Shown one piece after another: positions 1-64,000 of a stretch of 64,000 nt of DNA. Below the pieces are notes generated by a model. It was not told where the DNA came from. It was given only the letters and a program-made list of their open reading frames with translations, and made no database searches. Position 1 is the stretch's first letter. Each line of letters begins with the position of its first letter. The stretch lies in the IMG/VR virus record IMGVR_UViG_3300025585_000037; one strand, given 5' to 3'. The DNA comes from a virus. The translations under genes were made by a program, and so were the position numbers.

Positions 1-114
1 AGATAAAATTAAGGAATTATTGTATGCAAAGGCGGCAGAAAGAATTGATGCTGCCAGACCAGAAGTTGCATCCATAATGTTTGATTCTCAGGATCAATAT
101 GGAGAAGATGAATA

Positions 115-645
115 ATGGCAATAAAAGTCGTTCAAAATGTAAATAAAATAACGGCAAATCCTGGAGTTGCTGGAACAAGTAATCCAATTTCTTTGAAAAG
201 TGGATATCTTAGAATTTCTATTGCATCTTCTGGTGTTGGTTGTTATGTGGCAATAGGAACAGAACCTGTTGCAACCTCAAATGATTTCCATATAGGTACA
301 TATACAGCTGAAGTTTTAAAAGAAAGACTTGCCAGACAAAAAATAGTTGGTGTTACTACAGGAACAACAACGACATTAATTTTTGATAATAATGCAGGCA
401 ATCCATTTTTAATTACAGATTATGTGTCAATTGAAGGTGCTCCAACTGTAGGAATTAATACTTCCCATAAATCAATTGTTTCAATGACTGATTCTTCAGT
501 CACAATCAATTTTAATAGTTCATCAATTTCTAATCCAAATATAACTGGTGCAGATTTAGTTAGAAGTGTAAAAGTCTCTGCTTTTACTACAGACACTAAT
601 TCTGGAGTCAGTGTTACAGAAGTTGTTTCTCTAGTCTCAGAATAA
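115..645 (+). CDS. Conserved cyanophage hypothetical, probable virion structural protein
   Basis: 176-aa beta-rich S/T/V ORF directly upstream of g21, the usual position in T4-like cyanophages. Confidence 0.55.
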   Translation: MAIKVVQNVNKITANPGVAGTSNPISLKSGYLRISIASSGVGCYVAIGTEPVATSNDFHIGTYTAEVLKERLARQKIVGVTTGTTTTLIFDNNAGNPFLITDYVSIEGAPTVGINTSHKSIVSMTDSSVTINFNSSSISNPNITGADLVRSVKVSAFTTDTNSGVSVTEVVSLVSE

Positions 646-646
646 A

Positions 647-1294
647 ATGAAACTCATCACAGAAGAAGCGCAAAAAGTAGAATTTCTTACCGAAGGTACA
701 GGTAAGGATAAAAAAATGTTTATTGAAGGAATTTTTCTTCAGGGTGACATCTGCAATCGTAATGGAAGAATGTACCCCATGTCAACTCTTTCTCGTGAAG
801 TAAAGCGATATAATGAGCAATTTATTCAAAAAGGGAGAGCACTTGGAGAATTAAACCATCCATCAGGTCCTACTGTAAATTTGGATAGAGTATCACATAA
901 AATTGTGGCACTTGAACAGTGTGGAACAAATTTTAAAGGTAAGGCACAATTACTCCAAACTCCAATGGGTAAAATTGCAGAATCTTTAATTAATTCCGGC
1001 GTAACTCTTGGGGTATCTTCTCGTGGAGTTGGTTCTCTTAGAGAAGACCGTAATGGTTATAAGGTTGTTGGTGAAGATTTCATGCTTGCCACCGCCGCAG
1101 ATATTGTTGCAGATCCTTCTGCTCCTGATGCTTTTGTTCAGGGAATCATGGAAGGAGTTGAGTGGATTTATGATGTTGCCAAAAATGAATGGTTAGTGGA
1201 AAGCACAAAAAATAAAGTAAATCGCCTAATTGAGTCCAGACAATACCAAGAAAGAAAACTTGAATTGTTTAATGAGTTTCTTTCAAATCTTTAA
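647..1294 (+). CDS. g21: Prohead core protease gp21
   Basis: MKLITE start, FIEGIFLQ, RNGRMYP, ALGELNHP (catalytic His), GVSSRGVGSL (catalytic Ser), DIVADPSAPDAFV. Confidence 0.96.
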   Translation: MKLITEEAQKVEFLTEGTGKDKKMFIEGIFLQGDICNRNGRMYPMSTLSREVKRYNEQFIQKGRALGELNHPSGPTVNLDRVSHKIVALEQCGTNFKGKAQLLQTPMGKIAESLINSGVTLGVSSRGVGSLREDRNGYKVVGEDFMLATAADIVADPSAPDAFVQGIMEGVEWIYDVAKNEWLVESTKNKVNRLIESRQYQERKLELFNEFLSNL

Positions 1295-1296
1295 AT

Positions 1297-1304
1297 TATA
1301 AATA
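1297..1304 (+). promoter_or_regulatory. T4-type late promoter TATAAATA for g22-g23
   Basis: Exact TATAAATA about 30 nt upstream of the g22 ATG. Confidence 0.8.
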
Positions 1305-1335
1305 AATATAGATTAAATACAAAGATCTAAAACAA

Positions 1336-2535
1336 ATGTCCGTTGGTAGAAATTTACAAGAAATGGAAAACGTAGTAACCAAAGGAGCTGCACCTGCTGA
1401 ACCAATGCACAGCATTGCCCAAAATCCTTCTGGAGTTATGATTCCAGGTCAGACTGGTGCTTGGGAAGATTTAGGTGGCCCTACTCCTCAAGATTATCGT
1501 CCAGACGATGCATCCGCCGCTCTTAAAACACCAGGAGCAACTCTTGCTCAAGTAAGAGATGTTGTTAATGCCAAAGCTTCTGCTGCCGAAGCACCTCATA
1601 CATCTGCGACTCCTGTTGCTCTTCCAGGTCAAGGTGTAAGAGAGGAGACAGAGGATGATGAAGATCTTGTAGATGAGGAAGAGTATGATGAAGATGATGA
1701 AGTAGTTTCCGAGGCTTCTGAAGAAGAGGAAGAAGAGGAGGAAGAGGAAGAAGAAGAGGAAGGCGGTAAGAAAAAATCCAAAAAGAAAAAAATGGAAGAA
1801 GAGTTTGACATCGACGAAGATGTTAATGCTCTTCTAGAAGGTGAAGATCTTTCCGAGGAATTCCAAGAAAAGGCCCGCACAATCTTTGAAGCGGCAATTA
1901 GATCTAAAGTTTATGAGATTAAAGAAAATCTTCAAGAGACCTATGAACAGGCACTCATTGAAGAGGTTGAGTTCATTAAAGAAGAACTCACCGAAAGACT
2001 TGATTCCTATCTTGAATATGTTGCCGATGAATGGATTCAAGAAAATGCTCTCGCAATTGAGCAAGGTCTCAAGAGCGAAATGACCGAATCATTCCTATAT
2101 GGAATGAGACAACTTTTTGAAGATCATTATGTTTCAATCCCTGAAGATAGATATGATGTGGTCGAGAGTATGGTAGATAAACTTGATGAAATGGAAGCAA
2201 AACTCAACGAGCAAATCGATAGAAATGTTGCTCTAAATAAAAGACTGGCAGAGTCGGTTGCCGATGTAATCTTTGCAGATGTCGCAGAGGGTCTTGCACT
2301 GACCCAAAAAGACAAACTTGCATCTCTTGCCGAAAGTGTTGAGTTTGATGGTGAAGCAAACTATCGTGAGAAACTAGTAACCCTGAGGGAATCATATTTC
2401 CCAACTAATACTGGTACTCAAAGAAATGACTCCGAATATCTTTCTGAAGCAATTACCTATCAAGAAGAAACTCAATCAGTTTCTCCAATGATGGAGGCAT
2501 ATCTTCAGACCCTAAGTAGAGTCGCCAAAAAGTGA
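1336..2535 (+). CDS. g22: Prohead core scaffold protein gp22
   Basis: Acidic coiled coil; FQEKARTIFEAA, YLEYVADEW..EN..AIE.GLKSE motifs; lies between g21 and g23; long poly-Glu tract. Confidence 0.93.
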   Translation: MSVGRNLQEMENVVTKGAAPAEPMHSIAQNPSGVMIPGQTGAWEDLGGPTPQDYRPDDASAALKTPGATLAQVRDVVNAKASAAEAPHTSATPVALPGQGVREETEDDEDLVDEEEYDEDDEVVSEASEEEEEEEEEEEEEEGGKKKSKKKKMEEEFDIDEDVNALLEGEDLSEEFQEKARTIFEAAIRSKVYEIKENLQETYEQALIEEVEFIKEELTERLDSYLEYVADEWIQENALAIEQGLKSEMTESFLYGMRQLFEDHYVSIPEDRYDVVESMVDKLDEMEAKLNEQIDRNVALNKRLAESVADVIFADVAEGLALTQKDKLASLAESVEFDGEANYREKLVTLRESYFPTNTGTQRNDSEYLSEAITYQEETQSVSPMMEAYLQTLSRVAKK

Positions 2536-2581
2536 TTTTTACATGATCAATCAAACTAAAACTTTTTAAAGGTAAAAGAAA

Positions 2582-3994
2582 ATGCAAATGTACAATGCAG
2601 AATATCTGCAAGAAAAATGGTCTCCCATCCTTGATTATCAAGGAATGGATCAAATCAAAGACTCACATCGTAGAGCCGTAACCGCTATTCTACTCGAAAA
2701 CCAAGAAAGAGAACTCCGCGAAGAGCGTTCTTTCCTTTCCGAGTCACCCACTCAATCTTTCGCTGGTGCTGGTCTTCAAGGCGGTTACACTGGTAGTGCC
2801 GCTAGTGGTACTGGCACTCCTGTTGCAGGTTTCGATCCCGTACTGATCTCACTGATCCGTCGTTCGATGCCTAATCTCATCGCCTATGATCTCTGTGGTG
2901 TTCAACCAATGAACGGCCCCACTGGTCTAATCTTTGCGATGCGTTCACGCTACAACAGCATGAGCGGCACCGAGACCTTCTACAACGAAGTAGATTCAAC
3001 CTTCTCTGGTCAGAACAAGGGTCGTAGTCTCACCAATGGTTTCATTGATGCAACTGTTGGTCTTGGTACTACTGCTGTTCAAACAGGTAGCAATCCTTCA
3101 ATTCTTGATTCCACCACTGCTAACCAACTCGCCTATAATACTGGCGAAGGTATGTCAACTGGTGAATCTGAAGCACTCGGTGATGGTGGCACTAGCACCT
3201 ACTTCAACGAGATGGCTTTCTCAATCGAGAAACTCACCGTTACCGCGAAGTCAAGAGCACTCAAGGCTGAGTATTCACTCGAACTTGCACAAGACCTGAA
3301 GGTAATTCATGGTCTAAATGCCGAGGCAGAACTCGCTAACATTCTTAGCACCGAGATTCTTGCCGAAATCAACAGAGAAATCATCCGTACCATCTATAAG
3401 GTTGCAGTTCCTGGTGCTCAGGTTAATACCGCTACCGCTGGTACTTTTGACCTCGATGTTGACTCCAACGGTCGTTGGTCAGTTGAGAAGTTCAAGGGTC
3501 TTATCTTCCAAATCGAGCGCGATGCCAACGCTATCGCACAGCAAACTCGTAGAGGAAAGGGTAACATGATCCTCTGCTCTGCTGATGTTGCTTCTGCACT
3601 CACCATGGCAGGTGTTCTTGATTACACCCCCGCACTCAACGCTAATCTTCAGGTTGATGACACTGGTAACACCTTTGCTGGTGTTCTTCAAGGTAAGTAT
3701 CGTGTTTATATCGATCCTTATTCTGCTAATGTTGCCGCTAACCAGTTCTATGTTGTAGGTTATAAGGGCGCATCTCCTTATGATGCAGGTCTCTTCTACT
3801 GTCCTTATGTTCCTCTCCAAATGGTTCGTGCCGTTGGTGAGAACACCTTCCAACCAAAAATTGGATTTAAGACTCGTTATGGAATCGTCGCCAATCCCTT
3901 CGCCAAGGGCGCAACCGCCGCTTCCGCTCCTGATAACATTGCTACTAACTCTAATGTGTACTACAGAAGAGTCAAAGTATCAAATCTCATGTGA
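2582..3994 (+). CDS. g23: Major capsid protein gp23
   Basis: LISLIRRSMPNLIAYDLCGVQPM.GPTGLIFAMR, KSRALKAEYSLELAQDLK..HG, YCPYVPLQM, FQPKIGFKTRYG. Confidence 0.99.
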   Translation: MQMYNAEYLQEKWSPILDYQGMDQIKDSHRRAVTAILLENQERELREERSFLSESPTQSFAGAGLQGGYTGSAASGTGTPVAGFDPVLISLIRRSMPNLIAYDLCGVQPMNGPTGLIFAMRSRYNSMSGTETFYNEVDSTFSGQNKGRSLTNGFIDATVGLGTTAVQTGSNPSILDSTTANQLAYNTGEGMSTGESEALGDGGTSTYFNEMAFSIEKLTVTAKSRALKAEYSLELAQDLKVIHGLNAEAELANILSTEILAEINREIIRTIYKVAVPGAQVNTATAGTFDLDVDSNGRWSVEKFKGLIFQIERDANAIAQQTRRGKGNMILCSADVASALTMAGVLDYTPALNANLQVDDTGNTFAGVLQGKYRVYIDPYSANVAANQFYVVGYKGASPYDAGLFYCPYVPLQMVRAVGENTFQPKIGFKTRYGIVANPFAKGATAASAPDNIATNSNVYYRRVKVSNLM

Positions 3995-4019
3995 GTCTCA
4001 TTACGAGAATTAACATTCG

Positions 4020-4045
4020 GAGGGGAGAAATCCCCTCTTTTTTTA
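4020..4045 (+). terminator. Intrinsic terminator after g23
   Basis: gaggggagaaatcccctc hairpin followed by a T run. Confidence 0.8.
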
Positions 4046-5551
4046 TGTCAATCCAAAACAAATTGTACCACAATCATAAATTTTATTATATCCCATTTCT
4101 CTTGCTTTTTCATATTCAGTACAGTCATAAGCACCAATAAGTTTTTTTTGAAACATCATGCGATTATATCGTTTTAGACAATTCTTATCCACATAAAAAT
4201 AAGATGGTGCATTTTCTCGGATCATTTCAAATCCATTTTTATAATATACATCGCCATTTGAATATCTTCTATCTGCATAAGAAACAATATTACCGCTGTA
4301 TTCAGATCTAAACCATTTTAAAAGTCTACTAAATCCCCCCACAACATTTACTCCTTGTTTATTTGCAAATCTAGATAATTCCCATTCATAATCAGAATTA
4401 AATCTAGATTTACAGAATGTCATTGTACAAACTAAATTATCATTATACATTAATCCTAATTTAATTTTACTTTTGTCTTCGCCTTGAATATGATTCTCAT
4501 TAAGAAAAATATTTTTATCATGAGTATCCAAAATTATTTTCTTACAATTACGAGCATAAATTTTGGAGTTTTCTTTAAGTTTACTGGATATAATAGATTT
4601 TACAATTTCTCTTTTTAATAACCATTCATCACTGTAGAATTGAAGTAATTGAATATTTTTCTTCTGACACTCTAAAGTTTTATTTAAATGATAAGATTTT
4701 CCTTTAATCAATGATTCGGTATTTTCATGTGGTCGATAGTAATGAGAGTATAAACCATTGTATTCAATTGCAAGATTTTTTTCTGGTAAGTAGATATCAA
4801 GTTCTTTTCCATTTAAAATAGAACGATTCGATTGTATAATTTCACCCGAATAAATCGATCGAACATAATCATACAGATCATTTTCTTCTTTACTGATTCT
4901 TATGATCTTACGGTCATATAAATTAGAATCCCTTGTTTCAATGTTATGAATTTTTAACCATCTTGAAATAGTCGCTTTACTACTACTTAATTGATTTGCA
5001 ATTTCATCGCAAGTGAGACCTTGATCATAAAGTTTTTGTAGACTTTCTTTATCTTTTAAAATTTGAGTCGAATATGAATTTCTTTGTCTACCATCGAATA
5101 AATCATCAATTTTATGTTTCTTTAAATATTTTACAACAGGAATGGTGGATATATTTAATTCTTGAGCAATCAATTCAATTGATTTTTGTTGAGTAATTCT
5201 TTGATCATAAATCCAATCATAATTTTCCAATTGGTTTTTAGACTCTTCTGAAATTGTTTTATTTTTTCGTGAACAATTCGAATTAGCATAGAATCTAAAT
5301 CCTTTTTCTGTATAGGTCTTATCAATCGCACATACATTACCACATCCACATTTACATTTTGGAAGAGAATTTTCTGTAATTTGATTTATGATCACATATG
5401 CACGAGTACGCAAAGGAATTGAATCATAATAAGAATTCATAAACAGAGTCTCATTCTCAATCTGAGAACGAATACTTTCATTTAGAGATAATTTCATAAA
5501 AGAAGACTTATCCCAATTATTTTTAATATATTCGATGAGACTCATATTCAT
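4043..5551 (-). mobile_element. Free-standing putative homing endonuclease (Hef-like, PD-(D/E)xK/Vsr-type) with HTH repeats
   Basis: ELDIYLPEKNLAIEYNGLYSH nuclease motif, CKCGCGNVC Zn-like motif, IAQELNIS/IANQLSSS HTH segments, C-terminal YADRRYSNG.VY...GF; antisense to its neighbours. Confidence 0.7.
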
Positions 5552-5568
5552 AAATAAAAATAAAAAGA

Positions 5569-5739
5569 ATGAAATCGTTTCAACAGTTTCAAGAAGATCT
5601 TTCTAAGAGTGTAATTCCTCTAGATACAGTAACACAAAATAATTTAAATAGAGCAAGAAGAGGGCAGATCGGTCCTGGATCAAAACCAATTCAACATAGA
5701 CCGTTTAGATTAGAACCAGTCAATATTCCTTTAAAATAA
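5569..5739 (+). CDS. 56-aa late protein with a capsid-targeting-like N-terminus (not in ORF track)
   Basis: Hand translation MKSFQQFQEDLSKSVIPL...EPVNIPLK*; CATAAATA just upstream; stop abuts the g3 ATG. Confidence 0.65.
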   Translation: MKSFQQFQEDLSKSVIPLDTVTQNNLNRARRGQIGPGSKPIQHRPFRLEPVNIPLK

Positions 5740-6291
5740 ATGCCAAAACCTTGTGCTGATCAAATTTCCAATAGAAATTTCCTTTCACCAGTAGGATTTA
5801 AATTTACAATAGCAAAAAATTCCAAGGTTACATTTTTTTGTAACACTGCGAAGATTCCTAGAATTACTCTTGGAACAGAAACATTTTCAAATTATTTAAA
5901 GGATCTTGATATTCCTGGTGATAAGATCTCATATGAAGATTTAACTATTAAATTTATAGTTGATGAAGATCTTGAAAATTATATGGTAGTTCATAACTGG
6001 ATTACAGGACTTGGATTTCCAGAAAGTGCTCAACAATATAAAAGTTTAACCACGAATGAGGATGGAACACGAGATCCCAACGAGGCATACAGCGATGGAT
6101 CTTTATATGTACTGAACAGTAATTTCAATACAAATTTTATTGTAAAGTTTAAAGATCTTTATCCAATTGATTTGACACCTTTAGAATTTGATTCAACAGC
6201 AACGGATATTCAGTACTTTACAGCAGGGGTCACATTCAAGTATACTATCTACAGTATTTTAGATAAAAACAACAAACCTTATGGATCTTGA
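5740..6291 (+). CDS. g3: Tail completion / sheath stabiliser gp3
   Basis: NRNFLSPVGFKF, PGDKISYEDLTIKFIVDEDLENY; gp19-like fold; position before uvsY. Confidence 0.85.
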   Translation: MPKPCADQISNRNFLSPVGFKFTIAKNSKVTFFCNTAKIPRITLGTETFSNYLKDLDIPGDKISYEDLTIKFIVDEDLENYMVVHNWITGLGFPESAQQYKSLTTNEDGTRDPNEAYSDGSLYVLNSNFNTNFIVKFKDLYPIDLTPLEFDSTATDIQYFTAGVTFKYTIYSILDKNNKPYGS

Positions 6292-6709
6292 AAAAATCCA
6301 GGAACTATGGAAAGAAGACTCAATCATAGATCCTGATGACCTTCATAATGAATCATTAAAAATCCCTGTACTACACTCCAAGTATTATACCATATACAAC
6401 ACAATTATGCTACTTCGAGAAAAGGCACATGAAACCTATCGAAGAGTTAAACTGGAACGCCATAATTACTACTCAGGAAAGGCGTCAGCAGAGGTTTATG
6501 TTGAAGAACCATTCCCATACAAACTTCGAGACAAAGACACCTTACAGAGGCATATGGACGCCGATGAGAGATTGAATAAAATTGAAATGAAACTCAAATA
6601 TTATGATGTAACTCTAAGATTTCTTGAGGAGATTATTAAATGCATTTCAAATCGAACTTTTCAAATTAAGAATAGCATCGATTATCAAAAATTTGTGAAT
6701 GGTTTATGA
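6281..6709 (+). CDS. uvsY: Recombination mediator UvsY
   Basis: LHNESLKIPVLHSKY, YYSGKA, ISNRTFQIKNSI. Confidence 0.92.
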   Translation: MDLEKIQELWKEDSIIDPDDLHNESLKIPVLHSKYYTIYNTIMLLREKAHETYRRVKLERHNYYSGKASAEVYVEEPFPYKLRDKDTLQRHMDADERLNKIEMKLKYYDVTLRFLEEIIKCISNRTFQIKNSIDYQKFVNGL

Positions 6710-6713
6710 GTAT

Positions 6714-6737
6714 AGAGGTCTATATGACCTCTTTTTT
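6714..6737 (+). terminator. Intrinsic terminator after uvsY
   Basis: agaggtc-tatat-gacctct followed by a T run. Confidence 0.7.
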
Positions 6738-6773
6738 AATGCCAATAAATATTTTTAACCGAATCTGTTATGA

Positions 6774-8237
6774 ATGTCTCACTTGATCATTTCAAAAAAG
6801 AATGAAGTCTATCTGCAAATTCAGGCAGAACCTCATATTTACTATGAACTTAGAGATGCCTTTCAATTTGAAGTCCCCAATGCAAAATATTCACCCGCAT
6901 ACAGAAACAAATGGTGGGATGGAAGAATTTATTTGTTCAATGTAAATACCAGAGAGATTTATATTGGACTTCTAGATCGAATCATTCAGTTTTGTGATGA
7001 TCATAACTATACATATGAATTCAAACAAAATAAGTATTATGGTCTTCCTTTTGAGATTAATGAAAATATTTCAAAGGAAGGAGTTCAAGATTACATAAAA
7101 TCAATTACTCATTATACTCCAAGAGATTATCAAATAGATGCCGTCTATCAGGCACTGAAGTATAATCGAAAAGTTATTCTTTCACCTACATCATCAGGTA
7201 AGAGTCTTCAAATTTATTCTTTGGTAAGATATTATACTCATAAAAATCTAAAGACTCTAATCATTACACCAAGAACATCTCTGGTTACACAACTCTATAA
7301 AGATTTTATTGATTATGGATGGGGTGCAGAAAATCACTGTCATCTTATCATGTCGGGAACCGAAAAAATGAGTGATAAATCTGTTTATATTTCAACATGG
7401 CAATCTGTATATCAAATGCAGAAATCATATTTTCAAAAATTTGATTGTGTCATTGTGGATGAATGTCATGAGGCAAAATCTAAGTCCTTAGTTGGAATCA
7501 TGACAAAACTCTGTGATGCAAAATATCGTTTTGGATTCACGGGTACTCTTGATGGTATTGAGGTGAATAAATTAGTACTAGAAGGTTTATTTGGTACTTC
7601 ATATCAAACAATTCGTACAGATGAATTGATGAAGAAAGGTCATATTGCAACTCTTGATATTAATGTTCTTCTTTTAAAACATTCACCACATCAATTTGAA
7701 AATTATGAGGAAGAGATTCAATATTTGATCTCACATGAACAAAGAAATAATTTTATCAAGAATCTTGCATTAGATATTAAAGGAAATTCATTAATTCTTT
7801 TTTCTAGAGTAGAAACTCATGGTCAACCTCTTTACGATCTCATAAATACTCATAAGACCGATAATCGTCATGTCTTTTTTGTTCATGGTGGTGTTGATAC
7901 AGAAGATAGAGAAAGAGTGAGAGAGATTACTGAAAAAGAGAATAATGCCATTATTGTTGCATCTTATGGAACTTTTTCAACTGGAATTAATATTAAAAAT
8001 CTCCATAATGTAATCTTTGCATCTCCTTCAAAATCAAGAGTTCGTAATCTTCAATCTATTGGAAGAGGTCTTCGAAAAAGTAATACAAAGAACAAAGCAG
8101 TTCTTTATGACATTGCAGATGATATAACCTTTAAGTCAAAAAGAAATTATACTCTGAATCATCTTATGGAAAGAATTCGTATCTATAATGAAGAAAACTT
8201 TAATTATGATATTATTAATATACAGTTGAAGAATTAA
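6774..8237 (+). CDS. uvsW: UvsW SF2 RNA-DNA/DNA helicase
   Basis: SPTSSGKS (Walker A), VDECH, GFTGT, QSIGRGLR. Confidence 0.95.
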   Translation: MSHLIISKKNEVYLQIQAEPHIYYELRDAFQFEVPNAKYSPAYRNKWWDGRIYLFNVNTREIYIGLLDRIIQFCDDHNYTYEFKQNKYYGLPFEINENISKEGVQDYIKSITHYTPRDYQIDAVYQALKYNRKVILSPTSSGKSLQIYSLVRYYTHKNLKTLIITPRTSLVTQLYKDFIDYGWGAENHCHLIMSGTEKMSDKSVYISTWQSVYQMQKSYFQKFDCVIVDECHEAKSKSLVGIMTKLCDAKYRFGFTGTLDGIEVNKLVLEGLFGTSYQTIRTDELMKKGHIATLDINVLLLKHSPHQFENYEEEIQYLISHEQRNNFIKNLALDIKGNSLILFSRVETHGQPLYDLINTHKTDNRHVFFVHGGVDTEDRERVREITEKENNAIIVASYGTFSTGINIKNLHNVIFASPSKSRVRNLQSIGRGLRKSNTKNKAVLYDIADDITFKSKRNYTLNHLMERIRIYNEENFNYDIINIQLKN

Positions 8238-8638
8238 TGGAACAAGAAGAATTTTATTGTATTTTAAAATTAGTCTCTGGTGAAGAGATCTTTTCTTTGA
8301 TTATGACTGATGAGAATGATGGTGATCCTGTAATTGTTTTACAAAATCCTGTTGTTATGAAAACTTCTCATAATAATAAAGGATCTTATCTTAAAATAAA
8401 ACCTTGGATAGAGATGTCTTCAGATGATTTCTTTATCATTAAATTAGATAAAGTTATTACCATGACTGAATCTCATGATAAAAGACTTATTGAGATTTAT
8501 AATTCTTATATTACAGATGATAGTTCAATGACCTTTTCTTCTTCTGATGGTCAAATCAAACTTTCTTCTAAGATGGGTTATTTATCTTCTGTTGATGATG
8601 CTCGTAATAATCTCGAAAAGATCTTTAAGAACCTCTAA
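8237..8638 (+). CDS. Conserved cyanophage hypothetical (Sm-like fold suspected)
   Basis: LKLVSGEEIFS N-terminus; usual position between uvsW and g55. Confidence 0.6.
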   Translation: MEQEEFYCILKLVSGEEIFSLIMTDENDGDPVIVLQNPVVMKTSHNNKGSYLKIKPWIEMSSDDFFIIKLDKVITMTESHDKRLIEIYNSYITDDSSMTFSSSDGQIKLSSKMGYLSSVDDARNNLEKIFKNL

Positions 8639-8686
8639 AGAACTTTAATTAATAGCTAAAATGTGTTTATCTTCTCTGACAAAGAT

Positions 8687-8737
8687 ATTCTAAAGGGATT
8701 TGAGAGTCTTGTCAAGCCCCCTTAAATGTGTTATGAT
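8687..8737. promoter_or_regulatory. Back-to-back sigma70-type promoters sharing the -35 region
   Basis: Plus: TTGTCA(8709-14)-17-TATGAT(8732-37) with TG extension. Minus: TTGACA(8715-10)-17-TAGAAT(8692-87). Confidence 0.7.
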
Positions 8738-8775
8738 ATGAACAACGAAAAACAACTCATAACAAAGATAAAGTA

Positions 8776-9294
8776 ATGCCAAGAAGAAATACAGAACACT
8801 ATGTTAATAACAAAGAGTTTTTACAGGCACTTATGGTGCATAAAAAACAGGTGAATAGTTCAAAGGAACTTTATTATGAAAAGTATGGAAGATATCCTCC
8901 AAAGAATACTCATTGGGAAGGTAAACCAAGAATACCAAATTACATTGGAGAGTGTTTTTTAAAGATTGCAACTCATGTATCATATAAACCAAACTTTGTA
9001 AATTATATGTTCAGGGATGATATGATCTCTGATGGTATTGAAAATTCTGTGCAGTACATTGATAATTTTGATCCAGAGAAATCAGAAAACCCCTTTGCCT
9101 ATTTCACTCAGATTATCATTTATGCCTTTCTAAGAAGAATTCAAAGAGAAAAAAGACAACTCGATATTAAGACTAAAATTATTGAAAAAACAGGATTTGA
9201 TGAAGTGATGATGGTTGATGACAGTCTTCTTATGGGAGATAGAAGTGAATACAACAGCATTAAAGATGCTATTCAATATCGTGGTAACAAATAA
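8776..9294 (+). CDS. g55: Late transcription sigma factor gp55
   Basis: HYVNNKEFL, YIGECFLKIA..SYKPNF.NYMFRDDMISDGIEN, NPFAYFTQI. Confidence 0.96.
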   Translation: MPRRNTEHYVNNKEFLQALMVHKKQVNSSKELYYEKYGRYPPKNTHWEGKPRIPNYIGECFLKIATHVSYKPNFVNYMFRDDMISDGIENSVQYIDNFDPEKSENPFAYFTQIIIYAFLRRIQREKRQLDIKTKIIEKTGFDEVMMVDDSLLMGDRSEYNSIKDAIQYRGNK

Positions 9295-9343
9295 TCTTTT
9301 AAATTATGAAAACTGCAAAAGAAAATAGTAAGAGGCAACAAAA

Positions 9344-10381
9344 GTGAAGGTGGGCTTAATCACGGACAGCCACTATGGTGCAAAAAAAGGATCAAAACAT
9401 CTTCATGATTATTTTGAACTCTTTTATAAGAATGTCTTTTTTCCTTCTCTTGAAGAACATGGTGTAAAAACCATCATTCATATGGGGGATGCCTTTGATA
9501 GTCGTAAATCAATTGATTATCAAAGTCTTGAATGGTCAAAGAGAGTGGTATTTGATCCTCTGAAAAAGTATGATGTTCATATGATCATAGGAAATCACGA
9601 TACATACTACAAAACGACAAATAGTGTAAATTCACCGAGTCTTCTTCTTCAAACTTATTCGAATATTAAGACTTACAGTGAAGCGGAAGAAGTTACAATT
9701 GGCGGACTTAAGACTTTGTTTGTTCCTTGGATTAATCCAGAAAATCAAGAACAAACATTAAAAACAATTCAAAAATCAAAAGCAAAAGTTGCATTCGGTC
9801 ATCTGGAACTTCAGGGTTTTCGTGTGAATCGAAATATGATTATGGAGGAACATGGACTGGACTCGAATATTTTTAAAAACTTCACAAAGGTATTTTCTGG
9901 TCATTTTCACACTCGTTCTGATAATGGACGCATTTTCTATCTTGGTAATCCTTATGAAATGTATTGGACGGATGTAAATGATACTCGTGGATTTCATATC
10001 TTTGATACGGAAACACTTGAACATACTCCAATTAATAATCCTTATAAATTATTCTATAACATCTACTATGAGGATACTCCATATCAAATTTTTGATGCCA
10101 CAGAATATGAAAACAAAATTGTCAAGGTGATTGTTCGTAAAAAAACAAGACCCCAAGATTTTGAAAAGTTTGTGGATAAACTTTATAAAGTAGGAGTCTA
10201 TGAATTAAAAATTGTTGAGAATTTTGAGATTCAAAATCAAGAAGACTTTGAGATTAGTGAAGATGAAAATACACTTACTCTGTTGAATCGATATATTGAT
10301 GACTCCGAGATTCAAATCAATAAAAATATCATCAAAGAAATTTTTGAGGAACTTTACAAAGAATCTTGCGAGGTTGAATAA
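9344..10381 (+). CDS. g47: Recombination endonuclease subunit gp47 (Mre11/SbcD-like)
   Basis: TDSHYG, MGDAFD, GNHD, SGHFH metallophosphoesterase motifs; GTG start. Confidence 0.95.
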   Translation: MKVGLITDSHYGAKKGSKHLHDYFELFYKNVFFPSLEEHGVKTIIHMGDAFDSRKSIDYQSLEWSKRVVFDPLKKYDVHMIIGNHDTYYKTTNSVNSPSLLLQTYSNIKTYSEAEEVTIGGLKTLFVPWINPENQEQTLKTIQKSKAKVAFGHLELQGFRVNRNMIMEEHGLDSNIFKNFTKVFSGHFHTRSDNGRIFYLGNPYEMYWTDVNDTRGFHIFDTETLEHTPINNPYKLFYNIYYEDTPYQIFDATEYENKIVKVIVRKKTRPQDFEKFVDKLYKVGVYELKIVENFEIQNQEDFEISEDENTLTLLNRYIDDSEIQINKNIIKEIFEELYKESCEVE

Positions 10382-10383
10382 AA

Positions 10384-10653
10384 ATGTTTCTTCTGACTCT
10401 TAAAGATCGAAAAGATGACGGTGCTTATGCCGTTCAAGATCAATACGGACATAAAGTTTTATTTCTTTTTGAGGAAGAAGATGATGCGACTCGATATGCT
10501 TTAATGCTAGAGGATCAAGAAGATCAAGAAATGGATATTGTTGAAGTTGATGCCGAACTTGCCATAAAAACTTGTAGATTATACAACTATAAGTATTCTA
10601 TAATTACTCCAAATGACATTGTAATTCCACCTAAAAATGTTAGTCTTTCATAA
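10384..10653 (+). CDS. Conserved cyanophage hypothetical
   Basis: 89-aa acidic ORF between g47 and g46 (LFLFEEEDDATRYALML). Confidence 0.7.
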   Translation: MFLLTLKDRKDDGAYAVQDQYGHKVLFLFEEEDDATRYALMLEDQEDQEMDIVEVDAELAIKTCRLYNYKYSIITPNDIVIPPKNVSLS

Positions 10654-12352
10654 AATTAGATACAAAAATTTCTTGAGTACTGGTACTCAGTTCACGGAAA
10701 TTGATTTTGAAAAAAATAGAACAAATATACTTATTGGTAAGAATGGATATGGTAAATCATCTGTAATTGATGCCATAACTTTTGCCTTGTTCAATAAGGC
10801 ATTCAGAAATATTAATAAGAATCAACTTGTAAATTCAATCAATGAAAGAGATTGTTTAGTTGAAATTGAATTTTCCGTAAACAATAAAAAATATTTGGTT
10901 CGTCGTGGAATTAAACCAAATATTTTTGATATTGAAGTTGATGGTACTTTACTTCGAAAAGAATCGGATGATAGATTGAATCAAAAGATTCTTGAGGATA
11001 ATATTTTAAAGGTAAACTTTAAGTCTTTTACTCAACTAGTTATTTTGGGTTCAAGTACTTATGTTCCATTTATGCAATTAAGTGCATCTAATCGTCGTGA
11101 AGTAATCGAAGATCTTTTGGATATTCGAATCTTTTCTACAATGAATAGTTTGATCAAAGAAAAAATAAAGACTAAAAAAGATCAGGTTAAATCTCTTCAA
11201 ACTCAAAAGAGTAATCTTGAAGACAAGATTAAAATGCAAGAAGAGTTTATTGAAGAACTCGAAAATCGTGGAAATGCTAATATAAACACCAATAAACGGA
11301 AAATTTCTGATTTAGATGGTGAAATTAGTGATTATATGAATCATATTTCTATAGTCGAAGCAACTCTCTCTGACAAAATTAAATTACAAGAAGATCTTGT
11401 TGGTGCAGGAGATAAGTTACTCACTTTGAATACTCTCAAGGGTAAAATCACACAAAAAGTAACAACGATTACAGAAGAGCACAAGTTCTTTACAGAAAAT
11501 ACGGTATGTCCCACCTGTACTCAAAATATTGAAGATGAGTTTAGATTAAATAGAATTACTGACGCTAAAAATAAGGCAAAAGAACTTCATAAGGGGTTTC
11601 AAGAACTTGAAGCAACCATAAAGTTGGAACAAGAAAGAGAGCGTCAATTTACGGTTCTATCAAAGGAGATTACGAAACTCAATCATGAGATTTCTCAAAA
11701 CAATACTCGGATTTCACTCAATCAAAGACAGATCCGAGATCTTGAATCTGAAGTTCAAATTATTACCGAACAACTTAAAAACAGAAATACTGAACATGAG
11801 AAGTTAGAATCATTTAAAGACAATCTCCAAAAAACAACAGAAGATCTGCTAACAAAAAAAGAAAAAATCATCTATTATGATTTTGCACATTCCTTACTCA
11901 AGGATGATGGCGTAAAAACGAAGATTATTAAAAAGTATCTTCCATTCATCAATCAACAAGTTAATCGTTATTTGCAATTGATGGATTTTTATATTAACTT
12001 TGAATTTGATTCGGAGTTTAATGAATCGATTAAGTCTCCAATTCACGAAAAGTATTCTTATAGTTCTTTTAGTGAAGGAGAAAAGGCAAAAATCAATCTA
12101 TCACTAGTATTTGCCTGGCGTGAAGTTGCAAAAGCAAAGAATTCCATCAATTGCAATTTGTTAATTTTTGATGAAATTTTTGATAGTTCATTAGATGAGT
12201 TTGGTACTGATAACTTCTTGAAAATTATTCGTTATGTAATTAATGATGCAAATATTTTTGTTATTTCTCATAAAGACGGTATTCAAGATAAGTTTGAGCG
12301 TGTAATTAAGTTTGATAAAAGAAATGAGTTTTCTTATAAGACCGAAGTATAG
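10637..12352 (+). CDS. g46: Recombination endonuclease subunit gp46 (Rad50/SbcC-like ATPase)
   Basis: GKNGYGKS Walker A, CPTC zinc hook, SFSEGEK signature, FDEIFD Walker B. Confidence 0.96.
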   Translation: MLVFHKIRYKNFLSTGTQFTEIDFEKNRTNILIGKNGYGKSSVIDAITFALFNKAFRNINKNQLVNSINERDCLVEIEFSVNNKKYLVRRGIKPNIFDIEVDGTLLRKESDDRLNQKILEDNILKVNFKSFTQLVILGSSTYVPFMQLSASNRREVIEDLLDIRIFSTMNSLIKEKIKTKKDQVKSLQTQKSNLEDKIKMQEEFIEELENRGNANINTNKRKISDLDGEISDYMNHISIVEATLSDKIKLQEDLVGAGDKLLTLNTLKGKITQKVTTITEEHKFFTENTVCPTCTQNIEDEFRLNRITDAKNKAKELHKGFQELEATIKLEQERERQFTVLSKEITKLNHEISQNNTRISLNQRQIRDLESEVQIITEQLKNRNTEHEKLESFKDNLQKTTEDLLTKKEKIIYYDFAHSLLKDDGVKTKIIKKYLPFINQQVNRYLQLMDFYINFEFDSEFNESIKSPIHEKYSYSSFSEGEKAKINLSLVFAWREVAKAKNSINCNLLIFDEIFDSSLDEFGTDNFLKIIRYVINDANIFVISHKDGIQDKFERVIKFDKRNEFSYKTEV

Positions 12353-12425
12353 GACACTTTTTTAACTGGACTACTTGACTTTTTGAATCATAGATAGTAA
12401 TGTGTAAATAATACACAAAAGACTC

Positions 12426-12578
12426 ATGCAAGTTCCCAATCGCTATCATCATTCCAAAAAAGATCAAAAACGAAAACTGAAACCTCAGGCACTGCGTCAA
12501 GCAAAGGCAAGGCGTCAGGCACTTAAGAATAAGCATCAAACCTCCTCTCAAAAAGGAGGTTTTTTTATAAATATCTAA
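12426..12578 (+). CDS. 50-aa basic hypothetical (not in ORF track)
   Basis: Hand translation MQVPNRYHHSKKDQKRKLKPQALRQAKARRQALK...; follows a TTGACT promoter at 12375. Confidence 0.6.
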   Translation: MQVPNRYHHSKKDQKRKLKPQALRQAKARRQALKNKHQTSSQKGGFFINI

Positions 12579-12591
12579 AAACAATCATAAA

Positions 12592-13044
12592 ATGGCAAAA
12601 GACGAAACCGAAGAAGGGATTACTGGACTTCCGATTCCAAAGAAAAAAATGAGTCCCAAAAAAAGACATGAATTTGAAAAGAAAAGAAGAGTAGAAAGAA
12701 AGAAGCGTGGAGATGAAAGAGTTGGAGATACTTTTTCTCAACATAGAATGACTGGTAGTAGAGGTCATGGATCTGAATATGAAGTTAATCCAAGAGTTTC
12801 TTATAGGCATAATGAAGAGTATTTAATTGATTATCTTCTTGGAGAGGGTTTTGCATCTGATGAAAAGTCGGCAAAAGCAATCTCTAGAGCAATGAGTGAA
12901 GAATGGATACAGAGTATTTTTGAAACATTTGCATCTCCTGAAGTTATTCAAAGGGTTAAAAATTCTCCTACTAGAAGACCAACAAAACCTTTTGGTAGCG
13001 AATTGCCAAAACCATCTCAAAGACGAGATGGTCTTATGTATTGA
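12592..13044 (+). CDS. Late protein of the modular acidic-domain family
   Basis: DYLLGEGFASDEKSAKAISRAMSEEWIQSIFE module; TATAAATA at 12566-12573. Confidence 0.7.
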   Translation: MAKDETEEGITGLPIPKKKMSPKKRHEFEKKRRVERKKRGDERVGDTFSQHRMTGSRGHGSEYEVNPRVSYRHNEEYLIDYLLGEGFASDEKSAKAISRAMSEEWIQSIFETFASPEVIQRVKNSPTRRPTKPFGSELPKPSQRRDGLMY

Positions 13045-13095
13045 TAAAACCACTTCCCAAACTGGCACACAAGAGGGTTTCACCACCCTCTTTTT

Positions 13096-15291
13096 TTGTA
13101 TGATGACCTCAAATCGCACAAAACCTCTCAAATGACCGTCAATTACGAAATCAAAGGAATGCTCGCCAAACTCCTGGCGACAGAGGACATTATTATTGAG
13201 CACAAGAAGGTTGAAACCGCCTGCTTCAATGTACATACTCGTGTTCTAACTCTTCCAATCCTGAATGCCAGTAATAATGTCATTGATCTCATGTGCGCTC
13301 ATGAGGTGGGACATTCACGAGAATCTCCTGATATCGACTGGACTAAAACTCATAAAATTCCTCATAGTTTTGTGAATGTTTGTGAAGATGTTCGAGTTGA
13401 AAAACTGATGAAGCGTCGGTATGCAGGTCTTGCAAAGACTTTCTATACTGGTTATAAGGAACTTAATGAACTGGATTTCTTTGATATTGGAGATAAAGAT
13501 GTAAATGAGTTCAATCTTGCAGATCGTATTAATCTCTATTATAAGATTGGTAATCATCTGAATCTGAACTTTAATGAAGAGGAGAAAACAATTGTTGAAT
13601 TGATCGGAAATGCCGAGACCTTTGAAGAAACTCTTGATGCCGCAAAGATTCTTTATGAATATTGTAAAGAACAACATCAGGATGAAATGATTCAAATTGA
13701 TGTTTCGGAATCTCAAGATGGTGGAATTTCAATGGAATTCACTTTCGATGAAAGTGGTGAATCTCCAGATCAAACGATTTCTGGTAATTCTATGCCTCAG
13801 GGTAATTCTATGAATTCTGATGAATCTGAGTCAAGTGATTCGAATGAATCTTCCAATTCTAATCAAACTCAAAATTCTCAGAGTGATGGAATTAATGGTA
13901 GTACTGAAACCGAACAAAAGGATCCAGAAATTAAAACCATGGAATCCTTTGAAAAGGCACTTCAAAATCTGATTTCAAACGACTCTGTTGAAAGTGTATA
14001 CATTGAAATTCCTGAGATTGATATTGATGGAATTATTATTCCAAATTCAGAAATTCATAAGATGTGTGATCAATGTTGGACGAATCCAGATAATTTTGTC
14101 AATGTTGATTTGAAGTATAAAAAATTCCAAAAGGATTCTCAAAAAGAAGTCAATTATCTGGTCAAGGAATTTGAATGTCGCAAGGCGGCAGATTCTTATG
14201 CTCGTGCTACAACTGCAAAAACTGGTGTTCTAGATTGCTCTGCTCTACACACTTACAAATTTAATGAAGATCTATTTAAAAAAGTTACAACTATTGCCGA
14301 TGGTAAAAATCATGGACTAGTTTTCATTTTGGATTGGTCTGGATCAATGGAAGATGTAATGCTCGATACAATCAAGCAACTTTTTAACTTGATTTGGTTT
14401 TGTCGTAAGGTTTCGATTCCGTTTGAAGTTTATGCCTTTACGAATTCTTATCCAAATGATAATTATGATGGCAAAGGCAGAAAAATCCCTAAACGATCCA
14501 CCTATCTTAAAAAAGAAAATGTTTTTCATATTGAAGAAACTTTTTCATTGATGAATATTCTTACAAGTAAAGTTAGTACTTCTGTTCTAGATAAACAGAT
14601 GAAAAACATCTTTCGTCTTGCATCGTATTTCCGTAATAGGTATTACAGTGGATATATCATTCCATATGGTTTGGATACTTCCGGGACACCTTTGAATGAG
14701 ACCATGATTGCTTTGCATCAAATTCTTCCTAAGTTTCAGAAGCAAAATAATCTTCAAAAGGTTCATTGTATTGTTTTGACTGATGGTGAAGGGCATCCAC
14801 TCAAGTATCATAAGGTGTTTAATCGTAAATGGGAGACTGAACCTTTTCTTGGCACTAATTATGTGGATCATGAGTGTTATCTGCGAGATCGAAAGACGGG
14901 AAATACATATCATCTTTTTGGATTTGGTTATGACATGACTGATGTTTTGATTCGCAATCTTCGTGATAAATTTGTGGATATCAGTTTTATTGGCATTCGT
15001 GTACTTGAATCTGGTTATGCTAATAATTTCATTCGTCGTTATACTAAACTTGGAAGTGATGATTATGATAAAGTGACTCGGGATTGGAAAAAAGATAAAT
15101 CCTTTATTCTTAAGAATTCTGGATATCATTCTTATTTTGGATTCGGTTCAAATACACTTTCTCAAAACTCTCAATTTACGGTTCATGATTCTGCATCCAA
15201 ATCTGAGATTAAGAATGCATTTGTGAAGTCTCTTAAAGTTAAACAACTGAATAAAAAAATTCTTGGTGAGTTTATTGAACTTATCGTGTGA
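13096..15291 (+). CDS. Metallopeptidase-like plus vWA protein (CobT-like partner of the MoxR ATPase); probable start 13132
   Basis: AHEVGH (HExxH), DWSGSM MIDAS, SGTPLNE, LTDGEG. Confidence 0.85.
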   Translation: MYDDLKSHKTSQMTVNYEIKGMLAKLLATEDIIIEHKKVETACFNVHTRVLTLPILNASNNVIDLMCAHEVGHSRESPDIDWTKTHKIPHSFVNVCEDVRVEKLMKRRYAGLAKTFYTGYKELNELDFFDIGDKDVNEFNLADRINLYYKIGNHLNLNFNEEEKTIVELIGNAETFEETLDAAKILYEYCKEQHQDEMIQIDVSESQDGGISMEFTFDESGESPDQTISGNSMPQGNSMNSDESESSDSNESSNSNQTQNSQSDGINGSTETEQKDPEIKTMESFEKALQNLISNDSVESVYIEIPEIDIDGIIIPNSEIHKMCDQCWTNPDNFVNVDLKYKKFQKDSQKEVNYLVKEFECRKAADSYARATTAKTGVLDCSALHTYKFNEDLFKKVTTIADGKNHGLVFILDWSGSMEDVMLDTIKQLFNLIWFCRKVSIPFEVYAFTNSYPNDNYDGKGRKIPKRSTYLKKENVFHIEETFSLMNILTSKVSTSVLDKQMKNIFRLASYFRNRYYSGYIIPYGLDTSGTPLNETMIALHQILPKFQKQNNLQKVHCIVLTDGEGHPLKYHKVFNRKWETEPFLGTNYVDHECYLRDRKTGNTYHLFGFGYDMTDVLIRNLRDKFVDISFIGIRVLESGYANNFIRRYTKLGSDDYDKVTRDWKKDKSFILKNSGYHSYFGFGSNTLSQNSQFTVHDSASKSEIKNAFVKSLKVKQLNKKILGEFIELIV

Positions 15292-15328
15292 CTAAATATT
15301 ACTTAGAAAAGTATTTTTTAGTTGTTCC

Positions 15329-16252
15329 ATGACCTCGCATGTAACTCAAGATATCCGCCTCTTATATGAGGCGGTTTATGATCAAGACCTCAGAGAAAAG
15401 GCAGATGAATACAATAATGAAGTATATGATGAAGACATTGTTGAAGTTGCCACCGAATATTTTTACACTTATGGATTAAATTCTGACGGTGTAGATATTT
15501 TAATTGAAAAAGTTGGTCTTGATAACTTTGTTGAATTTGTTTATGGTCTTTCTGATGATCTTGTAGTTCTTACTGAAGCAAGAGCAGCAAAAAGAAGAAA
15601 ACCTGGTGGACCTTCATATGAAGAAGTAAAGGCAAAAACTGATGCTAAAGAAGCAGCAAAGAAAAAAGTAAAAAGATCTGCTGAGGAAAGAAAAGAAACT
15701 GAAAGAAAAGAACCAGAATCTAAAGGTCCTGATACTGAAGCAAAAGCAGAACAACCTAAGTCAAAGAAACCTGTAAGAGATGCAATTGCTCGTAATATTT
15801 TTCGTGCAGTTGATGCTTATAAATCAGGTATGGAGCGTCATCGCCAAGCAACTCAAACTGCTGGTCGTCTTGCTGGCGAAACCGCTAGAACTATAGGAAA
15901 AGTTGTTTCTACTACTCATGAAGCAGGTCGCCGTGCAGGTGAGCATGTTAAAAAGCATGGTCTAAAATCTCTTGCAAATGAAGAGTTTGATAACTTTGAT
16001 ATTATTCTTGAGTACTTAGTTGCTGAAGGGTATGCTGATACTAATCAGGCAGCACTTGTTATTATGGCAAATATGAGTGAAGAGTGGAAGCAGAGTATTG
16101 TTGAGGATCAACCCAGTCCTGCATATGCAACTCAAGGTGGACAAACATATCGAGATTACAACAATGATGGGAAGAGTACTTCACAGATTGCTAGAGAGAA
16201 AAGAATGCAAGAGTTTGCTCTCAAGCGTTCGGCAATATTAAGAGGCGTTTGA
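15329..16252 (+). CDS. Late protein of the modular acidic-domain family
   Basis: LLYEAVY N-motif, ...LVVLTE, EYLVAEGYADTNQAALVIMANMSEEWKQSIVE module; CTAAATA at 15292-15298. Confidence 0.7.
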   Translation: MTSHVTQDIRLLYEAVYDQDLREKADEYNNEVYDEDIVEVATEYFYTYGLNSDGVDILIEKVGLDNFVEFVYGLSDDLVVLTEARAAKRRKPGGPSYEEVKAKTDAKEAAKKKVKRSAEERKETERKEPESKGPDTEAKAEQPKSKKPVRDAIARNIFRAVDAYKSGMERHRQATQTAGRLAGETARTIGKVVSTTHEAGRRAGEHVKKHGLKSLANEEFDNFDIILEYLVAEGYADTNQAALVIMANMSEEWKQSIVEDQPSPAYATQGGQTYRDYNNDGKSTSQIAREKRMQEFALKRSAILRGV

Positions 16253-16348
16253 TAACCACTTTCCAAACTGTCACAGGGGGCACTGACTGCCCCCTTTTTT
16301 GTGTGTATAATAACAGAGTTCAAATGAAACACAACTTTTAACTACATC

Positions 16349-17485
16349 ATGAATCGCAAAATCTCGATGACCGACGAACAACTGATCAGCGAACTTCGTT
16401 CTGCCTTTGGTGCCGAACTTACTACAGCAGATATCAAGGGTTACTGTGCCTCTCAGGATCTTTCCTATCCTACCGTAACTCGCCGCCTGGAACCCTACAA
16501 GACCGATCGTGGTCGTTGGAACCTGGAAGTCACTCAAGAGCGTGTAGAAGAGATTGAACGCTCCTACAGCGCCCCTGCAGTCCTTCCTCGTAGCGAACAG
16601 AATTTTGTTCCTCAAAAGAACTCAACCTTTGTTCCTTTTGGTAGTTTCCGAGATATTAAAAAAATCATCGAGTCTCGTATTTTCTATCCTGTTTTTGTGA
16701 CTGGTCTCTCTGGTAATGGTAAGACTCTTGGAATTGAGCAGGCATGTGCTCAACTTGGTCGTGAACTTGTGTGTGCAAATATCACCATTGAAACTGATGA
16801 ATCGGATCTGATTGGTGGTTATAAACTCGTTGATGGGAATACAGTTTGGGAAGATGGCCCTGTCGTTGAAGCAATGCTCCGAGGTGCCATTCTTCTTCTG
16901 GATGAGGTCGATCTTGCAAGCAATAAGATCATGGTACTTCAGTCCGTTCTTTCTGGTAATGGTATCTACATCAAGAAAATCAATCGTTTCGTAAAACCTG
17001 CTCCTGGTTTTAATATCTTTGCCACAGCAAATACTAAAGGTAAAGGTAGTGATGACGGACGATTTATTGGTACTAATGTTTTGAATGCCGCCTTCTTGGA
17101 TCGTTTTGCCATTACTCTAGAGCAGGAATATCCTTCTGTTTCGGCAGAAACCAAGATTCTTACCAAAAACGCCAAGGTTCTGAATCTTGAAAATGTTGAT
17201 GAATTCATTAAAAAACTCTGCGATTGGGGAGATGTGATTCGTAAAACTTTCTATGATGGTGGTATCGATGAAGTCATTACTACTCGTCGTCTGGTGAATA
17301 TTGTTAAGGCATATTCAATCTTCAACAACAAGTCAAAGGCAATTAAGTATTCGATTTCTGGTTTTGATGATGAAACCAAACAGGCATTCCTGGAACTGTA
17401 CGACAAAATCGATGTTGATTTTCAAATGACTCTAGAAACAGATGAAAAACCTGATGAAGAGGTTGCATCCGATTCACCTTTCTGA
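16349..17485 (+). CDS. cobS: MoxR-family AAA+ ATPase (CobS-like)
   Basis: GLSGNGKT Walker A, LLDEVD Walker B, ATANTKGKGS, NAAFLDRF. Confidence 0.88.
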   Translation: MNRKISMTDEQLISELRSAFGAELTTADIKGYCASQDLSYPTVTRRLEPYKTDRGRWNLEVTQERVEEIERSYSAPAVLPRSEQNFVPQKNSTFVPFGSFRDIKKIIESRIFYPVFVTGLSGNGKTLGIEQACAQLGRELVCANITIETDESDLIGGYKLVDGNTVWEDGPVVEAMLRGAILLLDEVDLASNKIMVLQSVLSGNGIYIKKINRFVKPAPGFNIFATANTKGKGSDDGRFIGTNVLNAAFLDRFAITLEQEYPSVSAETKILTKNAKVLNLENVDEFIKKLCDWGDVIRKTFYDGGIDEVITTRRLVNIVKAYSIFNNKSKAIKYSISGFDDETKQAFLELYDKIDVDFQMTLETDEKPDEEVASDSPF

Positions 17486-17490
17486 TATAA

Positions 17491-17874
17491 TTGGGGAAGG
17501 TAAAAATATGCCTTCCCTTTATGACTGATTCGACTTTTACTATTGATATGACAGAAACTAAAAATCATCTTTGGAAATACAACGAAGATAAAATTCTCAA
17601 GGATGTCGAAGATTATGTGACTAGCACCTATCACGGGCATTACTGTGGCGATGAAGAAGGTTATGATGATATTCAAACTATTGATTTAATGGCAGCAAAG
17701 AAACTTGCCACTTCATTCTGTCAGGCAAACATCCTGAAGTATGGTAGTCGTTATGGTGATAAAGATGGGCGCAATAAGCGTGACCTTCTTAAAGTGATTC
17801 ATTATGCCATGCTTCTGCTTCACTTTGATGGTCATTATTCTCGTCAGAATAATGGTCTTTCAGAATTCCGTTGA
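17491..17874 (+). CDS. Conserved cyanophage hypothetical (DUF3310-like); true start probably downstream
   Basis: YHGHY, FCQANILKYGSRYG.KDG.N..DLLKVIHYA. Confidence 0.6.
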   Translation: MGKVKICLPFMTDSTFTIDMTETKNHLWKYNEDKILKDVEDYVTSTYHGHYCGDEEGYDDIQTIDLMAAKKLATSFCQANILKYGSRYGDKDGRNKRDLLKVIHYAMLLLHFDGHYSRQNNGLSEFR

Positions 17875-17897
17875 TTATAAAAATCTGATATAAAATT

Positions 17898-18563
17898 ATG
17901 AATTTTTCTGAAAATACTATTGCTCTACTAAAGAACTTTGCAACAATCAATAATTCGATTGTTGTAAAGAAAGGTAATGTTCTCCGCACAATTTCTCTTG
18001 CCAAAAATATTCTGGCAGAAGTTGAAATTGAAGAACAATTTTCCCGAGACTTTGCGATTTACGATCTGATTCAGTTTCTGAATGGACTCGCTCTTCATAA
18101 AAATCCCGATTTGGATTTTACAGAAGATAATTATGTTCTAATTCAAGAAGATAAGCGTCGGGTCAAATATTTTTATTCTGATCCGAATGTTATCACTTCT
18201 CCTCCAAACAAAAAAGTTCAACTACCATCAAAGGATGTTTGTTTTCAACTTGACAGTCAAATTCTTGAAAAACTGATTAAGGCATCTTCTGTATATCAAC
18301 TTCCAGATCTTTCTGTAATTGGCAATGATGGTGTGATCCGTCTTGTAGTTCGTGATAAACGAAATTCTTCATCAAATGAATATTCAATTGTTGTTGGTGA
18401 AACTGTAAATAATTTTGTATTTAATTTTAGAGTTGAAAACATCAAGATTATTCCTGGTCAATACGATGTGATTATTTCTAAAGAACTTCTTTCTCAGTTT
18501 GTACATTCGAATTATAAACTTTGTTATTGGATTACACTGGAATCTGATTCCACTTTTGAATGA
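17898..18563 (+). CDS. g45: Sliding clamp gp45
   Basis: LKNFATINNSI, FAIYDL.QFL, FNFRVENIKIIPG.Y, YWITLE.DS. Confidence 0.95.
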   Translation: MNFSENTIALLKNFATINNSIVVKKGNVLRTISLAKNILAEVEIEEQFSRDFAIYDLIQFLNGLALHKNPDLDFTEDNYVLIQEDKRRVKYFYSDPNVITSPPNKKVQLPSKDVCFQLDSQILEKLIKASSVYQLPDLSVIGNDGVIRLVVRDKRNSSSNEYSIVVGETVNNFVFNFRVENIKIIPGQYDVIISKELLSQFVHSNYKLCYWITLESDSTFE

Positions 18564-18991
18564 TGGAATTTCTTCTTTATCTTTCTCCTGATTTGACTGG
18601 TATCTATAATATGGTATCTAGAAAAGTTCGGGTAGTTGAAAATACGCCTGTATGTCGAAAGTATGACATTTTTGGGTTTTATGATTCTAAAACTAAAATC
18701 CTAACAATGTGTACCAATAAAATGAAAAGAAATGGTGATGTTGAGCAAAATGTAAAGGATACTTTACTTCATGAATCAACTCATGTTGCACAATCTTGTA
18801 AATCTGGCGATGGGTTTTTAGAAGACTTTGGTATTGATCCATCAATAATGAAATTAAATTATGAAAGAGAAAAGGCACTCAAAACAGTTGTTGCATTTGA
18901 TTACAAATTGAAAAAAATTGACCGAGAAGCATTTTGGATGGAGGACAAACCTGATAAAGTCAAGTATGTGATTCAAAAGTATTGTTTTTGA
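18560..18991 (+). CDS. Hypothetical with a zincin HExxH motif
   Basis: TLLHESTHVAQ...EREAF-like (IDREAF) downstream Glu. Confidence 0.55.
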   Translation: MMEFLLYLSPDLTGIYNMVSRKVRVVENTPVCRKYDIFGFYDSKTKILTMCTNKMKRNGDVEQNVKDTLLHESTHVAQSCKSGDGFLEDFGIDPSIMKLNYEREKALKTVVAFDYKLKKIDREAFWMEDKPDKVKYVIQKYCF

Positions 18992-19503
18992 TTATGAATA
19001 TCTTCATTACTTCTCCATTTCCAGCAGAGAGTGCAATCGTACTTCCTGACCGTCACATAAACAAAATGCCTCTTGAATGCTGCCAGATGCTTTCCATCGT
19101 AGCATCAAAGTGGTATCATAATTACGGAACACTTCCAAAGAAAGATGGAACTCCTTATGCAACTGAAAAGGGTGCTTTTCGCAATCACCCTTGCACCAAA
19201 TGGGCAGGAGAAAGCATTCATAATGCCTATTGGTTAATCAAACACGGTATGAACCTATGCGATGAGTTTCAACTTCGTTATGGTAAGATTCATTCGTGTT
19301 ATAATACTCTTCTTCAGGCATATTATCTTTTCCCAAAGGGGAAGATTACAGAAGTAACTCCATTTGCTCGTGCTATGCCTGATGAATGGAAACACGATAA
19401 TACTATTGATACATTTGAAGCATACAAGAGGTATATCGCATCCAAACCTTGGGTGAAAAACAATTACCTTCGTATACCCGAAAGACGGCCTTCGTGGATT
19501 TAA
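18982..19503 (+). CDS. Pyrimidine-dimer DNA glycosylase (DenV-like) family protein; probable start 18994
   Basis: MNIF.....P..SA..LPDRH..KMPLE..QML, HPCT.W, FARAMPDE. Confidence 0.7.
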   Translation: MFLIMNIFITSPFPAESAIVLPDRHINKMPLECCQMLSIVASKWYHNYGTLPKKDGTPYATEKGAFRNHPCTKWAGESIHNAYWLIKHGMNLCDEFQLRYGKIHSCYNTLLQAYYLFPKGKITEVTPFARAMPDEWKHDNTIDTFEAYKRYIASKPWVKNNYLRIPERRPSWI

Positions 19504-19506
19504 ATT

Positions 19507-19722
19507 ATGACACTTATTGAAACTATTGATGAATGTATAAAACAAATTCAAAGTGAACTTAAAAGTTGGAAATGCGTAAAAGATAATCAACTGTATTTTG
19601 AATCTAACTTTGGTACATTTAACGATGTGACAAAAGAAGAAGTGTGTGATAATATTCTTTTGTATCAAAAACATCTTGATAATCTCAACCTTCTTAAAAA
19701 AGATCTAAATTATGACAAGTGA
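19507..19722 (+). CDS. Hypothetical protein
   Basis: 71-aa ORF tightly packed in the operon. Confidence 0.55.
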   Translation: MTLIETIDECIKQIQSELKSWKCVKDNQLYFESNFGTFNDVTKEEVCDNILLYQKHLDNLNLLKKDLNYDK

Positions 19723-20656
19723 ATTCCTATTCGTGGAAAAATACAGACCGCAAACAATTGATGACTGTATTCTTCCAGATGATACTAAAAAAACATTCAA
19801 GGAGTTTGTAGAGAAAGGAGAAATTCCAAATCTCCTTCTCGCAGGACCTCCTGGTATTGGTAAAACCACAATCGCAAAAGCATTATGTAATGAATTAGGA
19901 GCAGATTATTATGTCATCAACGGATCCGACGAAGGACGTTTCTTGGATACTGTACGGAACCAAGCAAAGAACTTTGCTTCGACCGTCTCACTTACGGGAT
20001 CTTCTAAACACAAAGTCATCATTGTGGACGAGAGTGACAACACAACCAATGATGTACAACTCCTACTACGGGCGAATATTGAGGCATTTTATAACAACTG
20101 TCGATTCATCTTCACCTGTAACTACAAAAACAAAATCATTGAACCCCTCCATTCCCGTTGTGCAGTCATCGACTTCACAATCAAAGGAAAGCAAAAGCAA
20201 CAACTCGCAGGAGCATTCTTCAAGAGGGTCCTTCAAATCCTGGATCAAGAAAGGATTGAGTATGATGAAAAGGTAGTTGCTGAACTGGTCACGAGGCACT
20301 TTCCCGACTTCAGGCGTGTTCTTAATGAATGTCAAAGATATTCTACAGGAGGTAAAATTGACTCTGGTATTCTTGCGGCATTTAGTGATCTTAGAACAAA
20401 TGAACTAATCAAGCATCTTAAGGAAAAAAACTTCACAGAAGTTCGTAAATGGGTAGTTAGCAATATTGATAATGATTCCCACAAAGTTCTTCGTGGAATT
20501 TATGATGCGTGTTATGATGTTTTGACTCCACAAACAATTCCTGCTGCGGTTTTGATTATTGCCAAATATCTTTATCAGGCATCCTTTTGTGCAGATCAAG
20601 AAATTAACCTTCTAGCAGCACTGACTGAAATTATGTGTGAGGTTGAGTTTAAATGA
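19712..20656 (+). CDS. g44: Clamp loader large subunit gp44
   Basis: EKYRPQTI.DCILP, GPPGIGKT, VDESD, SRC motif. Confidence 0.96.
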   Translation: MTSEFLFVEKYRPQTIDDCILPDDTKKTFKEFVEKGEIPNLLLAGPPGIGKTTIAKALCNELGADYYVINGSDEGRFLDTVRNQAKNFASTVSLTGSSKHKVIIVDESDNTTNDVQLLLRANIEAFYNNCRFIFTCNYKNKIIEPLHSRCAVIDFTIKGKQKQQLAGAFFKRVLQILDQERIEYDEKVVAELVTRHFPDFRRVLNECQRYSTGGKIDSGILAAFSDLRTNELIKHLKEKNFTEVRKWVVSNIDNDSHKVLRGIYDACYDVLTPQTIPAAVLIIAKYLYQASFCADQEINLLAALTEIMCEVEFK

Positions 20657-20859
20657 ATCCATATAAGATTGATTATAAGTCATTAAAAGAAATACCTGTA
20701 AAAACAACTCCCGAAAATGTAAAAGAGGCGAATGAGGGTCTTTTTCGTTCTAAAATGACTCTTCCTGCTGCCGCAAAGCATTGTGGTATGACACAGAAAG
20801 AAATGAAACTCACATTCTTTGAATACTTGAAGTATAATAAACCTGATTATGAAAATTAA
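20653..20859 (+). CDS. Small hypothetical (possible HTH)
   Basis: MTLPAAAKHCGMTQKEMKLTF. Confidence 0.6.
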   Translation: MNPYKIDYKSLKEIPVKTTPENVKEANEGLFRSKMTLPAAAKHCGMTQKEMKLTFFEYLKYNKPDYEN

Positions 20860-21400
20860 AAAAGACTGGAAAGCATATTGCAAAACATCTTTTAGATCAC
20901 TGAATGCAAATCAAGAAGATTGGGGAAAACCAAACTACTATCGTCCAATTACTAGAATTTATTATATTAGTGTATTTGATTGTGGACTTACTAATTTTAC
21001 AGGTTTAATAAGCAAAGAAGCATTGGATAATAGACTTAATGGTAAAAAAGTTGTTTATGATCATTGCCTTTCTCCTCAGTTTGTTGGAAGAATGATCATG
21101 GATAATCCAGATAGATATCTTTCCAAATATTCTGTCTATGAGGAACTTTTTTGGGAATCATGTAAAACTGTTATGGTTACTCAAAAGGAGAATTTTTCTC
21201 TTTCTGCACTAACAGAAAATAATGGACAAGACTTTTTAATTCATGTTCCCACGAATAGAAAATATAATCATTTAGGAATTGATCTTTGGTTTCGCCCTCA
21301 AAAAAATTGTAGGTGGAAGGAATCAGTACCTTTGGATACAAATATAATAGAAACTCCAGAAGATCTGCTAGAATATGAAAAAAAGTTTTTGGTTTCGTGA
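20849..21400 (+). CDS. Hypothetical protein
   Basis: 183-aa ORF overlapping both neighbours. Confidence 0.65.
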   Translation: MKIKKDWKAYCKTSFRSLNANQEDWGKPNYYRPITRIYYISVFDCGLTNFTGLISKEALDNRLNGKKVVYDHCLSPQFVGRMIMDNPDRYLSKYSVYEELFWESCKTVMVTQKENFSLSALTENNGQDFLIHVPTNRKYNHLGIDLWFRPQKNCRWKESVPLDTNIIETPEDLLEYEKKFLVS

Positions 21401-22461
21401 TGTTATTATCTGAAGAGAATGCCATTTGGGCAGCAGATCAGTTCATTGATTATTATTCAAAATTTAATCGCATCGATGATTACATTCGATATGTGAAGAA
21501 CAGTCGAATGATGAATTCCACTAGCAAATTATTTGGGCCTGAAGATGAGATCTTTTCGGACTTTACAGTAAGTCCAATTGATATGTCATTCACAATTCAT
21601 GAAGTAGATACCAGTTCTAAACCAAAATCAAAATATAATCAGGGATTATACTCAGAAATATTAAATTCAACGGCATCAAATCCGATTGAAGAGGCAATTC
21701 CTGGTAGAACAATCAAATGGATTGTTACCGAAGATTCTACAAATAAAGTGGTTGGTGTTATTAGATTTGGGTCGCCAACAATTAATTCAAAACCAAGAAA
21801 TGATTATTTTGGTGAAGTTCTTTCTTTATCAAAAATTAACCATGAGTTTGTTATGGGATTCAATATTGTTCCTGTACAACCTTTTGGGTATAATTATCTT
21901 GGTGGAAAACTTCTTGCTCTTTTGGCATCATCAAATGAACTCAAACGACAATTTGATAATAAGTATGGAACTAATCTTCAATACTTTGAAACAACTTCAC
22001 TATACGGTACAACAAAAGGAGTATCCATGTATGATGGTCTTAAACCTTATATTCGACACATAGGAGATACAGAAAGTAATTTTCTCCCCTTGTTTCATGA
22101 TGATTATTTTCGTCAAATGTTTTGGTGGTTTAACGATAATGCTAATGATGGAGAAAGATTAATCTCTGCGGATAAGTCATCAAAAAAACTTAAAATTCAA
22201 ACTAAAATGATCTCAATTATTCGAAATTCACTTAAAAGCGAATCAAAGTTGAATGAGTTTAATCAATGCATTCAGAAGGCAAAAACCTTAACTGAAAAGA
22301 AAAGATATTATATTTCACAATTTGGGTATGAACCTTCTGAAGTTATTAAATGGTGGAAGAAAAAGGCATTCAAAAGATTTGAAAAACTTAAATTTGAAGA
22401 TAAACTTAGAAATGAATTAGAATTGTGGTCAATTAATTCTGATATTGATATTATTCGATAA
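21397..22461 (+). CDS. DUF4338 (DruA-like) domain protein
   Basis: IPGRTIKW, PVQPFGYNYLGGKLLALL, ETTSLYG motifs. Confidence 0.6.
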   Translation: MMLLSEENAIWAADQFIDYYSKFNRIDDYIRYVKNSRMMNSTSKLFGPEDEIFSDFTVSPIDMSFTIHEVDTSSKPKSKYNQGLYSEILNSTASNPIEEAIPGRTIKWIVTEDSTNKVVGVIRFGSPTINSKPRNDYFGEVLSLSKINHEFVMGFNIVPVQPFGYNYLGGKLLALLASSNELKRQFDNKYGTNLQYFETTSLYGTTKGVSMYDGLKPYIRHIGDTESNFLPLFHDDYFRQMFWWFNDNANDGERLISADKSSKKLKIQTKMISIIRNSLKSESKLNEFNQCIQKAKTLTEKKRYYISQFGYEPSEVIKWWKKKAFKRFEKLKFEDKLRNELELWSINSDIDIIR

Positions 22462-22843
22462 TATGGAACTTAAACACTGGTTGAACTCGATTAATCAAAC
22501 GAAGAATAATCTAATTGATGATGATCCATCATTGGAAAAAGAATATACGCCTTATATTATCAATAAATGCCTATCTGGTAATATTGATACAATTATGTTT
22601 GTTAATGAAATGAATCAAAATTCATTTCTTCCAAAGAAGATGCAATATGACTTTTTTATAAATAGTCTGAGGAAAAGGAAGCGTTATACTCCCTGGATCC
22701 ACAAGGATAAAATTGAAAACCTCGAATATGTCAAGAAATACTATGACTATAGTAATGAAAAGGCAATGGAGGCATTGAAAATTTTAACCAAAGACCAACT
22801 TATTTTTATAAAAGCGAAATTTGAAACAGGAGGAACAAAATGA
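22445..22843 (+). CDS. g62: Clamp loader small subunit gp62; probable start 22463
   Basis: WLNSINQTK, Y.PYIINKCLS, MQYDFFINS.RKRKR. Confidence 0.92.
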   Translation: MILFDNMELKHWLNSINQTKNNLIDDDPSLEKEYTPYIINKCLSGNIDTIMFVNEMNQNSFLPKKMQYDFFINSLRKRKRYTPWIHKDKIENLEYVKKYYDYSNEKAMEALKILTKDQLIFIKAKFETGGTK

Positions 22844-23277
22844 GCGTCGTTAAGGAACCTGAGGTAAGATGGACGCCTAATATGATGATTGAGGTCATTC
22901 TAAATGAACCAGATGACTTTCTGAAGGTTCGTGAGACTCTTACTCGTATTGGTGTGGCATCTCGAAAAGAAAAGAAACTATATCAATCTTGCCATATTTT
23001 ACATAAACAGGGTAAGTATTATATCGTGAGTTTCAAAGAACTTTTCGCACTAGACGGAAAACATGCGAATCTAACGGTCAATGATGTTCAACGCCGAAAC
23101 CGTATTGCCCAACTTCTTGCAGATTGGGGTTTGATTACGATTGTGGATGCCAGTAAAATTCAGGAAATTGCACCATTGAATCAAATTAAAGTCCTTTCAT
23201 ATAAGGATAAAGGTGAATGGATTCTAGAAACCAAGTATAATATTGGTTCTAAAAAGAAAAGCGAAGAAACCGAATGA
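22840..23277 (+). CDS. regA: Translational repressor RegA
   Basis: PDDFLKVRETLTRIGVAS, LYQSCHILHKQGKYYIV.FKELF.LDG. Confidence 0.97.
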   Translation: MSVVKEPEVRWTPNMMIEVILNEPDDFLKVRETLTRIGVASRKEKKLYQSCHILHKQGKYYIVSFKELFALDGKHANLTVNDVQRRNRIAQLLADWGLITIVDASKIQEIAPLNQIKVLSYKDKGEWILETKYNIGSKKKSEETE

Positions 23278-23328
23278 TTTTGTAGGGAGTTCAACACTCC
23301 CTTTTTTTATTCTTTTTGATATATAATA

Positions 23329-23826
23329 TTGAAGACGCCTTTTGGGTCTTTTATAAACTCTCGCTTTTTAAGGAGAATTAAAATGTTTAATACAACAACT
23401 ATAAAGCACTATACTTCCAGTGGACTTGAAAAGTTAATTCAAGATATTGAAAAGAATTCAATTGGTATGGATGAATGGTTACACCGATTTGGAACCCTCC
23501 ACGAATCATCCACCAATTATCCACCTTATAATTTAATCAAAGAAAGTTCAACTGAATTTACTTTGGAAATTGCTCTTGCCGGATATAAAAAAGAAGATAT
23601 TGAAGTAACTACAGAATGGAATAAACTTTTTGTTGAGTGCAAAAAAGCACCAACAGAATATGAATATGTGCATAATGGAATTGCTCGAAGAGCATTTACT
23701 CGAACCTGGACTCTTTCGGACGATGTAGTCGTTGGTGATGTTTCTTTTGTTGATGGATTGCTCACGGTTAAACTAAATAAAGTTATTCCAGATCATCAAA
23801 AGAAAAAGGTTTATGATATCCTTTAA
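23329..23826 (+). CDS. hsp20: Small heat shock protein Hsp20; probable start 23383
   Basis: NYPPYNLIK, LEIALAGY, HNGIARRAF.R.W.L, DGLL.V.L; AGGAG SD before ATG 23383. Confidence 0.93.
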   Translation: MKTPFGSFINSRFLRRIKMFNTTTIKHYTSSGLEKLIQDIEKNSIGMDEWLHRFGTLHESSTNYPPYNLIKESSTEFTLEIALAGYKKEDIEVTTEWNKLFVECKKAPTEYEYVHNGIARRAFTRTWTLSDDVVVGDVSFVDGLLTVKLNKVIPDHQKKKVYDIL

Positions 23827-23833
23827 TCAGTTT

Positions 23834-23971
23834 ATGGAAATTATTCAGGAAAAAATTGGAGATTTTGGAAATCCACCTCTACCAACTCCTGAAAATTGTT
23901 ACGGAAAAACTGTAAAATATGCCATGGTACCTAATAAAAAGGTGTGTGCTTTTAAGAGAAAAAGAGAGTGA
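23834..23971 (+). CDS. Possible 45-aa ORF (not in ORF track)
   Basis: Hand translation MEIIQEKIGDFGNPPLPTPENCYGKTVKYAMVPNKKVCAFKRKRE*. Confidence 0.4.
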   Translation: MEIIQEKIGDFGNPPLPTPENCYGKTVKYAMVPNKKVCAFKRKRE

Positions 23972-24009
23972 AATAAATAGTATTGCGACCCCTCTTACAT
24001 TGTCGGCGC

Positions 24010-24064
24010 AGGGAGAATCATCTGGCAAAACCAGATTGACTTCTCCCCTTTTTTTTGCTAAAAT
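24010..24064 (+). terminator. Long terminator hairpin with an embedded sigma70 promoter
   Basis: gggagaa-tca-tctgg/ccaga-ttga-cttctccc followed by a T run; TTGACT-17-TAAAAT runs through its 3' arm. Confidence 0.7.
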
Positions 24065-24086
24065 TATGAGAGAGGAGATGATCTAA

Positions 24087-24416
24087 ATGTCAATCAAGTT
24101 AGCACTGCTAAAGTCTGGAGAAACAATTATTTCTGATGTAAAAGAATTGTTTACAGGAGAAGATGAATTTCGTGGATACTTATTCAATAAACCACATAAA
24201 ATTGAGACTCGGAAAACACTTCTTCTCACAGAAGAAAATGAAACTCCAAGAGGAGATCTAGAGGTATCACTATCTCCCTGGATTATTCTTACAAGCGATG
24301 AACAGATTCCAATTTCTCCAGATTGGGTTGTAACCGTTGTAGAACCAATTGAAACAATTAAACAAATGTATGAGGAAAAATTAAATGGAGAAACAAGTCA
24401 AGTGTCTTTTACTTAA
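24087..24416 (+). CDS. Conserved cyanophage hypothetical (Sm-like)
   Basis: MSIKLALLKSGETIISD; usual position before g43. Confidence 0.7.
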   Translation: MSIKLALLKSGETIISDVKELFTGEDEFRGYLFNKPHKIETRKTLLLTEENETPRGDLEVSLSPWIILTSDEQIPISPDWVVTVVEPIETIKQMYEEKLNGETSQVSFT

Positions 24417-24642
24417 TGTAGATAATGTGATTATTACTGAAGTAGTTGAAGTTTATCCAGAAGAAATTGGAGATCCTGATTGGATGTTAATTAATCCATG
24501 TAAAATTGATGCAGAAGGCAATCTAACCTCATGGCCTGATATGACGGATCAGAGAAAGATGAAAATTCATTCTGATAAGGTTCTTACTAGCGTTGATCCT
24601 AAACCTGAAATTATTGAAAAATATCTTGAACTGACAAAATGA
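24385..24642 (+). CDS. Conserved cyanophage hypothetical
   Basis: 85 aa, overlaps the g43 start. Confidence 0.65.
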   Translation: MEKQVKCLLLNVDNVIITEVVEVYPEEIGDPDWMLINPCKIDAEGNLTSWPDMTDQRKMKIHSDKVLTSVDPKPEIIEKYLELTK

Positions 24643-27140
24643 GATTCTATACAAATGTAAAGTCCATTGGTGATTATATCTTTTATCGAGGTTATGATGA
24701 TGGTGTAGAGATTAAGGATAAAATTAAATATCAACCAACTCTGTATGTCCCATCAAAAATTAAAACTGAATATAAGACTCTTAATGGACAATATGTTTCT
24801 CCTATAAATCCAGGAACAATTTCTGATACTCGTAAATTCATTGATCAATATAAAGATGTTAGTGGATTTGAGTATTACGGTAATGAGAGTCCAATTTATC
24901 AATATATTTCTGAATTATATCCTAATGATACAATAGATTATGATATTTCTCAGATTCGTTTGTATGTTCTAGATATTGAAACTACTGCAGAACAGGGTGT
25001 CATTGATGCTCAGGAGGCAGGTGAGGAAATTCTTCTAATTACAATTCAGGATTATAGTAAACAGATTACTTACACATGGGGTAGTAGACCTTTTACCGAA
25101 AAACTCGACAATCACATTTATTACGAATGTGATAATGAAAGAGTTCTTCTACAAAAATTCCTTACATTCTGGGAAAATGCATATCCTGATGTTCTAACAG
25201 GATGGAATATTGGTGGATTCGATATTCCATATATCATTAATAGGGTTGAAAAGAACTTTGGTGAATCTGAAACTAAGAGACTCTCTATTTGGAAAAAAAT
25301 TACATGTAGAGAATATACTGTAAAGGATAAAGTTGTTTTTGATTATGATCTTTTTGGTATTACTATTTTAGATTATCTTGAACTCTTTAAAAAGTTTGCC
25401 TATATTAATACTGAAAATAATCGTCTTGATACAGTTGCAGAAGAAGTATTGAATGAAAGAAAACTAGAACATGACGAGTTTGAAACATTTAAGGATTTTT
25501 ATACCAAAGATTTTAATCTTTTCGTCAAGTATAATGTTCAAGACTGTAATCTGATTAGTCGATTTGAGAAGAAACTGAGTCTCATTCAATTGGCATTTAC
25601 TCTTGCATATCAGGCAAAAGTGAATCCACAAGATGTCTATTATCAAGGTAGAATGTGGGACGGAATCATATATAATTATCTGATTAAAGATAAAATTGTA
25701 ATTCCATCCAAAAAAGGATCCGAAGAAAAAACCGAAAAGTTCAAGGGTGCTCATGTAAAAGAACCTCAAATCGGAAAGTTCAAGTATGTCTGTAGTTTTG
25801 ACCTTGCTTCCCTGTATCCTTCTTTAATTCGAACATATAACATTAGTCCAGAGACTTTAATTGAAGAAAGAAATGATTATGTTTCAATTAATTCAATCAT
25901 AAAAAATAAATTTCAGGTTAAACCAGAACACTCTGATTATACAATTTGTTCCAATGGATCAATGTATAGCAAAAAAGTTCAGGGATTTCTTCCAAAAATT
26001 ATGGAAAAGATGTTTAATGAGCGAAGCGTTTACAAGAAAAAAATGCTTCAGGCGCAATCTTTATATGAAAAAACTCCATCTGTAAAATTGGAAGAAGAAA
26101 TTTCAACTTATAAGAATTATCAACAGGCATTAAAGATTTGTCTTAACTCTGCCTTTGGTTCTCTTGGGAATCAATATTTTCGTTTTTATGATATTCGAAA
26201 TGCCGAAGCGATTACATATTCAGGTCAATCTGTAATTAAATGGATTGAGAGGGATTTGAATTCCTATTTGAATAAAATTTCTGGAACCGAGGATGTTGAT
26301 TTGGTACTTGCCATGGATACTGATTCATGTTTCTTAAATTTTGAACCAATCGTGAATAAGATATTTAAAGATAAGAAACCTACAGAATTAGAAATCATAA
26401 ATTTTTTGACAGAAATTTGTGATGGTGTAATGCAGGAATTTATTGATAAATCTTTTGATAAATTATGTCAGATTACAAATTCATATCAAAATTGTCTTCA
26501 CATGAAGAGAGAAAAGATTTGTTCTTCTGCTCTTTGGAGAAAGAAAAAGAATTATATTCTGAATGTCTGGGATAATGAAGGTGTAAGATATGCCGAACCT
26601 AAAATTAAGATGTCTGGAATTGAGGCAGTTAAAACATCCACTCCTTCTTATTGTAGAAATGAAATTAAGAATGCCATCAAAATTATCATGAATGGCGAGC
26701 AAGATGAACTCATTGATTATGTAAGTAAAATTAGGGAAGAATTTTATAATCTTTCACCAGAGCAAATTGCATTTCCAAGAGGAATTAGTGACATTAGCAA
26801 GTTCTATTCAAAAGAAAATATTTTTACAAAAGGGACTCCAATTCATGTAAGAGGATCTCTTTTATACAATCATTACATTAAAAAAAAGAAGTTGACTACC
26901 AAGTATTCTTTAATTAATAATGGTGAAAAAATTAAATATATCTATCTCAAAAAACCAAATACAATCAATGAGAATGTGATTTCTTTCATTCAAAAATTCC
27001 CAAAGGAATTAGGTCTTGACAAATATGTCGATTACGACTTACAATTTGAGAAATCATTTCTAGAACCACTTAAAAGTTTAGTGGAGATTATTGGTTGGAA
27101 AACCGAAAAGACAACAACATTAGAATCGTTCTTTATGTGA
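24639..27140 (+). CDS. g43: DNA polymerase gp43 (family B)
   Basis: Exonuclease LDIET, GWN...FDIPY; polymerase SFDLASLYPS, K..LNS.FG, MDTDS; no intein-sized insertion. Confidence 0.98.
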   Translation: MRFYTNVKSIGDYIFYRGYDDGVEIKDKIKYQPTLYVPSKIKTEYKTLNGQYVSPINPGTISDTRKFIDQYKDVSGFEYYGNESPIYQYISELYPNDTIDYDISQIRLYVLDIETTAEQGVIDAQEAGEEILLITIQDYSKQITYTWGSRPFTEKLDNHIYYECDNERVLLQKFLTFWENAYPDVLTGWNIGGFDIPYIINRVEKNFGESETKRLSIWKKITCREYTVKDKVVFDYDLFGITILDYLELFKKFAYINTENNRLDTVAEEVLNERKLEHDEFETFKDFYTKDFNLFVKYNVQDCNLISRFEKKLSLIQLAFTLAYQAKVNPQDVYYQGRMWDGIIYNYLIKDKIVIPSKKGSEEKTEKFKGAHVKEPQIGKFKYVCSFDLASLYPSLIRTYNISPETLIEERNDYVSINSIIKNKFQVKPEHSDYTICSNGSMYSKKVQGFLPKIMEKMFNERSVYKKKMLQAQSLYEKTPSVKLEEEISTYKNYQQALKICLNSAFGSLGNQYFRFYDIRNAEAITYSGQSVIKWIERDLNSYLNKISGTEDVDLVLAMDTDSCFLNFEPIVNKIFKDKKPTELEIINFLTEICDGVMQEFIDKSFDKLCQITNSYQNCLHMKREKICSSALWRKKKNYILNVWDNEGVRYAEPKIKMSGIEAVKTSTPSYCRNEIKNAIKIIMNGEQDELIDYVSKIREEFYNLSPEQIAFPRGISDISKFYSKENIFTKGTPIHVRGSLLYNHYIKKKKLTTKYSLINNGEKIKYIYLKKPNTINENVISFIQKFPKELGLDKYVDYDLQFEKSFLEPLKSLVEIIGWKTEKTTTLESFFM

Positions 27141-27150
27141 GTATAAAAAA

Positions 27151-28197
27151 ATGGCAATTAATAAAAAAGCAAATAATGAGAAAAAAGTAAAATCTGAATT
27201 AAGTTTTCTAGATGATATTGTAAAAGAGGTTGGTGGTGAATATGCACAACTGGCATCAAATATTGATGAAACTGAAACTTATGTTGATACGGGTTCTTAC
27301 ATTTTTAATGCATTGGTTTCAGGTAGCATATTTGGTGGTGTATCTGGGAATAAGATTACTGCTATTGCTGGAGAGTCTAGTACTGGAAAAACTTTTTTCA
27401 GTCTCGCCGTTGTTAAGAATTTTCTCGATAATAATCCCGATGGTTATTGCCTCTATTTTGATACTGAATCTGCCGTCAATAAATCACTCCTAGTATCCAG
27501 AGGAATTGACATAACCAGAACTGTTGTTATAAATGTTGTTACTGTAGAAGAATTTCGCAGTAAGGCACTTAAAGCAGTTGATATGTATTTGAAAAAAGAG
27601 CAAGATGAACGCAAACCTTGTATGTTTGTACTAGACTCTTTAGGAATGCTTTCAACAAATAAGGAAATCGGAGATGCTCTTGCCGAAAAAGATTCGAGAG
27701 ATATGACCAAAGCGCAACTGATTAAAGGTGCTTTCCGAATGTTGACTCTTAAACTTGGTCAGGCAAATATTCCAATGATTGTGACAAATCACACATATGA
27801 AAGTATGAGCATTTATAGTGGAAAACAAATGAGTGGAGGATCTGGATTACAGTATGCATCTTCGACAATCATTTATCTTTCAAAGAAGAAAGAAAAAGAT
27901 GGAACCGAAGTTGTAGGAAATATTATTTGTGCTAAAACTCAAAAGTCGCGCCTAAGTAAGGAGAATCAAAATGTTGAGATTCGTTTGTTTTATGATGAAC
28001 GCGGTCTGGATCGATATTATGGATTACTTGAACTTGGTGAGGAAGCGGGTATGTGGAAAAATACTGCAGGTAGGTACGAAATTGATGGTAAGAAAATTTA
28101 TGCAAAAGAAATTCTGAGAAATCCAGATCAGTATTTTACAGAAGAAGTGATGCAAAAACTTGATGCAGCCGCAAAAGAGCAATTCTCTTATGGTTGA
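27151..28197 (+). CDS. uvsX: RecA-like recombinase UvsX
   Basis: AGESSTGKT, YFDTESA, VLDSLGML, MSGGSG. Confidence 0.95.
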   Translation: MAINKKANNEKKVKSELSFLDDIVKEVGGEYAQLASNIDETETYVDTGSYIFNALVSGSIFGGVSGNKITAIAGESSTGKTFFSLAVVKNFLDNNPDGYCLYFDTESAVNKSLLVSRGIDITRTVVINVVTVEEFRSKALKAVDMYLKKEQDERKPCMFVLDSLGMLSTNKEIGDALAEKDSRDMTKAQLIKGAFRMLTLKLGQANIPMIVTNHTYESMSIYSGKQMSGGSGLQYASSTIIYLSKKKEKDGTEVVGNIICAKTQKSRLSKENQNVEIRLFYDERGLDRYYGLLELGEEAGMWKNTAGRYEIDGKKIYAKEILRNPDQYFTEEVMQKLDAAAKEQFSYG

Positions 28198-28747
28198 ATT
28201 AAATGATCTGATTAAAATTCATGATAATGCACTAGAACCCGAAATATGTGATTATTTAATTTCTTTATTTGAGCAGTGTTCTGATAAGCAAGAAAGAATT
28301 GAAAACGATTCAAAACCAAATTTCACTCAGTTTAATTTCACAGAAAATCGTAATCTATCTACAGAGACTAATGAAATTCATAATTTAATTATTAAAAAAG
28401 TCTTTGAATACAGAGATTTATATTATGAATTTATAGACAAAAGAGTTTTTCCCGAAGAACACGCATTTGAACAATTTAGAATTAAACGATACAATCCAGG
28501 TGGAGATGATTGGTTTGATACTCATGTGGATGTAACTAATCATGAATCATCCAGAAGATTTTTATCTTTTATGTGGTATCTTAATGATGTTGAGACTGGT
28601 GGAAATACTATTTTTGATGGTATGATGATTAAACCCAAAAGAGGTACTCTTGTGATTTTTCCTCCATTATGGATGTATCCACATAGAGGTGAACCTCCAT
28701 TAAGTGGACCAAAGTATATCATGAGCGCATATTTGCATTATAAGTAA
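28160..28747 (+). CDS. 2OG-Fe(II) oxygenase; probable start 28190
   Basis: HVD (HxD), YLNDV..GG.T, FPP.WMYPH.G..P.SG.KY. Confidence 0.9.
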   Translation: MMQPQKSNSLMVELNDLIKIHDNALEPEICDYLISLFEQCSDKQERIENDSKPNFTQFNFTENRNLSTETNEIHNLIIKKVFEYRDLYYEFIDKRVFPEEHAFEQFRIKRYNPGGDDWFDTHVDVTNHESSRRFLSFMWYLNDVETGGNTIFDGMMIKPKRGTLVIFPPLWMYPHRGEPPLSGPKYIMSAYLHYK

Positions 28748-30126
28748 TGGAACGACTTGAACACACTATTTTACGCAATTTAATTTTCAATGAAGAATAC
28801 TCGCGCAAGGTTATACCTTTCATTCAACCAGATTATTTTGAGCAAAAGACCGAAAAAATCATTTTTGAAGAGACTGTTAAATTTATTGCCAAATACGGTA
28901 CTTCGATTACACTGGAAGCACTGAATATTGAGTTAGAATCCAGAACAGATCTTAACGAAACTGAAATCAAAGAGATTCGAAATACATCAAAATCGTTTAA
29001 TGATTTTCCAGTCGATCTTCAGTGGATGTTGGATACCACAGAAAAATGGTGTAGAGACAGAGCAATCTATCTTGCTCTAATGGAATCAATTCATATTGCC
29101 GATGGAAATGATGAAAAGAAAAATCGTGATGCCATTCCAAGTATTCTCTCGGAAGCACTTTCTGTAAGTTTTGATGATAATATTGGACATGATTATTTTC
29201 AAAATTATGAAGAACGATTTGATTATTATCATCGAAAAGAGAACAGAATTTCTTTTGATTTAGATTATCTCAATAAAATTACAAATGGCGGTCTCCCTAA
29301 TAAGACATTAAATATTCTTCTTGCTGGACCTAATGTGGGTAAGACATTGGCAATGTGTCATATGGCATCCTCATTTTTACTTCAAAATAAAAATGTTCTG
29401 TACATTACATTAGAAATGGCAGAAGAAGAAATTGCAAAAAGAATCGATGCTAATATTTTGGATATTTCAATTAATCAATTTGAGGCATTACCCAAAAGTG
29501 CATTTGAAACTAAAGTGAAGAAACTTTTGAATAAGACTCAGGGTAATTTGGTAATTAAACAATATCCTACTGCATCGGCACATTCTGGTCATTTCAAGGC
29601 ACTTATAAATGAACTTCAGTTAAAGAAATCATTTAAACCTGATGTAATTTTTATTGATTACCTGAATATTTGTGCATCCAGTAGATTCAAATCGAATTCC
29701 AATGTGAACTCTTATTCTTATGTTAAGAGTATCACAGAAGAAGTTCGTGGTATGGTTGTAGAACTCAATGTCCCACTTATAACAGCGACACAAACAACAA
29801 GATCTGGATTCTCATCTTCTGATATTGAATTAACAGATGTATCTGAAAGTTTTGGTACTGCTGCAACCGCTGATCTTCTTCTTGCTCTCATAAGTACAGA
29901 AGAACTCGATAATATGAATCAGATCATGATTAAACAACTTAAGAACAGATACTCTGATAAATCTGTAAACAAGCGTTTTGTAATTGGTATTGATCGATCT
30001 AAGATGCGTCTCTATGATGTGGAACAAAATGCTCAAACAGATCTAGTTGACTCTGGACAAGAAATCGAGTACAATGATCATGAAAACAAAAAACTCAAAA
30101 AAACATTCGAGGGATTTAGATTTTGA
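28747..30126 (+). CDS. g41: Replicative DNA helicase gp41
   Basis: AGPNVGKT, YITLEMAEE, FIDYLNIC, TATQTTRSG, KQLKNRY. Confidence 0.96.
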   Translation: MERLEHTILRNLIFNEEYSRKVIPFIQPDYFEQKTEKIIFEETVKFIAKYGTSITLEALNIELESRTDLNETEIKEIRNTSKSFNDFPVDLQWMLDTTEKWCRDRAIYLALMESIHIADGNDEKKNRDAIPSILSEALSVSFDDNIGHDYFQNYEERFDYYHRKENRISFDLDYLNKITNGGLPNKTLNILLAGPNVGKTLAMCHMASSFLLQNKNVLYITLEMAEEEIAKRIDANILDISINQFEALPKSAFETKVKKLLNKTQGNLVIKQYPTASAHSGHFKALINELQLKKSFKPDVIFIDYLNICASSRFKSNSNVNSYSYVKSITEEVRGMVVELNVPLITATQTTRSGFSSSDIELTDVSESFGTAATADLLLALISTEELDNMNQIMIKQLKNRYSDKSVNKRFVIGIDRSKMRLYDVEQNAQTDLVDSGQEIEYNDHENKKLKKTFEGFRF

Positions 30127-30127
30127 T

Positions 30128-30538
30128 ATGACAGAAATTATTGATACAAACAAATATATTGAATTCGTTCGCCAAACAACAAGTCCTGCAAGTAGTGACT
30201 TTGCGCAACTTCTTGCTCGTATGACAGAACTTGAGGCAGAAGGTGTAGAACTCACACATCTTCTTACATTTGCTCTTGGTGCTTCTGCTGAATTAGGAGA
30301 AGCGGTTGAGATTATTAAAAAGTGCTTGTTACAAGGAAAACCTTTTAATAATGATGCTAAGGTCCATTTGCTCCGGGAATGTTCCGACTGTTTCTGGTAT
30401 TTTGCACAACTATGTATTGCTATGGATACTTCTTTTGAGGAGATTATGCAAATTAATTATGAAAAATTATCTGCAAGGTATCCGGAAGGGACATTTAGTG
30501 TCTATAGATCAGAAAACCGAAAAGAAGGCGATGTTTGA
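30128..30538 (+). CDS. mazG: MazG-like nucleotide pyrophosphohydrolase
   Basis: AELGEAVEIIKK, E..D..WY.AQ, NYEKL.ARYP; start moved to ATG 30128. Confidence 0.85.
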   Translation: MTEIIDTNKYIEFVRQTTSPASSDFAQLLARMTELEAEGVELTHLLTFALGASAELGEAVEIIKKCLLQGKPFNNDAKVHLLRECSDCFWYFAQLCIAMDTSFEEIMQINYEKLSARYPEGTFSVYRSENRKEGDV

Positions 30539-30625
30539 TATTGATATGTTAAAAGAACAATTTGCAAAATCTTTAACAACCAACTATAATGTAATTTGGT
30601 CAAGTAAATATCATTCAAAGAAAAT

Positions 30626-30811
30626 ATGACTAAACAAAAACAAGTAACAATTAAAATGGATGTTCGTTCTGCCGCTGCAGTTCGTCAAATTCTTTTTGAT
30701 TCTCAAAAAGGATATACTTATGATGAAGTGAGTGTTCCTCCACGAATTTCTGACATTCGTACTGTTATTCGAGATATTGATGATAATATCGGTGCAGTTC
30801 TTGGTGCCTAA
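30626..30811 (+). CDS. Small hypothetical
   Basis: 61-aa ORF in the operon. Confidence 0.6.
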   Translation: MTKQKQVTIKMDVRSAAAVRQILFDSQKGYTYDEVSVPPRISDIRTVIRDIDDNIGAVLGA

Positions 30812-30826
30812 TAAATATTTCAAAAA

Positions 30827-31234
30827 ATGTCTTTGATAGGAAAAAAAAGAGGAAGAGCAATTACGAGAGGTCAGTTTGAAGTTTTTTTGAAGAGATTTGT
30901 GATCTTTCTAAAAAGAGAACTTCGTCTTTCTTATGATATTCCGATTATTCTTGTGGATGATGTTGAATTTGCCAAAAAGATTTCTGCATTTGGTGAAATT
31001 TCTAATAAGAATATAATTCATATTAGTATCATAAATCGTCATCCAATGGATATTTTCAGAACCGTTGCACATGAATTTGAGCATTATAAACAACATATAG
31101 AAAAAGGACTTCATAATAGAAGTTCTCATGCCGGAAGTCCTACTGAAAATCAGGCAAATGCAAAGGCAGGTGAATTACTCAGAAAGTATGGAAATTTACA
31201 TCCAGAATTATTTGAACTAACTTCAATTCGTTAA
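30827..31234 (+). CDS. Hypothetical with an HExxH motif
   Basis: RTVAHEFEHYKQ...ENQAN; TAAATA upstream. Confidence 0.6.
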   Translation: MSLIGKKRGRAITRGQFEVFLKRFVIFLKRELRLSYDIPIILVDDVEFAKKISAFGEISNKNIIHISIINRHPMDIFRTVAHEFEHYKQHIEKGLHNRSSHAGSPTENQANAKAGELLRKYGNLHPELFELTSIR

Positions 31235-31236
31235 TT

Positions 31237-31264
31237 AAAAGAGTGTCTTTTGACACTCTTTTTT
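31237..31264. terminator. Bidirectional-type terminator hairpin
   Basis: aaaagagtgtc-tttt-gacactctttt. Confidence 0.7.
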
Positions 31265-31328
31265 AATATTCATAAATAACTGAAGAATAAGAGTAATGTA
31301 GACACTTATAAGTGTAAGTATAGAGAGA

Positions 31329-32687
31329 ATGAAAACTTTTCTTCAATTTATTACCGAGGCAACTGGTGCATCTGTTCAGGCAAAAAGACTTGGACTTGTA
31401 GGCGATGGTCATGGTGGTTGGTATAATAGAGCAACAGGTGAATTTGAGGCAAAGACTGTTGGCGGGCAATTAAAATATTATAATAAGAGACAAATTATTG
31501 GTGGTAAGGATCCAAAGCAAGGTGAATTCGAGAAAAATATTCCTCTTGGATCCGCATATCCAACTCCATCGCAACAACAGGTTCCAGTTCAGGCGCAACA
31601 ACAAGAACTTCCACCTCAACAAGAAGTACCTCCACAACAGGAACCTTTACCTCAAGAAGAACCTATTCCACAAGAACCTCCAGTATTTACTCCACCTCCT
31701 GTTGAAAAAACAAAAGGTTCTCTGACAATTGCATTTGGAAGATTTAATCCTCCAACAATTGGACATCAACAGTTGATGGATACTGCGGCAATGATATCTC
31801 AAGAGGATGGCAGTGATTATATCATTGTCCCATCAAGAAGTTTGGATAAAAAGAAAAACCCATTAGATCCAGATACAAAAATATCTTTAATGAGAAGAAT
31901 GTTCCCGGATCACAGTGAAAGAATTGTTAATGATCCTAATTGCATTACAATTTTTGATGTTCTTAAAAGAGCACACAATGATGGATATTCAAGTATTAGA
32001 ATTGTTGCGGGTTCCAGTAGAGTAAAAGAATTCGAAAAACTTGCCAATAATTATAATGATCAATTGTATCAATTTGATTCAATTGAGGTTATTCCCTCAG
32101 GAGATCAAGATCCAGATGGTAATGGAATGGACGGAGTATCTTCATCAAGATTAAGACTTGCCGCAGCAGAAGGTGATTTTATAACTTTTAGAACAGGTCT
32201 TCCTTCAACAATCAAAAATAAAGAAGCAATTCAATTATTTGATATGGTTCGCCAAGGAATGGGTATTCAAGAAATTCAACAAGAGGGATATAACACTTGG
32301 GAAATTGCACCAAAATATGATCAACAATCTCTTCGTGAAAATTATGTGAATGGTAGAATTTATAAAGTTGGAACACTTGTCGAAAATCTAAATACTGGTC
32401 TTAATGGAAGAGTTATTCGTAGAGGTACAAATCATTTAATTTGTGTAACCGAAGATGGTATTATGTTTAAGTCCTGGATTAAGGATGTAAAGGAATCTTA
32501 TTCAGAAAAACATATGGATAATATGATGAGACTTCCTGGAAAACCAAATACTTTAGTGGGGACACTAGGTGCATTTAAATATGCATCCATGATGACTCCT
32601 GGTGCAATTGGAATGGGTGCAGAAAATCTGCAAGTAGGTGGAAAACCTTATGGTATTAATTTCATAAATAAAAAAAGGAAAAAGTAA
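31329..32687 (+). CDS. Cytidylyltransferase-like (HIGH superfamily) protein
   Basis: FGRFNPPTIGH motif, SSSRLR..AA; N-terminus MKTFLQFITE; CATAAATA at 31271. Confidence 0.8.
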   Translation: MKTFLQFITEATGASVQAKRLGLVGDGHGGWYNRATGEFEAKTVGGQLKYYNKRQIIGGKDPKQGEFEKNIPLGSAYPTPSQQQVPVQAQQQELPPQQEVPPQQEPLPQEEPIPQEPPVFTPPPVEKTKGSLTIAFGRFNPPTIGHQQLMDTAAMISQEDGSDYIIVPSRSLDKKKNPLDPDTKISLMRRMFPDHSERIVNDPNCITIFDVLKRAHNDGYSSIRIVAGSSRVKEFEKLANNYNDQLYQFDSIEVIPSGDQDPDGNGMDGVSSSRLRLAAAEGDFITFRTGLPSTIKNKEAIQLFDMVRQGMGIQEIQQEGYNTWEIAPKYDQQSLRENYVNGRIYKVGTLVENLNTGLNGRVIRRGTNHLICVTEDGIMFKSWIKDVKESYSEKHMDNMMRLPGKPNTLVGTLGAFKYASMMTPGAIGMGAENLQVGGKPYGINFINKKRKK

Positions 32688-32705
32688 AAAGTATTAATTC
32701 TTCTC

Positions 32706-34367
32706 ATGAAAAAGAAGCATATTGCAGAGGATCTTCCTTCTAGACCTCATCCACAGGCATCACTCTCTTCACAATCAAAACCAAGTGGTGGTGGAGAAAG
32801 AGATGAGAAAAGAGGATCTGAAAAAGGCGGTGAAAGCACTCCTGATAAGAGAATTCGTCAGGCAGTCTATGACATTAAATATCGTGCAAGAAGAGAGAAC
32901 GTACCTCTTCGTACCGCATATTCTCAATATATGCAAAACAGTTCAATGAGTGAAGTTGAAAAATCTGAAGTCAGAAAAAGACTTTTTGGTGATGGAGGAA
33001 GTAGTGGTGGAAATGCAATGAGAGCAGAAGATTTTGATATGGAAATGAAAGATTTTGCATCTCATTCGATGATGAATGCTCTTTATAAGGTATTTGTTGA
33101 AAAAACAAATTATATTGATGAGGATCAACTTAGGAAAGAATTACAAGAAGGTCAAGAGGGTTCAGGTAAAAAATATAAAGTAAGAGTTCATGATCCAGAT
33201 AGTGGTGTCACCTATGTAAGATATGCGACTCGTGAAAAAATTAATCAATTGAGGGCAAAAGGTCTTGATGTTGAAATGACCGAGTATGGCACCCCTTATG
33301 AAGGCGAAAGAAAAAAAGGCGAAAAAACATCTGAAGTATTAGGTAAAAAGGCAAAAAAAGATTATGATGGCGATGGTAAAATAGAAAGTGGTGCAAAAGA
33401 ACATGCTGGTGCAGTTCATAATGCAATTCAGCGTAAAAAGGGAGGAGTACCTGATGGAAAAGATACTTCAAGTGTAAAGGAATCATATTTTTATGAAGTT
33501 TCAACTCTTGCAAATTTACCACAGGTTGATTCTTCGGAGTATGTAAATCCAAATGCAAATCAAAATCAAATTGATTTGGCAACAAGAAAAAATAAAATCA
33601 CAGTAAATCCACCTGATAGTAGAGGTGTAAATGCATCAAATAAGTATAATAGCGCCTTGATGGCACATCATGTTCCTGATGGTGAATTCATTTCTGAAAA
33701 TGGTTATTCTAGATTTCTTAATTTGTTGCAAGAAAAAAAGATGACTGCAACAAAAAAGAAGAAAGAGAAAAAACTGAAGCAAAAATATGATCCTTCTGGC
33801 ATGAAAGCGAGTATGCAACAACAGTATGGAACCGAAAAGGGAAAAAAGGTATACTTTGCCACGATTCGTAAGCAGGCAATGAAAGAAGAATCTGAATGTG
33901 GATGTGATGATAAAGAAGATAAAAGATCTCTTCCTACAAAGGTTAGTCTTGTGAAATCTAAATTTCAATCAATGGGAGTAAAAAATCCCATTGTTATGGC
34001 AGCATCTTATGAACCAGAAGGTGATCAAATCAATGAAAGAGCAAGAGCAAGAAAAGGAGAACCAAGAACTAGTTTAAGTCCTGCTATGAGAGAAGTTAGA
34101 AGAACAACTCCAGGAATTATGACTAGGGGTGGAAGAACAGTTGAACAACATAAAGCAGAAAGAGGTGTAGGAAAACTTGAAAAGCAAAAAAATGAAAGAA
34201 CTGAAGACCCTCAAACCGGGAAAAAAGTGAGAAAAAGACCTGCTAGTGCCGGACCAACACCCGCACAAAAAGTTGCTCAAAGAAAACCAAAACCAGATCC
34301 ATTCCCAAATGATGTATATTCTGTAGATTCTACAGGTGGTATTAGAGGATATAGATCTGGAGACTGA
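32706..34367 (+). CDS. Large late hypothetical, probably head-associated
   Basis: CATAAATA at 32663; basic low-complexity segments; DYDGDGKIESG and SYEPEGDQINE motifs. Confidence 0.65.
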   Translation: MKKKHIAEDLPSRPHPQASLSSQSKPSGGGERDEKRGSEKGGESTPDKRIRQAVYDIKYRARRENVPLRTAYSQYMQNSSMSEVEKSEVRKRLFGDGGSSGGNAMRAEDFDMEMKDFASHSMMNALYKVFVEKTNYIDEDQLRKELQEGQEGSGKKYKVRVHDPDSGVTYVRYATREKINQLRAKGLDVEMTEYGTPYEGERKKGEKTSEVLGKKAKKDYDGDGKIESGAKEHAGAVHNAIQRKKGGVPDGKDTSSVKESYFYEVSTLANLPQVDSSEYVNPNANQNQIDLATRKNKITVNPPDSRGVNASNKYNSALMAHHVPDGEFISENGYSRFLNLLQEKKMTATKKKKEKKLKQKYDPSGMKASMQQQYGTEKGKKVYFATIRKQAMKEESECGCDDKEDKRSLPTKVSLVKSKFQSMGVKNPIVMAASYEPEGDQINERARARKGEPRTSLSPAMREVRRTTPGIMTRGGRTVEQHKAERGVGKLEKQKNERTEDPQTGKKVRKRPASAGPTPAQKVAQRKPKPDPFPNDVYSVDSTGGIRGYRSGD

Positions 34368-34407
34368 TTACTAAATAAAACAGGACACTTTTTACACTGA
34401 GGGGATT

Positions 34408-34581
34408 ATGGGTGTAATAGTATTATTGCTAAAACCACTTATTCTTCAAATTGCTACACATCCTGCTGTTAAGAAACTTGTAATTGATCTTCTTGAAAAG
34501 TATGTAAAAACAACCGATAACAGTATTGATGATGCAATTTTTTCTACTGTTAAAAAGTTGCTATTCAAACCTCAGGTATAA
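34408..34581 (+). CDS. 57-aa hypothetical (not in ORF track)
   Basis: Hand translation MGVIVLLLKPLILQIATHPAVKKLVIDLLEKYVKTTDNSIDD...; GAGGGG SD; CTAAATA upstream. Confidence 0.65.
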   Translation: MGVIVLLLKPLILQIATHPAVKKLVIDLLEKYVKTTDNSIDDAIFSTVKKLLFKPQV

Positions 34582-34679
34582 GCAATAGTTATACTAAATT
34601 AAAGGGGATGGGACTTAAAAGTAAAGATCTCCTTTTTTTATAAATATCAATATAATAAGAAATTTATAGGGTAAGTAAC

Positions 34680-35447
34680 ATGGCTCTTTGGGGCATCTCT
34701 ACAAATGCTGAAACTGCAGCAAACAATTATGCGATTCCAAAATATCTAGGTAAGTACTCTCCTGCAGAGAGTCTATTCGAAGCAAGAGATAGAACTAGAA
34801 GTCCTTATAATTGCTTTGCAGACAATCGTGGATGGATTTTCAGACATTATGGTTCTCTCATGCATTCTGGTCTATCGACTTCATATCATGATGAAATTTT
34901 AATTCCCGTGGTAGGACTTAATACCGCAGGTGCAGGAACTAGTACAACTGGATTAGGTCTTGCAACTCCTGTTGCAGTGTTCTTTGAGGATCCCAATTTA
35001 GCATCCCCAATTAGCATTGGTGCCGGTGGAACCACTGGAATTTCAACCAATACAGTTGGTTATGTTCATGTAGTTTGGAATGAAGTTGTTTATTGTTCTG
35101 CAGGGGCAACGGTTTCAATTCAACAATCTACTGGTGCAAATATTGTTGCAACCGCTGCTTCCACTGGTGTTCCTGTTCAGGTTAATATTCCTGGCGTTGG
35201 TCAAACTGTAATCACCTTTAATGGTCAGGTTAGCAATAGAGTTGCTTTTGCATTTACGGCACCTTCAACTGGAATTGGAACTGTTTTAAGAATCAATACG
35301 ACTCCTGGTGTTATTGGAATCATCACAGATGCTTCTGGAGGTGCTGGTGTAACTAGTTCTCTTACTGGATTAGTTAAGAATGTTGCAGGCGCTGGTTCAA
35401 CTTCTGGTGTAGGTATTGGAGTTACTACTTTAACAATTAAAGCGTGA
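34680..35447 (+). CDS. Virion structural protein-like (Gly/Thr-rich)
   Basis: MALWG start, beta-rich G/T/V composition, TATAAATA at 34639. Confidence 0.6.
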   Translation: MALWGISTNAETAANNYAIPKYLGKYSPAESLFEARDRTRSPYNCFADNRGWIFRHYGSLMHSGLSTSYHDEILIPVVGLNTAGAGTSTTGLGLATPVAVFFEDPNLASPISIGAGGTTGISTNTVGYVHVVWNEVVYCSAGATVSIQQSTGANIVATAASTGVPVQVNIPGVGQTVITFNGQVSNRVAFAFTAPSTGIGTVLRINTTPGVIGIITDASGGAGVTSSLTGLVKNVAGAGSTSGVGIGVTTLTIKA

Positions 35448-35450
35448 TCC

Positions 35451-35822
35451 ATGAGATTTGATGAACTGAATGAAGATAATTATTTGTTATTCGCAATAAA
35501 ATTCTATAATAACCCACAATCACTTACCTTAGACGATTTCGAAGATGATCTGAAAAGAATAAAATACATTAAAAGACTTTTGAATCGATATAAAAATACA
35601 GGTATTCTTAAGATACATCTGATTCTAAATCATTTAACAATTCTTTTTAATGTCTTTGATGATGCTGCCATACCATTATTGTTTTATAATTTAGAATCAA
35701 ATCTTTGGCCTTTGATTAAGAGTTTTCTAGTATTTTTAAATAGAATACCAGAATATCCTAAAACACAGATTCATGATATTGAACCAGATCAAGAGTGTTT
35801 ATCACAATTGCAGGCAATCTAA
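35451..35822 (+). CDS. Conserved T4-like hypothetical
   Basis: FAIKFYNNPQ...DF..DLKRIKYIKRLL, LILNHL..LFNVF. Confidence 0.75.
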   Translation: MRFDELNEDNYLLFAIKFYNNPQSLTLDDFEDDLKRIKYIKRLLNRYKNTGILKIHLILNHLTILFNVFDDAAIPLLFYNLESNLWPLIKSFLVFLNRIPEYPKTQIHDIEPDQECLSQLQAI

Positions 35823-36025
35823 TGAACATCGATAAAATCATTTCTATTATTAGAATTCTTAAAGAAGATGGCGCAATGGGTATTGCGGCATCTCCTCCTA
35901 CTAATAATATTTCGAGTGGAAATATTGTGAAATATGATCCTGTAATGAGTTTTCAGAGAAGAGGAATAATAGGAAAGGGTACGTTCCCTGGAGCAAGAAA
36001 ACGCTGGTCTAAAAAGAAACCATAG
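35822..36025 (+). CDS. Small hypothetical
   Basis: MNIDKIISIIRILKEDGAMG..PTNN; start reset to ATG 35822. Confidence 0.6.
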   Translation: MNIDKIISIIRILKEDGAMGIAASPPTNNISSGNIVKYDPVMSFQRRGIIGKGTFPGARKRWSKKKP

Positions 36026-36036
36026 CAATAGGAATC

Positions 36037-36393
36037 ATGTTCGGCAACGACTCAAAAATTCAATTAGCAGTTCTTCAAGAAAGATTCAAGGCACACGAAC
36101 AGATCATAGAAAAAGTTGATACTGCAATTCAAACCTTGAGTGAAACAAATCAAAATATTTGTAAAATGCTTGCCGTACATGATGAAAGGATAACCTTTCA
36201 AAAAGAATCAGATACTACTATTTCCAAAAGAGTTTCTGATGTAGAAAAAAAGGTAGAAGGATTATCCAAATTCAGATGGCAAGCGGGGGCAATCATTGCC
36301 TTTGTAGCAGTTCTTATAGGAATCATAAATGCATTCGGTCCTAAACTCTTGACACCACAGCAACAAGGAGTTAGACTAGAACGCACGAAGTAA
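36037..36393 (+). CDS. Coiled-coil protein with a C-terminal transmembrane helix
   Basis: Heptad-like N-half; RWQAGAIIAFVAVLIGIINAF. Confidence 0.6.
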   Translation: MFGNDSKIQLAVLQERFKAHEQIIEKVDTAIQTLSETNQNICKMLAVHDERITFQKESDTTISKRVSDVEKKVEGLSKFRWQAGAIIAFVAVLIGIINAFGPKLLTPQQQGVRLERTK

Positions 36394-36406
36394 TGACTAC
36401 ATCATA

Positions 36407-37378
36407 ATGGATTTGATTGATGCCAAGTACATTGGACTAATATCGTCTCGTCTTCAAAAGTTTAAAAAAGTTAAAGCGGATCTCTATAATTTTAGATGTA
36501 CAATTTGTGGAGATTCTCAAAAAAATAAAAATCGAGCACGAGGATATCTTTACTCAGTAAAAAATAACACAAATTATAAATGCCATAATTGTGGTGTGAG
36601 TCTTTCATTTAATAACTATCTAAAGGATCTTGATTCAACTCTTCATAAACAATATATTTTGGAGAAATTTAAAGAAGGATACACTGGAAAAAACTTTGTT
36701 GTCGAGGAACCAAAGTTTGAATTCACTAAACCAACTTTTAAGACAAAATTAGATCTACCCAAAGCATCAGAAATACAAATCGCCAGAGAATATCTAGAAA
36801 AGAGAAAATTAAATTCAGAAAAGTTTTATTTTGCTCACAAATTTAAGAAGTGGACTAATACGCAAAAACAAACATTTAGGGATATTCAATATGATGAACC
36901 TCGTATAGTAATACCTCTTTATGACTTTGATGGTACTTTGATTGGATTTCAGGGAAGATCTCTTTCCTCTAAATCTGTTAAATATATCACTGTGATGTTG
37001 AGTGAAAATGCACCAAAAATCTATGGACTCAATACAATTCAAAAAGATAAAACAGTTTACATTACCGAGGGTCCATTCGATAGCACATTCATACCAAACT
37101 CAATTGCTATGTGTGGCGCTGATGCTGATATCAGCAATCTCAGTCTCAGTGGGGTTGTTTGGATTTATGATAACGAACCACGAAATGCAGAAATTATTGA
37201 AAGACTATCAAAAACAATCGATAGTGGCGAAAAAGTAGTGATTTGGCCCTCATACATTGAACAAAAAGATATTAATGATATTGTACTCGCTGGACTTAAT
37301 CCTATGGATATGATAGAATCAAATACCTACTCAGGTTTAGAAGCAAAAATTAAGTTTAACAATTGGAAAAAGGTATGA
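36407..37378 (+). CDS. g61: DNA primase gp61
   Basis: RCTICGDS..KCHNCG Zn finger, ITEGPFDS, IYDNEPRN TOPRIM. Confidence 0.96.
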   Translation: MDLIDAKYIGLISSRLQKFKKVKADLYNFRCTICGDSQKNKNRARGYLYSVKNNTNYKCHNCGVSLSFNNYLKDLDSTLHKQYILEKFKEGYTGKNFVVEEPKFEFTKPTFKTKLDLPKASEIQIAREYLEKRKLNSEKFYFAHKFKKWTNTQKQTFRDIQYDEPRIVIPLYDFDGTLIGFQGRSLSSKSVKYITVMLSENAPKIYGLNTIQKDKTVYITEGPFDSTFIPNSIAMCGADADISNLSLSGVVWIYDNEPRNAEIIERLSKTIDSGEKVVIWPSYIEQKDINDIVLAGLNPMDMIESNTYSGLEAKIKFNNWKKV

Positions 37379-39672
37379 GCAACGGAACAAAGGTTATTAA
37401 AAGAAATGGTGACGTTCAATCACTGGATTTGAATAAACTTCATCTTATGGTTGAAGAAGCATGTAGAGACCTTTCTGGGGTGTCACCTTCTCAAGTTGAG
37501 ATGACTTCTGGTATTCAACTGTATGATGGAATTTCAACCGCAGAAATTCAAGAAATTCTAATCAAATCTGCATCGGATTTGATTAGTTTAGATCACCCTA
37601 ATTATCAGTTTGTCGCTGCTCGTCTTCTATTGTTTGCCATTCGCAAGCAGTTGTTTGGTCGTATGCACGAATGTCCTACCGTAAAGCAGCATATAGAGAC
37701 TTGTGTTGGTCGTGGAGTTTACGATGCAGATATCCTTTCATATTATGATGATGAAGAATTTGATAAACTTCAGTCAATCATAGATCATGATCGTGATTAT
37801 CTGTTTACTTATGCAGGATTACGTCAGGTAGTCGATAAGTATCTCGTGCAAGATAGAAGTTCTGGTGAACTTCATGAAACTCCCCAATTCATGTATCTCC
37901 TGATTGCTGCAACCATTTTTTCCAAATATCCTAAAGAAACACGGTTGGATTACGTTAGGAAGTACTATGATGCAATCTCAAAACACAAAATCAACATTCC
38001 GACACCAATCATGGCGGGTGTTAGAACCCCACTTCGTCAATATGCAAGTTGCGTTCTTGTTGATGTTGATGACACCTTGCCTAGTATCGAGTCAAGTGAT
38101 TCTGCAATTTTTAGGTATGTTGCTCAAAGAGCAGGAATTGGTATCAACGCAGGTCGAATCCGTGGGATCAACTCTAAAATCAGAGGTGGAGAAGTTCAGC
38201 ACACTGGCGTTATTCCATTTCTCAAAAAGTTTGAGGCAACTGTCAGAAGTTGCACTCAAAACGGCATCAGAGGTGGATCAGCAACTGTCCACTTCCCGAT
38301 TTGGCACCAAGAAATCGAAGACATCCTAGTATTAAAAAATAACAAAGGAACCGAAGATAACCGAGTTCGTAAGTTAGACTACAGTATCCAAATTTCCAAA
38401 CTCTTCTATGAACGATTCATCCGCAACGAAGAAATCACACTCTTCTCCCCACACAACGTTCCTGGTCTTTATGATGCTTTTGGTACTGATGGATTTGACG
38501 AGTTATATGTACGTTATGAACGAGATGAGTCTATTCCAAGGAAAACTGTTGGCGCTCAAGAACTATTTCTTTCACTCCTGAAAGAACGTGCAGAGACTGG
38601 TCGTATTTACATTATGAATATCGACCATTGTAATTCTCATAGTTCTTATCTTGATAAAATTGAGATGAGTAACCTCTGCCAAGAAATCACAATTCCAACT
38701 GTACCAATTCAACACATTGATTCTACAGAAGGTGAAATTGCTCTTTGTATTCTTTCTGCAATCAATATTGGTAAGATTAAATCAAATGATGACCTAGAAC
38801 AATTGTGCGATCTTTCTGTTCGTGCTCTTGACGAATTGATTGACTTCCAAGGATACCCAGTAAAAGCAGCAGAAATCGCCACCAGGGCACGTCGTTCGCT
38901 TGGAATAGGTTATATTGGTCTTGCTCATTATCTCGCCAAGCACGGTCAAAATTATAATGATCCTGGTGCATGGCAACTGGTTCATGAACTTACTGAAGCA
39001 TTCCAGTATTATCTAATTAAGGCAACTGTGAATCTCGCAAAAGAAAAAGGCGCCTGTGAATACTCCCATCGTACCAAGTACGGTCAAGGAATTCTTCCGA
39101 TTGATACATACAAGAAAGATGTTGATGAAATTGTTCCAAACGAATTGAAATATGATTGGGAGAGTCTTAGAGAACAGGTTCTACAATACGGAGTACGGAA
39201 CTCGGCACTGTCCGCACAGATGCCATCGGAGAGCAGTTCCGTTGTGTCAAACGCAACCAACGGAATTGAACCACCTAGAGGATACCTGTCCATTAAAAAG
39301 TCCAAAAAAGGTCCACTCAAGCAAATTGTTCCACAGTATCAAACTCTTAAGAGCAATTATACGCTCCTTTGGGATATGCCTAGCAATCGTGGGTATATTT
39401 ATACTGTTGCAATTATGCAAAAGTTCTTCGATCAAGCGATTTCTGCAAATGGATCTTATAATCCAGAACATTATGAAAATAATGAAGTTCCTGTTAGTGT
39501 GATGGTACAAGATATGCTTACTCAATATAAGTATGGTTATAAGACAGCATATTATCATAATACAAATGATATGAAGAATGATGATGAGGGAGAAACAAAA
39601 CAAGATCTTCAATCATTGATTGAAGATATTATGAGTTCGGATAAAGAAAGTTGTGAGAGTTGTTCTATCTGA
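37375..39672 (+). CDS. nrdA: Ribonucleotide reductase class Ia alpha subunit
   Basis: ATP cone (VIKRNG), ASCVL, SNLCQEI, SAQMPSESSS, C-terminal CESC. Confidence 0.98.
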   Translation: MSNGTKVIKRNGDVQSLDLNKLHLMVEEACRDLSGVSPSQVEMTSGIQLYDGISTAEIQEILIKSASDLISLDHPNYQFVAARLLLFAIRKQLFGRMHECPTVKQHIETCVGRGVYDADILSYYDDEEFDKLQSIIDHDRDYLFTYAGLRQVVDKYLVQDRSSGELHETPQFMYLLIAATIFSKYPKETRLDYVRKYYDAISKHKINIPTPIMAGVRTPLRQYASCVLVDVDDTLPSIESSDSAIFRYVAQRAGIGINAGRIRGINSKIRGGEVQHTGVIPFLKKFEATVRSCTQNGIRGGSATVHFPIWHQEIEDILVLKNNKGTEDNRVRKLDYSIQISKLFYERFIRNEEITLFSPHNVPGLYDAFGTDGFDELYVRYERDESIPRKTVGAQELFLSLLKERAETGRIYIMNIDHCNSHSSYLDKIEMSNLCQEITIPTVPIQHIDSTEGEIALCILSAINIGKIKSNDDLEQLCDLSVRALDELIDFQGYPVKAAEIATRARRSLGIGYIGLAHYLAKHGQNYNDPGAWQLVHELTEAFQYYLIKATVNLAKEKGACEYSHRTKYGQGILPIDTYKKDVDEIVPNELKYDWESLREQVLQYGVRNSALSAQMPSESSSVVSNATNGIEPPRGYLSIKKSKKGPLKQIVPQYQTLKSNYTLLWDMPSNRGYIYTVAIMQKFFDQAISANGSYNPEHYENNEVPVSVMVQDMLTQYKYGYKTAYYHNTNDMKNDDEGETKQDLQSLIEDIMSSDKESCESCSI

Positions 39673-39679
39673 GAAAAAT

Positions 39680-40861
39680 ATGGATTTTAATTTTAAAACA
39701 AATAACGATAAGAAACCCATGGTCGAATCTATGACTGTTTTTAATCCCAATGAAGTAGACACCAAAAAGCAACCAATGTTTTTTGGACAACCATTAGGAA
39801 TACAAAGATATGATTCTTATAAGTATCCAATTTTTGATAAACTAACAACACAGCAACTGGGATATTTTTGGAGACCAGAAGAGGTTTCACTTCAAAAGGA
39901 CCGTGGAGATTATCAATCTCTTCGACCTGAGCAGAAACATATTTTTACTAGCAATCTCAAGTATCAAGTGATGTTGGATTCAGTTCAGGGTCGTGGACCT
40001 GGTATGGCATTTGCTCCATACTGTTCCCTACCCGAACTGGAAGCATGTATGAAGGTATGGGAATTTATGGAGATGATTCATTCCCGTTCATACACTTATA
40101 TCATCAAGAACGTTTATTCAGACCCATCTGAAGTTTTTGATACGATTCTGAAAGAAGATAGCATTATGGAACGTGCTGTGAGTGTAACTCAAGCATATAA
40201 TGATTTTATTAATAGTGCTCATCATTATGATAATTCGAGTGAGTGGATTCACGCTTTAGAACAAGTACCTTACGCACGAGAGGCAAGGTATGAACTCAAA
40301 CGCAAACTCTTTAGAGCAGTTGCAAACGTTAATATTCTTGAAGGTATTCGCTTTTACGTCAGTTTCGCTTGTAGTTTTGCATTTGGCGAACTTAAACTTA
40401 TGGAAGGAAGTGCAAAAATCATCTCACTAATTGCTCGTGATGAGAACCAGCATCTGGTTATCACTCAAAACATTTTGAATAAGTGGAAAGAGGGGGACGA
40501 CCTTGAAATGACACAAATCGCTAAAGAGGAGGAGCAATGGTTCTACAAGACCTTTGAGAATGCTGTAAATCAGGAAAAACTTTGGGCCGAGTATCTATTC
40601 AAGGATGGTTCGATGATTGGTCTGAATGACAAACTGTTACAACAGTATGTTGAATGGATTGCAAATCGCAGAATGAAGGCAATTGGACTTAAGCCACTTT
40701 ATGATATTTCTGCAAAGAATAATCCACTCCCTTGGACTGAGCACTGGATTTCTTCTAAAGGATTGCAAGTAGCTCCCCAAGAGACGGAAATCGAAAGTTA
40801 TGTAATTGGTGGAATTGCACAAGATATGAAGACCGATGCATTTGCAAACTTCAAACTATGA
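39680..40861 (+). CDS. nrdB: Ribonucleotide reductase beta subunit
   Basis: FWRPEEV, EMIHSRSY, LEGIRFYVSF, IARDENQH, QETEIESY. Confidence 0.97.
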   Translation: MDFNFKTNNDKKPMVESMTVFNPNEVDTKKQPMFFGQPLGIQRYDSYKYPIFDKLTTQQLGYFWRPEEVSLQKDRGDYQSLRPEQKHIFTSNLKYQVMLDSVQGRGPGMAFAPYCSLPELEACMKVWEFMEMIHSRSYTYIIKNVYSDPSEVFDTILKEDSIMERAVSVTQAYNDFINSAHHYDNSSEWIHALEQVPYAREARYELKRKLFRAVANVNILEGIRFYVSFACSFAFGELKLMEGSAKIISLIARDENQHLVITQNILNKWKEGDDLEMTQIAKEEEQWFYKTFENAVNQEKLWAEYLFKDGSMIGLNDKLLQQYVEWIANRRMKAIGLKPLYDISAKNNPLPWTEHWISSKGLQVAPQETEIESYVIGGIAQDMKTDAFANFKL

Positions 40862-41010
40862 ACCCTAAAATACTCAAACAAGACTCAAATTATGATGAAT
40901 GGTGTGAACAAGAAATTCTAAACGCATATAAACAAGCAGCAGAATCTGATGAGTTCTTGTTTGGTGATTATGATTATGAAAAAGAATGGATGATTTCTGA
41001 GGGACTTTAA
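40858..41010 (+). CDS. 50-aa acidic hypothetical (not in ORF track)
   Basis: Hand translation MNPKILKQDSNYDEWCEQEILNAYK...; ATGA overlap with the nrdB stop. Confidence 0.55.
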   Translation: MNPKILKQDSNYDEWCEQEILNAYKQAAESDEFLFGDYDYEKEWMISEGL

Positions 41011-41058
41011 GTCCCTCTTTTTATAAATAAATTTAGACTTAAAACATACAATAAAAAG

Positions 41059-41664
41059 ATGTCAAGACTTACTGGAACTGATGCTCTAGGTTTAATGGAG
41101 GCATATAATGAAGTTTATGTTCCTAGAGAACTCACAAATGAACAAGTAGAACTTTATGATATTATTTTCTCACATCTACTCGATGAGGGTTATGCCACTA
41201 CTGAAGATGGTGCGCTTGCAATCATGTCTAACATGAGTGAGAATTGGGTCCAGAGCATTGTTGAAGGTATTTTAGGTAGTGGAACTGGATTTTTAGGATC
41301 AACTGCCGCAGAACTTGGGGCAAAAGGTGGTCACGATGTTCTTCCTTGGAATCGGAATACTAGATATACAACTACAGGTAGATTAAGGAGACCAGGTGAA
41401 AATATTAGAGGTGAAAGAATTTTAAATGATCCTAACCGAGGTACAACAACAATGAGAATGGGTGGACCAGTACCTCCAGGTGCCAGAGTCAGCAGACAAA
41501 CTCCTCCACCTAATCCATATCTTCAAGGTGGAAGAGTTGGAGTTAGTCCTGCTCCAGTACAAAGACCAAGAACACCTCTAGTTTCGAGAAATGTACCTAA
41601 ACCAACAGGCGGATCTGGTGGATCTAGTGGACGTGCTTCAACTAATTATGGTAGAGGTTTCTGA
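41059..41664 (+). CDS. Late protein of the modular acidic-domain family
   Basis: MSRLTGTDALGLMEAYNEVY plus HLLDEGYATTEDGALAIMSNMSENWVQSIVE, then Gly/Pro/Arg cargo; TATAAATA at 41022. Confidence 0.75.
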   Translation: MSRLTGTDALGLMEAYNEVYVPRELTNEQVELYDIIFSHLLDEGYATTEDGALAIMSNMSENWVQSIVEGILGSGTGFLGSTAAELGAKGGHDVLPWNRNTRYTTTGRLRRPGENIRGERILNDPNRGTTTMRMGGPVPPGARVSRQTPPPNPYLQGGRVGVSPAPVQRPRTPLVSRNVPKPTGGSGGSSGRASTNYGRGF

Positions 41665-41748
41665 TACTTAACAAGAATAATGCCAAGAGGGTCAATAAGA
41701 TCCTCTTTTTTCATAAATAAAAATATATAAAAAATTAAAAGAGAAACA

Positions 41749-42849
41749 ATGTCAAGACTTACTGGAACTGATGCTCTAGGTTTAATGGAGGCATATAATG
41801 AAGTTTATGCTTCACAAGAACTTACTGAAGAGCAAGTATGGGAAGAAGTTGAATCCTGGGTCAATTCACTTGTAGAAGAAGGTTATGACCTTAGTGATTA
41901 TACTTGGGATGATCTTTATGAAGGATACCTTACAGAAATTTTAGGTATGCCTGGTGCCCAAAATTTTGGCGCTAATCTACGTCAACAGTTTGGACAAGCA
42001 CGTAGAGCAGTTGGTGGAAATATTTCTGGTGCTCTTGGTCGTTTTACAGATGCTGTAGGTTCTGGGTGGAGGGGATACACTGGACAAACTACTACTTCTA
42101 GAAATCCAGAAGCACGATTTCTTAATGCCTTTACTAGAAATGTAACTGCTCAACCAAGAGCAGCAGTTTCTGCTCTTGGTGGATTTTTGAGTGGACAACC
42201 AGCATCCTCTTCTAGACCATCTTCTTCTACAAGATCTGCTGCACCATCAAGACCCGCTCCAACTGCTGCACCATCAAGACCCGCTCCAACTGCTGCACCA
42301 CCAAGACCCGTTCCAACTGCTGCACCACCAAGACCCGTTCCAACTGCTGCACCACCAAGACCCGTTCCAACTGCTGCACCATCAGGTCCTGCTCCAATTG
42401 CTCCCTCTTCTATTGAAAGAAGAATTCCAACTTCTGCTGAACTTAGACAAGCACAGCAACTTAGAGCAACAGGTGCAAACTTGACTGGTACTGGAGCACT
42501 TGCAACTGGACCTGCAACTCCTGCTCCTGCTGCAGCAACAACTACTGCTCCTGCTGCTGCACCAAAACCAAATCTTCAGCAACAAATCAGACAGCGCAGA
42601 TTGAATATGGATTTAGATCTTTTTGACATCGTAAAAGGTTATCTGATCGATGAAGGTTATGCCGAAACCGAAGAGGCAGCAGCAGTGATTATGGCAAATA
42701 TGAGTGAAGATTGGAGAGATCAGATTCTTGAGTCTGGATACTTTCCAACAAGAGAATCACAAATGAAAGATGAAGCGAAGTATAATCTTAGAGGTCAAGC
42801 TGTAAAACCAAGAACTGTTCAGACTCAATCTACAAGACCATCTAGATAA
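41749..42849 (+). CDS. Late protein of the modular acidic-domain family with a Pro/Ala repeat
   Basis: Same N-motif; EEGYDLSDYTWDDLYEGYLTE and DEGYAETEEAAAVIMANMSEDWRDQILE modules. Confidence 0.75.
   Translation: MSRLTGTDALGLMEAYNEVYASQELTEEQVWEEVESWVNSLVEEGYDLSDYTWDDLYEGYLTEILGMPGAQNFGANLRQQFGQARRAVGGNISGALGRFTDAVGSGWRGYTGQTTTSRNPEARFLNAFTRNVTAQPRAAVSALGGFLSGQPASSSRPSSSTRSAAPSRPAPTAAPSRPAPTAAPPRPVPTAAPPRPVPTAAPPRPVPTAAPSGPAPIAPSSIERRIPTSAELRQAQQLRATGANLTGTGALATGPATPAPAAATTTAPAAAPKPNLQQQIRQRRLNMDLDLFDIVKGYLIDEGYAETEEAAAVIMANMSEDWRDQILESGYFPTRESQMKDEAKYNLRGQAVKPRTVQTQSTRPSR
42241..42402 (+). repeat. Six tandem 27-bp coding repeats (AP[S/P]RP[A/V]PTA)
   Basis: gcacca(t/c)caagacccg(c/t)tccaactgct x5 plus one degenerate copy. 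Confidence 0.95.
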
Positions 42850-42927
42850 TTAATAAGAATAATTTTTTAAAGAGGGTCTAACCAACCCTCTTTTTTTTTA
42901 TAAATAACTAAAAAGTAAGAAAGAAAA

Positions 42928-44262
42928 ATGAAGTCCTTTAGTCAATTTTTGCAAGAGTCATATTTAAGTGAAGAAATACCTGCTGGTATGACTAGAGCAC
43001 AGTATAATGCTTTACCATCAGCATCTAGAAGAAGATTGGGTGGAAGTAACGCTGCTTATGGTAAAAAAGGACAAACTTTACAGGGTTCTGCTGCTGATCT
43101 ATCAATTAGATCTGCAAGAAAAGAAATAAATCCACAAGGGAAAACTACTAAAGTTAAAAGTCCTACAAGAGGTGGTGACATAGTTCCATATAGTGCTCCA
43201 CCTAAACCAACAGCACCTGCATCTGCACAGTCAGCACCTCCAAAACCAGCAGCAATTGTAAAAGCATCTCCCTCAACTCCTGCAACAACTCCAGAAATCA
43301 AACCAGTTTCTGTAAGTGATGTAACTCCAAAACAAAAAGCACTTCCTGCTGCAAAACCAGCAGCAGCAACTGCCACTGCATCTTCTTCAACTATTAAACC
43401 TCCTGCACCAGCACAACTTCAGTCAACTAATGCAAGAAGAGCATCTGCTGCAGAAAGATTAAAAAGAGCAGCTGCTGGAACTGGACCAAGTGGAAAAACA
43501 ATTGTAACACCAACAAGACAAGCGGCAAAAGCAACAGACACCGCATTAACTGCTGCAGGAAGTGCATCAAGATTAGGAAAATTTTCAAAATTTGCAGGTC
43601 CAGCATCTGCAGTACTTGATACTGCATTATCTACTGCAGATGAAAGAGCAAAAGGATCTGGATGGGCTAGATCTCTTGCTAAAGGTGCCACAGTCGCCGC
43701 AGGAGGATTGCTTGGTGGTGCTGCGGGAGCAATTGGTGGTGGAGGTATCTTGAGTGCTGCTACAGGAACTGTTGGTGCCCTTGCAGGAGGTGCTGCTGCA
43801 GAAAAGGCATTTGATACCATTGCTGGAGCAAATGCAAAAGAAAGAGCAGCAATGGCAAAAGCAAACCGCCAGAGTCAAGCAGGAACCACTATTAAAGGTA
43901 TTGGTGGTCCAACATCATTTAGTCAGAAGAAACCAGGTGGACCAGCATTTATGTCAACCGGTGTTGGTAAACAAAGAAAAACTGTTCAACTTGCCAAGAC
44001 TGGCGTAGTTAATAGAGGTGGTCAATCAGTTGCAGGTCATCTTGCATTTAAGGGTGGTAAAGCAGTTTATAAGGCAGGTCCAAGTGCTCAATCTCTTGCC
44101 AAAACTTCTTCGAATCCATTAGAAAGAATTGGAAGAACATTTTTTGCTGGAGCATATAAACAACACGATGCTGCAAAAGCACAACAAGCACTACAAAGAG
44201 CAATCAGATCTGATGTGGAGCGTAATAAAAAACTTGGCGTAAAATATAAACCAGGGGGTTGA
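42928..44262 (+). CDS. Late Ala/Lys-rich protein with a capsid-targeting-like N-terminus
   Basis: MKSFSQFLQESYLSE; glycine-zipper-like GGLLGGAAGAIGGGG; TATAAATA at 42899. Confidence 0.7.
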   Translation: MKSFSQFLQESYLSEEIPAGMTRAQYNALPSASRRRLGGSNAAYGKKGQTLQGSAADLSIRSARKEINPQGKTTKVKSPTRGGDIVPYSAPPKPTAPASAQSAPPKPAAIVKASPSTPATTPEIKPVSVSDVTPKQKALPAAKPAAATATASSSTIKPPAPAQLQSTNARRASAAERLKRAAAGTGPSGKTIVTPTRQAAKATDTALTAAGSASRLGKFSKFAGPASAVLDTALSTADERAKGSGWARSLAKGATVAAGGLLGGAAGAIGGGGILSAATGTVGALAGGAAAEKAFDTIAGANAKERAAMAKANRQSQAGTTIKGIGGPTSFSQKKPGGPAFMSTGVGKQRKTVQLAKTGVVNRGGQSVAGHLAFKGGKAVYKAGPSAQSLAKTSSNPLERIGRTFFAGAYKQHDAAKAQQALQRAIRSDVERNKKLGVKYKPGG

Positions 44263-44303
44263 TTTTTATAAATATCTGTATATAAAAGCACTAATTCATA
44301 ACC

Positions 44304-45767
44304 ATGTCTAGAGTTTCGCAAGGTTCCATTAATGATATTGCATATCTATATGAAGAAATTAATATTCAACAAAATGATTTTTTGAATGAAGAGTCTGAAT
44401 ATTATGATTCCGAAACGGCAGAAATAGTAGAAGATATTCTTTCTACTATTTCAATTTCAATGGTTTATGAGGGATATAGTGCCGAAGGTATTATTGGATT
44501 TCTTTCTAATTCATCTGAAGAAATTATTATTGAAAAATATTTAAATTTTAATGAAAATATCCTTACAGAAAGTACAGTTCCTGAAGATTATATTTTAGAA
44601 CAGTTGGAAATTTTTGATATTGCAATTGATGAAGGTATAGCATCACTAATTACAAGAGTTGCAAAAGGTGCTTTAGGTCTTGCAAAAAGAGCGGTAACAA
44701 AACCTGCAAGAACTAGAGTATCTAAAATACTATCAAATGCGAAAAACCCAGAAGAAGCAAGAAAAATGCTTCAGAGAGTTGCTCAAAATTCTGCAAGGAA
44801 ATCTAATGTTGGTGGTTATAGTTCTACAATGTCTCCAGTTGGAGGTGGTAAATTAACAGGAAGACAATCTGCAGAATTACTGACAAAAGCAAAAATAGGA
44901 CAAGCAGTTAAAAAAGTAAAAGATATTGCTAAAAGTGCAAAGGCGGCATTAACAGGTACAACAGCAAAAAGAATTCTTAAAGGCGTAGGAATTGTTGGAT
45001 TGGGTGGATTAGGTGGGTATCTTGGCGCAAAACTGGCAGGTGCCGGAAGTGGTGGGCAAGAACAAAAACCATCAAGTTCTCAAAGAGCAGATCAACCTTC
45101 AACACCACCAGCGGCGCCTAGAGGGGGTTCAGGGGTACCTTCTGGAGGTGGCGGTGGTAGAGGCGTTACTCCTTCTGGAGGCGGTGGAGGGGCAGGGAGA
45201 GGTACTCCACAAAGAAGAACTCCACAACCATCAGGACAGACTGGTGACAAAGAAAAAGATATGGAGACCTGGGCAAGAGCAAATCCAAAACTCGCCGCAA
45301 GAGTAAAACCAGGACAAGCAGGTTATGATGTTATTTCAAGATTAAGAGATAAACCAAGTGATTATGAGAAACAGGATCAAACTCCAACTCAAGGATCACC
45401 AACTGCTCAAATAAATCCCAGTTCTGTACAGGCAGATATTGAAGCAGAAAAAGAAAGAATGAGAAAAAGAGAAGAACAACAAAAAAATAATGCAACCACA
45501 ACTACTAAAGAATCCTATGAACCTTATGACATTATTTTAGAGTATTTAATTGGAAAAGGTCATGCAGATACGATTGACGAAGCAAATTATATCATGATGG
45601 AAATGGATCAGAATGCCATTGGAATTATCATGCAAGAATACAATGATTATTTACTTGCTGAGCAAGTATCTGAATGGGTTGATGAACTTTTAGGGGAAGG
45701 TTATGATCTTTCGGATTATACATGGGATGATATCGTTGAATATTATGTGACTGAAGCAAGAAGATGA
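44304..45767 (+). CDS. Late protein of the modular acidic-domain family
   Basis: EYLIGKGHADTIDEANYIMMEM and GEGYDLSDYTWDDIVEYYVTE modules; Gly-rich hydrophobic segment; TATAAATA at 44267. Confidence 0.72.
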   Translation: MSRVSQGSINDIAYLYEEINIQQNDFLNEESEYYDSETAEIVEDILSTISISMVYEGYSAEGIIGFLSNSSEEIIIEKYLNFNENILTESTVPEDYILEQLEIFDIAIDEGIASLITRVAKGALGLAKRAVTKPARTRVSKILSNAKNPEEARKMLQRVAQNSARKSNVGGYSSTMSPVGGGKLTGRQSAELLTKAKIGQAVKKVKDIAKSAKAALTGTTAKRILKGVGIVGLGGLGGYLGAKLAGAGSGGQEQKPSSSQRADQPSTPPAAPRGGSGVPSGGGGGRGVTPSGGGGGAGRGTPQRRTPQPSGQTGDKEKDMETWARANPKLAARVKPGQAGYDVISRLRDKPSDYEKQDQTPTQGSPTAQINPSSVQADIEAEKERMRKREEQQKNNATTTTKESYEPYDIILEYLIGKGHADTIDEANYIMMEMDQNAIGIIMQEYNDYLLAEQVSEWVDELLGEGYDLSDYTWDDIVEYYVTEARR

Positions 45768-45910
45768 ACAAAGAAGTAGGGATAGAGATGGGATGAGTAG
45801 AGGAACTTGGGATAAGGATTGATTGAATTATAACATAAGATCAAGGGGGTTGACAAGACCCCCTTTTTATTGCTAGACTAGGTTTGTCGCCTTTGAAGAT
45901 CAGGGCTTAG

Positions 45911-46333
45911 CTAATAATTAGAAGACTTAATAACGACACCATAAATCCTTTCAGATTCACTCATATAATAAGTACCACCAATATTCGTATTGTAATACTC
46001 TTCACTCATTAATACATTACGATTAAATTGCTCATAAGTTTCATAATAACTCATAGATTTCTTATGAGGACAAAGATATAGTATTTCACGAAGAAACTTA
46101 TCTTCACCTAAGACCTTAACATCTGCTTTTAAGTCATCAGATGAACTAAAGTAAGATTTCCAATCAGATTCTTCTGTCTTTCTTCTACCAGTCTTCTTAT
46201 TTTTTTGTCTAGTCCAGAAGTGTTTTTTACCAATATATTTTTTATTATTTGCTAAGTTTGTAATTAGATAAACAAAACCTTCCATACCTTTAGGTACTTC
46301 ATCAAAGTCCTCACCGTTATATTGCCACTTCAT
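45911..46333 (-). CDS. Small GIY-YIG (Seg-like) endonuclease
   Basis: GFVYLITN..NNKKYIGKK, Y.SSS, C-terminal YNTNIGG; TAAATA on the minus strand at 46355-46350. Confidence 0.8.
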   Translation of the reverse strand: MKWQYNGEDFDEVPKGMEGFVYLITNLANNKKYIGKKHFWTRQKNKKTGRRKTEESDWKSYFSSSDDLKADVKVLGEDKFLREILYLCPHKKSMSYYETYEQFNRNVLMSEEYYNTNIGGTYYMSESERIYGVVIKSSNY

Positions 46334-46414
46334 AAGAATTGTTTATCTGTATTTAGAGTTGACAGGAAATCCAGATATGATAGAGTGAGATGAAACCTCA
46401 AATTCCTAAATATT

Positions 46415-46621
46415 ATGAGCACTCTGGTACAAACTCTTCGTATTAGTCACGATTGGGCAGTTGATCGTATTCAGTTCTTATCCAATAAGAATATTGATGA
46501 TGCCCATGCAATTCAGTCTGAATTTTATGAGTGGTTGAATCCAAATATTCCAGAGCATGATATTTTCTCATTAGAGTTCATAGGAGAGGAGAATGACCCT
46601 AGATCTTCACAATTTTTTTAA
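46415..46621 (+). CDS. Small hypothetical
   Basis: 68 aa; TTGACA promoter upstream at 46359. Confidence 0.6.
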   Translation: MSTLVQTLRISHDWAVDRIQFLSNKNIDDAHAIQSEFYEWLNPNIPEHDIFSLEFIGEENDPRSSQFF

Positions 46622-47264
46622 GTATTATGATGATGGTAATGAAAACCATGTAGCAGCAGTTCAGTGGTTAGAAGACAATCTACCTGCTGAATTTCTTGAT
46701 GATTCTGAAACAGATTGGATTGGAATTTATAGAACTAAACCACCTACACCAGCAGTTCTAAATGTTCCATATTTCAATCAGGTGGATAACTATAGAGACG
46801 CACATCGTACTTGCAATAGTTCTTCTTGTGCGATGTGTTTAGCATTTTTAAAACCAGGAAGTATTAAAGGTGATGATGAGTATGTAAAGAAAGTTTTTGA
46901 AATTGGTGACACAACTGATCATGCTGTACAGACAAGAGTTCTAGAAGCATACGGAGTTAAATCACATTTCAGTTATAATCTTTCTTTTGCTGATATTGAT
47001 AAGAGTCTAGATGCAGGAAAACCAGTAGTCATTGGTATTTTACATCGTGGACCTTTAACTGCTCCTACCGGTGGTCATATGGTAGTTGTAATTGGTAAGA
47101 CACCTGATGGTAAAGGATATTATGTAAACGATCCGTATGGTTCCTGCAATGATAACTATACTGGTCCTGTGACAAACGGTAAGAAAACCATTTACACCAA
47201 AGCAATGCTTAAGTACCGTTGGTGCCCAGGAGGAAATGATGGATGGGGCAGAATCTTCGATTAA
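46593..47264 (+). CDS. C39-like cysteine peptidase (putative cell-wall hydrolase)
   Basis: LNVPYFNQ...TCNSSSCAM (Cys), GGHMVVVIG (His), VNDPYG (Asp). Confidence 0.75.
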   Translation: MTLDLHNFFKYYDDGNENHVAAVQWLEDNLPAEFLDDSETDWIGIYRTKPPTPAVLNVPYFNQVDNYRDAHRTCNSSSCAMCLAFLKPGSIKGDDEYVKKVFEIGDTTDHAVQTRVLEAYGVKSHFSYNLSFADIDKSLDAGKPVVIGILHRGPLTAPTGGHMVVVIGKTPDGKGYYVNDPYGSCNDNYTGPVTNGKKTIYTKAMLKYRWCPGGNDGWGRIFD

Positions 47265-47277
47265 TTTCAAAAGAAAG

Positions 47278-47376
47278 ATGTTAAAAGTGATTAAAGACCT
47301 TACAAATAACGGAAAGCACCTAGAAGCAAATCAACTCTATCAAAAATACTTTGGAGGTAAAAATGGCAAAAATTGA
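47278..47376 (+). CDS. 32-aa ORF (not in ORF track)
   Basis: Hand translation [32 protein letters not shown]. Confidence 0.4.
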
Positions 47377-48076
47377 TCTTCATAACTTTTTTAAGTTTTA
47401 TGATGAAAAGAATCCCAATCATATCAAAGCAGTTCAATGGTTAGAAGATAATCTACCCGTTAAGTATCTGGAAGATAATGCCGATTGGGCAGAGATTTAT
47501 AGAAAAAAGACTAGTGCCGCTGCCTCAACTGGTGGTAGTGGCGGAACCACATTAGTCACCAAGGCACAACTCGCACATATCTGGAATTGTGGTGAAAATC
47601 TAATCACAGATGCAGAAGTTGCTGAAATGAATTCTGGACTCAACTTCTTCAAAATTAATACACCAGTCCGTATTCGTCATTTCCTTTCACAGATTTCACA
47701 CGAATCTGGTGGTGGAAGATATAAGGAAGAACTTGCTTCTGGTGCTGATTACGAAGGTCGTTCAGATCTTGGTAATACTCAACCAGGAGATGGTAAGAAG
47801 TTTAAGGGTGCTGGATACATTCAAATGACTGGTCGTGCAAACTATCAGGCATTTGCAAATTATATTAAAGACCCCAAAGTAATGGAGGGTGTATCTTATG
47901 TTGCTGATAAGTATCCAGTCACTAGCGCAGGATTCTGGTGGCATAATAATAATATGAATGCTCTATGTGACTCAAATCCAACAGTTGATCAAGTTACTAA
48001 AAGAGTCAACGGTGGTTATAATGGGTTAGATGATCGTAAGAGATATTACAATAGATGCTGTGAGGTTATTAAGTAA
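47351..48076 (+). CDS. GH19 (chitinase-like) endolysin; probable start 47363
   Basis: [51 protein letters not shown]. Confidence 0.9.
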
Positions 48077-48097
48077 ACATTCACAAAACATAGAAAA

Positions 48098-48457
48098 ATG
48101 TTACAAACTCAAAAAAGAGAAAAAGCTATGGGACAATTAATTCGTATTGCTATTTTGAGTTGGTCTGCTGCGTTGCTTACAGCATCATATGCTGGTCTTC
48201 TTGCTAAGATGGACCCCACATTTATTGCCACTGTATTTACTGCTTCTGCAGCAACTTTTGGTATTAACACTATGAAGAAGGATGGACCTGAAGATGCCAG
48301 ACGAGATTCTCAACCTGCAGTCACCTCAGTTGAACCAACTCCAGAACCAGAACCTCCAGCAGATACCGCAGTCTCAAATACCTCAACTGCAGGTTGCCAG
48401 AACTGTGATTCAGGAGATTCCTCAACCGATAATTCAGTCCCTGTCGGCAGAGTCTAA
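48098..48457 (+). CDS. Two-TM membrane protein (holin-like candidate)
   Basis: LIRIAILSWSAALLTASYAG and FIATVFTASAATFGI hydrophobic helices; follows the endolysin. Confidence 0.55.
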   Translation: MLQTQKREKAMGQLIRIAILSWSAALLTASYAGLLAKMDPTFIATVFTASAATFGINTMKKDGPEDARRDSQPAVTSVEPTPEPEPPADTAVSNTSTAGCQNCDSGDSSTDNSVPVGRV

Positions 48458-49187
48458 GTCTTTAAGACCTCCAGTTACAAGGGGTTTGGCACTTCCTATT
48501 TTTGAAGTGCCAAACTTTACTTTAGATTATCCTGTGATTGATGTTCCAACTCAGGAAGAGTTTGATGCTGCAGTAAAAGCAGATAAGGAAAAACAACAAC
48601 AGGAAATTGATAAACCCAGAGGACTACCTAATACCTCCCCCCCTCAATTGCCTCAGGTTGTTCAAACCCCCCCTTCTCAAACTCCCATTGCTGAAATACC
48701 AGCAGATAAACCTCAACCAACTTTTACAGTCCTTGGAACCGATATTAATCTACCTGATCCTTCTCTTGTTGCTACGGCAGGTGCTGTCGCGGTAGTTACA
48801 ACTGCTGCTACAATGATGGCAACAACGACACTCAATGCCCTTAAGAACGCAGCAGAACCATTAATTAAAGAGGCAACTAAGAATAAGTTTAAAATCAAAA
48901 TTAAACAAGTTAAACCAGTTCTGCATTATGTCTTAGCAGAAGAGGGGCATATTGATATCTTTGAGTATTCTGCTGAAGGAACTAAAATGATTGGTCAAAC
49001 GGATAACGTGGAGCAATATATTCGTGACCAAGTTGAAATTAATGCATTGTATGAGATTGATAATAAGATTATTATTGATGATGTTATTTCAAATAAATTT
49101 ACAAAAGAGGGGCAGAAGAGATTCAAACCTCTCTTTGCCCCTGCGAAAAAAATTGCTAAAAAACTTTCAGCAAGATTATCTTTTTAA
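48282..49187 (+). CDS. Hypothetical membrane-anchored protein
   Basis: Pro/Gln-rich N-half, hydrophobic LVATAGAVAVVTTAATMMA. Confidence 0.65.
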   Translation: MDLKMPDEILNLQSPQLNQLQNQNLQQIPQSQIPQLQVARTVIQEIPQPIIQSLSAESKSLRPPVTRGLALPIFEVPNFTLDYPVIDVPTQEEFDAAVKADKEKQQQEIDKPRGLPNTSPPQLPQVVQTPPSQTPIAEIPADKPQPTFTVLGTDINLPDPSLVATAGAVAVVTTAATMMATTTLNALKNAAEPLIKEATKNKFKIKIKQVKPVLHYVLAEEGHIDIFEYSAEGTKMIGQTDNVEQYIRDQVEINALYEIDNKIIIDDVISNKFTKEGQKRFKPLFAPAKKIAKKLSARLSF

Positions 49188-49310
49188 AAATCTATATTTG
49201 AAATAACCCAAGTGATAATTGCTGCTGGTATATAAGCAATTATGTTGTATAATGAATCAAGAAGAAAGTTATTAAATCTTGATTCCTTTTTTTCTTCCTT
49301 CTTTTTTTCC

Positions 49311-49550
49311 TCAGACTTTTGTATTGTTTGAGTCATTTTTCTTTTTTAATTTGAATGCAGCATCACCAAGAAATGATCCCACAGCAAGAGTAAGAACCTT
49401 GGCATATGCATCTCTGTTTGTGGATTCCAATTCAACCATTCCTTCACTACGAATGGAAACGGATTCTACTGCAGAAATCATAAGAGCACTCCAAACAATA
49501 AGAAATAATCTAACGATATTGAAGTAAGTCATATTAGAATGGTAATCCAA
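49311..49550 (-). CDS. Small membrane hypothetical
   Basis: IVRLFLIVWSALMISA hydrophobic stretch; in the minus-strand operon. Confidence 0.5.
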   Translation of the reverse strand: MDYHSNMTYFNIVRLFLIVWSALMISAVESVSIRSEGMVELESTNRDAYAKVLTLAVGSFLGDAAFKLKKKNDSNNTKV

Positions 49551-49746
49551 ACTTTTGAGTATTTATCTTGGGCATTTGTAGTTTTTCAAATGTTTTATTG
49601 ACCTGATTCTCCACAACCTTACCAACAAACTGTTCTGGGTTGTTTAAGATTGCCTCTGCTTTCTTATAAGTCACATAAGCACCATAACAAAGTGCTCCAC
49701 TAATGAGAAGACTTGTCGTTGATAGAATGAGTGCCAGGTTCTTCAT
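49534..49746 (-). CDS. Small signal-anchor protein
   Basis: MKNLALILSTTSLLISGALCYGAY. Confidence 0.65.
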   Translation of the reverse strand: MKNLALILSTTSLLISGALCYGAYVTYKKAEAILNNPEQFVGKVVENQVNKTFEKLQMPKINTQKFGLPF

Positions 49747-49848
49747 CTTTCATTTCCTCGTGTGCTAGTTTTAATATGTAGTAGATTACATATGCCGTAA
49801 AGATAAGACCGCAACTTAGTATAATTACTACTCCCCAAGGAAATGTAT

Positions 49849-50043
49849 TCATTCTCGTCTCTCTTGCTTATGTATCCAAACTTTCAAATCTTTTACATAG
49901 TTTCTTAATATTTCTGCTTGTGATAAATGCCACTCATCTTCAGTCTTGATATAGTTCTTAATGTGCTCATCTACGGCATCAAGACATTTTTTAATTACTG
50001 GATTCCAAGGTTCTCGAATCGGGGTGTTCCATTCTCTTGCCAT
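49849..50043 (-). CDS. Conserved cyanophage hypothetical
   Basis: MAREWNTPIREPWNPVIKKCL. Confidence 0.7.
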   Translation of the reverse strand: MAREWNTPIREPWNPVIKKCLDAVDEHIKNYIKTEDEWHLSQAEILRNYVKDLKVWIHKQERRE

Positions 50044-50137
50044 AATACCTCATTTTTTCTTACCACCGTTCTTTGCTTTTTTTGCAGTCGCATTACCAGA
50101 ATTTTGCTTTTTATTATTAGCAGATCCTTTCTTACCC

Positions 50138-50761
50138 TTATTTGCGGACTTGGACATTTGTTTGTACCGTTGGTAACTTAGTATTTATTGAATTTACGGG
50201 ATCTATTGTAACAATTTTAGGTGGTTGAACAATTACATCAGCACAAACTTTTGCATAAGGACTTGTTGGGTGGAAATCAATTCCACTTTTTTTTGCTTCT
50301 CCACATTTTAATAATCTTACCAATTCAAAATCTAAACGACTTTTTGAAACCTCACTTTCTTGCCTTGCAATCTCTGTACGAACTCTTTGCTTACAGAGTT
50401 CTTGTAACGAACCATCAAGGGGAATAGAAAATCCTGCAGATACTCCTGCATTTATTGAACCTGTTTGAAAACTTTCTGGATCTTTATTGAGATTTAAATT
50501 GTTATACCCAAAGGTTTGTAAGTTGAGTGTTGGACCTTGACACGAAACACCAGCACCATAAGTATTCACAGCAAAAGGACCTTGTAACACTTGCACTGCC
50601 TGGTTCGTCACATTACCAGTCGCAGATGCTTGGGGTCCTGCTATATTTGTATTGGATGGTGCCTGTTGAGCATAAGCACCTAAACCCAGTAAAAATACTA
50701 TTGTGTGAATACAGAGATGCTGTTTGTAACCGAATCTTCTACGGTTTTGCGATCTATCCAT
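50138..50761 (-). CDS. Putative exported protein
   Basis: IVFLLGLGAYA|QQ signal-like; SATGNVTNQAVQ; Cys pairs CQG..., C..CG...C. Confidence 0.7.
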   Translation of the reverse strand: MDRSQNRRRFGYKQHLCIHTIVFLLGLGAYAQQAPSNTNIAGPQASATGNVTNQAVQVLQGPFAVNTYGAGVSCQGPTLNLQTFGYNNLNLNKDPESFQTGSINAGVSAGFSIPLDGSLQELCKQRVRTEIARQESEVSKSRLDFELVRLLKCGEAKKSGIDFHPTSPYAKVCADVIVQPPKIVTIDPVNSINTKLPTVQTNVQVRK

Positions 50762-51060
50762 GTTTCTTTAGAAATTCCAGGAGTCAAATAAGTTTCACTA
50801 AACTGGAACGGAGCACCCTGCGTTTGAATTGTATAATTCGCTCCTGGACCTGGACGATCTGGAATATTGATATTAGTACCAGTGACTGTATAAGATGTCC
50901 CAGTAGAATATTCTATTTGTTTAATGACCTCAATCACTTCGGTGTGAGTTTTGGTCTCAGAAGTAATTGTGCCACTCGTAAAGTTAGGCGTAACTGGACC
51001 AGCATATGAAGGAGTAATAACTCCCAAGACTGCAACCAGTCCGAGAGTTATATGTCTCAT
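50698..51060 (-). CDS. Putative exported protein
   Basis: MRHITLGLVAVLGVITPSYA| signal peptide; beta-rich Thr/Ser body. Confidence 0.72.
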   Translation of the reverse strand: MRHITLGLVAVLGVITPSYAGPVTPNFTSGTITSETKTHTEVIEVIKQIEYSTGTSYTVTGTNINIPDRPGPGANYTIQTQGAPFQFSETYLTPGISKETWIDRKTVEDSVTNSISVFTQ

Positions 51061-51518
51061 TTGAATACACTTAACTCAACTGTTCTTTGTGCTGTACCAG
51101 TACTTCCAGGACCACCAGCAGTGATAGTAGGGACACCAGTTCCACTAAGAGTACCTGCAAGAGTACCAGCAGAACCACCTAACTGAGTAGTAGAGTCGCT
51201 ATAAAGGTTGGGAGTAGCAATTGTTCCAGAAGCTGCCGACTGAGTGGTGACAACAGTATCCGCAGTAATTGATGTTTCAGAAAAACTAAATGCTTGTCCG
51301 TTTGTATTGATTGCATAAGAACCAGCACCACCAACTCCACCAAGAGTTGTGACGTTAATATTTGTACCTGATGCCGAGTAGGAAGCACCTACTCTGTTGG
51401 ATTGTACCGCAGCACCCTGGACGCCTAATTGGACAGAATCAACAATTTTGTTTGTAATTTCAGCGGCAAATGCAGGTGTAGTGAAGAATAACGAAAAGGA
51501 TAATAGAAGTCTTTTCAT
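51057..51518 (-). CDS. Putative exported protein
   Basis: MKRLLLSFSLFFTTPAFA| signal peptide; G/T/S-rich; TAAATA late promoter on the minus strand at 51548-51543. Confidence 0.75.
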   Translation of the reverse strand: MKRLLLSFSLFFTTPAFAAEITNKIVDSVQLGVQGAAVQSNRVGASYSASGTNINVTTLGGVGGAGSYAINTNGQAFSFSETSITADTVVTTQSAASGTIATPNLYSDSTTQLGGSAGTLAGTLSGTGVPTITAGGPGSTGTAQRTVELSVFK

Positions 51519-51574
51519 TGCTCTAGAGATTATGATCTATCTTATTTAGGAAAGACACTTTCAAAATTGTTCAC

Positions 51575-51603
51575 TTGACAAATCCTAAATAGTCACTTAT
51601 TAT
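51575..51603 (+). promoter_or_regulatory. sigma70-type promoter
   Basis: TTGACA-17-TATTAT. Confidence 0.7.
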
Positions 51604-51731
51604 GATAAATCCCTGTTATGAGTAGGGTAATTGTTATGAGTCTTTGACTTTGATTTAGAGCCGTGGAAGATGCCCTTTGAGAAAAGGTTATACCCCATCT
51701 TTTAGACGGATGTAGAGTTCAATTTTTTTAA

Positions 51732-52352
51732 ATGCTTAAAAACCTAACAAATGTAACCGTAGCGATTCTAGGTGCGGTTGTAACATCAGCGGCAACACTG
51801 CCAACACCGGCTTTTGCTATTAACTCTGTAAGTGAAGAAAGCAAAATTCAGGAGACAGCGACCAATGAGGTTGCTCCAGAAAAACCAAAAATTAAACGGT
51901 TTATTTGTAAAGGATGTAATACCAATGAATCTCTGACATTGGAGTTTCTTCAGAACAATGGTATTACTGATAAGAATGCTCTTGCAACTATTATGGGAAA
52001 CATTCGCCAAGAATCTACCTTTGTTCCTAATATTTGTGAGGGTGGTGCAATAACCTCTTATAGAGGTTGCACACGAGGCGGATATGGTCTAATCCAATTT
52101 ACAAGTCAATCACGTTATAATGGATTAGGTAATTTCGCCGCTCGTTATGGTGGAGACCCATCTTCACTTGATACTCAACTTCGTTATATTATTAATGAAT
52201 CTCAATGGAAAAACATTGAAGATGGATTAAAAGTTCCAGGGAAATCTATTGACCATTATATGCGTTTGGCATATTCCTGGTTGGGGTGGGGTCACCACGG
52301 AGCAAGAACTCAATTTGCATATTCTTATGCAAATCGTTTAGTTCTTTCATAA
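51732..52352 (+). CDS. Exported lysozyme-like protein (phage tail lysozyme family)
   Basis: Signal peptide; ALATIMGNIRQES, GYGLIQFT..R, SLDTQL.Y. Confidence 0.75.
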   Translation: MLKNLTNVTVAILGAVVTSAATLPTPAFAINSVSEESKIQETATNEVAPEKPKIKRFICKGCNTNESLTLEFLQNNGITDKNALATIMGNIRQESTFVPNICEGGAITSYRGCTRGGYGLIQFTSQSRYNGLGNFAARYGGDPSSLDTQLRYIINESQWKNIEDGLKVPGKSIDHYMRLAYSWLGWGHHGARTQFAYSYANRLVLS

Positions 52353-52384
52353 TCCGATAAATACGGGGAGATACTCAAACCTCC

Positions 52385-52564
52385 CCTTGGGCAATTGAAA
52401 GAATTCTTTCAGAATATGATGGAATTATTGAGAAGGCAAATTCAATTTATCGTCCGAGGTATTCTGAATCACCAGTAAATACTTCTGTGTGTTATACTGA
52501 TGAATGTAAGTCTCTGGGTGGTGAGATGCGAATTTGCGCTCCTTTTTACATTGGTTGTAATTAA
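52385..52564 (+). pseudogene. Start-less 3' remnant of a cyanophage gene
   Basis: Open frame ...WAIERILSEYDGIIEKANSIYRPRYSES...CYTDECKSLGGEMRICAPFYIGCN* with an in-frame TAA at 52358 and no ATG before the conserved-looking part. Confidence 0.4.
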
Positions 52565-52603
52565 ATCTTTACTATATAATACGTTATTATTTTTGGAAAC
52601 GTT

Positions 52604-52789
52604 ATGTCCGATACTATTCAACAACTGGTTGACGCTTTTGAGCAATGGAAAGTTGATGACGAAAAATTCGTTGCGGGTAATGCCTCAGCAGGTACTCGTG
52701 CCCGTAAGGCACTTCTAGAATTCTCAAAACTTGCCAAAACTCGCCGTGCAGAAATCAGCGAGGAAAAAACCACCCGCAAGGGGGGTTGA
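52604..52789 (+). CDS. Small basic protein, histone-H1-like (Hc1) family resemblance
   Basis: GNASAGTRARKALLEFSKLAKTRR. Confidence 0.6.
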   Translation: MSDTIQQLVDAFEQWKVDDEKFVAGNASAGTRARKALLEFSKLAKTRRAEISEEKTTRKGG

Positions 52790-52814
52790 CATCTGAGAGA
52801 TTAGGTCTTATAGT
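52786..52814 (+). promoter_or_regulatory. sigma70-type promoter heading the tRNA/ncRNA island
   Basis: TTGACA-17-TATAGT. Confidence 0.75.
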
Positions 52815-52901
52815 TCTCTCATGGGCAGGCGAGGTTCCAACCCTCTCATAAGTCCCGCCCCTCCCATGCCTCTCATAGAAGCACAAACAGGGAGGTCTCT
52901 T

Positions 52902-52973
52902 GGGCTCATAGTTAAATGGAGATAACCCAATTCTTCTAAAATTGTGTTCTTGGTTCGATTCCAAGTGAGCCTG
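52902..52973 (+). tRNA. tRNA-Arg(UCU)
   Basis: Acceptor GGGCTCA/TGAGCCT, D GTTA/TAAC, anticodon CAATT-CTTCTAA-AATTG, T CTTGG-TTCGATT-CCAAG; no encoded CCA. Confidence 0.9.
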
Positions 52974-53150
52974 TTGGAGTATAATGCTCCATATATAAAA
53001 CTGATAGAGGGTAAGTCCCTGTTATATCCTGATGAGGTATATCACACTTACTCCATCAAACAAGTAGGAAGTGCAAACCCTCTCTCTGGGTAATACTGGA
53101 TGAAGGTAAAGGTGATCCTGTCCGCACATAGAGATCCCTCCTACCATTAT

Positions 53151-53222
53151 GCCGTTGGTAGTCTAGTGGCAGGACACCCAGACAATGGAGTTGGATAGCG
53201 GGTTCGATACCCGTTCAGCGGC
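53151..53222 (+). tRNA. Non-canonical tRNA-like element (His-like, G-1:C73, possible AUG anticodon)
   Basis: Acceptor CCGTTGG/TCAGCGG plus an extra G:C; good D and T arms; imperfect, shifted anticodon arm CCAGA-CAATGGA-GTTGG. Confidence 0.55.
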
Positions 53223-53254
53223 ACACACACAACATACACACAAGGAGTAAAACT

Positions 53255-53452
53255 ATGACACCTTACGAACTTCGTTTTGAAATTTTTAAGCAAGCAATGA
53301 CTTTGGCGGAAAGTGAATATTCTGCTTCATATGAAATTGTTCGCTCACATAATGAAAATGGTGAGACAAAATGGAATTATCCTCCATATCCTTCTTATGA
53401 AAAAATTGAAAAACTTGCTGAAAAAATTAATACTTTTGTAAGTTCTAAGTGA
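53255..53452 (+). CDS. Small hypothetical of the tRNA island
   Basis: MTPYELRFEIFKQA; AAGGAG SD. Confidence 0.75.
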   Translation: MTPYELRFEIFKQAMTLAESEYSASYEIVRSHNENGETKWNYPPYPSYEKIEKLAEKINTFVSSK

Positions 53453-53564
53453 AATCAGTGGGGTGGCAACACCCCCGTTAGTGTTCCCCTGCCAATCCAA
53501 AACTCTGGATAAATTTAAAATTAATAAGGTAGTAGACCTTATAAATAAAATAAAAAGGACTACT

Positions 53565-53981
53565 ATGTTAGGTAAATGCTCTTATTGCTCAATAGAATTT
53601 AGATATAATCCAGCAAATAAAACTGGTAAATATTGCTCTAACGCTTGTCAACAAAAGTTTCAAAAAACTAAAAGAATTGATGAGTGGTTGTCTGGTGGTA
53701 AAAAACCTGGTAAAATAGCATTAAGAGAATATCTCACAGAAACACGAGGTTATAAATGTTCTTGTTGTGGGATTACTGAATGGAACAATAACCCAATCAG
53801 TTTAGAGATTGACCATAAAGATGGTGACCCCTATAATGATAGTCCTGATAATCTCAGGTTTATCTGCCCAAATTGCCATTCTCAAACTCCAACATATAAG
53901 GCAAAGAATATGGGTAAGGGTAGAGTTAAAAGGCGTGAGAGAGCACGACAGGACTATCATAGACAATCCCTTGTAGCATAA
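53565..53981 (+). mobile_element. HNH homing endonuclease
   Basis: CSYC/CSNAC Zn motifs, LEIDHKDGD..NDSPDNLRFICPNCH; TATAAATA at 53540; start reset to 53565. Confidence 0.88.
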
Positions 53982-54039
53982 CGGTTACTGCATCCGCCTT
54001 GTAAGCGGAAGATTCTCGGTTCGATTCCGAGCGGGGGAT
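53967..54039 (+). tRNA. tRNA-Thr(UGU)
   Basis: Acceptor TCCCTTG/CGGGGGA, anticodon TCCGC-CTTGTAA-GCGGA, T CTCGG-TTCGATT-CCGAG. Confidence 0.9.
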
Positions 54040-54040
54040 C

Positions 54041-54069
54041 TTGACATAATACTCATTATGTCTTATACT
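54041..54069 (+). promoter_or_regulatory. sigma70-type promoter for tRNA-Gly
   Basis: TTGACA-17-TATACT. Confidence 0.75.
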
Positions 54070-54119
54070 TTTCCTATCCGTGTGAAGGAAAATGTGCTGG
54101 AGAAGAAATTCTCCATTTT

Positions 54120-54191
54120 GCGTCCTTGGTGTCAGCGGCAGCATCCCAGATTTCCACTCTGGAGGGATCGATTCAAATTCGATAGGACGCT
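54120..54191 (+). tRNA. tRNA-Gly(UCC)
   Basis: Acceptor GCGTCCT/AGGACGC, anticodon CCAGA-TTTCCAC-TCTGG, T ATCGA-TTCAAAT-TCGAT, U73. Confidence 0.88.
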
Positions 54192-54240
54192 TCCAAATAA
54201 TTAAATATAGTTCGCTTCCCTTATAAATAACATTGAGTAT

Positions 54241-55143
54241 TTGATTATTTTAATGTTATTTTATCTTTATGTAATTCATTTTGCCGACTTCTTTTACTAT
54301 GTTGGTAAAAGAAAATGCCCGGATGAATATAATCCTTGGAACGATCCTTATACAGGATCTCCAAAAACTCACAAAAATAAATGGAAAAGTACAAAATTTA
54401 CAAAAGTTGTTATTGAGTGTTTTGATTCTGATGAAAAAGTTTCAAAGGCAGAAACTAATTTGTTGTTAGAACTAGATTGGGAAAATGATCCTTATTGTTT
54501 AAATGAATGTTGTGGTGGTAAGTTTTCTTATGATGCTAATAGAAGAGGAGCATTAAGTAGAAATAAACTTCCAGTAAAACAATCTACTAGAGAAAAAATA
54601 AGAGAACGAAATAAAAAATTGTGGAACGATCCAAATTGGGATAAAAAAGAAAAGTTATTAAATATTTTGAAAGAAAATCAACTAAAAGCAGTTAAGGCAT
54701 CAAAAACTCCAGAAGTAATTAAAAAAAGAACAAAAATATTTAAAGAAAGAGGACATCAACAAGGAGAAAAAAACTCTCAATATGGTACATTTTTAATTTA
54801 TAATTTAGAATTGAGGCAGACTAAAAGAATTAAAAATGGAGAAAAAATACCTGAAGGATGGAAAAAGGGGGCAATTTATAACTTTGATTCCTATTTTGAA
54901 AGACAAAAAAGAAAAGAAGAAAGAAAAATTAAAACAAAAGAAAAAAGAAACAATCTTCGACAGGAAAAAGTAAAATTGTATACCGAATGGTATAAAATTT
55001 ATCAACAATCTAGTTTTTTTGAATTTTGTGATATTACGGGATATTCAAAATCACAACAAAATTTATGTGCTAAATTTAAAGAATTTGTAAAAGAATATTT
55101 TCCAAAATGTAATAGCGGAAAAATAAAATCGAAAAAACCGTAA
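54241..55143 (+). mobile_element. GIY-YIG (Seg-like) homing endonuclease; ATG at 54253
   Basis: YLYVIHF..FYYVGKRK, YTGS, E..LL, GEKNSQYGT DNA-binding-like repeat, Lys-rich; TATAAATA at 54222. Confidence 0.75.
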
Positions 55144-55291
55144 AGGATTGACATAATTCCAAAGGTCATGCTACAATAAATAAACCGAGTGACAAAACCT
55201 CAAATACTCGTTAAGTCGCTTGAATAAACGGAGTTAGTCGAAACTCCTTACATCCGCAGGAAACTCTGCGAGAAACTATAGAGGTACTATT

Positions 55292-55666
55292 ATGTTTAAA
55301 CACGCATTCGCAGCTGTTGCTGCTACTACTCCTTTTCTTGCTTCGGCTGCTTTTGCTGGCCCTTATGTAGAAAGCAAGACCACTGCCGCCGCTGTTGACG
55401 GTACTTATAAGGGATCCCAAACTGAACTTCGTGTTGGTTATGAGCAAAAGACCAAAGGTGGTACGACCATCTTCGGTGAAATTGGTCCTGGTTATGAATG
55501 GAACACTGGCAAAACACAAAATCAAGGTGTTGCCGTTGGTGAAGTTGGTGTTAACTTCCCCATCGCCAAGCAACTCTCTGGTAAAGTAAAAGTTGCTGGT
55601 GAGTACGGTTTTACTTCCGAAGTCTTTGCTCTCGGTGGTGAAGTGAAGGTTCGTTACGCTTTCTGA
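55292..55666 (+). CDS. Small outer-membrane beta-barrel (porin-like) protein
   Basis: Signal peptide ...SAAFA|, alternating hydrophobic strands, C-terminal VKVRYAF beta-signal. Confidence 0.7.
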   Translation: MFKHAFAAVAATTPFLASAAFAGPYVESKTTAAAVDGTYKGSQTELRVGYEQKTKGGTTIFGEIGPGYEWNTGKTQNQGVAVGEVGVNFPIAKQLSGKVKVAGEYGFTSEVFALGGEVKVRYAF

Positions 55667-55730
55667 TAAACTACTCATAAGTTGAGTGAAAGCACCCATT
55701 CTTTGGGTGCTTTTTTAATAGGATAATTTC

Positions 55731-55760
55731 CTTAACCTTCTCTTAGTTGACCTTTACTTT
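55731..55760 (+). promoter_or_regulatory. Putative Pho box upstream of pstS
   Basis: CTTAACCT-tct-CTTAGTTG-acc-TTTACTTT with 11-bp period; the first repeat matches the cyanobacterial consensus. Confidence 0.55.
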
Positions 55761-55798
55761 TATTTCTTTTAGAATTTACTTGTAGTTATTCACTTTTT

Positions 55799-56761
55799 AT
55801 GAAACTCAAACACATTTTTGCAATTGGTCTTCTTGCTGCTCCTAGTGCTGTGCTTGCAGGAACGACTTTGAATGGTGCAGGTGCGACATTTCCGGCGCCT
55901 TTGTATCAACGATGGTTTCAGGATTATGCGCGAACTTCTGGTAATCGTGTGAATTATCAGAGTGTCGGGTCAGGGGCTGGTATTCGTCAGTTTGTCGCAG
56001 GAACTGTCGATTTTGCCGCCTCTGATGAACCAATCAAACCCTCAGAAGCAGCAAAAGTAAAGCGTGGTGTTGTTCAAATTCCTATGATCGGTGGAACGAT
56101 TTCTGTTGCATATAATAAACCTGGATGTACTTTAAAACTCACTCAAAAGCAAACCGTAGATATTTTTGCTGGTCGAATCAGTAATTGGAAGCAAGTGGGA
56201 TGTTCTGCTGGTGATATGAAGGTGGTTCATCGTTCTGATGGTTCTGGAACTACCTTTGCATTTACTAACTCTCTGAATGCCTTTGGTGGATGGACTTATG
56301 GTGTAGGTAAATCAGTCAACTGGCCTACTGGTGTTGGTTCAAAAGGTAATGAAGGTGTTTCTGGAACCATTCGAAACACTCCTGGTGCGATTGGTTATGT
56401 AAACACTGGATTTGTTAAGGTAAACAATCTTCAGGCAGCAGCAATTCAAAATAAGGCAGGTAAGTTTATTCTTCCTTCTGCTACTTCTGGTGCTGCTGCT
56501 CTGAATAGCATTACTCTGGATGCTAATCTTGCTGGTGAAAATCCAAATCCTTCTAGTGCTGGTGCATATCCTATTTCTACTTTGACTTGGATTCTTGCAT
56601 ATAGAACTGGTAATGGTGCTAAGGCAGATGATATTCGTAGTGCTCTAAAATATGCTTTAAGTGCAGACTCTCAAATGATTGCCGATGATTTGGGTTATGT
56701 CCCTCTTGCAGGGTCTGTTTTAAATAAAGCACGAATTGTTGTGAATCGTATTCAAAACTGA
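55799..56761 (+). CDS. pstS: Phosphate ABC transporter substrate-binding protein PstS
   Basis: GAGATFPAPLY, YQSVGSGAG, DFAASD, HRSDGSGTT, GAYPI. Confidence 0.96.
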   Translation: MKLKHIFAIGLLAAPSAVLAGTTLNGAGATFPAPLYQRWFQDYARTSGNRVNYQSVGSGAGIRQFVAGTVDFAASDEPIKPSEAAKVKRGVVQIPMIGGTISVAYNKPGCTLKLTQKQTVDIFAGRISNWKQVGCSAGDMKVVHRSDGSGTTFAFTNSLNAFGGWTYGVGKSVNWPTGVGSKGNEGVSGTIRNTPGAIGYVNTGFVKVNNLQAAAIQNKAGKFILPSATSGAAALNSITLDANLAGENPNPSSAGAYPISTLTWILAYRTGNGAKADDIRSALKYALSADSQMIADDLGYVPLAGSVLNKARIVVNRIQN

Positions 56762-56819
56762 TAATCTAAATAAATTAAGAGAGGATTAGTCCTCTCTTTT
56801 TTTGTATCTACTAAATTTT

Positions 56820-56978
56820 ATGCACATTAACATTTGGGAATGTAAAGAAAATAATCTTTGGCATTGGACTGTTTGTGATGGATCAAGACCCATTCTCAAA
56901 CAAGAATCTGGAAAAAGTGATACCTATCAAGAAGCAATGAATGATGTTGATATAATTATGAAGAAAATGACGGCATAA
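56820..56978 (+). CDS. 52-aa hypothetical (not in ORF track)
   Basis: Hand translation MHINIWECKENNLWHWTVCDGSRPILKQESG... Confidence 0.55.
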   Translation: MHINIWECKENNLWHWTVCDGSRPILKQESGKSDTYQEAMNDVDIIMKKMTA

Positions 56979-56999
56979 ATATATAAAAAATGTGGTATA

Positions 57000-57557
57000 A
57001 TGGAGAAACTTTTTAAATTACTGAGCGATATTCAGGCAAATCTTTTTCTTCTCTTTCATAAAACTTGGGTGTTTCATTGGAATGTAGTTGGATCTGATTT
57101 TCAACAAATTCATACATTGTTCGGTGGACAATATGAAACTATGTTTGAAGAGATTGATCGTCTTTCTGAACACATGCGATACCTCAATATACGCCCCATA
57201 GGGACGCTTTCAAGAATTGTTGAGGTATCAACCATTGGGCAGGGTTCAGATGCCGTACAGGTCGATGAAATGGGTCAGAAACAGATTATTCCTGGTAAAC
57301 CCATCACAAAGTCCGATGACATGGTGAAAAGATTGATGACAGATAATATGATTCTTCTTGAACTTCTTACTGAAGCATCTGAAGAAGCAGGAAATCAAAG
57401 ATCTTATGCCACAGAAAATCTACTTCAAGATTTGATGGAGTCTCATGGAAAGTTTGTTTGGATGCTTCGTTCGGTAGTAGAAAAAACTTCAAAATTATCA
57501 GTCGAAGATTCTGAACAAACTCCAATTGTTGTACCACAAGAAATACCCCAATATTGA
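57000..57557 (+). CDS. dps: Dps / ferritin-like DNA protection protein
   Basis: FHWNVVG.DF.QIH.LF..QY...FEEID.LSEH ferroxidase pattern; KFVWMLRS. Confidence 0.85.
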   Translation: MEKLFKLLSDIQANLFLLFHKTWVFHWNVVGSDFQQIHTLFGGQYETMFEEIDRLSEHMRYLNIRPIGTLSRIVEVSTIGQGSDAVQVDEMGQKQIIPGKPITKSDDMVKRLMTDNMILLELLTEASEEAGNQRSYATENLLQDLMESHGKFVWMLRSVVEKTSKLSVEDSEQTPIVVPQEIPQY

Positions 57558-57563
57558 TTTGAA

Positions 57564-57818
57564 ATGGAAAACTTAAAAATTAGATGCCGTTCTTGCGGTA
57601 AAGAACTAGAAGGACATTCTAGTAAGTCAGTTTCTTGTGGTTGCCCGAATATGGCAACCATTCGTGGAGATAAGGTTTCTGCAGTTGACTTATCGCAAGT
57701 AATTATGTTAAACTCTTATCACAAATCAAAAAATAATGTCCTCACGAATGAAGATATTATGTGGCAAGAGTATCGTCGTCAGCGTAAAGTTAGACGACTT
57801 GATTTTGAAGTTCGTTGA
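57564..57818 (+). CDS. Small Cys-rich (Zn-finger-like) hypothetical
   Basis: CRSC...CGCPN. Confidence 0.7.
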   Translation: MENLKIRCRSCGKELEGHSSKSVSCGCPNMATIRGDKVSAVDLSQVIMLNSYHKSKNNVLTNEDIMWQEYRRQRKVRRLDFEVR

Positions 57819-57826
57819 GGACTCTT

Positions 57827-57908
57827 AGAAAATAGCACCAATGGTTGGTAAATCGCCTTGAAAGCGATGCCAGGTTCACGCCTGATGGTTCGATTCCATT
57901 ATTTTCTG
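57827..57908 (+). tRNA. tRNA-Ser(UGA), long variable arm
   Basis: Acceptor AGAAAAT/ATTTTCT, anticodon ATCGC-CTTGAAA-GCGAT, variable arm CAGG-TTCACG-CCTG, G73. Confidence 0.8.
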
Positions 57909-58009
57909 TTTAAATTTAACATTTTCTTAAGCACTTTGTTGAATTCAACACATAGTTGACAGTTTAGAAGTGCTCGCTAGCATAACTAGTAGTATTCCAT
58001 CTAAACCAT

Positions 58010-58159
58010 ATGGATCAGCACACTTACGACAATTGGTGCAAGATCAAGGTCACCTTTGAGGTATCTGGTAATACGGATAATATGTTTTATAAAAGAGCGG
58101 TAGAAATTGTAAAAACACGCAGAGACCCTCTTGCAAAGTTTCTTGGAGATGAAAAATGA
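58010..58159 (+). CDS. 49-aa hypothetical (not in ORF track)
   Basis: Hand translation MDQHTYDNWCKIKVTFEVSGNTDNMFYKRAVEIVKTRRDPLAKFLGDEK*; ATGA overlap with the next ORF. Confidence 0.65.
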   Translation: MDQHTYDNWCKIKVTFEVSGNTDNMFYKRAVEIVKTRRDPLAKFLGDEK

Positions 58160-58362
58160 TGGAACCTTTTGACGATGATTATGTAACCCGTAGTGAAGTA
58201 CAGGAGATGATCGATGCAGCAATACGACGACATAACCGTAATGCTTCTATCATTAGTATGTGCGTCGGTTGGGTGGTTCTTGCTTTATTTGCTGAGGGAC
58301 TATTGAGACTTATAGGTGTGATACCACCATTACTTCCTTTTCTCAAGATTACTTTAAATTAG
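58156..58362 (+). CDS. Small membrane hypothetical
   Basis: IDAAIRRHNRNASIISMCVGWVVLALFAEGLLRL. Confidence 0.7.
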   Translation: MMEPFDDDYVTRSEVQEMIDAAIRRHNRNASIISMCVGWVVLALFAEGLLRLIGVIPPLLPFLKITLN

Positions 58363-58593
58363 AAAATGAATAAAACAATCTTTAATGCACTAACCATTTT
58401 TGGATTAATTGGAATATTAATTATTTGGTCACTTAATCATGCTTACAAATGATACATATAGTAGAGTTTCTTTTAACTAATCAGGTGTCACTTTTCGTCA
58501 TTTGTTATCTGTTAATTGTAGTTCCAATCATTGGAATTATGGTTGTTCATCAAGATAAAAAGAACTAGTGTGCCACCTTTTAAATTGGCACTC

Positions 58594-58622
58594 TTGACAC
58601 GGAACTCTTTAACCCCTATAAT
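58594..58622 (+). promoter_or_regulatory. sigma70-type promoter
   Basis: Perfect TTGACA-17-TATAAT. Confidence 0.85.
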
Positions 58623-58645
58623 ACTAGAGTAAATCATTCAAAACA

Positions 58646-58861
58646 ATGTCTCTGATCCAAAAATTCAAGAAAGATGTTAGCACTCTTCGTTCTGCCGCTA
58701 ACGGTGAATTTTATCTTGATGTAAAAAATCCGAAACTTTATAAAAAGGTTCGCAAGTATTATCAAAATGAAGGCGTTATTTTTTCTGATGACCCTCTTGA
58801 TAATTATGATATTCTAATTGATTGTCTTATTCAAGATCTTGAATCGGTTGAGGTTGTCTAA
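58646..58861 (+). CDS. Conserved cyanophage hypothetical
   Basis: FYLDVKNPKLYKKVRKYYQNEGVIFS.DP.DNYDIL. Confidence 0.7.
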   Translation: MSLIQKFKKDVSTLRSAANGEFYLDVKNPKLYKKVRKYYQNEGVIFSDDPLDNYDILIDCLIQDLESVEVV

Positions 58862-58864
58862 CGG

Positions 58865-59098
58865 ATGTCAAAAACAAGTATCCTGAGGTATTTTGGGAAC
58901 TTTTTTCTTATAATTGGTTATCAAATCATGTTATGGGGAGATTTCAAATATGGTTTAATTTTAAAATGTATTGGAGGATTGCTTAGCATTCCTTTTGCAA
59001 TTAAACTTAAACTTTGGGATGTACTTTTCTTATGTGCTTTTTTTGGTATTACTGAAATCACAAAAGTTGTTCAACTCATTAGTCCTGGAATGACTTAA
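58865..59098 (+). CDS. Small multi-TM membrane protein
   Basis: Three hydrophobic segments in 77 aa. Confidence 0.65.
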   Translation: MSKTSILRYFGNFFLIIGYQIMLWGDFKYGLILKCIGGLLSIPFAIKLKLWDVLFLCAFFGITEITKVVQLISPGMT

Positions 59099-59157
59099 AA
59101 CTTATACTGGTGGAGTCAAGGTCTTGCCCTCGTCGTATGGGCATTATAAGTGACGAC

Positions 59158-59225
59158 TGGTGCGGATGGGAATCTCTCCCGCCTGGTTTCCAATTTCCAG
59201 TTAAAGAATTGGTGGCGAGCCTGCA
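59158..59225 (+). ncRNA. wcaG-like RNA motif
   Basis: TGGTGCGGATGGGAATCTCTCCCGCCTGGTTTCCAATTTCCAGTTAAAGAATTGGTGGCGAGCCTG recognised from memory as the cyanophage wcaG motif; sits upstream of an NAD-dependent epimerase as expected; needs Rfam confirmation. Confidence 0.7.
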
Positions 59226-59234
59226 ATACTGAGC

Positions 59235-59271
59235 AAGAGGGGTTGCAAAAACTCCTCTTTTTTAGTATAAT
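59235..59271 (+). terminator. Terminator with an embedded promoter
   Basis: aagagggg-ttgcaaaaa-ctcctctt followed by a T run; TTGCAA-17-TATAAT. Confidence 0.7.
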
Positions 59272-59301
59272 AGATTAAAAGTATGAAAGTAAAACATTTT
59301 T

Positions 59302-60321
59302 ATGAAACGAGTTTTAGTAACTGGCGGTGCGGGGTTTATAGCACACCATTTGGTTTCACAGATCCTTAAAACGACTGATTGGGAAATAGTTACTCTCGAT
59401 AGATTAGATTTTAGTGGAAATTTAAATCGCCTTCATGATATTTTACAAGACTTTTCGGAAAAGGATAAATCTAGAGTAAAAGTAGTTTTTCATGACTTAA
59501 AGGCAGCAATCAATCCTTTGATTGCTGCTGATATAGGTAAAGTAGATTATATTTTACATCTTGCTGCGGGATCTCATGTAGATAGAAGTATTGAATATCC
59601 TCTTGAATTTGTGATGGATAACGTTGTTGCAACATGCAATATTCTTGACTTTGCAAGAAATCTTGATCATTTGGAAAGATTTGTTTATTTTAGTACCGAT
59701 GAGGTTTTTGGACCTGCACCTAATGGAATTAAATATGAGGAGAATGATCGATATAATTCTACAAATCCTTATAGTGCCTCTAAAGCGGGTGGAGAAGAAC
59801 TTGCGGTAGCATTTGAAAATACTTATAAACTTCCAGTTTATATTACACATACAATGAATGTGTTTGGGCAAAGACAGCACCCCGAAAAATATATTCCAAT
59901 GTGTATTAGAAAAATTCGTGATGGTGAAACTATTACAATTCATAGTGATCCTACAAAAACTATTCCAGGGTCAAGACATTATATTCATGCTGAAGATGTT
60001 TCAGATGCACTTCTGTTCTTGCTGAATCAACCTACAATTAGTGAAAAGAATTGGGGTGATGCTAAGTGTCCTAAGTTTAATATTGTTGGTGCTGAAGAAT
60101 TGAATAATCTGGAATTAGCACAAATTATTGCAGATGCTCAAGGAAAAGAACTGAAGTATCAAATGATTGATTTTCATTCCGCACGTCCTGGACATGATCT
60201 TCGCTATGCACTCTCGGGTGAAAAGATGAAAAAAATGGGATGGGTTCCACAAGACATTAGAAGTAGAATTGCGGAAGTTGTGTCATGGACTCTTGCAAAT
60301 GAGAGGTGGATTAGAGTATAA
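59302..60321 (+). CDS. NAD-dependent dehydratase (dTDP-glucose 4,6-dehydratase, RfbB-like)
   Basis: GGAGFIA, HLAAGSHVDRSI, STDEVFG, YSASKA. Confidence 0.88.
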   Translation: MKRVLVTGGAGFIAHHLVSQILKTTDWEIVTLDRLDFSGNLNRLHDILQDFSEKDKSRVKVVFHDLKAAINPLIAADIGKVDYILHLAAGSHVDRSIEYPLEFVMDNVVATCNILDFARNLDHLERFVYFSTDEVFGPAPNGIKYEENDRYNSTNPYSASKAGGEELAVAFENTYKLPVYITHTMNVFGQRQHPEKYIPMCIRKIRDGETITIHSDPTKTIPGSRHYIHAEDVSDALLFLLNQPTISEKNWGDAKCPKFNIVGAEELNNLELAQIIADAQGKELKYQMIDFHSARPGHDLRYALSGEKMKKMGWVPQDIRSRIAEVVSWTLANERWIRV

Positions 60322-60347
60322 TATATAATTATAGAGTTTATGATTTT

Positions 60348-61400
60348 ATGAGTCAATATATCAAAAAGGCACTTGTACTTGGTGCTGGTGGTTTCATCGG
60401 AAGTCACATGGTTCGCAGACTACGTTCCGAAGGATACTGGGTTCGTGGTGTAGATCTTAAGTATCCAGAATATTCAAAGCACGAAGCAAATGAGTTTGTC
60501 CTTGGGGATCTCCGTGACGTAGATTTTGTTCGTCGTGTCATTGAATATAAGGGTGATCGCGGAAACTTTTATAATTCAGTTCCCTATCGCTATATTCAGG
60601 CGTTTGATGAGATCTATCAGTTTGCTGCTGATATGGGTGGTGCTGGGTTTGTATTCACTGGTGACAATGATGCCGACATCATGCATAACTCAGCAACGAT
60701 CAATCTGAATGTTCTTGAAATGCAACACCAGATGAATGAGCGTCTGGGTAAGAACAGCACCAAGATTTTCTATTCTGGATCTGCGTGTATGTATCCAGAG
60801 CATAATCAACTTGATCCTGATAATCCTGATTGCCGTGAAGAGTCAGCCTACCCCGCTAACCCAGATTCTGAATATGGTTGGGAGAAACTTTTCTCAGAGC
60901 GACTCTTTTTCGCTTATCATCGTAATTACGGGATTCCTGTACGGGTTGCTCGTTATCACAACATCTTTGGTCCTGAAGGAACCTGGGATGGTGGACGTGA
61001 AAAAGCACCCGCAGCAATCTGCCGTAAAGTAGCATATCTTCCAGAAGAGGGTGGTAGTATTGATGTTTGGGGTGATGGAAAGCAAACCCGCTCATTCCTT
61101 TATATTGATGAATGTATTGAAGCAACTCGTCGGATGATGGACTCCAACTTCATTGGTCCAGTTAACATTGGATCAGAAGAGATGGTGACAATTGATCAAC
61201 TGGTTGATACTGCCGCTAAAGTTGCTGGTAAGACCGTTGAAAAGAATCATATTCCTGGTCCTCTGGGTGTTCGTGGTCGTAACTCAAACAACGATCTGAT
61301 TCGCAAAGAACTTGGTTGGGATTATTCACAAACTCTGGAAGAGGGAATCCGTAAAACTTATTCATGGATTAGTGAGCAAATCAATGCGAAAAAAGTTTAA
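60348..61400 (+). CDS. NAD-dependent epimerase (GDP-mannose 3',5'-epimerase-like)
   Basis: GAGGFIG, QFAADMGGAGF, SACMYPE, YGWEK, REKAPAA. Confidence 0.85.
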   Translation: MSQYIKKALVLGAGGFIGSHMVRRLRSEGYWVRGVDLKYPEYSKHEANEFVLGDLRDVDFVRRVIEYKGDRGNFYNSVPYRYIQAFDEIYQFAADMGGAGFVFTGDNDADIMHNSATINLNVLEMQHQMNERLGKNSTKIFYSGSACMYPEHNQLDPDNPDCREESAYPANPDSEYGWEKLFSERLFFAYHRNYGIPVRVARYHNIFGPEGTWDGGREKAPAAICRKVAYLPEEGGSIDVWGDGKQTRSFLYIDECIEATRRMMDSNFIGPVNIGSEEMVTIDQLVDTAAKVAGKTVEKNHIPGPLGVRGRNSNNDLIRKELGWDYSQTLEEGIRKTYSWISEQINAKKV

Positions 61401-62187
61401 TTTAATCGGAGATACTTTTACTCATCTTACAAACGGGAATAAAGGATATTCTGTTCACGGTAAAGAGTCAAAGTATATTGAATGGGTCAAAGAAGGTGGA
61501 GAGTGTTCTTTTTATCTTGACAGCACTCTTCCCTATGCCTGGATGGATGATGCTCCAGAAGGTCCAAAGTATGCTTGGTTATTGGAGTCAAAATATATTA
61601 CTCCACAAATTGTTGATCAAGTTAAGATGTTTCCCGAAAAATATTTGGAAACATTTGATGCTATCTTTACACACAATCAAGAACTTTTAAAAATTGATCC
61701 CAAGTTCAAGTGGTGTCCTGCTCAAGGGTTTTGGATCAAAGAACCAAAGATCTATGAGAAATCAAAGATGATTTCTATGATTGCTTCAAACAAAAGAATG
61801 TGTGAAGGGCATAGACTTCGCCTTCAGTGGGTTGAAAGAATTGGAGATCAAGTAGATCTTTATGGGCGTGGATTCAATGAGATCGCTTTGAAAGAAGAAG
61901 GACTTTGTGATTATATGTTCTCGGTTGCGATTGAGAATGGTCAATATGAGACTTACTTTACGGAAAAACTTTTGGACTGCTTTGCCACAGGAACCATTCC
62001 TGTTTATCTTGGAGCACCAGACATTGGCAAATATTTTAATAAAGATGGTATAATTGATTTGACAGAAGAGTTTGATGTATCTGAAGACATTTACTATTCA
62101 AAGATGGATGCCATCAAAGAAAATTTAGAAAAAGCAAAAGAGATGGAAATCCTAGAAGACTTTATTTACCTTAATTACTTTAATTAA
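61384..62187 (+). CDS. Glycosyltransferase family 10-like
   Basis: YMFSVAIEN...YFTEKLLDCF..GTIPVY.G; start reset to ATG 61384. Confidence 0.75.
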   Translation: MRKKFNLIGDTFTHLTNGNKGYSVHGKESKYIEWVKEGGECSFYLDSTLPYAWMDDAPEGPKYAWLLESKYITPQIVDQVKMFPEKYLETFDAIFTHNQELLKIDPKFKWCPAQGFWIKEPKIYEKSKMISMIASNKRMCEGHRLRLQWVERIGDQVDLYGRGFNEIALKEEGLCDYMFSVAIENGQYETYFTEKLLDCFATGTIPVYLGAPDIGKYFNKDGIIDLTEEFDVSEDIYYSKMDAIKENLEKAKEMEILEDFIYLNYFN

Positions 62188-62188
62188 A

Positions 62189-62839
62189 ATGGGACAAATT
62201 TATCAGGCAATCAAACCAAAAGAAGTCATTGAGACTTTTGGTATTAAAAACTTTGTAGAGACTGGCACTGGAATTGCCGACAGTCTTTCGTATATTCTCA
62301 ATGTCCGTCCAGATGATCTCAATGTTTATACCATTGAGTTGATGGATGAACTTCATGCTAAGTTGGTAGAAAAGTTTGAGGGAACTCCTAATCTTCATCT
62401 CATCAAAGGATATAGTCATGTTGAGATGAAAACCATTCTGGAAACTCTGTCACCAGAACCAACTCTGTTCTGGCACGATGCTCATTTTCCTGGTGCTGAT
62501 TTTAATATCAACGGTGCTACTTATACTAGTGAACCAGATCCTACCAAGCGAATTCCTCTTGAGTCTGAACTAAGAGTCATCAAAGAAAGTGGTAGGGATA
62601 TTTCAAAGGACGTGTTTGTTCTTGATGATTTGAGAGTTTATAAGGATGGTCCTTATGAGGGTGGCAACTGGGATTTAAGGAACGTTGCTGGTGCCGATGG
62701 AATTGATTTTGTCTATGAGTTGTTTGATGAAACTCATGTTATAATTGAATCGTATATTGCTCAAGGGTTCTTGATTCTGTTCCCTGTTGATGCTGACCTT
62801 GAAGTTTGTAAAGATCTTATTGAAGGAGTTGTAAATTAA
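62189..62839 (+). CDS. Putative SAM-dependent methyltransferase-like protein
   Basis: FVETGTG, LFWHDAH, VLDDLR. Confidence 0.5.
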   Translation: MGQIYQAIKPKEVIETFGIKNFVETGTGIADSLSYILNVRPDDLNVYTIELMDELHAKLVEKFEGTPNLHLIKGYSHVEMKTILETLSPEPTLFWHDAHFPGADFNINGATYTSEPDPTKRIPLESELRVIKESGRDISKDVFVLDDLRVYKDGPYEGGNWDLRNVAGADGIDFVYELFDETHVIIESYIAQGFLILFPVDADLEVCKDLIEGVVN

Positions 62840-63816
62840 TGAAGTTTTTAATCACTGGAATCACTGGGTTTGCTGGTCCTCACTTGGCAAATCTTCTTCA
62901 TAGTGAAGGTCACGAAGTCTATGGTTTGATTCGTCGTACCAATGGTATGGAGACTGATATTCGTGACGTAGTGCCCGATGAAGTCTATAATTCAATTACC
63001 TTCCTCTATTCTGATCTCTGCAACTACCGCTCACTGCGTAATGTGTTTGAGAAGTATCAGTTTGATGGTGTCTTCCATCTAGCAGCACAGTCTCATCCTC
63101 CTTCTAGTTTCCGTGATCCGATTGGCACAATGGAAACTAATGTGATGGGTAGTGCTAATTTGATTCAGGTGATCGTGGATCATCAACCTGATTGTAAGTT
63201 GATGTTCTGCTCCACATCTGAAGTCTATGGCAACGTCGGTCAAGATGGTCGTAAGATTCATTGGGAAGATACGATTCTGCCTGCTAATCCTTATGGGGCA
63301 TCAAAGGCAGCAACTGATGTCTATCTTCAGGAACGTATGGAAAATGGATTCATCAAAGGATTCATCACTCGTGCTTTCTCCCACACTGGTCCCCGCCGAG
63401 GTAAGATCTTCTCCATCTCATCTGATGCCTATCAGATTGCCAGAATGATGAAGGGTCTTCAGGATCCTGTGCTGTTGGTTGGAAATCTTAACACAACCCG
63501 TGTTGTGATGGATGTTCGGGATACTGTTAGGGCTTATTATCTGGCAATGATTCATCCAGAGGTCACTAATCACATCTTCAATATCTGTGGAGATACTCCT
63601 CGTAAAATGCAGTTCTTCACCGATAAGTTGATTGAACTGTCTGGTCTGAATCATGTGGAGCAAAAGATTCATGAACCTTTCTGGCGTCCTCATGAGATCT
63701 ATTACCAGCACGGTGATTCTACCAATCTTGTAGAACTCACTGGATTCAAGGAAGAGTATGATATTGATACGACTCTGAATGATCTTCTCAAGTATTGGTA
63801 CGACAAGATTAACTGA
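62839..63816 (+). CDS. GDP-mannose 4,6-dehydratase / Rmd-like SDR
   Basis: GITGFAG, HLAAQSH..SSF.DP, STSEVYG, YGASK. Confidence 0.85.
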   Translation: MKFLITGITGFAGPHLANLLHSEGHEVYGLIRRTNGMETDIRDVVPDEVYNSITFLYSDLCNYRSLRNVFEKYQFDGVFHLAAQSHPPSSFRDPIGTMETNVMGSANLIQVIVDHQPDCKLMFCSTSEVYGNVGQDGRKIHWEDTILPANPYGASKAATDVYLQERMENGFIKGFITRAFSHTGPRRGKIFSISSDAYQIARMMKGLQDPVLLVGNLNTTRVVMDVRDTVRAYYLAMIHPEVTNHIFNICGDTPRKMQFFTDKLIELSGLNHVEQKIHEPFWRPHEIYYQHGDSTNLVELTGFKEEYDIDTTLNDLLKYWYDKIN

Positions 63817-64000
63817 TGAATATCATTATTGATCAACCAGGAGGACTGGGTGACATTTTCTTTATTCAGAAAATAGCAACAGTATTATCTCAAGAACATA
63901 CTGTCTATCATCCAGTTACCCCTTCCTGCTGGTCTGCTGGCGTAGACCAGATGATTACTAATTCCCATATTGGTGCTCAAGGACAACTCCAACTTCCTTC
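63816..64000 (+). CDS. Partial ORF, probable glycosyltransferase (runs off the window)
   Basis: MNIIIDQPGGLGDIFF (GxGD motif of GT-B enzymes); ATGA overlap. Confidence 0.5.
   Translation, partial: MNIIIDQPGGLGDIFFIQKIATVLSQEHTVYHPVTPSCWSAGVDQMITNSHIGAQGQLQLP

Follow-up and report, generated by a model that had tools for sequence, protein, structure and literature searches.

A large family of mosaic late proteins in cyanophages, probably packaged in the virion and trimmed by the prohead protease

Introduction

What a cyanophage carries in its head is the question raised by five genes dispersed over a stretch of viral DNA of 64,000 nucleotides (the window; IMG/VR record IMGVR_UViG_3300025585_000037). 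Few viruses in the ocean are as abundant as T4-like cyanophages, and to our knowledge almost nothing is known about the contents of their heads beyond the shell and the DNA. A sequence-only reading of the window had described the five genes as late-expressed mosaics of acidic modules which would act as targeting or chaperone cassettes for the prohead core, where gp21 would release variable basic peptides for DNA condensation or as anti-defence effectors, and had seen in them a cargo system going beyond the three internal proteins (IPs) of T4.

In T4, IPI, IPII, IPIII and Alt carry a capsid-targeting sequence and are processed by gp21 (Mullaney and Black 1996, as reviewed in PMC9026906); residues 4 and 7 of the targeting sequence direct targeting, and residues 8 and 10 processing (PMC9026906). 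The giant phages phiKZ, 201phi2-1 and SPN3US possess paralogous inner-body or ejection proteins and a gp21-like protease (PMC9026906, PMC5694885). The analysis reported here leads us to regard the five genes as paralogues from a large late family of cyanophages, the products of which are probably packaged in the virion, most likely in the head, and trimmed by gp21. This reading is favoured because the joints within the proteins resemble head-protease sites and because a relative was detected among the proteins of purified virions.

Results and Discussion

Gene content and late promoters

Among named phages, no DNA near-identical to the window was found beyond a 1.2-kb stretch with 80% identity to S-SRM01. 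The relevant genes, referred to below by their first nucleotide, are the following (a slash marks a candidate cut):

647-1294, plus strand, gp21 prohead protease (Peptidase_S77, Pfam E 1.6e-35; aligned with T4 gp21)
1336-3994, plus strand, gp22 scaffold (1336-2535) and gp23 major capsid protein (2582-3994)
12592-13044, plus strand, gene 1, 150 residues; module A at residues 73-111 (nt 12808-12924), ending in SIFE
15329-16252, plus strand, gene 2, 307 residues; module A at residues 218-259 (nt 15980-16105), ending in SIVE
31329-32687, plus strand, cytidylyltransferase/NMNAT-like enzyme behind a T4-type leader, MKTFLQFITE/A
41059-41664, plus strand, gene 3, 201 residues; leader MSRLTGTDALGLME/A; module A at residues 28-69 (nt 41140-41265)
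41749-42849, plus strand, gene 4, 366 residues; module B at residues 27-63 (nt 41827-41937), ending in YLTE/ILG
42928-44262, plus strand, sixth member of the cluster, outside the five genes first listed; 444 residues, net charge +45
44304-45767, plus strand, gene 5, 487 residues; module A at residues 403-446 (nt 45510-45641), module B at 450-484 (nt 45651-45755)

Four of the five genes, and 42928 as well, are preceded at a distance of 26-37 nt by an exact [TC]ATAAATA, and gp22 also has one upstream:

12566-12573, TATAAATA, 26 nt upstream of 12592
41022-41029, TATAAATA, 37 nt upstream of 41059
41712-41719, CATAAATA, 37 nt upstream of 41749
42899-42906, TATAAATA, upstream of 42928
44267-44274, TATAAATA, 37 nt upstream of 44304

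Upstream of 15329 only ACTAAATA is present, with no exact [TC]ATAAATA, and the late promoters previously attributed to all five genes are for this reason certain for four and only probable for 15329. Late transcription (four of the five genes) and a gp21 of the S77 type (647-1294) in the same genome, both expected of internal proteins, are thus found together. The cleavage-like patterns noted earlier in the head genes themselves are also present, as the window gp21 begins MKLITE (LLIE in its T4 counterpart) and gp23 reads SFLSE at the place of the T4 maturation site SFLTE/A. The gp21 of the window is presumed to be the enzyme that processes the products of the five genes.

Architecture of the five proteins

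Each protein may be read as a string of a leader of 11-14 residues ending in L-x-E/A, acidic helical domains (one or more of module A, module B and less conserved acidic helices) and basic, disordered, fast-evolving segments. The simplest layout is that of 12592, in which module A lies between a basic N-terminal part and a tail that is also basic, without a leader. In 15329, which occupies the same slot between a CobT-like gene and a CobS/MoxR gene as ORF141 of S-SCSM2R, the leader closes at residue 14 with LLYE/A and is followed by an acidic helical N-domain up to VLTE83/ARAAKRRK and by a basic disordered middle. Module A of 41059 ends in SIVE/GILG and gives way to a basic tail rich in Gly, Pro and Arg. 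In 41749 a disordered Pro/Ala/Arg linker with six 27-nt tandem repeats (42209-42424) follows module B and leads to a module A (residues 287-328, nt 42607-42732) that ends in QILE/S before a short tail. The leaders of 41059 and 41749 are identical over 61 nt and the modules next to them differ. The longest protein, 44304, has an acidic helical N-domain up to AIDE110/GIASLITR, a basic middle with a glycine-zipper stretch and a Gly/Pro-rich region, and a module A that is directly adjoined by a module B ending in YVTE/ARR-stop; its orthologue in S-SRM01 continues after VTE with a basic tail of 58 residues.

Module A, an acidic segment of 44 residues, was claimed for all five genes (12592, 15329, 41059, 41749 and 44304), and an HMM built from these copies and run on the six-frame translation of the window returned the same five matches only (E about 1e-23 to 1e-27; next match in the window E 0.06), of which that in 44304 has diverged furthest (23% identity to the first sequence). 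Two copies of module B, with the pattern W..L..EGYDLSDYTWDD..E.Y.TE, are likewise present as described, one N-terminal (41749) and one C-terminal (44304). An AF2 model of 41749 reached pLDDT values of 87-91 in module A and 81-84 in module B, the remainder being disordered; module A is confidently modelled as a three-helix bundle, and module B is a helical hairpin. Module A matched nothing in Pfam, had no significant match in the PDB by sequence profile (best E 1.8) and found only generic helical segments there by Foldseek (best E 2.4). The Atlas returned only viral hypothetical clusters, and among viral models Foldseek matched only cyanophage proteins.

A very large family and its possible place in the prohead core

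Module A occurs in about 4,200 cluster representatives, with one to three copies at any position in the protein; together with the leader common to 41059 and 41749, this bears out the mosaic gene structure. The five genes belong to a very large, previously undescribed cyanophage family without a database entry; 15329, 41059, 41749 and 44304 match PHROG 3708, 22522 and 27516 by way of the two modules and the leader, entries that assign no function, do not dissect the domains and are not connected with virions or processing. Many homologues stop at module A, without cargo downstream, and module A also occurs alone in proteins of 52-57 residues, one of them encoded directly downstream of gp23 in S-SCSM2R, which indicates an independent role beyond that of a cargo tag. 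Among 50%-identity clusters, conservation of the residues likely to lie at its surface reaches 90% or more, suggesting a fixed partner. In a complex prediction with the C-terminal domain of gp22, module A scored 0.21 against a mark of 0.32, a value that speaks neither for nor against an interaction.

The free-standing modules and the conserved surface would also suit parts of the prohead core or scaffold rather than cargo, in which case the acidic modules would pair or oligomerise to build the core, the basic tails would be accessory, and gp21 processing, still possible, would serve to clear the core. The T4 core proteins gp67 and gp68, products of late genes of the head cluster, do combine a small acidic helical part with a charged tail, and in gp68 an acidic helical half is followed by a very basic tail. 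However, no sequence relation to gp67 or gp68 was found (hhalign probability below 1%; 0.2% for the module A profile), and the cyanophage genes lie outside the gp20-gp23 block. Furthermore, both the number of family genes (0 to 5 among related phages) and their composition vary greatly, which is unusual for an essential core part, and the basic segments, which account for most of the mass, are retained in every lineage. A core function is for these reasons considered unlikely.

A motif resembling protease sites at the module ends

The modules end in IFE, IVE, LTE, ILE or VTE, as had been stated, and basic or Gly/Pro-rich chain follows in most cases; the two exceptions are both in 44304, where module A runs into module B and the final VTE precedes only ARR-stop. 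The largest charge switch within each protein coincides with such an [ILV]-x-E site, and in the AF2 model disordered chain adjoins the C-terminal helices of both modules, which stop at E328 (module A) and at residues 63-64 (module B). Where more chain follows module A, [ILVM]-x-E was found in 60/60 cases (50 canonical, 10 re-created one or two residues later), whereas in modules at the protein end the junction Glu is gone in 9/9 (kept in 0/9). A replication on 144 independent cluster representatives gave Glu in 160/167 internal versus 5/15 terminal modules, the motif being re-formed one or two residues later after internal Glu loss in 25 cases. The corresponding Fisher P values, 2e-11 and 6e-9, are optimistic, as the sequences are related, and the background of [ILV]-x-E after any Ile in these acidic proteins is 24%. 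Module B ends in Y(96%)-[LI](88%)-x(variable)-E(96%), conservation collapsing at P1', and at three junction types P2 is free to vary and P3 and P1 are fixed. Since the Glu is lost in modules that end proteins, it is not needed for the fold, and the comparisons support the view that [ILV]-x-E at module ends behaves as a motif under selection of its own and not as part of the fold.

It is improbable, but conceivable, that the motif is simply a structural helix end and that the proteins stay uncut, acting whole as packaged, disordered DNA-binding proteins or co-purifying as late cytoplasmic ones. The motif lies within an amphipathic helix of a module that is strongly conserved throughout, a Glu before a linker at a helix C-terminus could be structural (capping, solubility), and the 24% background after Ile points the same way. 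Nor could a depletion of sites in the basic segments be reproduced: in those of the window [ILV]-x-E was observed 0 times where 6.5 were expected (P 0.0003), with [ILV]-x-x-x-E, the control motif, equally absent, and 16 non-redundant homologous linkers contained 7 sites against 7.0 expected. A structural role is, however, difficult to reconcile with the loss of Glu in protein-ending modules (9/9, then 10/15), with the return of the motif one or two residues on, with a P2 that varies between fixed P3 and P1, and with a leader that has the length of the T4 tag and a P1' Ala.

Leaders and T4-type targeting tags

A short leader opens 15329, 41059, 41749 and 44304, and not 12592; the N-terminal motif had been described for the first three, and in 44304 it is also recognisable (IAYLYE/EINI). 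Many short family members are leaderless as well, and some of these are probably truncated gene calls. The leader Glu falls at residue 11 in 52 cases and at residue 14 in 22, and among 80 leader ends P3 is Leu in 73, P1 is Glu in 72 and P1' is Ala in 72, which on sequence evidence agrees with the [IL]-x-E and its essential Glu at the leader end of internal proteins. Only 42928 and 31329, among all start codons of the window, match the T4-type tag, here MK[ST]F.QF[IL].E, which reads MKTYQEFIAE/A in T4 IPII and IPIII. The 42928 leader, MKSFSQFLQE/SYLSE/E, is of the T4 capsid-targeting type, and its form MK[ST]F.QFL.E is kept in 109/120 homologues, both P2 positions being variable.

Aromatic residues at positions 4 and 7 of a leader of about 10 residues are thus found in 42928 and 31329, whereas the leaders of the five listed genes have 11-14 residues and L-x-E/A-Y instead. 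The latter type grades into the canonical one through ORF89 of S-SCSM1 (MDSKTFNSLSE/AY) and g95 of S-CRM01 (MSNFLYSLQE/SY), and the leader probably corresponds in cyanophages to the capsid-targeting sequence of T4, which has 10 residues. The tag of 31329 indicates that the phage uses T4 targeting logic. Targeting had initially been assigned to the acidic modules; with its fixed length, its L-x-E/A and its gradation into the tags of 42928 and 31329, the N-terminal leader is the better candidate for an address tag.

The body of 42928 is rich in Ala, Gly, Pro and Lys and contains a hydrophobic glycine-zipper stretch, and a hydrophobic Gly/Ala-rich stretch is also present in 44304 (residues about 228-250). 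Such stretches might insert into the host envelope as a channel or an anchor while the DNA is delivered, the proteins being ejected as membrane-active or tail-associated components with the modules assembling the complex. They occur in just two of the six proteins of the cluster, however, and 42928 bears a head-type tag, so that a membrane role of this kind seems very unlikely as a general explanation; being compatible with head packaging, it is more a refinement of the main reading than a competitor.

Relatives in purified virions

The tie of the module A family to virion proteomes consists of one homologue of the same architecture, ORF89 of S-SCSM1, annotated as 'virion protein' from mass spectrometry; the S-SCSM1 supplement names ORFs and no peptides. 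Besides the leader given above, ORF89 has basic segments and a module A (profile match E 2e-8; model TM 0.91, rmsd 0.6 A) ending in ILDE/ARR, and it sits in a run of five S-SCSM1 virion proteins, the tagged NMNAT among them. Homologues of 31329 in S-SCSM1 (MKSFLQFLKE/A) and S-CREM2 (MKNFSSFLTE/A) are also virion proteins by mass spectrometry. Module A itself is absent from S-SZBM1 and S-CREM2, both of which have virion proteomes. The authors of the S-CREM2 study caution that mass spectrometry of CsCl-purified particles may pick up abundant co-purifying late proteins, a caveat that would also favour uncut proteins acting outside the head. The gene at 32706 was considered as a relative of the virion protein ORF92 of S-SCSM1, and the similarity is not significant (E 0.14).

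Comparison with known head-internal proteins

With the T4 internal proteins the cyanophage family shares late expression, a short leader ending in [IL]-x-E/A, a gp21 encoded beside gp22 and gp23, basic mature parts and a content that is hypervariable between related phages; 42928 and 31329 even carry a near-canonical tag. Unlike the T4 proteins, the five genes have a leader without the aromatic pair, folded acidic modules, basic parts that are long, disordered and of low complexity, and candidate sites at several internal junctions, owing to which the precursors look like polyproteins; none of the five has sequence homology to any T4 internal protein. The inner-body families of giant phages are also dispersed head-internal paralogues with redundant sites and with propeptides cut after the Glu of a three-residue motif. 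That motif is S/A/G-x-E, whereas in the cyanophage family Ile, Leu or Val stands at P3, as in T4, and the giant-phage proteins have other folds, belong to another lineage and share no domains that Foldseek could find among viral models. What had been presented as going beyond the three IPs of T4 follows in principle the same logic as the T4 targeting sequence with gp21 and the paralogous inner-body proteins of giant phages (PMC9026906). Late genes, a junction motif and a mosaic family were retained from the sequence-only reading, which the virion homologue ORF89 also supports; the modules as the preferred address tag and novelty beyond T4 in principle were not.

Under the favoured reading of packaged and trimmed proteins, the precursors would be synthesised late and gain access to the assembling prohead core by means of the leader, of the acidic modules or of the two together. 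Cleavage by gp21 (647-1294) would follow at the [ILV]-x-E with which the leader and every module end, on the C-terminal side of its Glu, and would part the acidic domains from basic disordered peptides that would stay with the DNA. It is rather doubtful that modules A and B constitute a second head-loading system, independent of the tag, in which acidic docking or pairing domains are removed by gp21 and swappable basic payloads are delivered with the DNA to act in the host (DNA shielding, counter-defence). Equally doubtful is the corollary that recombination at the leader and junctions lets ocean cyanophages swap payloads among thousands of variants.

If the favoured reading is correct, a domain family of about 4,200 clusters would mark proteins that are loaded into the head and trimmed, and packaged or delivered proteins would be predictable from genomes and metagenomes by two sequence rules, a leader ending in L-x-E/A at residue 10-14 and acidic modules ending in [ILV]-x-E. 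This would account for the hypothetical proteins and the NMNAT-like enzyme that recur in cyanophage virion proteomes, and it would extend the T4 logic of targeting and processing to a distant branch of the T4 superfamily, while providing a possible tag to load foreign proteins into cyanophage capsids.

Source phage and genomic context

The window derives from a T4-like cyanomyovirus, in which gp21, gp22 and gp23 are followed downstream by UvsW, gp47/gp46, a CobT-like protein, CobS, primase and NrdAB. Among named phages the closest is S-SRM01, a freshwater Synechococcus phage, with 80% identity over only 1.2 kb and with NrdA, NrdB, a small ORF and then three hypothetical genes in synteny with the window. 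The genes of this setting are as follows.

647-3994: gp21 (Peptidase_S77; 647-1294), gp22 (T4_CASP) and gp23
4043-5551, minus strand: 502-residue ORF encoding an HTH_38 motif, located after gp23 where the GC content is low (28%)
13096-15291, plus strand: CobT-like protein with a vWA-type DWSGSM motif (phrog_459)
16349-17485, plus strand: CobS/MoxR AAA+ ATPase
45911-46333, minus strand: SegE-type GIY-YIG homing endonuclease, just downstream of the module-gene cluster and on the opposite strand

The SegE-type endonuclease and the HTH_38 ORF are possible mobile insertions. Gene 15329 (the module genes are named by start position), which carries module A, is flanked by the CobT-like and CobS/MoxR genes, the same slot that is occupied in S-SCSM2R by ORF141, also a module A protein.

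A modular family of late proteins

The sequence-only reading had described five late genes (12592, 15329, 41059, 41749 and 44304) as mosaics of acidic modules followed by basic segments, and this is confirmed with a single reservation concerning the promoter of 15329. A profile of the five copies of module A, an acidic three-helix module of 44 residues, recovers exactly these five genes from a six-frame translation of the window (E 1e-23 to 9e-27; next match E 0.06), and module B, a helical hairpin, is N-terminal in 41749 and C-terminal in 44304. In each protein the largest acid-to-base charge switch falls at an [ILV]-x-E, and the phage's own gp23 (SFLSE, compared to SFLTE↓A in T4, the arrow marking the known or presumed cut) and gp21 (starting MKLITE) display the same gp21-type pattern. 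The late promoter claimed for all five genes is present as [TC]ATAAATA, 26-37 nt upstream of 12592, 41059, 41749 and 44304, while 15329 has only ACTAAATA; the motif also precedes gp22 and 42928, a further member of the cluster.

In an AlphaFold2 model of 41749, built with 64 homologues, the short N-terminal leader forms a helix (residues 6-20), module B a helical hairpin (27-43 and 53-64, pLDDT 81-84) and module A three helices (291-301, 308-317 and 320-328, pLDDT 87-91), all remaining parts being disordered; modelled alone, module A reaches pLDDT 91. Module A has no match in Pfam and neither a sequence match nor a significant fold match in the PDB, its neighbours in the Atlas are only viral hypothetical clusters, and the viral model library returns cyanophage proteins only, P-SSM2 and S-T4 being matched by structure. 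The family count proposed from the sequence was carried out by running the profile exhaustively against 1.84 billion cluster representatives and gave 4,208 proteins at E<=1e-3 (2,444 at E<=1e-10). The module-A proteins are 56-600 residues long, with 1-3 copies in N-terminal, internal or C-terminal position. Among named phages, S-SRM01 and S-CRM01 carry four copies each, S-SCSM2R three and S-SCSM1 one, and the module is also found in ACG-2014f, S-CAM7, B3/B23 and DSL-LC02/03.

The mosaic character is visible in 41059 and 41749. Their first 61 nt, from the ATG up to codon 20, are identical; beyond this, 41059 switches abruptly to module A and 41749 to module B, and the two are again alike right after the junction Glu, where both have ATTTTAGGT (ILG). 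The disordered linker of 41749 contains a fast-evolving, slippage-prone region.

42209-42424, plus strand: six tandem 27-nt repeats, copies 73-100% identical, each unit encoding P-S/P-R-P-A/V-P-T-A-A

Gene 44304 stops three residues past its VTE, and the S-SRM01 orthologue has a further basic tail of 58 residues. The abrupt end of the 61-nt identity, the linker repeats, the difference in tails and the free position of module A agree with the view of a shuffled family, and this sequence pattern supports putative shuffling of modules by recombination. In S-CRM01, g95-g94-g93 (L017:2968-3862) constitute a three-gene late operon behind TATAAATA, downstream of psbA, in which g95 consists of leader and basic tail only and g94 and g93 of module A and basic tails; elements of the family can therefore be split among separate small genes.

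Targeting tags and leaders

The T4 internal proteins IPII and IPIII start with MKTYQEFIAE↓A and IPI with MKTFKEF (NC_000866). Within this sequence, targeting is governed by residues 4 and 7 and processing by residues 8 and 10 (PMC9026906). A scan of every start codon of the window with MK[ST][YF].[EQ]F[ILVT].[ED] gave matches at exactly two ORF starts.

31329-32687, plus strand: cytidylyltransferase/NMNAT-like enzyme; leader MKTFLQFITE↓A, then a Gln/Pro-rich linker
42928-44262, plus strand: strongly basic protein (net charge +45) that contains a glycine-zipper hydrophobic stretch and lies between 41749 and 44304; leader MKSFSQFLQE↓SYLSE↓E, with two tandem L-x-E sites

The tag is kept in 109 of 120 homologues of 42928, with L8/E10 and L13/E15 fixed and both P2 positions variable. 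Homologues of the 31329 enzyme in S-SCSM1 (MKSFLQFLKE↓A) and S-CREM2 (MKNFSSFLTE↓A) belong to the virion according to mass spectrometry, and the recurrence of an NMNAT-like enzyme in cyanophage virion proteomes is attributed to its T4-type leader. As judged from these leaders, the T4 targeting logic evidently exists in the phage. Directly after the tagged enzyme lies a Lys-rich, mostly low-complexity protein of 553 residues (32706-34367, plus strand), which starts MKKKHIAE↓D, matches PHROG 3326 (unknown function) and has no significant similarity to S-SCSM1 ORF92.

Among 144 independent module-A proteins surveyed, a leader motif opens 73 of the 101 that begin with Met and have at least 200 residues. 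In 80 leaders the Glu is residue 11 (52 cases) or residue 14 (22 cases), and the candidate cut is flanked by Leu at P3 (73/80), Glu at P1 (72/80) and Ala at P1' (72/80). Intermediates between this leader and the canonical tag are found in S-SCSM1 ORF89 (KTFNSLSE↓AY) and S-CRM01 g95 (MSNFLYSLQE↓SYLEVYE). The N-terminal motif noted in the sequence-only reading is thus, by its sequence features, recognizable as a putative leader of the same kind as the T4 tag. That reading had assigned targeting to the acidic modules; because of its fixed position, its L-x-E↓A ending and the intermediates, the leader is the likelier address tag, and it is doubtful that the acidic modules are the address.

Conservation of the junctions

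Module B ends in Y (96%)-[LI] (88%)-x (entropy 2.7 bits)-E (96%), with a sharp drop in conservation at P1', and module A has an invariant Ile at its end. Where module A is followed by more chain, [ILVM]-x-E is present in 60 of 60 distinct junctions, 50 of them canonical and 10 with the motif re-created 1-2 residues later (ILDE, ILNE, IIVE and similar), whereas the Glu is lost in all nine cases in which the module ends the protein (IIG, IIQ, IITA, IIKSI, IVDASV). An independent representative set follows the same rule (internal 160/167, terminal 5/15, background rate 24%), with Fisher P values of 2e-11 for the first set and 6e-9 for the replicate that are optimistic, as the sequences are related. 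Since terminal modules lose the Glu and internal ones keep or re-create it, this residue appears dispensable for the fold and kept only at joints, as a putative cleavage signal predicts, and the proteins may well be cut at their junctions.

In the proteins encoded by 12592, 15329, 41059, 41749, 42928 and 44304, the basic segments contain no [ILV]-x-E compared to 6.5 expected (1,407 residues, 57 Glu; P 0.0003), with reverse and neighbouring motifs at expectation. This avoidance was dropped as support, as 16 non-redundant linkers of homologues show no depletion (7 versus 7.0 expected) and [ILV]-x-x-x-E is equally absent from the window segments (0 versus about 6.4).

Probable presence in virions

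The only direct link found between the module-A family and the particle is S-SCSM1 ORF89 (323 aa), which has the architecture of the window genes: a leader (MDSKTFNSLSE↓AYAAVY), basic segments, module A ending ILDE↓ARR and a basic tail, behind a late-promoter-like AATAAATA. Its module A is recognized by the profile (E 2e-8) and superimposes on the module A model with TM 0.91 and rmsd 0.6 A. ORF89 is labelled 'virion protein' in GenBank and UniProt, following a mass-spectrometry study that reported 45 virion proteins, 13 with unknown function (PMC9602691), and is the first of five virion proteins encoded in a row (ORFs 89-93), the NMNAT being one of them. Module A is absent from S-SZBM1 and S-CREM2, both with proteomes. 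Packaging of the five-gene family in the virion is considered likely. ORF93 (L021:11627-11836), a 69-residue virion protein of the same run, has a C-terminal RTFKEFLEYIE that resembles the targeting tag.

Relation to known systems

Among known systems, the T4 pathway of internal proteins, targeting sequence and gp21 comes closest and follows the same logic (PMC9026906), but the window family departs from the T4 internal proteins in four respects: its leader is longer, it has acidic modules that are folded, several junctions lie inside the proteins, and the basic parts are long and disordered. Giant phages offer a second analogue in their paralogous inner-body proteins (PMC9026906). In the literature searched, a capsid-targeting sequence is tied to cyanophages only by passing mention in a T4 review. 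T4 gp68 resembles the family in combining an acidic part with a basic tail, but module A has no homology to gp67 or gp68. That released peptides would counter host defences, as had been suggested, is very improbable. Free-standing copies of module A, as proteins of 52-57 residues, also occur, and in S-SCSM2R one of them is encoded directly after gp23. Conservation of the residues likely to be on the surface is at least 90%. Both observations suggest that the module is not just a tag but probably has a fixed binding partner.
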